A DNA stretch of 20,000 nt from Candidatus Aminicenantales bacterium (GTDB lineage Bacteria > Acidobacteriota > Aminicenantia > Aminicenantales > Saccharicenantaceae): positions 50,551 through 70,550 of the forward strand of contig JBEKXF010000016.1 in NCBI GenBank assembly GCA_049512315.1, written 5' to 3'. Within the stretch, counting starts at the first letter, position 1. Each line of letters starts with the position of its first letter. The notes below the pieces were generated by a model. It saw only the letters and a program-made list of their open reading frames with translations. It had not been told where the DNA came from and ran no database searches. Position numbers and translations under genes: made by a program. This document shows, in pieces, positions 1 to 20,000 of this stretch.

Positions 1-578
1 AGGAACGGGAACATGCCGTTGAAGAACATGTCGCCCGTGTGCACGACCTTCCATGCGTCCAGGAAGACCGCGGTGTCCCCGCCGGTGTGGGCGTGAGGGA
101 AATGGACCAACCGGATGGCCTCTCCGCCGGCATAGACCGTCATTTTATCTGAGAACGTGACGCTGGGCAGGGCGTTCGCCGGGAGGGCCTTTGTTTGTCC
201 GCCCAGCAGGGTCTGGTCTTTCGCCAGAAGCGCCTGGACGTTCTCATGGGCGATGATGACCGCACCGGGACCGAAGGCCTTGTTCCCGTCCGTATGATCG
301 GAGTGCCAGTGGGTGTTCACGAGGATCCGCACCCGGTCGCCTCCAGGCAGGGGCTTGATGGCCTCGCGGATCTCGCCGCTCACGCCCTCAAACATGGCGT
401 CGATCATGAATATTCCCGCGGGGTCGGCCACGATGCCGATGTTCCCGCCGCCTCCTTGAATCATGGACACCGGCCCGGCCACCGGGATGAGCGTGATCTT
501 GGGCGGATTCTGCTGGGACTGGAGATAGAGCCCGAGACAGAAGATCGAGACAAAAATGCCGGAATATGTTCGTTTCAC
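1..578 (-). CDS. MBL-fold metallo-hydrolase (cyclase/glyoxalase II-like), probable signal peptide; 3' end runs off the window
   Basis: Manual translation from GTG at 578 (GGGAGG RBS at 585-590): MKRTYSGIFVSIFCLGL...GGNIG...IDA...VNTHWHSDHTDGN...IIAHENV...HAHTGGD...VVHTGDMFF. It carries the HxHxDH and downstream H/D metal ligands. Absent from the ORF track because it is partial. Confidence 0.9.
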   Translation of the reverse strand, partial: MKRTYSGIFVSIFCLGLYLQSQQNPPKITLIPVAGPVSMIQGGGGNIGIVADPAGIFMIDAMFEGVSGEIREAIKPLPGGDRVRILVNTHWHSDHTDGNKAFGPGAVIIAHENVQALLAKDQTLLGGQTKALPANALPSVTFSDKMTVYAGGEAIRLVHFPHAHTGGDTAVFLDAWKVVHTGDMFFNGMFPF

Positions 579-620
579 GACAGACCTCCCTTTTGACACG
601 TCAAGGAATTTCCTTTTTTG

Positions 621-650
621 ATGATATCCCCGGCCGCGCGCCGGTGTCAA
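621..650 (-). promoter_or_regulatory. Putative sigma70 promoter for the MBL gene
   Basis: Minus strand TTGACA (650-645), 18 nt spacer, TATCAT (626-621). Confidence 0.6.
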
Positions 651-664
651 ACTCCCCGTAAAAT

Positions 665-702
665 AAAAAAGGGCGGACTGCCCGACCCGGGCATCCGCCC
701 TT
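665..702 (-). terminator. Intrinsic terminator of RRM gene 1 (repeat copy A)
   Basis: Minus strand AAGGGCGGATGCCCGGGTCGGGCAGTCCGCCC followed by TTTTTTATTTT, about 40 nt after the stop codon. Confidence 0.85.
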
Positions 703-741
703 GCGTTCGAACTAAGGTTGACCGCTAAGCTAAATCAGCGA

Positions 742-1041
742 TCAGAACCGGCCGCGGCCGCCGCCGAAGCCGCCTCTGCCGCCGCCGCCGCCGCCGGCCG
801 GGCGGGGCTGGGCTTCGTTGACCTTGAGGTTCCGGCCCTTGAGGTCCTTGCCGTTGAGACCGCTGATGGCCTTGACCGCCTCGTCCTTGTTCGGCATCTC
901 GACGAAGCCGAAGCCGCGCGGCTGGCCGGTCATCTTGTCCGTGATGATGGCCGCTTTCTCGACCGCCCCGAAGGCCTGGAAGGCCGCCCGGAGGTCGTCC
1001 TCGGTCACCGTGAAGGAAAGGTTGCCTACGTAGATGTTCAT
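742..1041 (-). CDS. RNA-binding protein, single RRM plus Gly/Arg-rich tail (99 aa), paralog 1
   Basis: MNIYVGNLSF (RNP2) ... RGFGFVEM (RNP1) ... GGGRGGFGGGRGRF. ATG at 1041 with AAAGGAG SD; the ORF-track N-terminal extension is not needed. Confidence 0.95.
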   Translation of the reverse strand: MNIYVGNLSFTVTEDDLRAAFQAFGAVEKAAIITDKMTGQPRGFGFVEMPNKDEAVKAISGLNGKDLKGRNLKVNEAQPRPAGGGGGGRGGFGGGRGRF

Positions 1042-1168
1042 ACTCGTCTCCTTTGACGAAGGGTCCGTCCGGGTGGCTTCCCCGACGCCCCGTCCCAAAA
1101 AATCGATCGCAATAAAGGAGAGGAGTATGTCGGCTGTTAGGGCCTCTGCCCTCTATACCTTTATCCGA
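1039..1168 (-). promoter_or_regulatory. Conserved structured 5' leader of RRM gene 1 (anti-SD, small hairpin, upstream box)
   Basis: 1114-1129 is a 15/16 inverted repeat of the SD+ATG region 1039-1054. Hairpin at 1139-1152 and box ACCTTTATCCGA at 1157-1168. All three elements recur upstream of paralog 2. Confidence 0.7.
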
Positions 1169-1202
1169 CCCGTGCCCCCTTAACGGGGGAATTTCACCCC
1201 AT

Positions 1203-1231
1203 AGAGTACCATAAAAGGCCGCCCTCGTAAA
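1203..1231 (-). promoter_or_regulatory. Putative sigma70 promoter of RRM gene 1
   Basis: Minus strand TTTACG (1231-1226), 17 nt spacer, TACTCT (1208-1203), with an extended -10 TG. Confidence 0.5.
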
Positions 1232-1329
1232 ATAAAAAAAGTAGTGGACGGCCCGACCCGGGCATTCGCTCTTGCGTTCGAATAGGGGTTGACCGGTAAG
1301 CTAAATCGGCGATCAGGGCCGGCCGCGGC
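1226..1329 (-). repeat. Degenerate copy (B) of the RRM stop region, 3' UTR and terminator
   Basis: cgtaaaataaaaaaagtagtggacggcccgacccgggcattcgctcttgcgttcgaataggggttgaccggtaagctaaatcggcgatcagggccggccgcggc aligns by eye to ~657-758 with scattered substitutions. Confidence 0.9.
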
Positions 1330-1338
1330 AGGAGGGGG

Positions 1339-1373
1339 AAAAAGAGGGGAACGCGATGCCTCGCGTTCCCCTC
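1339..1373 (-). terminator. Intrinsic terminator of the M16 peptidase operon
   Basis: Perfect 13-bp stem GAGGGGAACGCGA/TCGCGTTCCCCTC (1344-1373), 4-nt loop, then a T5 tract on the minus strand, 12 nt after the stop codon. Confidence 0.9.
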
Positions 1374-1385
1374 GAGAGGCATTCG

Positions 1386-2837
1386 CTATTTCGTCTTGGC
1401 CGGAGGAGGGGGCGGGATGGAGATATCGATCGTTTTCACCTGGCCCAGCGTGGACAAGGGCTTGTCGAAATCGGCGGCCTTGCCCACGACCAGGATCTGG
1501 ACCTGATCGGGCTTGAGGTACTTCTTGGCCACGCGCAGGACATCGGCCTTGGTGACCTTTTCCACACCTGATTTCACCTTTTCGGTGAAGTCCAGCGGAT
1601 ACCCGTAATAAGCGTAGGTGAGCATCCGGTTGATGATCTTGGCCCGGCTGTCGAAACGAAAGACAAAGGAGTTCAGATATTGGTCTTTGGCCTTGGCCAA
1701 TTCCGGATCGGTCACCTCCTCCTCCGCCATGCGCTTCATCTCCTTGAGCATGAGCTCGATGGCGTGGACCGTCGACTGGGACTTCGTCTGAGCGCCGCAG
1801 CTGAACGTTCCGGGGAAGTCCAGCCGCGAATCATAATCGCCCCAGACGCTGTAGGCCAGGCCTTCGTCCGTCCTGATCTTTTTGAACATCCGGTCGAAGG
1901 ACAGGATGGAATTCATGACGGTCAGGGCCGGAAAGTCCGGGTTGCTCATCAGGCCGCCGATATGGCCGAGCATGATATTGGACTGGTTGACATCCGGCTT
2001 ATCGATGTAGTTAACCGTGAACTTATCTTCGTAGGGCACGGCCGGCCAGGCCGGCACCGCGACCGAACCGGACTTCCAGCGCCCCAGAGTCTTGTTCAGC
2101 ACGGCCTTCAGGGCGGCGCTGTTAAAGTCGCCCCAGACGGCCAGGAGGGTGTTGTTGGGATAAAAATAGGCCCGGTAGAACTTGACCACGTCGTCACGGG
2201 TTATGGACCGGACCGTGGCGTACTCGGGCTGGAGCGCGTACGGCGAGTCCTGTCCATAGATCAGCTTGCTGTATTCGCGCGAGGTGATCCCGCCGATGTC
2301 ATCGTTGCGGCGCTGGATGAAGCTTTCGACCTCGATTCGAGCCAGGTCGATCTTATTTTGGGCAAAAGCGGGATTGGTCAGCATATCGGCCAGGATCTCC
2401 AGGACCCGGTCGATGTCCTCCTTGAGCGCCGACGCCGTGACCGTGCCCGAGGTCTGGTCGATGCCGGTTTCGATCGTGGCGGCCAAAGTCTCCAGCTCTT
2501 TGTCGATCTCGTCTCCGGTGCGCGTGGCGGTGCCGCCCGTGCGCAGGGCCGTGCCGGTCAGGCCTGCCAGGCCCACCTGAGCTGCCGGTTCGAAGACCGA
2601 ACCGGTGCGGACCATGGCTTTCAGGTCGACCGTGGGAAATTCATGATCCTCGACGAGGAAGACGGTCAGCCCGTTGGCCAGCTTGAATTGCTCGACCTTG
2701 GGCATGTGGATCGTGTTCAGGGGCGGGAACGAGAATTGATCCTTGGGATTCTTTTGGGCCGCGAGCGGTCCGCCCAGCAGAAGGAGGAGGACGGACAGTC
2801 CGGCCAGGGCCTTGAGAAAATGTTTGGGAATGTTCAT
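1386..2837 (-). CDS. M16B zinc peptidase family protein, non-catalytic-type subunit, with signal peptide
   Basis: Pitrilysin-like features (LANGLTVFLVEDH, RxDEGLAYSV Arg/Tyr motif) but no HxxEH. The probable start MNIPK at 2837 has an AAGGA SD. Confidence 0.88.
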   Translation of the reverse strand: MNIPKHFLKALAGLSVLLLLLGGPLAAQKNPKDQFSFPPLNTIHMPKVEQFKLANGLTVFLVEDHEFPTVDLKAMVRTGSVFEPAAQVGLAGLTGTALRTGGTATRTGDEIDKELETLAATIETGIDQTSGTVTASALKEDIDRVLEILADMLTNPAFAQNKIDLARIEVESFIQRRNDDIGGITSREYSKLIYGQDSPYALQPEYATVRSITRDDVVKFYRAYFYPNNTLLAVWGDFNSAALKAVLNKTLGRWKSGSVAVPAWPAVPYEDKFTVNYIDKPDVNQSNIMLGHIGGLMSNPDFPALTVMNSILSFDRMFKKIRTDEGLAYSVWGDYDSRLDFPGTFSCGAQTKSQSTVHAIELMLKEMKRMAEEEVTDPELAKAKDQYLNSFVFRFDSRAKIINRMLTYAYYGYPLDFTEKVKSGVEKVTKADVLRVAKKYLKPDQVQILVVGKAADFDKPLSTLGQVKTIDISIPPPPPAKTK

Positions 2838-2860
2838 CGTTTGGTCCTTTCTGCGGCGGT

Positions 2861-4366
2861 TCATTTCTGGGGAACGACCTCACCGATGACCCTGTGGGTC
2901 CGGATGAGGTAGGTGTTGGCCATGCGTTGGACGTCGGCGGTCGTGACGGCGTTGATGGCCGCGATCTGGTCGAAGGCCTGGTGCCAGTCGCCGAACACGA
3001 CGTCGGAATTGGCCAGGAACTCGGCCAGTCCAGCGTTGCTCTGCATCCGATCGATCAGCCCTTTGATGGCGGACCGTTTGTATTTGGTCAGCTCATCGGC
3101 CGTGACCGAATCCTTCTTGATCCGAGCGATCTCCTCGTCGATGAGGTTGAGGCATTCCTCGGAGGTGTGGCCGGGGGTCGAGGCCGCCAGGAAGGCGATC
3201 AGACTGGCCTGCTTCTGTCCGGGGAAGCCGTTAAAACCCTGGACGACCACGGCCACTTTCTTGCTCTTGACGAGAGATTCGTAGAGCCGGGACGAGCGGC
3301 CCTGGCCGAGGATATTGGCCAGCGCGTCCAGGGCTTCATTGTCCTTATGCGCCGCGGGGGGGCGGTGGTAGCCGAGGATAAGAATGGGCATCGACATGGC
3401 CGTGACCGTGGCCGACCGTTCGCCCCACTGTTCCGGCTCTGTGGTCCGGATGGGTTCGGGTTTGGGGCCGGAGGGGATGCGGCCGAAATACAGGTCCGCC
3501 AGGCGAAAGACCTCCTCGGGCTGGACATCGCCCACCACGGCCGCGGTCAGGTTGCCGGGGCTGTAGTATTTTTTGAAATAGTCCTCCACGTCCTGCCGGG
3601 TGATGGACAGCAGGTCGGACATGTGGCCGATGACGTGGTGATGGTAGGGGCTGGCCTTGAAGGCCGTGGCCAGGAAATCCTCGACCAGCCGGCCGACCGG
3701 CTGTGTTTCGACACTCAGCCGCCGCTCCTCCCGGATGACGCTCACCTCCTTGTAGAATTCGCGGAAGACCGGATGGAAAAAGCGGTCCGAGGTCAGGGAC
3801 ATCCAGAATTCGAGCCTGTTGGAGGGCAGACTGCTGATGTATTGGGTGGCGTCGAAGTTGGTGTAGGCGTTCAGGCCGGTATCGCCCTGTCGCATCAGCA
3901 GGTCGAAGCATTCGTTGTTGACCACGAAACTCTTGGCCTTGGCCTCCAGGTCGTCGAATTTTTTCTGCAGCTCCTGGACCTTGGCCGTGTCGGGCTGAAG
4001 CTTGGACTGCTCGGCTTTGAGGGCGGCGTGGGCCGAGTCCAATTGGGCCAGGACCTGCGATTCCTGTTCATAATTGGTCGTGCCCACGGTCTGGGTGCCC
4101 TTGAAAGCCATGTGTTCCAGGATGTGGGAGATCCCGGTGATGCCGTACGATTCGTTGGCCGAACCGACATCGGCATAGACATGGAAGGAAGCGACGGGTG
4201 CCTCATGGCGCTCGAGAACGATGAATTTCATGCCGTTGGCCAGGACGTGAGTCTTGACCCTGCTTTTCAGGGCGTCGAAGCTCTGGGCTTGGACGATCGC
4301 CGCCGCCATCAGGAACAGAACAAGAGAGAGACCGGATCGAAATCGAGGACGGGACCTCATCTGCAT
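2861..4366 (-). CDS. M16B zinc peptidase, catalytic subunit, with signal peptide
   Basis: Inverted zinc motif GISHILEHMAFKG, LNAYT and EVSVIREERR. The start MQMRS at 4366 is preceded by GAGGAGG. Confidence 0.92.
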   Translation of the reverse strand: MQMRSRPRFRSGLSLVLFLMAAAIVQAQSFDALKSRVKTHVLANGMKFIVLERHEAPVASFHVYADVGSANESYGITGISHILEHMAFKGTQTVGTTNYEQESQVLAQLDSAHAALKAEQSKLQPDTAKVQELQKKFDDLEAKAKSFVVNNECFDLLMRQGDTGLNAYTNFDATQYISSLPSNRLEFWMSLTSDRFFHPVFREFYKEVSVIREERRLSVETQPVGRLVEDFLATAFKASPYHHHVIGHMSDLLSITRQDVEDYFKKYYSPGNLTAAVVGDVQPEEVFRLADLYFGRIPSGPKPEPIRTTEPEQWGERSATVTAMSMPILILGYHRPPAAHKDNEALDALANILGQGRSSRLYESLVKSKKVAVVVQGFNGFPGQKQASLIAFLAASTPGHTSEECLNLIDEEIARIKKDSVTADELTKYKRSAIKGLIDRMQSNAGLAEFLANSDVVFGDWHQAFDQIAAINAVTTADVQRMANTYLIRTHRVIGEVVPQK

Positions 4367-4445
4367 AGAAACCTCCTCAAAAAATTTTCTTTGATAAATT
4401 ATGCGAAAATCATGGATAGGAACTGCGGCCCCCCAATACAAAATC

Positions 4446-4475
4446 ATGATATTCTCAGTTGGGAGTCGGTGTCAA
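4446..4475 (-). promoter_or_regulatory. Putative sigma70 promoter of the M16 operon
   Basis: Minus strand TTGACA (4475-4470), 18 nt spacer, TATCAT (4451-4446). Confidence 0.6.
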
Positions 4476-4740
4476 CCTCTTTGCTTCTCGGCACCTTCAG
4501 GGTGATCGCCGCACCAGATGCGGCAATTCTCGATGAGCGTCCCACAGAGATGATATTCGCAACCGCGGCTCCGCCTTAAGGACTCGGGAATCATGAATTG
4601 ACTGAGGCATCGAAAGAGTCGATAAAGTGAGCTCTCTCGGTTCTTTCATGAAGCGGGAGACAGGATCACGAGAACCAAGGATCGGATCCGAGCCGCGTGC
4701 CGGGATGCCGTTTGGTCCGGGTATTCGAAGGGAGAATGAC

Positions 4741-5185
4741 ATGATAGAGAACGATGACAAGAGCGAATCCGTATTCCAAAAAATGAAGGATAAGGCCAAG
4801 GGGGGTTCAGACCGGCATCGCCGGGAAGATCTCCAAGGCCTCCGAAGCCGGTTGGACAAAACTCAAGGAAACGATCGACGACGTGGACGAGGGCCTGCCT
4901 CTCATTCGTGAACTCGGATACTCGGTTGAAAGCATCCAGATCGGCGTCGGGCTGATTCCGGACATTGTCATCGAGATCAGCGGATTGTCCAAGACGATGG
5001 ACAAAAAAGCCTATCATCGGATCGTTGAGGAAAAGAAGGACAAGAAGCTCCTTTGCAGCGTCCTCAAAACAGTTCAATCCGCGTCAGGGTTGCACGACAA
5101 GATCCATATCGCAGGAATGAAGTCCGATACCGCGGCCATCACTCTCGACATGCCGCCGAAGATCAATCTGAAGTTCAAGAAATAA
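4741..5185 (+). pseudogene. Hypothetical protein (~147 aa) split by a +1 frameshift in a G6 run
   Basis: ATG 4741 with GGGAG SD gives MIENDDKSESVFQKMKDKAK. Removing one G from 4800-4805 joins it to GVQTGIAGKISKASEAGWTKLKETIDDVDEGLPLIRELGY...KFKK* (ORF 4883-5185). Confidence 0.65.
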
Positions 5186-5240
5186 TAAGGCCCTTTGCCG
5201 AATTCTAATTGACAGGGAAGATCCAGGCTGGCCCCGTAGT

Positions 5241-5269
5241 ATAGGAATTTCCTTTTTCGCCGTCGCACG
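5241..5269 (-). mobile_element. IS91/ISCR oriIS-like end motif (orphan copy)
   Basis: Minus strand CGTGCGACGGCGAAAAAGGAAATTCCTAT is near-identical to the motif at 18638-18666 that terminates the IS91-like remnant. Confidence 0.55.
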
Positions 5270-5334
5270 TGTACGCCGACCCTTTGGCTCAGAACTGTAA
5301 ATGACCGCTTCGCCAGGCCGGGAAAGCTCTCTCG

Positions 5335-5529
5335 GAAATAAAAAAGGGCGGACTGCCCTCCCCGGGCATCCGCCCTTACTTGCGAATAAAGGTCGACCGC
5401 TAGGCTAGATCAGCGATCAAAGCCGGCCGCCGCCGAAGCCGCTCGTCCGGAGACGATCGGTGCGGGGCCGGGTTTCGTTGACCGTCAGGCTGCGACACTT
5501 GAGGTCCTTGCCGTTCAGTCCGGAGATGG
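5335..5529 (-). pseudogene. 3' fragment of an RRM gene with its 3' UTR and terminator (repeat copy C)
   Basis: Encodes ISGLNGKDLKCRSLTVNETRPRTDRLRTSGFGGGRL* (5527-5417), matching the C-terminus of paralog 2 with in-frame deletions. It lacks RNP1/RNP2. The terminator hairpin is at 5340-5377. Confidence 0.9.
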
Positions 5530-5571
5530 TCGTGCGCTTCTCCATAGCCAATTGGTGATATACTTTGAAAT

Positions 5572-6390
5572 ATGGATCCCTCAGAAATAATACCTATCAT
5601 CATTGTTGAGAACTTAACTAAACATTTTGGTGACTTAAAGGCGGTGGACCATATCTCTTTTTCTGTGCAGAGAGGGGAGAGATTTGCCCTTCTTGGTCCG
5701 AACGGGGCCGGGAAAACCACGACCATTAAGATGCTCATCACCTTGCTCAAACCGACGAGCGGTGAAGGGATCATTGCCGGCCACAATTTCGTCACCCAGC
5801 CGGCCGAGGTGCGTCGTTCCATCGGCTACGTGCCGCAGCTGATTTCCGTGGACGGCACCCTGACGGCCTATGAGAACCTGATGCTCATGGCCCGTCTTTA
5901 CGATGTTCCGGCTCATGAAAGAAAGGATAGAGTCGAAGCGGCCCTGTCGTTCCTGAAATTAGAAAAATTCGCCCATTCCCTGGTGCGGACATTTTCGGGC
6001 GGCATGATCAGGAAGCTCGAGGTCGGGCAGGCCATTCTCCATCGGCCCCAGGTGCTGTTCTTGGACGAGCCCACGTCAGGACTCGATCCCGTGGCCAAAA
6101 ACGATGTCTGGGAGAATCTCATGGAGTTGAAGACGAAATATCAGACGACGGTTTTTTTTACCACTCATAATATGGAAGAAGCCGACGAAGTCTCCAGCCG
6201 GGTGGCGATCATGAATCACGGACGTCTGGCTGTCATCGGCACAGCCGAGGAACTCAAAGAGAAAACCGGCCAGGGGAAGACCCTGGAGGATGCCTTTATC
6301 TTTTTTACGGGTGACGCGCTCGAGGACACCACGCCCGCCCGTTTTGGAGAGATCCGGCGGCAACGACAGAATGAACGAAAGCTGGGATAA
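5572..6390 (+). CDS. ABC transporter ATP-binding protein, DrrA/NodI-like
   Basis: Walker A GPNGAGKTT, Q-loop GYVPQ, signature FSGG, Walker B LFLDEPTSGLD, H-loop TTHNMEEAD. Confidence 0.95.
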   Translation: MDPSEIIPIIIVENLTKHFGDLKAVDHISFSVQRGERFALLGPNGAGKTTTIKMLITLLKPTSGEGIIAGHNFVTQPAEVRRSIGYVPQLISVDGTLTAYENLMLMARLYDVPAHERKDRVEAALSFLKLEKFAHSLVRTFSGGMIRKLEVGQAILHRPQVLFLDEPTSGLDPVAKNDVWENLMELKTKYQTTVFFTTHNMEEADEVSSRVAIMNHGRLAVIGTAEELKEKTGQGKTLEDAFIFFTGDALEDTTPARFGEIRRQRQNERKLG

Positions 6391-6395
6391 AAAAC

Positions 6396-7172
6396 ATGAT
6401 GAAATATGTCTTCGAAAGTTTGAAAAAAGCTCTCGTCATAGCCGGGACGGAGACACGAAAACTCCTCCATGATCCAACCGAACTTGTGTCCCGCGCCGTT
6501 CAGCCCATCCTCTGGCTCGGGATCTTCGGCGAGGCTTTGAGCAAGGTCCGGGCCATACCGACCGGAGGAGTCACATATCTCCAGTTCATCACTCCGGGCA
6601 TTCTGACGCAGTCGGTGACCTTCGTGGCGATCTTTTACGGACTTTATATCATCATGGATAGGGACGCCGGCATTCTCCAGAAATTCCTGGTGACACCCAC
6701 CCCTCGATTGGCCTTGGTCTGGGGCAAGATGCTCTCCGCGACGGTCCGGGGGCTCAGCCAGGCCCTGATCGTTTTCATCTTTACTTTTATATTAGGGATC
6801 AAGCTCCACATCGGTTTTTGGACGATCCCTGGGGTCATGGTGATCGTCCTTCTCGGGGCAAGCTTTTTCACCGGCCTATCGATGGTCGTGGCGTCCATCG
6901 TCAAAACCCGGGAACGTTTCATGGGCATAGGTCAGGTCATTACCCTGCCGCTCTTTTTTGCCTCCAATGCCATCTATCCAATTCATATCATGCCTCAGTG
7001 GCTCCAGGTGGTGGCCAAGATCAATCCCTTGAGCTATATGGTCGAAGGCCTCCGGTCTTTATTGGTCAGCGGCGTGACGTCCGGGGTTCTGGTCGATATC
7101 GGTATTCTGCTGGCGGCCACTTTGGTCATTTCTTCGATCAGCGCGTACATGTATCCCAAGGTGGTGATCTAA
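6396..7172 (+). CDS. ABC-2 type transporter permease, DrrB-like
   Basis: About six hydrophobic segments, YLQFITPGI, DRDAGILQKFLVTP, PLFFASNAIYP..MPQWLQ..AKINPLSY. Confidence 0.93.
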   Translation: MMKYVFESLKKALVIAGTETRKLLHDPTELVSRAVQPILWLGIFGEALSKVRAIPTGGVTYLQFITPGILTQSVTFVAIFYGLYIIMDRDAGILQKFLVTPTPRLALVWGKMLSATVRGLSQALIVFIFTFILGIKLHIGFWTIPGVMVIVLLGASFFTGLSMVVASIVKTRERFMGIGQVITLPLFFASNAIYPIHIMPQWLQVVAKINPLSYMVEGLRSLLVSGVTSGVLVDIGILLAATLVISSISAYMYPKVVI

Positions 7173-7204
7173 GGGCGGACTGCCCAACCCGGGCATCCGC
7201 CCTT
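7171..7204. repeat. Isolated copy (D) of the RRM terminator hairpin
   Basis: AAGGGCGGACTGCCCAACCCGGGCATCCGCCCTT is identical to 19053-19086 and overlaps the permease stop codon. Confidence 0.92.
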
Positions 7205-7291
7205 TGCGGCGAACAAATGCTCTGTCGTGACCTCCTGGTCGAGTCTTTCCAATGACTTACTGAAATTTGATGATTTGATTCCGGAAAAGAA

Positions 7292-7320
7292 TTGTAATCG
7301 CTGCCGGAATGTGCTATAAA
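7292..7320 (+). promoter_or_regulatory. Putative sigma70 promoter for the glucan synthase gene
   Basis: TTGTAA (7292-7297), 17 nt spacer, TATAAA (7315-7320), with an extended -10 TG. Confidence 0.6.
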
Positions 7321-7445
7321 GAGGGATAAAGATTGGCCTTGCTTCGATGTAGATTGATTACGAAGCTCCACATTTCGAATTATCCTCTTTCGAATGCTAT
7401 CCGTTGGTGTTCATTGTTCCCTTACATAAAAAGGAGATCCCGAAC

Positions 7446-10400
7446 TTGAAGGTGGACAGCCAGACCATTCGCAGGACCTTGCCCCATTTGTGGGCGCGTC
7501 TCCGCGGAAACGGCTTGGCCCAAAAATTTGCCGTTACCGAGCCACCGCTGCGATCGGAACTGTTCAGCAGCGACCAGATGAAGCAGCATGGCAAGGCCCT
7601 GGCGGAATCGCACACGCTGAGTTTGGGAGGCGCTCCGGACCGGCTGCTGGCGCGGCTCGCGGAGAATGAAGGAGTCCTGATTGGAACCTGCGATCTGCTT
7701 ACCGCGGCGGTCCAGACCAATCGGAGGATCGCGCCGGCCGGGGAATGGCTGCTCGACAACTTCTATCTGATTGAAGAACAGATTCGCACGGCCAAGCGCC
7801 ACTTGCCCAAGGGTTACAGCCAGGAACTCCCACGCTTGCTGAACGGTCCGTCGGCCGGCCTTCCCCGCGTGTATGACCTCGCGCTGGAGACGATCTCGCA
7901 CGGTGATGGACGGTTCGACCTCGAAAGTCTCAGCAGTTTCGTGGCCGCCTACCAAACGGTGACCGTCCTGAAGTTAGGCGAAATATGGGCCATCCCGATC
8001 ATGCTGCGCCTGGCACTCATCGAGAATCTCCGACGCGTTGGAGCCAGGATCGCCGCAGACAGGATCGACCGCAACCGCGCCGACTACTGGGCGGACCAGC
8101 TGACGAAGACCGCCGAGAAAGACCCGAAGAGTCTCATTCTCGTGATCGCGGATATGGCGCGGTCGAGCCCGCCCATGGTGAGTTCGTTTGTTGCGGAGTT
8201 GGCCCGGCGGTTGCAGGGACAGAGCCCCGCTTTGGCATTGCCCCTCACCTGGATTGAGCAGCGGCTCTCCGAGTCCGGCCTGACGATCGAGCAGTTGGTG
8301 CAGTCGGAGAACCAACAACAGGCCGCCGATCAGGTTTCCATCAGCAACAGCATCGGCAGCCTCCGCTTTCTGGGGGCGATGGACTGGCGCGAGTTCGTCG
8401 AGACGATGAGCGTTGTCGAGCAGGTTCTGCGGGAGGATCCTGGAGGAGTCTACGGCAAGATGGATTTTGCCACGCGTGATCGCTACCGTCATGTCGTGGA
8501 GAAGATCGCGAGGAGCAGCCTGCTGTCCGAAAGCGAGGTGGCCCGCAAAGCGGTCCAATTCGCCCGCGAAGGTGCGGCCAAGAAGGGCAGCGACGAACGA
8601 ACGGCACATGTCGGGTACTACCTGATCGACAAGGGAGGGCGGCAGCTCGAACGAACGGCGGAGGTCGGCCGCTCCATTCCTGAGGTTCTCCGGCGAATGA
8701 GCGACCGGTTTCCTTTGCTCCTTTATCTGGGCACGATCGCGCTGATTACGGCGATTTTCACCGGGAGTTTGTTGGCCAAGGCGCATGCCAGCGGGCTTCA
8801 CGATTGGCAAGTTGTCCTGATCGGGTTCCCGTTGCTGCTGGGGGCAAGTCATCTGGCGGTGGCGTTGGTGAATTGGCTGGCGACCTTGGTGGCGACGCCA
8901 CGCTTGCTGCCGCGGATGGACTTTTCCGGGGGAATTCCGCCGGAATCGCGCTCTCTCGTGGTGATCCCGACGATGCTCACGAGCGCTCAAAACATCGAGG
9001 ATCTGGTCGAGGCTCTGGAGGTTCGGTTTCTAGCCAATCGGGACGAAAACTTGCACTTCGGCCTGCTGACGGATTTCCGGGACGCACGGGAGGAAACGAT
9101 TCCGGAGGACGAGCCCCTGTTGCAGAGGGCCCAGAAGAGAATCGAAGAGTTGAATGAAAAGTACAAGAGCGCAAAAGGCGACACTTTCTTCCTCTTTCAT
9201 CGCCCGCGTCGCTGGAACCCTCGGGAACGGCTTTGGATGGGTTACGAGCGCAAGCGAGGGAAGCTTGAGGAATTGAATTCGCTCCTGCGCGGTGGTTCAA
9301 AAGATCGCTTCTCCCTTATCGTTGGAGATATTGCCGTCTTAGCGAACGTGAAGTACGTGATCACCTTGGACACGGATACGCAACTCCCCCGCGATTCGGC
9401 ATGGCAGTTTGTGGGAGCCATGGCCCACCCGCTGAATCGAGCGCGGTACGATGAAGACAAGCAGCGGATCGGTGAGGGGTACGGCATCCTTCAGCCACGC
9501 ATGGCCGTGAGCCTGCCCGGCATGAACCGCTCGCGGTATGCACGATTGTGCGGGAGTGAGCCAGGCATCGACCCGTACACCCGGATTGTCTCCGATGTCT
9601 ACCAGGATGTGTTTGGTGAAGGCTCATTCATTGGCAAGGGGATCTATGATGTCGATGTGTTCGAAGGGGTCCTCAAAGGGCGGTTTCCCGAAAACCGGAT
9701 TCTCAGCCATGACCTTGTGGAAGGGTGCTACGCGCGGGCAGGGCTGTTGAGCGATGTCCTGTTGTACGAGGAATACCCATCCCGCTACAGCGTGGACGTG
9801 AACCGTCGGCACCGTTGGATTCGCGGGGATTGGCAAATTGCCCGCTGGCTGCTTCCGGGCGTTCCCGGTCCCGAGAGACGCCGCCGGAAGAATCCGCTCT
9901 CCGGGCTGTCCCGATGGAAGATTCTCGACAATCTTCGTCGGAGCCTCGTATCGGCGGCGTTGACCCTGCTCTTGCTCCTCGGCTGGACCGTCTTGTCGCC
10001 ACCCTGGTTATGGACCCTGGCCGCGATCGGAACCATCCTGATTCCTCCCTGGATGGCCTCTTTTCTGGCTCTGTTTCAGAAGCCGGGCGATGTGTTGCTG
10101 CGTCAGCACCTTGCTGCCGCGGTGCGCTCGGCTGGCCGGCACTCGGCTCAGGCGGCCTTTACGCTCGCCTGTCTCCCCTACGAGGCTTTCTTCAGTCTGG
10201 ATGCGATTGGGCGCACGGTCTGGCGGATGTGGGTCACCCACAGACGACTTCTCGAATGGAATCCGTCGGGCAGCCCGGATCGCAAGAGCCGCACGGACCT
10301 CGCCGCCTCCTGGCGCACGATGTGGATCGCCCCCGTTTTGGCCACGGCCGGGGTGCTCTATCTGACGCTTTCGAGGCCGGCCGCGCTGGGTGTGGCCGGG

Positions 10401-13400
10401 CCTATCCTGGGCCTCTGGTTTGCATCCCCGGCTATCGAGTGGTGGATCAGCCGGCCGCTCGCTCGCCGCGAAACAAGGCTGACCGCCGACCAGATCCTCT
10501 TTCTCCGGAAGCTCTCCCGAAAGACCTGGGCGTTTTTCGAGATTTTCGTCGGTCCGGAAGATCATTGGCTGCCGCCGGATAACTATCAAGAGCATTCCGT
10601 TCCCGTGGTCAGGCATCGCACGTCGCCGACCAACATGGGACTGGCGTTACTCGCGAATTTGTCCGCCTATGACTTCGGTTACATTCCGGCCGGACAACTC
10701 ATCGAACGCACGGCGAATGCCTTCCATACGATGGAAGTTTTGGAACGGCACCGGGGCCACTTCTACAACTGGTACGATACGCAGTCGCTGAAACCGCTGC
10801 CCCCCCTCTACGTTTCGACGGTGGACAGCGGGAACCTCGCGGGCCATCTGCTGACCTTGCGGCCGGGTCTGCTCGCCCTTCCCGATCGCCGGATCATGGA
10901 AGGGCGATGGTTTGACGGACTCAGCGACACCCTAAGGATTCTCGTGGACGCTGCGGGAGAAGCCGCTCCAGCCCGGCTCGCTCAACTTCAGAAGGACCTG
11001 GCGTCCCCATCCGCTTCCCGGCCAACGACGCTAGCGGGGGCGCGGCTGTGCCTCGACCGGCTGGCGACAGCCGTCGCGGAGATGGTGGACAGCCTCGAGG
11101 CTGACGCCGAGAGCCAGGCAATGGGGTGGGCGCGTGCCCTCGCTCGCCAATGCCAGGGCACCCTCGACGAGCTGACTTTTCTCGCTCCGTGGACCTTGCT
11201 GCCGACCTCTCCGGATAGGCCAAACAACTTTCGCGGCCTCGATGAGATCCCCACGCTGCGCGAACTGGCCGGATTTGAGGGGGAGTGGCTGCCGGCCCTC
11301 GGGGATCGCCTCGGCTCGGAGGCGACCCCCGAGGAAAACGAGCGGTTGAGTGAGCTTCGCCGGCTCATCACCCAAGCCAGCCGCCGCGCTAAAGCGAGGA
11401 TTGCGGCCATCGAACGCCTGGCGCGGCAATCCGGCGAACTGGCCGATATGGAGTATGACTTCCTGTTTGACAAGGCGCGTCACCTGCTGGCGATCGGCTA
11501 CAACGTTGGTGAGCGACGTCGGGACTCGGGTTACTACGATCTGCTGGCTTCGGAAGCAAGATTGTCCACTTTCGTGGCGATCGCGCAGGGAAAACTGCCT
11601 CAGGAGAGCTGGTTTGCCCTGGGGCGCCTGCTCACCACCGCCGGCGGAAAACCGGTCCTCCTTTCGTGGAGCGGTTCGATGTTTGAGTATCTTATGCCGC
11701 TTCTCGTGATGCCGACCTACGAAGACACCTTGCTCGACCAGACCTACCGGGCGGCGGTGGAAACGCAGGTCGAGTATGGAAGGCACCGTGGGGTACCGTG
11801 GGGGAGTTCGGAGTCCGGCTTCAATATGGTCGACGTTCATCTCAATTACCAATACCGAGCGTTTGGCGTGCCCGGCTTGGGCCTCAAACGCGGCCTCGCC
11901 GATGATTTGGTCATTGCCCCGTATGCCTCAGCGCTCGCCCTGATGGTGGCGCCCGAGGAGGCGTGCCTGAATTTGCAGCGACTCGCCGCTGAAGGGCTGG
12001 AAGGAGAATACGGTTTCTATGAAGCGATCGACTACACTCCGTCGCGCCTACCCCGCGGGCAGTCGAGCGCCATGGTCCGGTCGTTCATGGCCCATCACGA
12101 GGGCATGAGCTTCCTCTCTCTGGCCTATCTGCTCCTGGACCGTCCGATGCAGAAGCGATTCGAGTCGGATCCTCTGTTCCAGGCAACCATGCTGTTGCTC
12201 CAGGAGCGGGTTCCCAAGGCCACAGCGTTCTATTGGCACACCGCCGAGCTCTCCGGGGTCCGTACGACTTCCAACGGTTCGGAGACGCCGGTCCGCGTTT
12301 TCAGCAGTCCGGACACGCCGATACCGGAAGTGCAGTTGTTGTCGAACGGCAGATACCACGTGATGATCACCAACGCCGGCGGCGGGTACAGCCGCTGGAA
12401 GGATATCGCCGTCACGCGCTGGCGCGAAGACAGCACCTGTGATAACTGGGGCGCGTTCTGTTACCTCCGCGACGTGGCCACCGGGGAGTTCTGGTCAACC
12501 GCCTATCAGCCGACGCTCAAAGGGCCGGAGAAATACGAAGCGATTTTCTCGGAGGCGCGCGTGGAGTTCCGCCGCCGCGACCACGAATTTGACACCCATA
12601 CCGAGATCGCCGTTTCGCCCGAGGATGACATCGAGCTGCGCCGCATCACCCTCACCAACCGCTCTCGGACGCGCCGGGCGATCGATGTCACGAGTTACGC
12701 GGAAGTCGTTCTGGCCTCGCCGGCCGCAGACGCATTGCATCCGGTGTTCAGCAATCTCTTTGTTCAAACCGAGATCCTCCACCCCCAGCGGGCGATTCTC
12801 TGCACCCGCCGGCCCCGCTCCCTGGACGAGCACACGCCCTGGATGTTTCATCTGCTGGCCGTGCATGGGGCGGAAATCGGAGAAATTTCCTATGAGACGG
12901 ACCGCCTGAGGTTCATCGGCCGCGGCAACACCACCGCCAACCCCCAAGCGATGAGCGGCGCCGCCGCGCTCTCGGGCAGCGAGGGCTCCGTGCTGGATCC
13001 GATTGTCGCCATCCGTTATCGAATTACGCTCGATCCGGAAGAAACCGCCACGATCAATATTGTCTCCGGCATCGGGGACACTCGCGACGTGTGCCTGGGC
13101 CTGATCGGCAAATACCGGGATCGCCGCCTCGCGGATCGCGTCTTCGATCTGGCGTGGTCGCACAGCCAGGTGTTCTTGCGGCAGCTCAATGCCACCGAGG
13201 GCGACGCGCAACTCTACGGACGCCTGGCCAGCTCGGTCATCTATGCCAATTCCTCGCTGCGAGCAGACCCGGGCCTCCTCATCCAGAACCGTCGCGGACA
13301 ATCCGGTCTGTGGGGCTACTCCATCTCCGGAGACTTGCCGATCGTGCTGCTGCGAATTGGCGACCCGGCCAATATCGAGTTGGTGCGCCAACTCGTGCAG

Positions 13401-16163
13401 GCCCACGCCTACTGGCGCCTCAAAGGACTGGCCGTGGACCTCGTGATCTGGAATGAGGACCACGTCGGTTACCGGCAACTCCTCAACGAACAAATCATGG
13501 GACTCATTGCCGCCGGCCTCGAAGCCAACGTGACGGATCGACCCGGGGGCATCTTTGTGAGACCTGCAGACCAGATATCGAATGAGGACCGCATCCTTTT
13601 CCAGACCGTCGCCCGGGCCATCCTCGCCGACAGTCGCGGAACGCTGGCCGACCAGATCAACCGTCGCGGCCTTGGGGACGTAACCGTGCCGCGCCTCACA
13701 TTGCCCCGAATCCGCCGCGCCGAGGCCCCGGTAGCGGCCGCGTTGCCTCGCCACGATCTGATCTTCTTCAACGGGCTGGGAGGCTTCACTCCCGATGGGC
13801 GCGAGTACGTCATGACGACCGCGCCCGGGCAGGTGACGCCGGCACCATGGGTGAATGTGCTGGCGAACCCGCACTTCGGAACCGTCATCTCGGAGAGCGG
13901 CCTGGCCTGCACCTGGAGCGAGAATGCTCACGAGTTCCGCCTCACGACCAACGACCCCGTGAGCGATTCCAGCGGAGAAGCCTTTTACCTCCGTGACGAA
14001 GAGAGGGGCCACTTCTGGTCCCCCACGCCGCTGCCCGGCCGTGGCTCGCAGCCGTACGTCAGCCGGCACGGATTCGGATACAGTGTCTTCGAGCACACGG
14101 AACGTGGCATCCGCTCCGAGCTGTGGGTTTACGTGGCCTTGGACGCGCCGATCAAGTTCGCGGTGTTGAAAGTGCGCAACGAGTGCGGCCGATCCCGCCG
14201 GCTCTCGGCCACGGGATACATGGAGTGGGTGCTGGGAGACCTGCGGCCGAAATCGGCCTTGCACGTGGCCACCGAAGTTGACCCCGGGAGCGGGGCGCTC
14301 TTCGCCCGGAACCCCTACAACACGGAGTTCGCCGACCGGGTGGCCTTTTTCGACGTGGACGATGCGGTTCGGACCGTCAGCGGCGACCGGACGGAGTTCA
14401 TTGGGCGTAACGGCACGCTCCAGAGTCCGGCGGCCATGACTCGGTCGCGGCTTTCCGGCAAGGTGGGGCCCGCTTTGGATCCCTGCGCCGCGATCCAGGT
14501 TCCCTTTGAGCTGGCCGACGGGCAAGAGCGTGAGATCATCTTCACGCTCGGCGTAGGACGGGACGCCGATGATGCCCGCAACCTGGCCTACCGCTTCCGG
14601 GGATCTGCGGCGGCGCGGGGCGCGCTCGAAGAGGTGTGGCATTACTGGAATCACACGCTCGGCGCCGTGCAGGTGGAAACGCCGGACCCGTCTCTCAACG
14701 TGCTGACCAATGGCTGGCTCTTGTACCAGACTCTGGCCTGCCGTCTTTGGGCACGGAGCGGATACTACCAGCCGGGGGGTGCCTTCGGTTTCCGCGACCA
14801 ATTGCAGGACGGGATGGCGCTCGTCCACGCCGCGCCACACCTTTTGCGCGAGCATTTACTCCGCTGCGCCGCCCGTCAGTTCCCGGAGGGAGATGTCCAG
14901 CATTGGTGGCATCCCCCCTCGGGCCGGGGCGTGCGGACCCACTGTTCTGATGATTACCTATGGTTGCCGCTGGCGACATGTCGCTACGTTCTCAGCACAG
15001 GGGACACCGGAGTGTTGGATGATCCCATCCACTTTATCGAAGGCCGCCCGGTCAACACGGAGGAGGACTCGTATTACGATCTACCGAGCCGGTCGGATGA
15101 GGTCGCCACTCTCTACGAGCACTGTCGGCGAGCCATCCTGAGGGGGCTCAGATTTGGGGAGCACGGCCTGCCGCTCATCGGCTCTGGAGATTGGAACGAC
15201 AGCATGAATATTGTGGGCGAACACGGCAAGGGCGAAAGCGTTTGGTTGGGGTTTTTCCTCTACGAAGTGCTCATGCAGTTCACGGAGGTTGCCCGTATCC
15301 GGGGTGATCTATCTTTCGTCGAACTTTGCCAGAGGGAGGCGGCTCAAGTGCGCCGGAATATCGAGCAGAATGGCTGGGATGGCGAGTGGTACCGCCGGGC
15401 TTACTTCGACGACGGCTCGCCCCTGGGGTCGGCGAGTAATCCCGAATGTCAGATTGATTCGATTGCCCAGAGCTGGTCAGTTCTATCCGGAGCGGGCGAT
15501 GCCGAGCGTTCGCGCATGGCCATGGAAGCGGTGGATCAGCGCCTCGTTCGCCGGGACGATGAGTTGATCCAACTTTTGGACCCCCCGTTCGACAAGTCGA
15601 CTTTGAATCCCGGCTATATCAAAGGGTACGTCCCGGGCGTCAGAGAAAATGGCGGTCAATATACTCAGGGGGCGGTCTGGGCGGCGATGGCCTTCGCTGC
15701 CCTTAACGACAGTCGGCGCGCCTGGGAACTGTTGGCCATGATCAACCCGGTGAACCATGCGAGATCTCCGGAGAAGATTGCGACCTACAAAGTAGAACCG
15801 TACGTCGCCTCGGCCGACGTCTATGCACTTTCGCCGCACACGGGCCGCGGGGGATGGACGTGGTACACGGCCTCGGCCGGTTGGATGTACCGGCTGATCG
15901 TGGAAGCGCTCCTGGGGCTGAGGCTGGAAGTGGACAAACTGCGTTTTGCCCCCTGCCTCCCGGCGGATTGGCCGGCATTCAAGGTGCACTACCGGTATCG
16001 CGAGACGGTCTACCATATCGTTGTTCTGCAAACGCGTGCCGGAAATGGCGAGATGAGCGTGACCGTGGATGGCGCCGAGCGACCCGACCAGGCGATTCCC
16101 CTTGTGGACGACCACCAGGAACACTCGGTTGAGGTGAGAGTACCCGCTGCACACAACAGCTAG
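7446..16163 (+). CDS. ndvB: Cyclic beta-1,2-glucan synthase (Cgs/NdvB/ChvB): GT84 synthase, membrane segments, glucoamylase-like domain and C-terminal GH94 phosphorylase region
   Basis: ~2900 aa. Motifs include EWLLDNFYLIEEQI, WMGYERKRGKL, YVITLDTDT, SHDLVEG, RRHRWIRGDWQ, YYDLLASEARL, SWSGSMFEYLMP, GFRDQLQD, GDWND, RENGGQYT. The ORF is open from 7404; TTG 7446 after AAGGAG is the likelier start. Confidence 0.93.
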   Translation: MKVDSQTIRRTLPHLWARLRGNGLAQKFAVTEPPLRSELFSSDQMKQHGKALAESHTLSLGGAPDRLLARLAENEGVLIGTCDLLTAAVQTNRRIAPAGEWLLDNFYLIEEQIRTAKRHLPKGYSQELPRLLNGPSAGLPRVYDLALETISHGDGRFDLESLSSFVAAYQTVTVLKLGEIWAIPIMLRLALIENLRRVGARIAADRIDRNRADYWADQLTKTAEKDPKSLILVIADMARSSPPMVSSFVAELARRLQGQSPALALPLTWIEQRLSESGLTIEQLVQSENQQQAADQVSISNSIGSLRFLGAMDWREFVETMSVVEQVLREDPGGVYGKMDFATRDRYRHVVEKIARSSLLSESEVARKAVQFAREGAAKKGSDERTAHVGYYLIDKGGRQLERTAEVGRSIPEVLRRMSDRFPLLLYLGTIALITAIFTGSLLAKAHASGLHDWQVVLIGFPLLLGASHLAVALVNWLATLVATPRLLPRMDFSGGIPPESRSLVVIPTMLTSAQNIEDLVEALEVRFLANRDENLHFGLLTDFRDAREETIPEDEPLLQRAQKRIEELNEKYKSAKGDTFFLFHRPRRWNPRERLWMGYERKRGKLEELNSLLRGGSKDRFSLIVGDIAVLANVKYVITLDTDTQLPRDSAWQFVGAMAHPLNRARYDEDKQRIGEGYGILQPRMAVSLPGMNRSRYARLCGSEPGIDPYTRIVSDVYQDVFGEGSFIGKGIYDVDVFEGVLKGRFPENRILSHDLVEGCYARAGLLSDVLLYEEYPSRYSVDVNRRHRWIRGDWQIARWLLPGVPGPERRRRKNPLSGLSRWKILDNLRRSLVSAALTLLLLLGWTVLSPPWLWTLAAIGTILIPPWMASFLALFQKPGDVLLRQHLAAAVRSAGRHSAQAAFTLACLPYEAFFSLDAIGRTVWRMWVTHRRLLEWNPSGSPDRKSRTDLAASWRTMWIAPVLATAGVLYLTLSRPAALGVAGPILGLWFASPAIEWWISRPLARRETRLTADQILFLRKLSRKTWAFFEIFVGPEDHWLPPDNYQEHSVPVVRHRTSPTNMGLALLANLSAYDFGYIPAGQLIERTANAFHTMEVLERHRGHFYNWYDTQSLKPLPPLYVSTVDSGNLAGHLLTLRPGLLALPDRRIMEGRWFDGLSDTLRILVDAAGEAAPARLAQLQKDLASPSASRPTTLAGARLCLDRLATAVAEMVDSLEADAESQAMGWARALARQCQGTLDELTFLAPWTLLPTSPDRPNNFRGLDEIPTLRELAGFEGEWLPALGDRLGSEATPEENERLSELRRLITQASRRAKARIAAIERLARQSGELADMEYDFLFDKARHLLAIGYNVGERRRDSGYYDLLASEARLSTFVAIAQGKLPQESWFALGRLLTTAGGKPVLLSWSGSMFEYLMPLLVMPTYEDTLLDQTYRAAVETQVEYGRHRGVPWGSSESGFNMVDVHLNYQYRAFGVPGLGLKRGLADDLVIAPYASALALMVAPEEACLNLQRLAAEGLEGEYGFYEAIDYTPSRLPRGQSSAMVRSFMAHHEGMSFLSLAYLLLDRPMQKRFESDPLFQATMLLLQERVPKATAFYWHTAELSGVRTTSNGSETPVRVFSSPDTPIPEVQLLSNGRYHVMITNAGGGYSRWKDIAVTRWREDSTCDNWGAFCYLRDVATGEFWSTAYQPTLKGPEKYEAIFSEARVEFRRRDHEFDTHTEIAVSPEDDIELRRITLTNRSRTRRAIDVTSYAEVVLASPAADALHPVFSNLFVQTEILHPQRAILCTRRPRSLDEHTPWMFHLLAVHGAEIGEISYETDRLRFIGRGNTTANPQAMSGAAALSGSEGSVLDPIVAIRYRITLDPEETATINIVSGIGDTRDVCLGLIGKYRDRRLADRVFDLAWSHSQVFLRQLNATEGDAQLYGRLASSVIYANSSLRADPGLLIQNRRGQSGLWGYSISGDLPIVLLRIGDPANIELVRQLVQAHAYWRLKGLAVDLVIWNEDHVGYRQLLNEQIMGLIAAGLEANVTDRPGGIFVRPADQISNEDRILFQTVARAILADSRGTLADQINRRGLGDVTVPRLTLPRIRRAEAPVAAALPRHDLIFFNGLGGFTPDGREYVMTTAPGQVTPAPWVNVLANPHFGTVISESGLACTWSENAHEFRLTTNDPVSDSSGEAFYLRDEERGHFWSPTPLPGRGSQPYVSRHGFGYSVFEHTERGIRSELWVYVALDAPIKFAVLKVRNECGRSRRLSATGYMEWVLGDLRPKSALHVATEVDPGSGALFARNPYNTEFADRVAFFDVDDAVRTVSGDRTEFIGRNGTLQSPAAMTRSRLSGKVGPALDPCAAIQVPFELADGQEREIIFTLGVGRDADDARNLAYRFRGSAAARGALEEVWHYWNHTLGAVQVETPDPSLNVLTNGWLLYQTLACRLWARSGYYQPGGAFGFRDQLQDGMALVHAAPHLLREHLLRCAARQFPEGDVQHWWHPPSGRGVRTHCSDDYLWLPLATCRYVLSTGDTGVLDDPIHFIEGRPVNTEEDSYYDLPSRSDEVATLYEHCRRAILRGLRFGEHGLPLIGSGDWNDSMNIVGEHGKGESVWLGFFLYEVLMQFTEVARIRGDLSFVELCQREAAQVRRNIEQNGWDGEWYRRAYFDDGSPLGSASNPECQIDSIAQSWSVLSGAGDAERSRMAMEAVDQRLVRRDDELIQLLDPPFDKSTLNPGYIKGYVPGVRENGGQYTQGAVWAAMAFAALNDSRRAWELLAMINPVNHARSPEKIATYKVEPYVASADVYALSPHTGRGGWTWYTASAGWMYRLIVEALLGLRLEVDKLRFAPCLPADWPAFKVHYRYRETVYHIVVLQTRAGNGEMSVTVDGAERPDQAIPLVDDHQEHSVEVRVPAAHNS

Positions 16164-16205
16164 GAAATTTCTTTTTTTCGGTATCAAACTCCCCGAAAAT
16201 AAAAT
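16161..16205 (-). repeat. Partial repeat copy (E): oriIS-like motif plus terminator-distal flank
   Basis: taggaaatttctttttttcg..tcaaactccccgaaaataaaa resembles 604-619 plus 647-668 (aggaatttcctttttt...tcaaactccccgtaaaataaaa). It fills the whole gap between two convergent genes. Confidence 0.7.
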
Positions 16206-16457
16206 TTATTTGTTCTCCTGCTTCTCACTGCCTTTTGTACAAAAGTAAAAATTCTTTAGTTTCATTTTGCTCTTCACAGGGCAGGCTCCGCAGATATATC
16301 CCTTCTCTTTGATGATGCACTTGCTCTTGCCCATGATCAGGCAAAAAGCTTTTTCATGAGTTGCACCTTGCTTGCTGCAATCAACATAGCTAGGACAGCC
16401 TTCACAAATACACAATTTAATGATTTCTGTTTTTTTTATATCAGGTTTTGTTGGCAT
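16206..16457 (-). CDS. Small Cys-rich protein, DUF2769-like
   Basis: CICEGCPSYVDC...AFC..GKSKC.....ICGACPV......YFC pattern, GAGGGAG SD, AT-rich. Confidence 0.75.
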   Translation of the reverse strand: MPTKPDIKKTEIIKLCICEGCPSYVDCSKQGATHEKAFCLIMGKSKCIIKEKGYICGACPVKSKMKLKNFYFCTKGSEKQENK

Positions 16458-16480
16458 TTCTTTTATTATTATTCTCCCTC

Positions 16481-17410
16481 CTAATCTGAGTCATAGTCAT
16501 ATTTCCAGTCAGTTCGTTTCGTATTTTTCACCAGCTTTGCAGCATGCATAACATTCTCGGCGATCAATTTCGTTGAGCCTTCATAACATTCTCCCAGGAC
16601 TATTTTCTTGTCTGCAAAGGTTGAGTTGCATACAGATGACATGGCATACATGTTGCTGAATGGCGGGAATAACATGCCAAAATGATTGAAGGTCATGAAT
16701 AAGTTTGAGATGACCATTGAAGCGCCTTCTTCATGGCCTGTGACGATGACTCCCGCAACCTTGCCGATGAATCTCCTCAGCATACCGCTCCCAGGCACAC
16801 TATTGTCTGCAGTGAGCTCAACGAACTTCATATGCTTGATATTAAGCTCCTTATCCTTTGGAACCTTTGGGTTGGCTGGCTTCAGGCTTCCATCCAGACT
16901 TATGCACCTGTCCATAAAAGCTTTCAGTGGTGTTGAAACGTTAAAATTATTCACCGGTGTTGCAAGGATCAAACAATCTGCTCCCAGAATCTTGTCATAT
17001 AGAATGTTGCTCATGTCATCTGCTTTGGGTGTGCCCTTAGGGTAGCAGGAGCAGTAAAAGTGGCATTGCGTGTTGGTTGTCGAGTAGCACGCCTTGCAAT
17101 GTTCTATCCGAAACTCCCTGAGTTTGATGAGCTCTGTTTCTGCTCCGAGTTTTTTGCAGTGCTCAAGACAGACTTTGAGAAGCTCTTCAGAATTTGATTC
17201 TTCCTGGGCCATGTCATACTTGTCCCTTGCAGAGCCAGATATGCCGAGAACCTTAATTTTCTTAGTCTTGCTCTTCTTCTTGTCCATCGACTCGGCTTCT
17301 TTGATTGTTTCCCTCTGGATTTGCTTAAAGCGTCCTAATTTTTTAGCATCTACTTTAAGAATCTTCATCAGTTCCTGGTCAGACAACTTCTTGCTTGCCA
17401 TTTTATTCAT
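16481..17410 (-). CDS. Flavodoxin-fold protein, NADPH-dependent FMN reductase / iron-sulfur flavoprotein family
   Basis: KVLGISGSAR FMN-binding loop, Cys cluster CKACYSTTNTQCHFYCSC, DDM, ATPV, LKAFMDR, GKVAGVIVTG. Confidence 0.85.
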   Translation of the reverse strand: MNKMASKKLSDQELMKILKVDAKKLGRFKQIQRETIKEAESMDKKKSKTKKIKVLGISGSARDKYDMAQEESNSEELLKVCLEHCKKLGAETELIKLREFRIEHCKACYSTTNTQCHFYCSCYPKGTPKADDMSNILYDKILGADCLILATPVNNFNVSTPLKAFMDRCISLDGSLKPANPKVPKDKELNIKHMKFVELTADNSVPGSGMLRRFIGKVAGVIVTGHEEGASMVISNLFMTFNHFGMLFPPFSNMYAMSSVCNSTFADKKIVLGECYEGSTKLIAENVMHAAKLVKNTKRTDWKYDYDSD

Positions 17411-17637
17411 ACTCCCCTCCCTCCTCGACCGCCGGCAAAATCCGGCTCGAAAAGACTAACAACAATGACTCACAAAATAATTTTCTAACATACGAAGCGA
17501 TGATGACCGCTAGTATTTTTCTCACGACGAACTCTCCTTGCGGCAGAGAATACCGATATTCCTATGCATTATAGAGGGTCTGGCCCTGGCCTACCAGGGG
17601 CGGGGACCGAAGGGACGACGAGACCCGATCTCTCGAC

Positions 17638-17985
17638 CTAGGACGCGGACTTCTCTAAATACTCCTTCAAGGCGACCGCGTTGTTGTATTTCGTTTCCTT
17701 GGCCCCGTAGACGAGCGTCACCGTCCCGCGCTTGGCCTCCGCGAGAAGACCGACGACCTCCTTCCGACCCTTCAATTCCCTAAAGTCACGCCGCTTGAAT
17801 TCGCCCCATTTGTCAGGTTCGTGCCCGAACCATTTTCTCAGGCCGGTCGTGGGCGAGACCTCCTTCGTCCAGAGGTCGATCTTGGCCTTGTCCTTGGTCA
17901 GACCGCGCGGCCAGAGCCTGTCCACCAGCACCCGAAGCCCGTCGCCGGCTTTGGGCTCATCGTACGCCCTCTTGATCTTGATCAT
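17638..17985 (-). CDS. DUF488 (YeaO-like) protein
   Basis: IKIKRAYD..DGLRVLVDRLWPRG..K..IDLW.KEVSP..LRKWFGH...VTLVYGAKE..NNAVALKEYL, GAGGAG SD. Confidence 0.9.
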   Translation of the reverse strand: MIKIKRAYDEPKAGDGLRVLVDRLWPRGLTKDKAKIDLWTKEVSPTTGLRKWFGHEPDKWGEFKRRDFRELKGRKEVVGLLAEAKRGTVTLVYGAKETKYNNAVALKEYLEKSAS

Positions 17986-17997
17986 GGCGCCGTCTCC

Positions 17998-18237
17998 TCA
18001 ACCGATGTCCAGAGTCCCGATCTCGGGGATGCGTTCGAGAACTTCCGATCCATGGGGCGCCATGGATTCCAGGTCCGCTGTCAGGTCCTTTCCGGCCTGA
18101 TGCAGCCCTTGATGATCGCCGTTCGCCCAGAGGGAGCTCTTGGTGACGTCGTAGACCCTTCCTTTGTAGGCGACGAAGGCGGGCGCCCCGTTCTCCCCGT
18201 TGTTCTTAGCCAGGTCATCTTTGCCGAAAGTTCTCAT
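17998..18237 (-). CDS. Cytochrome b5-like heme/steroid-binding domain protein
   Basis: LAKNNGENG..AFVAYKGRVYDVT.S.LW.NG.H...H.AGKDLT...APHG. The start overlaps the ferredoxin stop (TGATG coupling). Confidence 0.88.
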   Translation of the reverse strand: MRTFGKDDLAKNNGENGAPAFVAYKGRVYDVTKSSLWANGDHQGLHQAGKDLTADLESMAPHGSEVLERIPEIGTLDIG

Positions 18238-18473
18238 CAGATGAGTTTCTCCCCTTCATTGAAGACGTGAATGCAGGTCACCGGACAGCTTTCGGCGGCC
18301 GCGATGTTGCATTTCACGTCGTTCATTTCCAGCTCTTCGTTCTCGCCGACCCCGGTCGAGTCGATGAGATGAGAGAGTCCGTCGCCGGCCATCTCCCAAA
18401 ATTCGGGACAGATGGCGACGCAATTCTCGCAGGCGATGCACAGGGGTCTTTCGATCTCGACCTTGTAACTCAT
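18237..18473 (-). CDS. Small single-cluster ferredoxin (78 aa)
   Basis: CIACENCVAICPE ... AAAESCPVTCIHV, start MSYKV at 18473. Confidence 0.88.
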   Translation of the reverse strand: MSYKVEIERPLCIACENCVAICPEFWEMAGDGLSHLIDSTGVGENEELEMNDVKCNIAAAESCPVTCIHVFNEGEKLI

Positions 18474-18632
18474 TGCAAGGCCATAGAGAAGCATCCGGCA
18501 TGCGCGGCGCCGAGAAGCTCCTCGGGATTCGTCCCCGGCCCCTGCTCGAACCGGGAGGCGAACGAGTACGGGCCCTCGTAGGCCCCCCGGCCCACTTTCA
18601 TGCGGCCCCGTCCGTCCTTGAGCGAGCCTTCC
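18474..18632 (-). pseudogene. osmC: Internal fragment of an OsmC-family peroxiredoxin gene
   Basis: EGSLKDGRG...YSFASRFEQGPGTNPEELLGAAHAGCFSMAL matches the OsmC signature. The N-terminus is replaced by the oriIS-like motif and the C-terminus is cut at the ferredoxin start. Confidence 0.85.
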
Positions 18633-18637
18633 GATTG

Positions 18638-18993
18638 ATAGGAATTTCCTTTTTTAGCGTAGCACGGAATCCCCCGCTTCAGCTTCTGAATCAACCCGTT
18701 CCCCACACAAAATAAGGGTATCCCGGCCCCGGCCATGCGTCAAGAACTCAAGATCCAGGGGGCCGGAGCTCTTCCTCGATCATCCCCAGGGCGACGGGAA
18801 CACGGCCCGCCTTCCTGACTTTCCCCCGGTGCGAGTTGGCATAGAACCCGTAATACCGGACCATGACCTGGCCCTTGTCGGGGATGTGGGAAGTGACCCG
18901 GGCGACCTGCCTACCGGCAGGCAGGTGAACTCCAGATGATCCCTCGTCTCCAGCTCGGCCGCCTCACGGCCCCAGCGATAGACCGCGGCCTCC
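18638..18993 (-). mobile_element. IS91-family (rolling-circle, HUH/Y2) transposase remnant with oriIS-like end
   Basis: Minus strand AVYRWGREAAELETRDHLEF[I]ARVTSHIPDKGQVMVRYYGFYANSHRGKVRK (18748-18993) has the H-I-P..VRYYG(F/L)YAN motif of IS91 transposases. It is followed by AAAAAAGGAAATTCCTAT at 18655-18638. Confidence 0.8.
18906..18925. repeat. 20-bp palindromic mini-element CCTGCCTACCGGCAGGCAGG inserted in the transposase remnant
   Basis: Near-perfect palindrome. Its exact removal restores TTC-ATC-GCC (F-I-A) and the reading frame. Confidence 0.8.
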
Positions 18994-19005
18994 CATCACA
19001 AAATG

Positions 19006-19035
19006 ATGTTATTCCCTGCCGTGAATCAATGTCAA
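19006..19035 (-). promoter_or_regulatory. Putative sigma70 promoter just beyond the RRM2 terminator
   Basis: Minus strand TTGACA (19035-19030), 18 nt spacer, TAACAT (19011-19006), in the same position relative to the hairpin as the promoter at 621-650. Confidence 0.5.
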
Positions 19036-19048
19036 ACTCCGTGAAAAT

Positions 19049-19086
19049 AAAAAAGGGCGGACTGCCCAACCCGGGCATCCGCCCTT
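19049..19086 (-). terminator. Intrinsic terminator of RRM gene 2 (repeat copy F), possibly also ending the rrn transcript
   Basis: Minus strand AAGGGCGGATGCCCGGGTTGGGCAGTCCGCCC followed by TTTTTTATTTT. Confidence 0.85.
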
Positions 19087-19125
19087 ACTTGCGAATAAAG
19101 GTTGACCGCTAAATCAGATCAGCGA

Positions 19126-19440
19126 TCAGAACCGGCCGCGGCCGCCGCCGAAGCCACCCCTGCCGCCGGCGCTGCCGCCGCTCGTCCGGGGACGATCGGT
19201 GCGGGGCCGGGCTTCGTTGACCGTCAGGCTGCGACCCTTGAGGTCCTTGCCGTTCAGTCCGGAGATGGCCTTATCGGCCTCTTCCTTGTTCGGCATCTCA
19301 ACGAAGCCGAAGCCGCGCGACTCACCAGAGAACTTGTCCTTGATGATGGACGCGGTCTGAACCGCCCCGAAGGCCTCGAAGGCTTCCTTGAGGTCCTGCT
19401 CGGTAGCGGTCCGGGAAATGTTTCCAACGTAGATGTTCAT
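19126..19440 (-). CDS. RNA-binding protein, single RRM plus Gly/Arg-rich tail (104 aa), paralog 2
   Basis: MNIYVGNISR (RNP2) ... RGFGFVEM (RNP1) ... GGRGGFGGGRGRF. ATG at 19440 with AAGGAG SD. The ORF-track extension runs through the 5S rRNA and is spurious. Confidence 0.95.
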   Translation of the reverse strand: MNIYVGNISRTATEQDLKEAFEAFGAVQTASIIKDKFSGESRGFGFVEMPNKEEADKAISGLNGKDLKGRSLTVNEARPRTDRPRTSGGSAGGRGGFGGGRGRF

Positions 19441-19531
19441 ACATCTCTCCTTATAGATTTTGCTCCGTAATAAAGGAGAGGAGTATGACCGACCGACTGA
19501 TGGGGCCCGTGCCCCTCCGACCTTTATCCGA
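19438..19531 (-). promoter_or_regulatory. Conserved structured 5' leader of RRM gene 2
   Basis: 19473-19487 is a 13/15 inverted repeat of SD+ATG (19438-19452). Hairpin GGGGC/GCCCC at 19502-19515 and box ACCTTTATCCGA at 19520-19531. Confidence 0.7.
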
Positions 19532-19554
19532 TGAGCTTTTAAGTAACAAAATAA

Positions 19555-19672
<118 letters not shown>

Positions 19673-19705
19673 TTCTTATGCGTTTTTTTGTCTTGATAAA
19701 CTTTA

Positions 19706-20000
19706 TGGTCAAGCCTCACGGTCTATTAGTACTGGTTAGCTCAATCCATCACTGGACTTACACACCCAGCCTATCAAACAGGTAGTCTACCTGTGACCTT
19801 TAGCCCTTGCGGGAGGGAGATCTTATCTCGGGGCGTGCTTCCCGCTTATATGCTTTCAGCGGTTATCACTTCCAAACGTGGCTACCCAGCGCTGCGCCTG
19901 GCGGCACAACTGGTACACTAGAGGTTCGTTCACCCAGGTCCTTTCGTACTATGGGCAACCCCCCTCAAATCTCCTGCGCCTACCGTGGATAGGGACCGAA
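19706..20000 (-). rRNA. rrl: 23S rRNA, 3' end (partial)
   Basis: Reverse complement contains the sarcin-ricin loop AGTACGAAAGGACC, GATAACCGCTGAAAGCATATAAG and the terminal GGCTTGACCA. Confidence 0.97.

Follow-up and report, generated by a model that had tools for sequence, protein, structure and literature searches.

In 1–14% of events the rolling-circle insertion sequences IS91 and IS1294 miss terIS, whereupon they mobilise neighbouring DNA as well (PMC13181058). IS801, in the study devoted to it, took along 290, 1017 or 1431 nt from a single upstream gene, and most natural IS801 fragments are ascribed there to reorganisation, not to one-ended transposition (PMC3189936). In integrons linked to ISCR1 the 3′-CS is truncated or duplicated (PMC3575428). 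Here we consider a 20,000-nt stretch of DNA (the window) from a Candidatus Aminicenantales bacterium, where a rolling-circle IS probably dragged the tails of an RRM gene along and stacked unrelated genes beside rrn. That cargo genes form an array downstream of rrn had been proposed from the letters alone (the original prediction); the array is indeed variable, and relatives carry other cargo at this locus.

Table 1. Features of the window and its surroundings (window coordinates unless prefixed by a contig)
Feature	Position	Strand	Evidence or remark
Further module copy outside the window	−3819 to −3745 (C16:46731–46806)		closes cargo X5
Cargo X5 start: metallo-beta-lactamase-fold gene	3–581	−	Pfam
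Terminator module A and miniature IS remnant	605–735	−	alignment to G024 right end
Terminus AAAAAAGGAAATTCC after A	605–618		motif match
TTGACA-N18-TATCAT box after A	621–650		promoter-like match 11/12; homologous to IS right-end box
Terminator module A	642–735	−	nhmmer 85 bits
RRM gene A, intact, 99 aa plus stop	742–1041	−	resident block 742–1168
5S–RRM spacer homologue beside RRM A	1108–1168	−	resident block 742–1168
Piece B: RRM stop-codon stub and decayed terminator module	1220–1329	−	nhmmer 65 bits
Own terminator of X4	1344–1373		fold −27.8 kcal/mol, z −4.8
Cargo X4: 143-aa hypothetical gene and two M16 peptidase genes	1344–5077	−	Pfam
Piece C overall: RRM fragment, module C, IS remnant	5244–5534	−	
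Piece C IS remnant, about 85 nt, terminus AAAAAGGAAATTCCTAT	5244–5257 (terminus)		motif match; own-F right-end alignment
Terminator module C	5320–5410	−	nhmmer 79 bits; fold z −3.95
Piece C RRM fragment, 5′-truncated, about residues 54–101	5390–5534	−	tblastn 69% over 48 aa
Resident block: ABC ATPase and ABC-2 permease	5572–7172	+	Pfam; common to congeners
Piece D: 3′ UTR stub and terminator hairpin	7171–7217	−	fold −29.6 kcal/mol, z −3.0
Cargo X2: 2919-aa GH94-type cyclic beta-1,2-glucan synthase-like gene	7404–16163	+	Pfam
Piece E: T-run, short flank, IS right terminus AAAAAAAGAAATTTCC	16163–16205	−	alignment to G024/own-F right ends
Cargo X1	16206–18636	−	Pfam
Decayed IS91-family element after F	18637–19035	−	
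F-element right end	18637–18760	−	right-end profile E 1.4e-23
Y2 transposase fragment, 71 aa	18751–18963	−	PF04986 positions 146–180
TTGACA-N18-TAACAT box, F element	19006–19035	−	promoter-like match 10/12
Terminator module F	19030–19116	−	nhmmer 81 bits
RRM gene F, intact, 104 aa	19126–19440	−	RRM_1, E 5.3e-24
5S–RRM spacer	19441–19554	−	
5S rRNA	19555–19671	−	Rfam, 109.2 bits
23S rRNA 3′ end	19705–20000	−	Rfam, 281.7 bits
Window right edge	C16:50551–70550 of 70550 bases		end of contig C16

Truncated RRM pieces and terminator modules beside rrn

The order 23S–5S–spacer–RRM is conserved in the loci of 11 relatives. Six same-orientation pieces composed of the RRM 3′ end, terminator and distal flank had been described in the window, and a repeat search together with whole-genome BLASTN recovered all of them, with that orientation, at the places claimed (repeat coordinates: A, 660–807; B, 1231–1378; C, 5335–5534; E, 16179–16204; F, 19044–19273; D as in Table 1). 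Their proposed kinship was reproduced as well: B is nearest to A (85% over 107 nt by BLAST and 66% ungapped, versus 79% to F), C to F (81% over 224 nt versus 77% to A) and D also to F, with which its 34-nt hairpin agrees at 34/34 positions (33/34 for A). Piece E, devoid of the hairpin, is 85% identical to the distal flank of A. In copy F the module starts with a 3′ UTR hairpin that extends across the stop codon, followed by a terminator hairpin rich in G+C and by a T-run; its predicted RNA fold is −40.2 kcal/mol (z −6.1). Piece D is without the T-run and adjoins the ABC-2 stop codon; homology to the congeners G003 and G006 ends exactly there, at the TAA of the permease gene.

Only 10 copies of the module, the same that built the profile, were found in the 3,548,237-base genome (nhmmer, E ≤ 0.01), plus one reverse-strand echo from a palindromic copy. 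Six of the 10 lie beside rrn within 23 kb (C16:46731–69666), and the module is therefore not a REP element scattered over the genome. Truncated RRM pieces are also present on the unlinked contigs C4, C20 and C34. The 5′ ends of the pieces fall at ten different points and have no tetranucleotide in common; one piece only (C4-1) ends beside a GAAC of the source gene.

IS91-family remnants in the array and in relatives

Each of pieces A, C, E and F is followed by a decayed element of the IS91 family (Y2 HUH, rolling-circle), and what had been called the distal flank is largely this element. The option of IS91/ISCR rolling-circle capture, named in the original prediction, thus received direct evidence at four of the six pieces. 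The transposase fragment behind F scores 26.7 bits with PF04986 (Y2_Tnp; curated cut-off 20.9) and is 68% identical to residues 284–349 of an intact 428-aa relative with the domains Zn_Tnp_IS91 and Y2_Tnp. The absence of integrase and recombinase genes, stated earlier, holds as far as intact genes are meant and fails for this fragment; nor can the array be called integrase-free, as it holds the wreck of its own transposase.

The right terminus AAAAAGGAAATTCC occurs in four same-strand copies, after A, C, E and F, with TAT next in two of them; at F the terminus AAAAAAGGAAATTCCTATC includes the motif match 18641–18654. In the plus-strand reading of the window the motif GGAATTTCCTTTTT gave 6 matches at ≤2 mismatches, while 0.18 were expected. 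They represent five sites (matches at 16163 and 16164 overlap), four of which, on the plus strand, stand 25–400 nt behind pieces A, C, E and F; the remaining site, 7428–7441 (minus strand, 2 mismatches), is unrelated. Of 9 exact AAGGAAATTCC sites in the whole genome, 3 have a same-strand module no more than 400 nt upstream. Contig C4 shows the same structure, a module and behind it 45 N-terminal transposase codons joined to the right end of this element. No IS terminus was found behind B, D, C4-1, the pieces on C20 and C34 or the module copy at −3819. Transposase stubs are present on 10 contigs of this genome, the only Y2_Tnp match above the cut-off is a fragment, and profile and homology searches found no intact element of the family, so that movement cannot be demonstrated in this genome.

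Intact copies reside in relatives labelled Candidatus Aminicenantes, and they end in the same terminus as the copies in the window. The right end is conserved in 7 aligned copies and also, across 79 further loci with 54 profile hits, in the 46 termini listed. The bases after it vary (AATC, CTAC, TTGA, AAAC and others) and do not fit the IS91 targets CTTG/GTTC. Two copies in G024, C6 and C2, have in common the last 288 nt of an upstream Asp/Glu racemase gene and an intergenic stretch (347 nt in total, 98.6% identity); the remainder of the element is 99.85% identical, the right terminus is the same, and copy C2 is placed after the intact racemase gene. Compared side by side, these copies demonstrate one-ended transposition carrying the 3′ end of an upstream gene in this lineage. 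Among 11 loci of relatives, 8 have a same-strand IS remnant after rrn–5S–RRM–terminator, although for one of these the sole sign is a weak right-end match (E 0.007); none was found there in G003, G018 and G021. In the original prediction the hairpin was a candidate HUH-recognised site. Several junctions do lie where hairpin and T-run meet, but none of four complete transposase loci examined has the RRM terminator hairpin, and only 2 of 79 further loci have a module match.

Cargo, synteny breaks and possible histories of the array

The gene content listed in the original prediction (two M16 genes, a hypothetical gene, an ABC/ABC-2 pair, GH94-type Cgs and redox genes) was confirmed by Pfam. The Cgs-like product of X2 has a GH94 supersandwich domain (E 2e-170) and a GH94 catalytic domain (E 5e-119); X1 encodes an OsmC-like stub, 4Fe-4S ferredoxin, cytochrome b5-like and DUF488 proteins and, in its low-GC part, FMN reductase and DUF2769; X5 extends beyond the window, where a 116-aa ORF precedes a 1046-aa outer-membrane beta-barrel gene. 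The ABC/ABC-2 block is resident, with 87% nucleotide identity to G003 and protein identities of 89–93% (G003) and 90–94% (G006); the block with RRM A is 90% (nucleotide) and 97% (protein) identical to that of G003. The cargo looks acquired, since best matches in 5 congeners are only 63% identical for M16a and 44% for the outer-membrane protein, against 87–97% for flanking orthologues in G003, and since GC content falls to 41–45% in four bins of 16401–17600 (48% in 16001–16400, about 60% elsewhere).

That module copies mark block boundaries, as had been suggested, is evident from the comparison with G003: all six synteny breaks between the two genomes lie on module copies, within about 100 nt. 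X1 and X2 have no match at the G003 locus, X4 is absent from it, and in place of window positions −3913 to 666 G003 has a single module. Each of the four cargo blocks absent from the G003 locus has an IS terminus on one side and a partial module on the other, whereas the blocks common to both genomes (RRM A, the ABC-2 pair) fall outside such brackets. The pattern of IS remnant with terminus, lineage-specific cargo and partial RRM module is thus repeated four times on one strand. At junction 2 the single module of G003 is without the 145-nt RRM stub of piece C, and G003 is therefore not a clean empty site there; with two genomes compared, a deletion in G003 through recombination of two modules would look no different from an insertion here.

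We estimate at about 0.68 the probability that this locus is a fossil gene-capture array of IS91/ISCR type (Y2 HUH, rolling-circle) built by a transposase. Its history may have started when an element, from a lineage that genomes labelled Candidatus Aminicenantes commonly contain, came to stand immediately after the terminator of the 5S-linked RRM gene, on the RRM strand and with the left end, at which transposition terminates, facing that gene. Rolling-circle transposition would initiate at the right end (oriIS) and proceed leftwards; failure to terminate at the left end, i.e. one-ended transposition, would carry along a variable left flank, namely the terminator with the RRM 3′ end and, in some cases, also the spacer and a portion of 5S. 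In this way RRM pieces truncated at the 5′ side, with a common 3′ end and an element after each, could have spread. Units that landed by other genes may have read through those genes, and we infer that cargo entered as circular products, through recombination of shared modules at resident RRM/terminator copies. The residue would be a repeated order of RRM piece, terminator, IS with oriIS, cargo and partial RRM module, similar to ISCR1 with the class 1 integron 3′-CS, and all transposase genes of this genome would later have decayed to stubs. The order of these events is likewise conjectural. Several observations speak against this history: the pieces that have no IS terminus behind them, the lack of a tetranucleotide common to the 5′ ends, the misfit with the IS91 targets, the preference for reorganisation in the IS801 study, and crossovers that would lie in only about 18 identical bases at the border of hairpin and T-run, which is short for RecA.

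Alternatively, the repeats could have provided homology only, dispersed units recombining by homologous or microhomology-based exchange, also with DNA of relatives, and no cargo being captured by rolling circles. The coincidence of all six breaks with module copies agrees with this scheme, as do crossovers inferred at the border of hairpin and T-run, where short stretches are identical. Own C4:509–1598 is 89% identical to the block after rrn–RRM F in G002; that blocks are exchangeable in this way speaks for the capture array as well as for homology-only exchange. IS fragments are preferred as recombination substrates in the IS801 study (PMC3189936), and the highly conserved rrn flank is a possible anchor for replacement through transformation. 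Such exchange, however, still requires a process making 5′-truncated RRM pieces, each placed before an IS, and the strict polarity of terminus, cargo and partial module, four times on one strand, is predicted by circle integration and not by shuffling. We consider homology alone an unlikely explanation.

The 5S-linked RRM gene could also have been duplicated in tandem, followed by illegitimate deletions and unrelated insertions, with terminators kept by selection and IS remnants as bystanders or co-duplicated passengers. RRM A and F are indeed diverged whole-gene paralogues including the spacer, and the duplication is old since both are present in G003; G039 has three tandem RRM genes after 5S, G040 and G032 have paired RRM-block matches separated by a few hundred bases, and 5′-side fragments are known (own C48, G003 28131–28241, partial 5S copies in G006), all of which fits duplication. 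Selection for terminators is contradicted by piece B, which has lost its fold (z +0.3) next to an M16 operon with its own terminator and was therefore not retained in this function. Duplication leaves unexplained the same-strand terminus of a single IS lineage 25–400 nt behind four window pieces and the one on C4, the truncated pieces on unlinked contigs and the constant bracketing of lineage-specific cargo, which makes it rather improbable as the whole history.

Serial islands for which the RRM 3′ end served as att site, with integrase genes since lost, would account for direct gene-3′-end repeats at the borders and for the intact gene being promoter-proximal with displaced fragments distal. 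This tRNA-island-style version of the original prediction was not supported: tyrosine/serine recombinase domains were found in none of 18 window ORFs and none of 75 ORFs of own C16:30551–50550, C4:1–20000 and G003 C11:36000–75000, the repeats end differently in every copy (ten 5′ end points) and have no common core, the cargo shows ordinary metabolic genes but no other island functions, and the flank, for which IS91 remnants account, stays unexplained; we find such islands highly improbable. Equally remote is chimeric assembly across repeats, conceivable for a 77-contig metagenome bin at a locus where public contigs break at repeat positions (733–884 and 5390), as copies 66–89% alike are too diverged for collapse, two contigs from other studies span 1033/1034–5390 (one with 0 differences, one with a single 199-nt gap), a third covers 1033–4858 in two pieces, and G003 independently keeps RRM A, its spacer and a module in the same order.

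Comparison with described capture systems

Direct gene-3′-end repeats that border inserted blocks by a conserved RNA locus liken the array to islands targeting tRNA/tmRNA genes, but it has neither an integrase nor a common att core, and its repeat lengths vary. Helitrons are likewise HUH rolling-circle elements with a near-end hairpin in termination and read-through capture of flanking gene fragments (PMC4778049); there a eukaryotic element with a Rep/helicase protein captures at its 3′ end, whereas here a bacterial element with a Y2 transposase does so on its left (terIS) side. With IS801, IS91 and IS1294 this lineage shares the Zn_Tnp_IS91 and Y2_Tnp transposase domains and two unlike ends, and with IS801 (PMC3189936) variable left-flank DNA from one gene (here the 288-nt racemase tail in G024) and miniature right-end derivatives (here window pieces A and E). 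It differs from them in the bases beside the right terminus, which do not fit the published target tetranucleotides, and in that movement here is deduced from sequence comparison.

The closest parallel is offered by ISCR1-linked (complex) class 1 integrons. There too an IS91-family element stands behind a conserved segment whose copies are truncated or duplicated, non-cassette cargo lies beyond the oriIS end (PMC3575428), and a promoter-like box faces outwards near that end (PMC3575428, PMC6218425). In the window the segment comes from a chromosomal RRM gene by rrn, of which it comprises the 3′ end and the terminator, instead of being the qacEdelta1/sul1 3′-CS; the cargo comprises metabolic and envelope genes of an environmental lineage and not resistance genes, integron integrase and attC are absent, and every transposase of this genome is decayed, the likeness being one of architecture. 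By this analogy the window array matches the ISCR1/3′-CS pattern, and an array at the side of rrn was probably assembled much like ISCR resistance-gene arrays, from IS remnants and repeats of a gene tail.

RRM gene pieces and their terminator module

The window occupies the final 20 kb of the 70.5-kb contig C16, in a genome of 77 contigs and 3.55 Mb. The original prediction had described six 3'-end pieces of the RRM gene in one orientation, and all of them (A–F, with A and F being intact genes) were recovered where it had placed them by repeat search and BLASTN. Its assignment of nearest relatives also held: B is closer to A than to F (85% vs 79% identity), C is closer to F than to A (81% vs 77%), and the 34-nt hairpin is identical in D and F.

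Features of the window discussed in the text
Feature	Position	Strand	Remark
RRM gene A	742-1041	minus	intact
Cyclic beta-1,2-glucan synthase-like gene	7404-16163		GH94-type, 2919 aa
Low-GC island	16206-17600		DUF2769 gene and FMN reductase-like gene
ORF beside the IS terminus	18470-18640
IS91-family transposase fragment	18751-18963	same as RRM gene F	C-terminal part
RRM gene F	19126-19440	minus	intact
5S rRNA	19555-19671	minus
23S rRNA	19705-20000	minus	contig end within gene

Two hairpins form in the 3' UTR of the RRM gene: the first spans the stop codon, and the second is a G+C-rich terminator stem with a T-run behind it (for F, −40 kcal/mol with z −6.1); together they are referred to as the module. 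Both hairpins are kept in C and the second one in D, the fold is lost in B, and E consists of the T-run and distal flank only. The 10-bp hairpin over the stop codon (UGAUCGCUGAUC...GCGGUCA), conserved at 19103-19128, 5393-5420 and 655-745 and retained also by the truncated copy C, could be a regulatory or processing structure.

The block composed of 23S, 5S, spacer, RRM gene and terminator is conserved in all 11 relatives' loci fetched, and the F block was matched in 36 of the 41 genomes searched, often several times per locus. In each of these 11 loci (G001, G002, G003, G004, G006, G009, G018, G021, G024, G025 and G039) the gene for an RRM-type RNA-binding protein directly follows 5S with a conserved spacer in between, and G039 carries three such genes in tandem. 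In the window, the interval from 5S to the RRM gene contains no called terminator-like site, and the gene and rrn may therefore share a transcript.

A profile built from the ten module copies detected by BLAST matched the same ten only in the whole 3.5-Mb genome (E ≤ 0.01), and no further copies were found there by BLASTN-short or profile search. Six are located in C16:46731-69666, two within 2 kb of the start of contig C4 and one on each of contigs C20 and C34; eight of the ten make up two clusters (C16:46.7-69.7 kb and C4:0.5-1.8 kb), and both C4 copies contain truncated RRM coding sequence. Scattering of the hairpin over the genome, regarded by the original prediction as adverse to itself, is not what the profile reveals, because it finds just these ten copies, six of them in one stretch of C16, and a dispersed terminator repeat of REP/BIME type is ruled out by a mostly clustered set of 10 copies per 3.5 Mb. 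Reverse-transcribed (processed) copies of an abundant RRM mRNA were considered because the pieces have a common 3' end and variable 5' ends; this idea was dropped, as the T-run does not end the homology, which continues into flank and IS sequence. On contig C48 (900-1250 and 3787-3924) a degenerate 5S-like stretch, the spacer and the first 13 RRM codons are preserved, with an IS91-type transposase stub 2.5 kb off, and these remains look like a relic of another rrn-flank copy.

Remnants of an IS91-family element and its intact relatives

It had been predicted that the array is integrase-free and that the window lacks any recombinase gene. Behind the F terminator, on the same strand, there is nevertheless a decayed C-terminal fragment of an IS91-family transposase, which matches positions 146-180 of PF04986 (26.7 bits at a cut-off of 20.9) and has 68% identity to residues 284-349 of an intact 428-aa relative. 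The array is therefore not recombinase-free, its transposase being present as a wreck. Approximately 120 nt after the stop codon of this fragment align with the right ends (oriIS side) of intact elements and include a TTGACA-N17-TAT..T box and the terminus AAAAAAGGAAATTCCTATC. The terminus motif has six matches in the window with no more than two mismatches vs 0.18 expected. They correspond to five sites, since the matches at 16163 and 16164 overlap; four of these share a strand and follow pieces A, C, E and F at a distance of 25-400 nt, and the fifth (7428-7441, minus strand) is unrelated. What was taken for the distal flank of A aligns to the right-end box and then skips to the terminus, the remnant behind E is a still shorter version of the same, and behind C about 85 nt are retained. 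Contig C4 has a module with 45 codons of the transposase N-terminus behind it, which run directly into the same right end. At 4446-4475, upstream of M16a, a TTGACA-N18-TATCAT box was considered as well and rejected: it resembles the box behind A only at the level of consensus (local score 23) and gives no match to the right-end profile. Throughout this genome no intact copy was found, only transposase stubs on 10 contigs and 14 right ends (E ≤ 0.01), and the IS family is therefore extinct here.

A pattern scan returned 173 stretches encoding transposase relatives, and the best 79 loci, mostly from genomes labelled Candidatus Aminicenantes, were taken further. The terminus is common to the 46 right ends inspected out of 54 profile matches in these 79 loci. 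Intact relatives (423-428 aa) match PF14319 (E 1.6e-21) and PF04986 (E 3.8e-22); both Zn_Tnp_IS91 and Y2_Tnp were registered in four of them, including the 428-aa one, and the motif NFHPHxH is invariant in four sequences. Intact relatives thus possess the N-terminal zinc-binding and Y2 HUH domains that define IS91-family transposases, the window having a fragment only.

The right end of this lineage is well defined and conserved, and at the left end (terIS side) both copies found in the relative G024 include flanking DNA carried along. One copy (L053, contig C2) lies behind an intact Asp/Glu racemase gene. The other (L069, contig C6) shares with it a left stretch of 347 nt at 98.6% identity, which comprises the 3'-terminal 288 nt of the racemase gene plus intergenic DNA; elsewhere the two elements agree at 99.85% identity and share their right terminus. 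By sequence comparison, this pair shows one-ended transposition with left-flank carry-over in the IS lineage. L069 would need L053 for any further movement, because a 183-bp deletion has removed its transposase start. For IS91 and IS1294, terIS is reported to be missed in 1-14% of events, adjacent DNA then being moved (PMC13181058). A report on IS801 describes 290, 1017 or 1431 nt of one upstream gene carried along, as well as miniature right-end derivatives, its authors ascribing most natural IS801 fragments to reorganisation (PMC3189936). Behind rrn-5S-RRM-terminator a same-strand IS remnant is present in eight of the 11 relatives' loci (G001, by a weak match only, G002, G004, G006, G009, G024, G025 and G039), and none was found there in G003, G018 and G021.

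Cargo and its borders

Read in the sense of the RRM gene, the array begins with rrn-5S-RRM F, its module, an IS stub and terminus. Redox cargo, E (T-run, IS stub and terminus), Cgs, D (a UTR stub with the hairpin) and the ABC-2 pair follow, then C (RRM stub, module, IS stub and terminus), a hypothetical gene with two M16 genes, and B (RRM stub and module); after a spacer come RRM A with module, IS stub and terminus, an MBL gene with a 116-aa ORF and OMP, one more module copy and the conserved flank. Counting the sequence immediately beyond the window, the unit of IS terminus, cargo and partial module is present four times, and the two blocks shared with the congener G003 lie outside these brackets.

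Different cargo in relatives, which the original prediction had anticipated, was indeed observed: it is not conserved across the 11 loci. Together, the window and its upstream flank are alignable with G003 over four stretches only, namely up to −3913, 666-1262 (RRM A), 5547-7172 (ABC-2 pair) and 19044-20000 (RRM F and rrn), and, in agreement with the predicted position of module copies at block boundaries, all six ends of these stretches fall in a module copy or within about 100 nt of one. G003 has one module vs two here that enclose MBL, the 116-aa ORF and the 1046-aa outer-membrane gene, and again one vs B and C here with the M16 operon between them. This genome, G003 and G006 each continue differently once the ABC-2 gene has reached its stop codon, and hairpin D begins here at that exact base.

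The closest congener match is 63% for M16a and 44% for the outer-membrane protein, flanking orthologues being 87-97% identical to G003, and GC content is 41-45% in the four bins of 16401-17600 vs about 60% around. On these sequence grounds the cargo looks acquired. The low-GC island is probably a later, separate acquisition, because it starts exactly where the hairpin of E is expected. Of the OsmC domain, the ORF beside the IS terminus matches no more than positions 1-22 (E 1.6e-4, below cut-off); it is probably a gene truncated at the cargo border. The glucan synthase-like gene, in a host related to Candidatus Aminicenantes, is absent from the G003 locus. Moreover, a block of about 1.1 kb with an IS stub, terminus and adjoining DNA (C4:509-1598) is 89% identical to G002:C31:22523-23607, which sits right behind rrn-RRM F in that genome, and its distal part (C4:844-1601) is 87% identical to G009:C5 ~234486-235253, near IS right ends in a different genus.

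Origin of the array

Thus a repeated partial segment is followed by an element and, beyond oriIS, by unrelated cargo, which is absent from the G003 locus. The view of this locus as a capture array stands, and among the mechanisms named in the original prediction the IS91/ISCR type fits; the supposed freedom from recombinases has to be given up. We infer four steps. An IS91-family element would initially have resided behind the RRM terminator; read-through at its left end would have produced units with RRM tails of varied length; units beside other genes would have picked up those genes in the same way; and circles would have re-entered at resident modules. The crossovers that can be placed lie within about 18 identical bases at the hairpin/T-run border.

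Several observations count against capture. An IS terminus is missing behind six of the ten modules, junction 2 in G003 cannot be read as a clean empty site, and nothing is mobile in this genome; most natural IS801 fragments, too, were ascribed to reorganisation by those who described them (PMC3189936). No published target tetranucleotide (CTTG, GTTC or the like) flanks the IS terminus on the oriIS side, the bases after CCTATC being AATC, CTAC, TTGA, AAAC, CCTC, TTTG and others; a lineage-specific one may be hidden, since the position of the terminus is defined only to within a few bases. Tandem duplication and decay of the RRM gene, for which tandem RRM arrays in G039, G040 and G032 set a precedent, possibly account for part of the history, and so possibly does plain recombination among the repeats, but both leave the polarity and the IS stub behind each piece unexplained. 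Integrase-borne islands using the 3' end as an att site are unlikely, as neither the 18 ORFs of the window nor 75 others (C16:30551-50550 and C4:1-20000 of this genome, G003 C11:36000-75000) contain a tyrosine or serine recombinase Pfam domain, and the pieces have no identical att core, their ends differing at every copy. An integron was rejected on the same ORF set, which lacks an integrase, and on its cargo: integrons combine IntI, attI and cassettes each ending in attC, whereas here cargo reaches 8.8 kb, includes multi-gene operons and occupies both strands.

Misassembly is also an unlikely explanation. Among public peat metagenome runs (X1-X5), compared as contigs only, some from other studies bridge 1033/1034-5390, with 0 differences in X4 and with a 199-nt gap (4875-5073) in the hypothetical gene in X5, this deletion being well supported; in X3, two separate pieces cover 1033-4858. 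At 18632, a few bases past the IS terminus, contigs of X1, X3 and X4 come to an end, and one X3 contig leads from the ABC-2 end over 45 other letters into a diverged copy of 4733-4858; both observations hint at strain-level rearrangement at the same borders. The weak X5 joint 17395>18988 (possible absence of 17396-18987) and the X1 joint 18632>18760 were not counted as variants because their short sides, 25 and 29 letters, are too short, and the gap in X5 cover at 18010-18676 is not evidence of absence.

The capture array may have one further peculiarity, that its RRM terminator hairpin is itself recognised by the IS91 lineage, either as a surrogate terIS or as a docking/cleavage site at the hairpin/T-run border. 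The rrn flank would then serve as landing pad and capture platform for repeated arrivals in different Aminicenantes genera. Some hints come from the eight stub-bearing loci of 11, from four junctions exactly at the hairpin/T-run border (E left side, D right side and both presumed crossovers around the MBL/OMP cargo) and from four short pieces that start 12-30 nt before the hairpin beside GTTC or CGAC. The stubs behind rrn-5S-RRM vary by genome (50-72% identity to the intact G024 copy) and look too well preserved for a single insertion as old as the order. IS91-family terIS cleavage sites are described as similarly placed relative to a subterminal palindrome (PMC13181058). As a general left end of the lineage the module was rejected, no match (E ≤ 1) being obtained at four loci with complete transposase; among the 79 loci, module matches and a nearby RRM gene were each found in only two. 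Inspection by eye of the 5' ends of RRM pieces revealed no consistent tetranucleotide. On balance we consider recognition of the hairpin unlikely.

To our knowledge, almost all that is known of IS91/ISCR capture concerns resistance and virulence in Proteobacteria, where such events are difficult to follow, as no target duplication is created by the elements. In the literature collection searched, no paper mentioning both "Aminicenantes" and "IS91" was found, nor anything in print on an IS91/ISCR-type array in this lineage and genomic setting. Here the same architecture appears beside a chromosomal rRNA operon, in an uncultured lineage from peat that is labelled Candidatus Aminicenantes. With its series of 5'-truncated tails of one gene the array may serve as a readable natural record of one-ended transposition, suggests a candidate explanation for the hypervariable rrn flank of this group, and indicates that an extinct rolling-circle element can leave short repeats of terminator plus flank as its final trace; in addition, there is a group of intact relatives with testable ends and termination signals. 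For ISCR1-linked integrons a circle-plus-recombination model was reportedly put forward in Toleman's ISCR review. Class 1 integrons of this kind are described as combining a truncated 3'-CS, ISCR1, a variable region and 3'-CS duplications (PMC3575428), and the array described here follows the same pattern, the tail of the RRM gene, a housekeeping gene, taking the role of 3'-CS.

Follow-up and report, generated by a model that had tools for sequence, protein, structure and literature searches.

A conserved leader of RRM-protein genes in Candidatus Aminicenantes with the layout of a decoy-SD/anti-SD/SD translational switch

The window, a 20,000-nt stretch of DNA from an Aminicenantales bacterium, encodes two RRM proteins, and the RNA sense of both genes and of their leaders is the minus strand (Table 1). 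The two leaders have four elements in common: an A box (UCGGAUAAAGG), a GC hairpin (H), an 18-nt anti-SD that is identical in both (CAUACUCCUCUCCUUUAU), and the SD with the start codon (element C). Each leader holds one of the exactly two occurrences of the 18-mer CATACTCCTCTCCTTTAT in the window; 0.00 matches are expected in shuffled windows, and none of 200 shuffles contained at least two.

Table 1. Features of the two RRM loci, listed by position in the window.
Feature	Position	Strand	Sequence or remark
RRM gene 1	742-1041	-	99 aa, glycine-rich tail; Pfam RRM_1, E 7.9e-24
Element C, leader 1 (SD and start codon)	1039..1054	-	AAAGGAGACGAGUAUG
Variable insert V, leader 1	1055..1104	-	GC-rich stem-loop, 3' end UCGUC
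Element B, leader 1	1105..1129	-	anti-SD CAUACUCCUCUCCUUU (1129..1114) overlaps P1 3' strand CCUUUAUUGCGAUC (1118..1105)
Hairpin H, leader 1	1139..1152	-	AGGGC-AGAG-GCCCU
A box, leader 1 (putative decoy SD, 5' strand of P1)	1158..1170	-	GGUCGGAUAAAGG; 13 pairs, family covariation
5'-proximal hairpin	1175..1189	-	CCCCC-GUUAA-GGGGG; gene-1 type of leader only; loop varies among orthologues, hairpin kept
Predicted promoter, leader 1	1203..1231	-	-35 TTTACG (1231..1226), 17-nt spacer, extended -10 TGGTACTCT (1211..1203)
RRM gene 2	19126-19440	-	104 aa, glycine-rich tail; Pfam RRM_1, E 5.3e-24
Element C, leader 2	19438..19452	-	AAGGAGAGAUGUAUG
Element B, leader 2	19465..19487	-	anti-SD and P1 3' strand, CCUUUAUUACGG
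Hairpin H, leader 2	19502..19515	-	GGGGC-ACGG-GCCCC
A box, leader 2	19521..19531	-	UCGGAUAAAGG; 11 pairs
5S rRNA gene	19555..19671	-	ends 23 nt before leader 2 A box

The initial annotation had proposed that each leader can sequester the SD and AUG of its own gene, and re-reading the sequence confirmed the pairings on which this rests. In leader 1, CAUACUCCUCUCCUUU (1129..1114) pairs with AAAGGAGACGAGUAUG (1054..1039) at 15 of 16 positions, the exception being one C.C mismatch, and in leader 2, CAUACUCCUCUCCUU (19487..19473) pairs with AAGGAGAGAUGUAUG (19452..19438) at 13 of 15, across intervening loops of 59 nt and 20 nt, respectively. Also present as described are the identical 12-nt box UCGGAUAAAGGU (1168..1157 and 19531..19520) and the two tetraloop hairpins, which vary in sequence and keep their pairing. 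The alternative helix between the A box and CCUUUAU, which had been put at 7 bp, proved to be longer: 13 bp in leader 1, where GGUCGGAUAAAGG pairs with CCUUUAUU-G-CGAUC, and 11 bp in leader 2, with one bulged base in each case. We refer to this helix as P1, to the strand that holds both the anti-SD and the 3' side of P1 as element B, and to the helix between B and the SD with the start codon as B:C. The bases CCUUU belong to both P1 and B:C, so that inner P1 and the SD compete for these five positions. Element B presumably resembles the ribosomal anti-SD; the 3' end of the 16S rRNA, sought in the assembly for comparison of its tail with B, was not found there. The variable insert V ranges from about 20 to 120 nt across the family, and by eye the UCGUC at its end can pair locally with GACGA around the SD.

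The promoter predicted for leader 1 would place the transcript start near 1196, and the same layout (TTGACT/TTTACG, 17-18 nt, TGnTAnnnT), read by eye, also lies upstream of orthologous leaders. A strict sigma-70 consensus scan detected no promoter near either leader, and the leader 1 promoter therefore remains a prediction. Metatranscriptome contigs of relatives (85-95% identity), from four runs of which two may represent one campaign, cover 821-1181/1190 and none of them covers 1196 onwards; such contigs cannot show a start, and the end of the cover before 1196 is a weak hint at that of leader 1. Between the 5S rRNA gene and the leader 2 A box, no recognisable promoter was found.

A covariance model composed of the A box, hairpin, and B (R1) has four matches in the source genome, three preceding an RRM gene and one an RRM pseudogene. 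Within the class, 44 of 151 genomes have matches; all 44 belong to the window's own order, and they include every genome of families f1 (25/25), f3 (7/7), f5 (4/4), f9 (3/3), and f4 (1/1), and three of five in f7; none of 19 genomes of family f6 was positive, nor were any of 150 other genomes of the phylum. An RRM-type start lies within 170 nt downstream of 83 of the 85 distinct leader copies, and of the remaining two copies, one sits at a contig end and the other has a deletion. The motif-bearing relatives are labelled Candidatus Aminicenantes; the carriers are uncultured sediment and peat bacteria. Among the 80 loci listed by a pattern scan of species genomes, 22 came without an RRM start; 21 of these are in unrelated taxa and were taken as chance matches, of which a rough count predicts about 30, and one (L075) is interrupted by a contig end.

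Screening the whole window against Rfam with cmscan at gathering scores, a check that the initial annotation had called for, assigned no family to either leader, which marks the motif as uncatalogued. The leaders also stayed unmatched at E values up to 10 over 1000-1400 and 19400-19560, Chlorobi-RRM (RF01697) and cspA (RF01766) included. Weak matches at 1265-1400 fall on the upstream terminator, not on the leader, and were discarded. The leader almost certainly constitutes a real cis-regulatory RNA family and would be an addition to Rfam; a literature search returned nothing on RNA recognition motif proteins in Aminicenantes.

Homologous leaders were collected and examined for covariation, and both competing helices keep their pairing through changes on both sides. 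In alignments that were fitted to the tested structures, and against shuffle controls that ignore relatedness, 88.6% of cells are paired in P1 and the hairpin (82 distinct rows), compared with 46-59% when the partner is slid, and nine of 16 pairs have changes on both sides (62 cells), which 0/500 shuffles reach. Within this set, the hairpin is paired in 91.7% of cells and has changes on both sides at three of five pairs. AU, GU, UA, CG, and GC all occur among the outer P1 pairs, and one inner P1 pair is flipped from U-A to A-U in L022 and L024; RNAalifold predicts the inner six P1 pairs on its own. For B:C (83 distinct rows, aligned and shuffled in the same manner), 88.5% of cells are paired, compared with 42-54% when slid, changes on both sides are found at six of 15 pairs, and the overall values are reached by 0/500 shuffles.

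The compensated changes in B:C include substitutions, insertions, and deletions that affect both strands. For example, CAUGC faces GCAUG in L019 and L110, CAUUCUC faces GAGAAUG in L184 and L192, and CAC faces the GUG start in L030 and L041; a two-strand insertion (CAUAAC/GUUAUG) is found in seven distinct leaders of genus g7 (among L208-L219) and a two-strand deletion (GAUCUC/GAGAU) in L044, L083, L084, L089, and L179. Uncompensated are the gene-3-type leaders, which have GAGAAUG starts and a variable 5' part of B, as well as L207 and L087 (GCAUG opposite CAUAC), L013, and the UUG starts of L027 and L048. An alignment-free comparison of 58 distinct pairs of a B 5' part and a start region gave a mean of -4.81 kcal/mol for cognate and -3.59 kcal/mol for non-cognate pairs, and the cognate mean was reached in 0/5000 permutations. 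Because A, B, and C hardly vary in their core, most pairs there are uninformative either way. Only a small number of compensatory events are independent, perhaps five to eight for each helix, and many of the counted cells come from single lineages (e.g., seven rows of genus g7). We consider it likely that two alternative states are under selection. The structural reading of the initial annotation, a conserved cis-regulatory leader with an anti-SD/anti-anti-SD layout and outside all Rfam families, holds.

Both leaders fold more stably than their shuffles (z = -2.66 for leader 1 and -2.70 for leader 2; one of 200 was as good in each case), and the MFE structure is the anti-SD:SD helix in leader 1 and the A-box:anti-SD helix in leader 2. 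Across the family, MFE folding of the 5' module alone yields P1 in 80 of 81 leaders, and in the full leaders CCUUU pairs with the SD in 54-55 of 81 cases and with the A box in 23-25. From 5 to 45 C, the median free-energy gap separating the two ensembles lies between +0.9 and +1.9 kcal/mol; leader 1 favours the B:C state by 5-6 kcal/mol at all temperatures. The SD core is opener in the P1-type than in the B:C-type ensemble in all 81 leaders, with a median unpaired probability of 0.69 versus 0.0, and the SD of leader 1 is merely 0.21 open even in the P1-type ensemble. At 25 C, the B:C-type ensemble keeps the SD paired. Based on these models, P1 is probably the ON state and B:C the OFF state. 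The direct path between the states has a high barrier that rises in the cold, from a median of about 22 kcal/mol at 37 C to one of about 31 kcal/mol at 10 C; these values come from a nested-only heuristic and are probably overestimates. All folding models used here are nested-only and leave pseudoknots outside their scope; outer P1 could coexist with B:C as a pseudoknot, in which case there would be less switching than we propose.

Because one stretch can pair either with the SD or with an upstream look-alike of the SD, the leader probably switches RRM protein production. We propose a three-part translational switch centred on element B, a single pyrimidine strand (CAUACUCCUCUCCUUUAUU.CG). When OFF, B would form a helix of about 15 bp with the SD and start codon of its own gene; when ON, the A box (CGRAUAAAGG), which is an upstream copy of the 5' half of the SD, would hold the 3' half of B in the 11-13 bp P1, enclosing the GC hairpin and leaving the SD and AUG free. 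Transcription reaches the A box, hairpin, and B ahead of C, and P1 should therefore be in place before C is available. After synthesis of C, both states would be near in energy, and we infer that the regulated step is ON-to-OFF refolding. Slow refolding in the cold would then produce a burst of translation, and RRM proteins, acting as RNA chaperones or binders that speed up the refolding or lock in its product, would exert negative auto- and cross-regulation. This trigger, kinetic cold control and/or RRM feedback, is put forward tentatively, by analogy with systems from other phyla. A decoy-SD/anti-SD/SD translational switch under such kinetic cold and RRM-feedback control is, overall, the best explanation for the leader, at a probability of roughly 0.5.

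A variant that we regard as speculative and unlikely is that what the leader senses is neither a ligand nor temperature in itself, but the activity of RNA chaperones: the ON fold would be a kinetic trap, and the RRM pool would catalyse escape to OFF. If so, all RRM paralogues would be set jointly by the RNA-unfolding capacity of the cell, and, as a third of these genes lie directly behind 5S rRNA, that capacity would be tied to ribosome synthesis.

The strongest rival, although itself unlikely, is classical autogenous repression, in which the RRM protein binds a defined site in the leader and blocks the ribosome or locks the OFF helix, so that P1 matters little. Putative sites are the pyrimidine run of B, the nearly invariant GGGC/GCCC hairpin, and the U-run after P1. 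Base pairing by itself does not require B and the hairpin stem to be nearly as constant as they are, the motif is found before RRM genes only, and Bacteroides RRM proteins reportedly exert feedback through the 5' UTR (PMC13370968). Yet the constancy of B may also stem from having to match both the A box and a ribosome-fixed SD, and repression of this kind leaves unexplained the covariation of outer P1, the flip of the inner pair, and an A box that copies the 5' half of the SD.

There may also be no switch at all: P1 would stabilise the 5' end as a stem, B:C would damp translation constantly, and the two would coexist as a pseudoknot with outer P1 kept. This arrangement is sterically compatible if the pseudoknot forms, leader 1 strongly favours B:C, and in several relatives (L029, L033, and L035) a good promoter has its predicted start a few bases before P1. 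It is nevertheless at odds with the competition between inner P1 (AAAGG with CCUUU) and the SD over one set of five bases and with the strict conservation of inner P1, which is recovered by RNAalifold and has one pair that flips with compensation, and near-equal modelled energies across the family are unexpected for a fixed fold. We rate the absence of a switch as distinctly improbable.

Slightly less probable still is an equilibrium RNA thermometer, where the anti-SD:SD helix melts or the P1 balance shifts with temperature alone, independent of any factor. Sequestration of the SD and AUG in a helix with mismatches and bulges is consistent with such a device, and cyanobacterial and Bacteroides RRM genes are reported to be cold-responsive (PMC12232666, PMC13370968). 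However, a melting thermometer would yield heat induction, not cold induction, and the sequestering helix is long and stable. ROSE and fourU thermometers use a short, imperfect hairpin around the SD with a melting point in the physiological range, whereas B:C comprises about 15 bp with duplex energies of about -16 to -25 kcal/mol in most leaders. Temperature sensing had been one of the options in the initial annotation, and folding at several temperatures, as it suggested, did not bear out the simple form: the modelled gap has no consistent temperature trend and shifts one way in 38 of 81 leaders, which speaks against a simple equilibrium thermometer.

The anti-SD/anti-anti-SD layout is that of translational riboswitches, in whose platforms one strand likewise chooses between the SD and an upstream partner in mutually exclusive helices. 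P1, the hairpin, and the linker (GAUCGGUCA or CAGCCGA, conserved and unpaired) could thus form the pocket for a small molecule, with the anti-SD as the expression platform. We consider this very improbable: the junction is small and differs between leader classes, the three pairing elements account for nearly all conserved bases, nothing points to a ligand pocket, RRM genes are not metabolic, and no Rfam aptamer or riboswitch matches the leaders even at E up to 10. Unlike in riboswitch platforms, the upstream partner here imitates the SD itself. A transcription attenuator made of P1 and the U-run was rejected by reasoning, given that the AU-rich stem contains a large interior loop and lies 3-5 nt from the U-run, and that C, being downstream, could not serve as an anti-terminator. 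The plus strand at 1112-1129 and 19470-19487 reads ATAAAGGAGAGGAGTATG, a perfect ribosome-binding site and ATG of a small divergent ORF, but an antisense ORF or promoter reading of B was rejected and merits almost no credence, because B resembles these signals by being the complement of an SD and AUG, the peptides differ between the two copies with the shared box read in different frames, and the ATG is lost in many relatives (B begins GAUAC, CGUAC, CAGAC, or CACAC).

Leaders of RNA-chaperone and RRM genes in other bacteria provide partial parallels to the proposed switch. The 5' UTR of Escherichia coli cspA is a thermosensor whose alternative folds expose or hide the SD and AUG; its cold-specific fold is set co-transcriptionally, and the protein feeds back on its own mRNA. 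Like cspA, the leader described here is a long leader of an RNA-chaperone gene with proposed alternative folds around the SD and AUG, and modelling gave two states with opposite SD exposure and a barrier that is higher in the cold, with no equilibrium temperature trend. It matches cspA neither in sequence nor by model, its product is an RRM protein rather than a cold-shock-domain protein, and its competitor is an explicit upstream copy of the 5' half of the SD. The 5' UTR of cyanobacterial rbpA1, likewise the leader of a glycine-rich RRM gene, was reportedly implicated by Ehira et al. (2005) in cold-dependent accumulation, at the transcript level. With carriers labelled Candidatus Aminicenantes rather than cyanobacteria, the rbp parallel is one of analogy only, and the accessible part of a paper on cyanobacterial Rbp3 (PMC12232666) contains nothing on leader structure.

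The Chlorobi-RRM RNA motif (RF01697), described as a candidate cis-regulatory RNA (Weinberg et al. 2010, PMC2864571), is similarly located upstream of RRM-protein genes in one bacterial lineage, but in a different phylum, and its covariance model does not match our leaders. Bacteroides RRM-1 proteins are reported to be cold-induced and to act alongside, or in place of, cold-shock proteins, and reporters indicated negative auto- and cross-regulation, partly via 5' UTRs of 122-155 nt (preprint PMC13370968). These UTRs of rbpA/B/C are likewise leaders of single-RRM protein genes, in a different phylum, and the accessible text of the preprint describes no structure or motif for them (PMC13370968).

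No cold-shock-domain gene was found in the source genome (96.6% complete) or in any of 49 genomes of families f1-f5 and f7-f9, nearly all of which bear the motif. In f6, the family that yielded no leader, six of 11 genomes do possess one. RRM proteins probably stand in for the cold-shock proteins that are missing from the motif-bearing genomes. Within this single order, the leader and cold-shock-domain genes have complementary distributions, a pattern suggesting that of two systems for responding to cold, one took the place of the other. In bacteria without Hfq, CsrA, or cold-shock proteins, single-RRM proteins are increasingly recognised as the principal RNA chaperones, and, to our knowledge, little has been established about how they are controlled. 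The leader offers a compact and explicit regulatory model of about 100-150 nt, consisting of a decoy SD, an anti-SD, and an SD, from the Aminicenantes, a widespread uncultured lineage for which genetics are not available.

One further leader (L031, from genome G008) is matched by neither model R1 nor model R2. By eye, it has an SD region (GGAAGGGAG), an anti-SD (CUCCCUUCC), and, upstream, GGAAGAGGG, which resembles a matching decoy; this sequence is suggestive of a diverged version of the same layout.

Both RRM genes of the window are preceded by leaders (leader 1 and leader 2) that share one element order in the mRNA sense: the A box, a GC hairpin (H), a linker, the anti-SD element B, a variable insert (V), and element C, which holds the SD and the start codon. 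An 18-mer of B occurs twice in the window, both times in the leaders, where shuffles give an expectation of 0.00. Both leaders fold better than shuffled sequences (z -2.66 and -2.70), and their minimum free energy (MFE) folds give B opposite partners in leader 1 and leader 2. The initial annotation had B pairing with the SD and AUG at 15/16 positions in paralogue 1 and 13/15 in paralogue 2, across loops of 59 vs 20 nt, and an exact recount returned the same figures. As it described, the 12-nt box towards the 5' end is the same in both leaders, and the 5-bp tetraloop hairpin varies in sequence with its pairing kept. Its alternative pairing between the A box and the anti-SD also stands, but not at the length first noted, the helix spanning 13 bp (leader 1) or 11 bp (leader 2), with one bulged base each.

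This helix, P1, pairs CGGAUAAAGG with CCUUUAUU-N-CG and further, with hairpin H and the 5' half of B lying inside it. The competing helix, B:C, extends from CCUUU through CAUAC of B, opposite AAAGG...GUAUG. Because both use CCUUU, the two helices are mutually exclusive at that site. In effect, the A box (AUAAAGG) duplicates the SD's 5' half (AAAGGAG), and comparison among relatives supports the structure of a putative decoy-SD/anti-SD/SD switch. An antisense reading of B was rejected, because neither its putative start codon nor its peptide is conserved.

RRM genes, leader elements, and repeated 3' module (window positions)
Feature	Position	Sequence	Strand	Remarks
RRM gene 1	742-1041		-	single RRM and glycine-rich tail; Pfam RRM_1 E 7.9e-24
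RRM gene 2	19126-19440		-	single RRM and glycine-rich tail; Pfam RRM_1 E 5.3e-24
A box (decoy SD)		(G)GUCGGAUAAAGG or UCGGAUAAAGG	-	read from both leaders
Hairpin H		AGGGC-AGAG-GCCCU (leader 1), GGGGC-ACGG-GCCCC (leader 2)	-	
Element B (anti-SD)		CAUACUCCUCUCCUUUAUU.CG	-	both leaders
Element C (SD with start codon)		AAAGGAGACGAGUAUG or AAGGAGAGAUGUAUG	-	
Predicted promoter, leader 1	1231..1203		-	conserved layout; predicted start near 1196; a small 5' hairpin and then the A box follow
3' module copies	660-745, 1246-1316, 5336-5419, 19044-19129; 7171-7204 in part		-	

Homologous RRM leaders, whose covariation the initial annotation proposed to check, show compensatory changes in both helices. 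For P1 and H, a class sample aligned to R1, the covariance model of the 5' module (A box, hairpin, and B), gave 87 matches in 82 distinct rows, in which 88.6% of cells are paired vs 46-59% with slid partners; two-sided changes affect 9 of 16 pairs (62 cells), reached by 0/500 shuffles. The informative P1 pairs are the outer ones, for example a pair found as AU 27, GU 19, UA 9, CG 5, and GC 2 times and another as AU 16, UA 15, UG 10, and CG 4 times. The inner pairs are nearly invariant, and one of them changes from U-A to A-U in leader loci L022 and L024 (A box GAAGAGGG, B end CCUUUUUC). The support for P1 recurs, less strongly, in a MAFFT alignment made without fitting to structure (88.3% paired, 8 double-change pairs, 1/500 shuffles), on which RNAalifold predicted the six inner P1 pairs unaided.

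For B:C, full leaders aligned to the model (86 matches in 83 distinct rows) have 88.5% of cells paired vs 42-54% when slid, with two-sided changes in 6 of 15 pairs and overall values reached by 0/500 shuffles; the unfitted alignment is weaker (4 pairs, 45/500 shuffles). Compensated changes turn CAUAC/GUAUG into CAUGC/GCAUG (L019, L110) or CAUUC/GAAUG (L184, L192). Both strands are one base longer in genus g7 (CAUAAC/GUUAUG) and one base shorter in a group of gene-1-type leaders (GAUCUC/GAGAU), and the GUG-start leaders L030 and L041 have CAC opposite GUG. Uncompensated cases are the gene-3-type leaders, whose variable 5' part of B is mismatched to their own GAGAAUG, L207 and L087 (GCAUG facing CAUAC), L013 (a U.U mismatch), and the UUG starts of L027 and L048. 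An alignment-free test on 58 distinct combinations agrees with the compensation counts: the 5' part of B pairs with its own start region at -4.81 kcal/mol vs -3.59 with those of others, a cognate mean reached by 0/5000 permutations. For both helices, the shuffle controls ignore relatedness, the fitted alignments are biased towards the structures used for fitting, and independent compensatory events are few, roughly five to eight per helix.

In folding models, the 5' module alone, as it exists before the SD is made, forms P1 in 80 of 81 distinct leaders, and in full-leader MFE folds CCUUU pairs with the SD in 54-55 leaders and with the A box in 23-25. Ensembles with CCUUU forced to pair upstream or downstream differ by a median of +0.9 to +1.9 kcal/mol in favour of B:C (interquartile range about -2.6 to +4.3). 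In leader 1, B:C is ahead by 5-6 kcal/mol; in leader 2, the states lie within 2-3 kcal/mol and the winner depends on the constraint setting. Median unpaired probabilities are 0.69 for the SD core and 0.82 for the AUG in the P1-type ensemble and 0.0 for both in the B:C-type ensemble, and the SD is more open in the former in 81/81 leaders, so that P1 is modelled as the ON state and B:C as the OFF state. Direct-path barriers between the states have medians of about 22 (37 °C) and about 31 kcal/mol (10 °C); the heuristic leaves aside pseudoknotted strand-displacement routes, so these absolute values are surely too high and only their direction, slower in the cold, is usable.

We propose that P1 would form first and leave the ribosome-binding site open, and that B:C would then close it. 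Because the states are close in energy and folding at several temperatures, also suggested in the initial annotation, gave no consistent equilibrium trend of the gap over the range 5-45 °C (it moves one way in 38 of 81 leaders), the refolding rate is taken as the regulated step. Cold would slow this refolding and RRM proteins would accelerate or lock it, resulting in cold induction with negative feedback; by analogy, we infer cold plus RRM-protein feedback as the trigger. The main alternatives to such a kinetic switch are classical autogenous repression through a defined RRM-binding site, a riboswitch, and a static pseudoknot made of B:C together with the outer part of P1. An equilibrium thermometer is disfavoured by the missing temperature trend.

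Bacteroides RRM-1 proteins are cold-induced and needed, with a single CSP, for growth in the cold, according to a 2026 preprint (PMC13370968), which also describes RRM-1 reporters under negative auto- and cross-regulation, partly via leaders of 122-155 nt. Glycine-rich cyanobacterial Rbp proteins are described as cold-induced in the introduction of PMC12232666. No cold-shock-domain (CSD) gene (PF00313) was found in the window's genome (96.6% complete). Sampling of the order showed CSD genes in 6 of 11 f6 genomes vs 0/49 from the other eight families, and f6 is the one family without an R1 leader match (0/19); this sets one clade against the rest and counts as one observation, not many.

The RRM leader is a new RNA family of a known kind. 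Its proposed mode of action resembles that of the cspA leader and of riboswitch expression platforms, yet it belongs to neither by the tests run. It shares its genomic role with Chlorobi-RRM (RF01697), the one catalogued motif known to accompany RRM genes, but is not a member by the tests run: the Rfam 15 scan, another check that the initial annotation named, matched no family to the leaders even at E up to 10, Chlorobi-RRM included. A diverged RRM leader, L031 (genome G008, contig C8), matches neither R1 nor the second covariance model, R2; its SD region GGAAGGGAG and anti-SD CUCCCUUCC form an 11-bp perfect hairpin with their flanks, and the upstream GGAAGAGGG appears to have changed together with both. 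This leader, if real, would exemplify the decoy logic independently.

The same genome holds two further copies of the leader, one before a third RRM paralogue (contig C1) and one before a truncated RRM reading frame, a pseudogene just 3' of a 5S-like rRNA gene (contig C48); a fourth, more distant RRM gene (C19) has a leader of a different kind. RRM homologues are present in 39 of 41 related genomes, and 31 of 36 distinct upstream regions cut out contain both A box and B by our own thresholds. An exact-pattern scan (A box, then B 20-50 nt on; one genome per species) returned at least 121 stretches, and 58 of the 80 matches listed have an MNIYVGN-type RRM start downstream. Among the matches listed, these 58 are labelled Candidatus Aminicenantes, Aminicenantales, Aminicenantia, or Saccharicenans, apart from one 'Acidobacteriota bacterium', two 'uncultured bacterium', and third-party 'uncultured Eubacteriales' bins; of the other 22, one is truncated by the end of its contig and the rest belong to unrelated taxa.

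In the class sample of 151 genomes, R1 has matches in 44, every one of which belongs to the order of the window (f1 25/25, f3 7/7, f5 4/4, f9 3/3, f7 3/5, and f4 1/1). Under strict filters, the motif was found neither in f6 nor in families of other orders (0/86) in this sample, nor in 150 further genomes of the phylum. An RRM-type start lies within 170 nt downstream of 83 of 85 distinct copies, the exceptions being L200 (contig end) and L227 (before a deleted gene).

Upstream of leader 1 and its orthologues, TTGACT/TTTACG, a 17-18 nt spacing, and TGnTAnnnT are conserved; a strict promoter scan did not call this promoter. Several leaders of relatives (L029, L033, and L035) have a clear TATAAT promoter with a predicted start only a few bases 5' of P1. 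Metatranscriptome contigs of relatives (85-95% identical) extend without a break from the coding region through the leader as far as 1181-1190, and none covers positions from 1196 upwards, which hints weakly at transcription of the entire leader motif. Within 19438-19671(-), the A box of leader 2 begins 23 nt after the end of a 5S rRNA gene; the promoter scan recognised no promoter for this leader, which may be read through from the rRNA operon. Of the 51 motif copies whose upstream flank measures 150 nt or more, 17, from several families, lie within 260 nt of a 5S 3' end. rRNA operons may end with these RRM genes.

A 3' module of about 85 nt that ends in a terminator-like hairpin (CGGGTCGGGCAGTCCG, then a T-run) recurs behind both RRM genes, the M16 peptidase gene, and a fragment of an RRM gene. 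The copies are 87-88% identical to that of gene 1, and the module could be a shared 3' UTR/terminator cassette or a small repeat. The fragment, a 3'-half remnant at 5336-5545(-) that reads ...AISGLNGKDLKCRSLTVNETRPRTDR... and then the 3' module, has no N-terminus and no leader; a 140-aa ORF overlapping it has no Pfam match, and contig C4 carries a second RRM fragment. Upstream of RRM gene 1, two adjoining M16 (insulinase-type) peptidase genes occupy 1386-4447(-) and are closed by a strong terminator at 1344-1373. A 2919-aa ORF at 7404-16163(+) comprises GH94 supersandwich and catalytic domains with a glucoamylase-like domain, the predicted architecture of a giant enzyme of the cyclic beta-1,2-glucan synthase or phosphorylase type.
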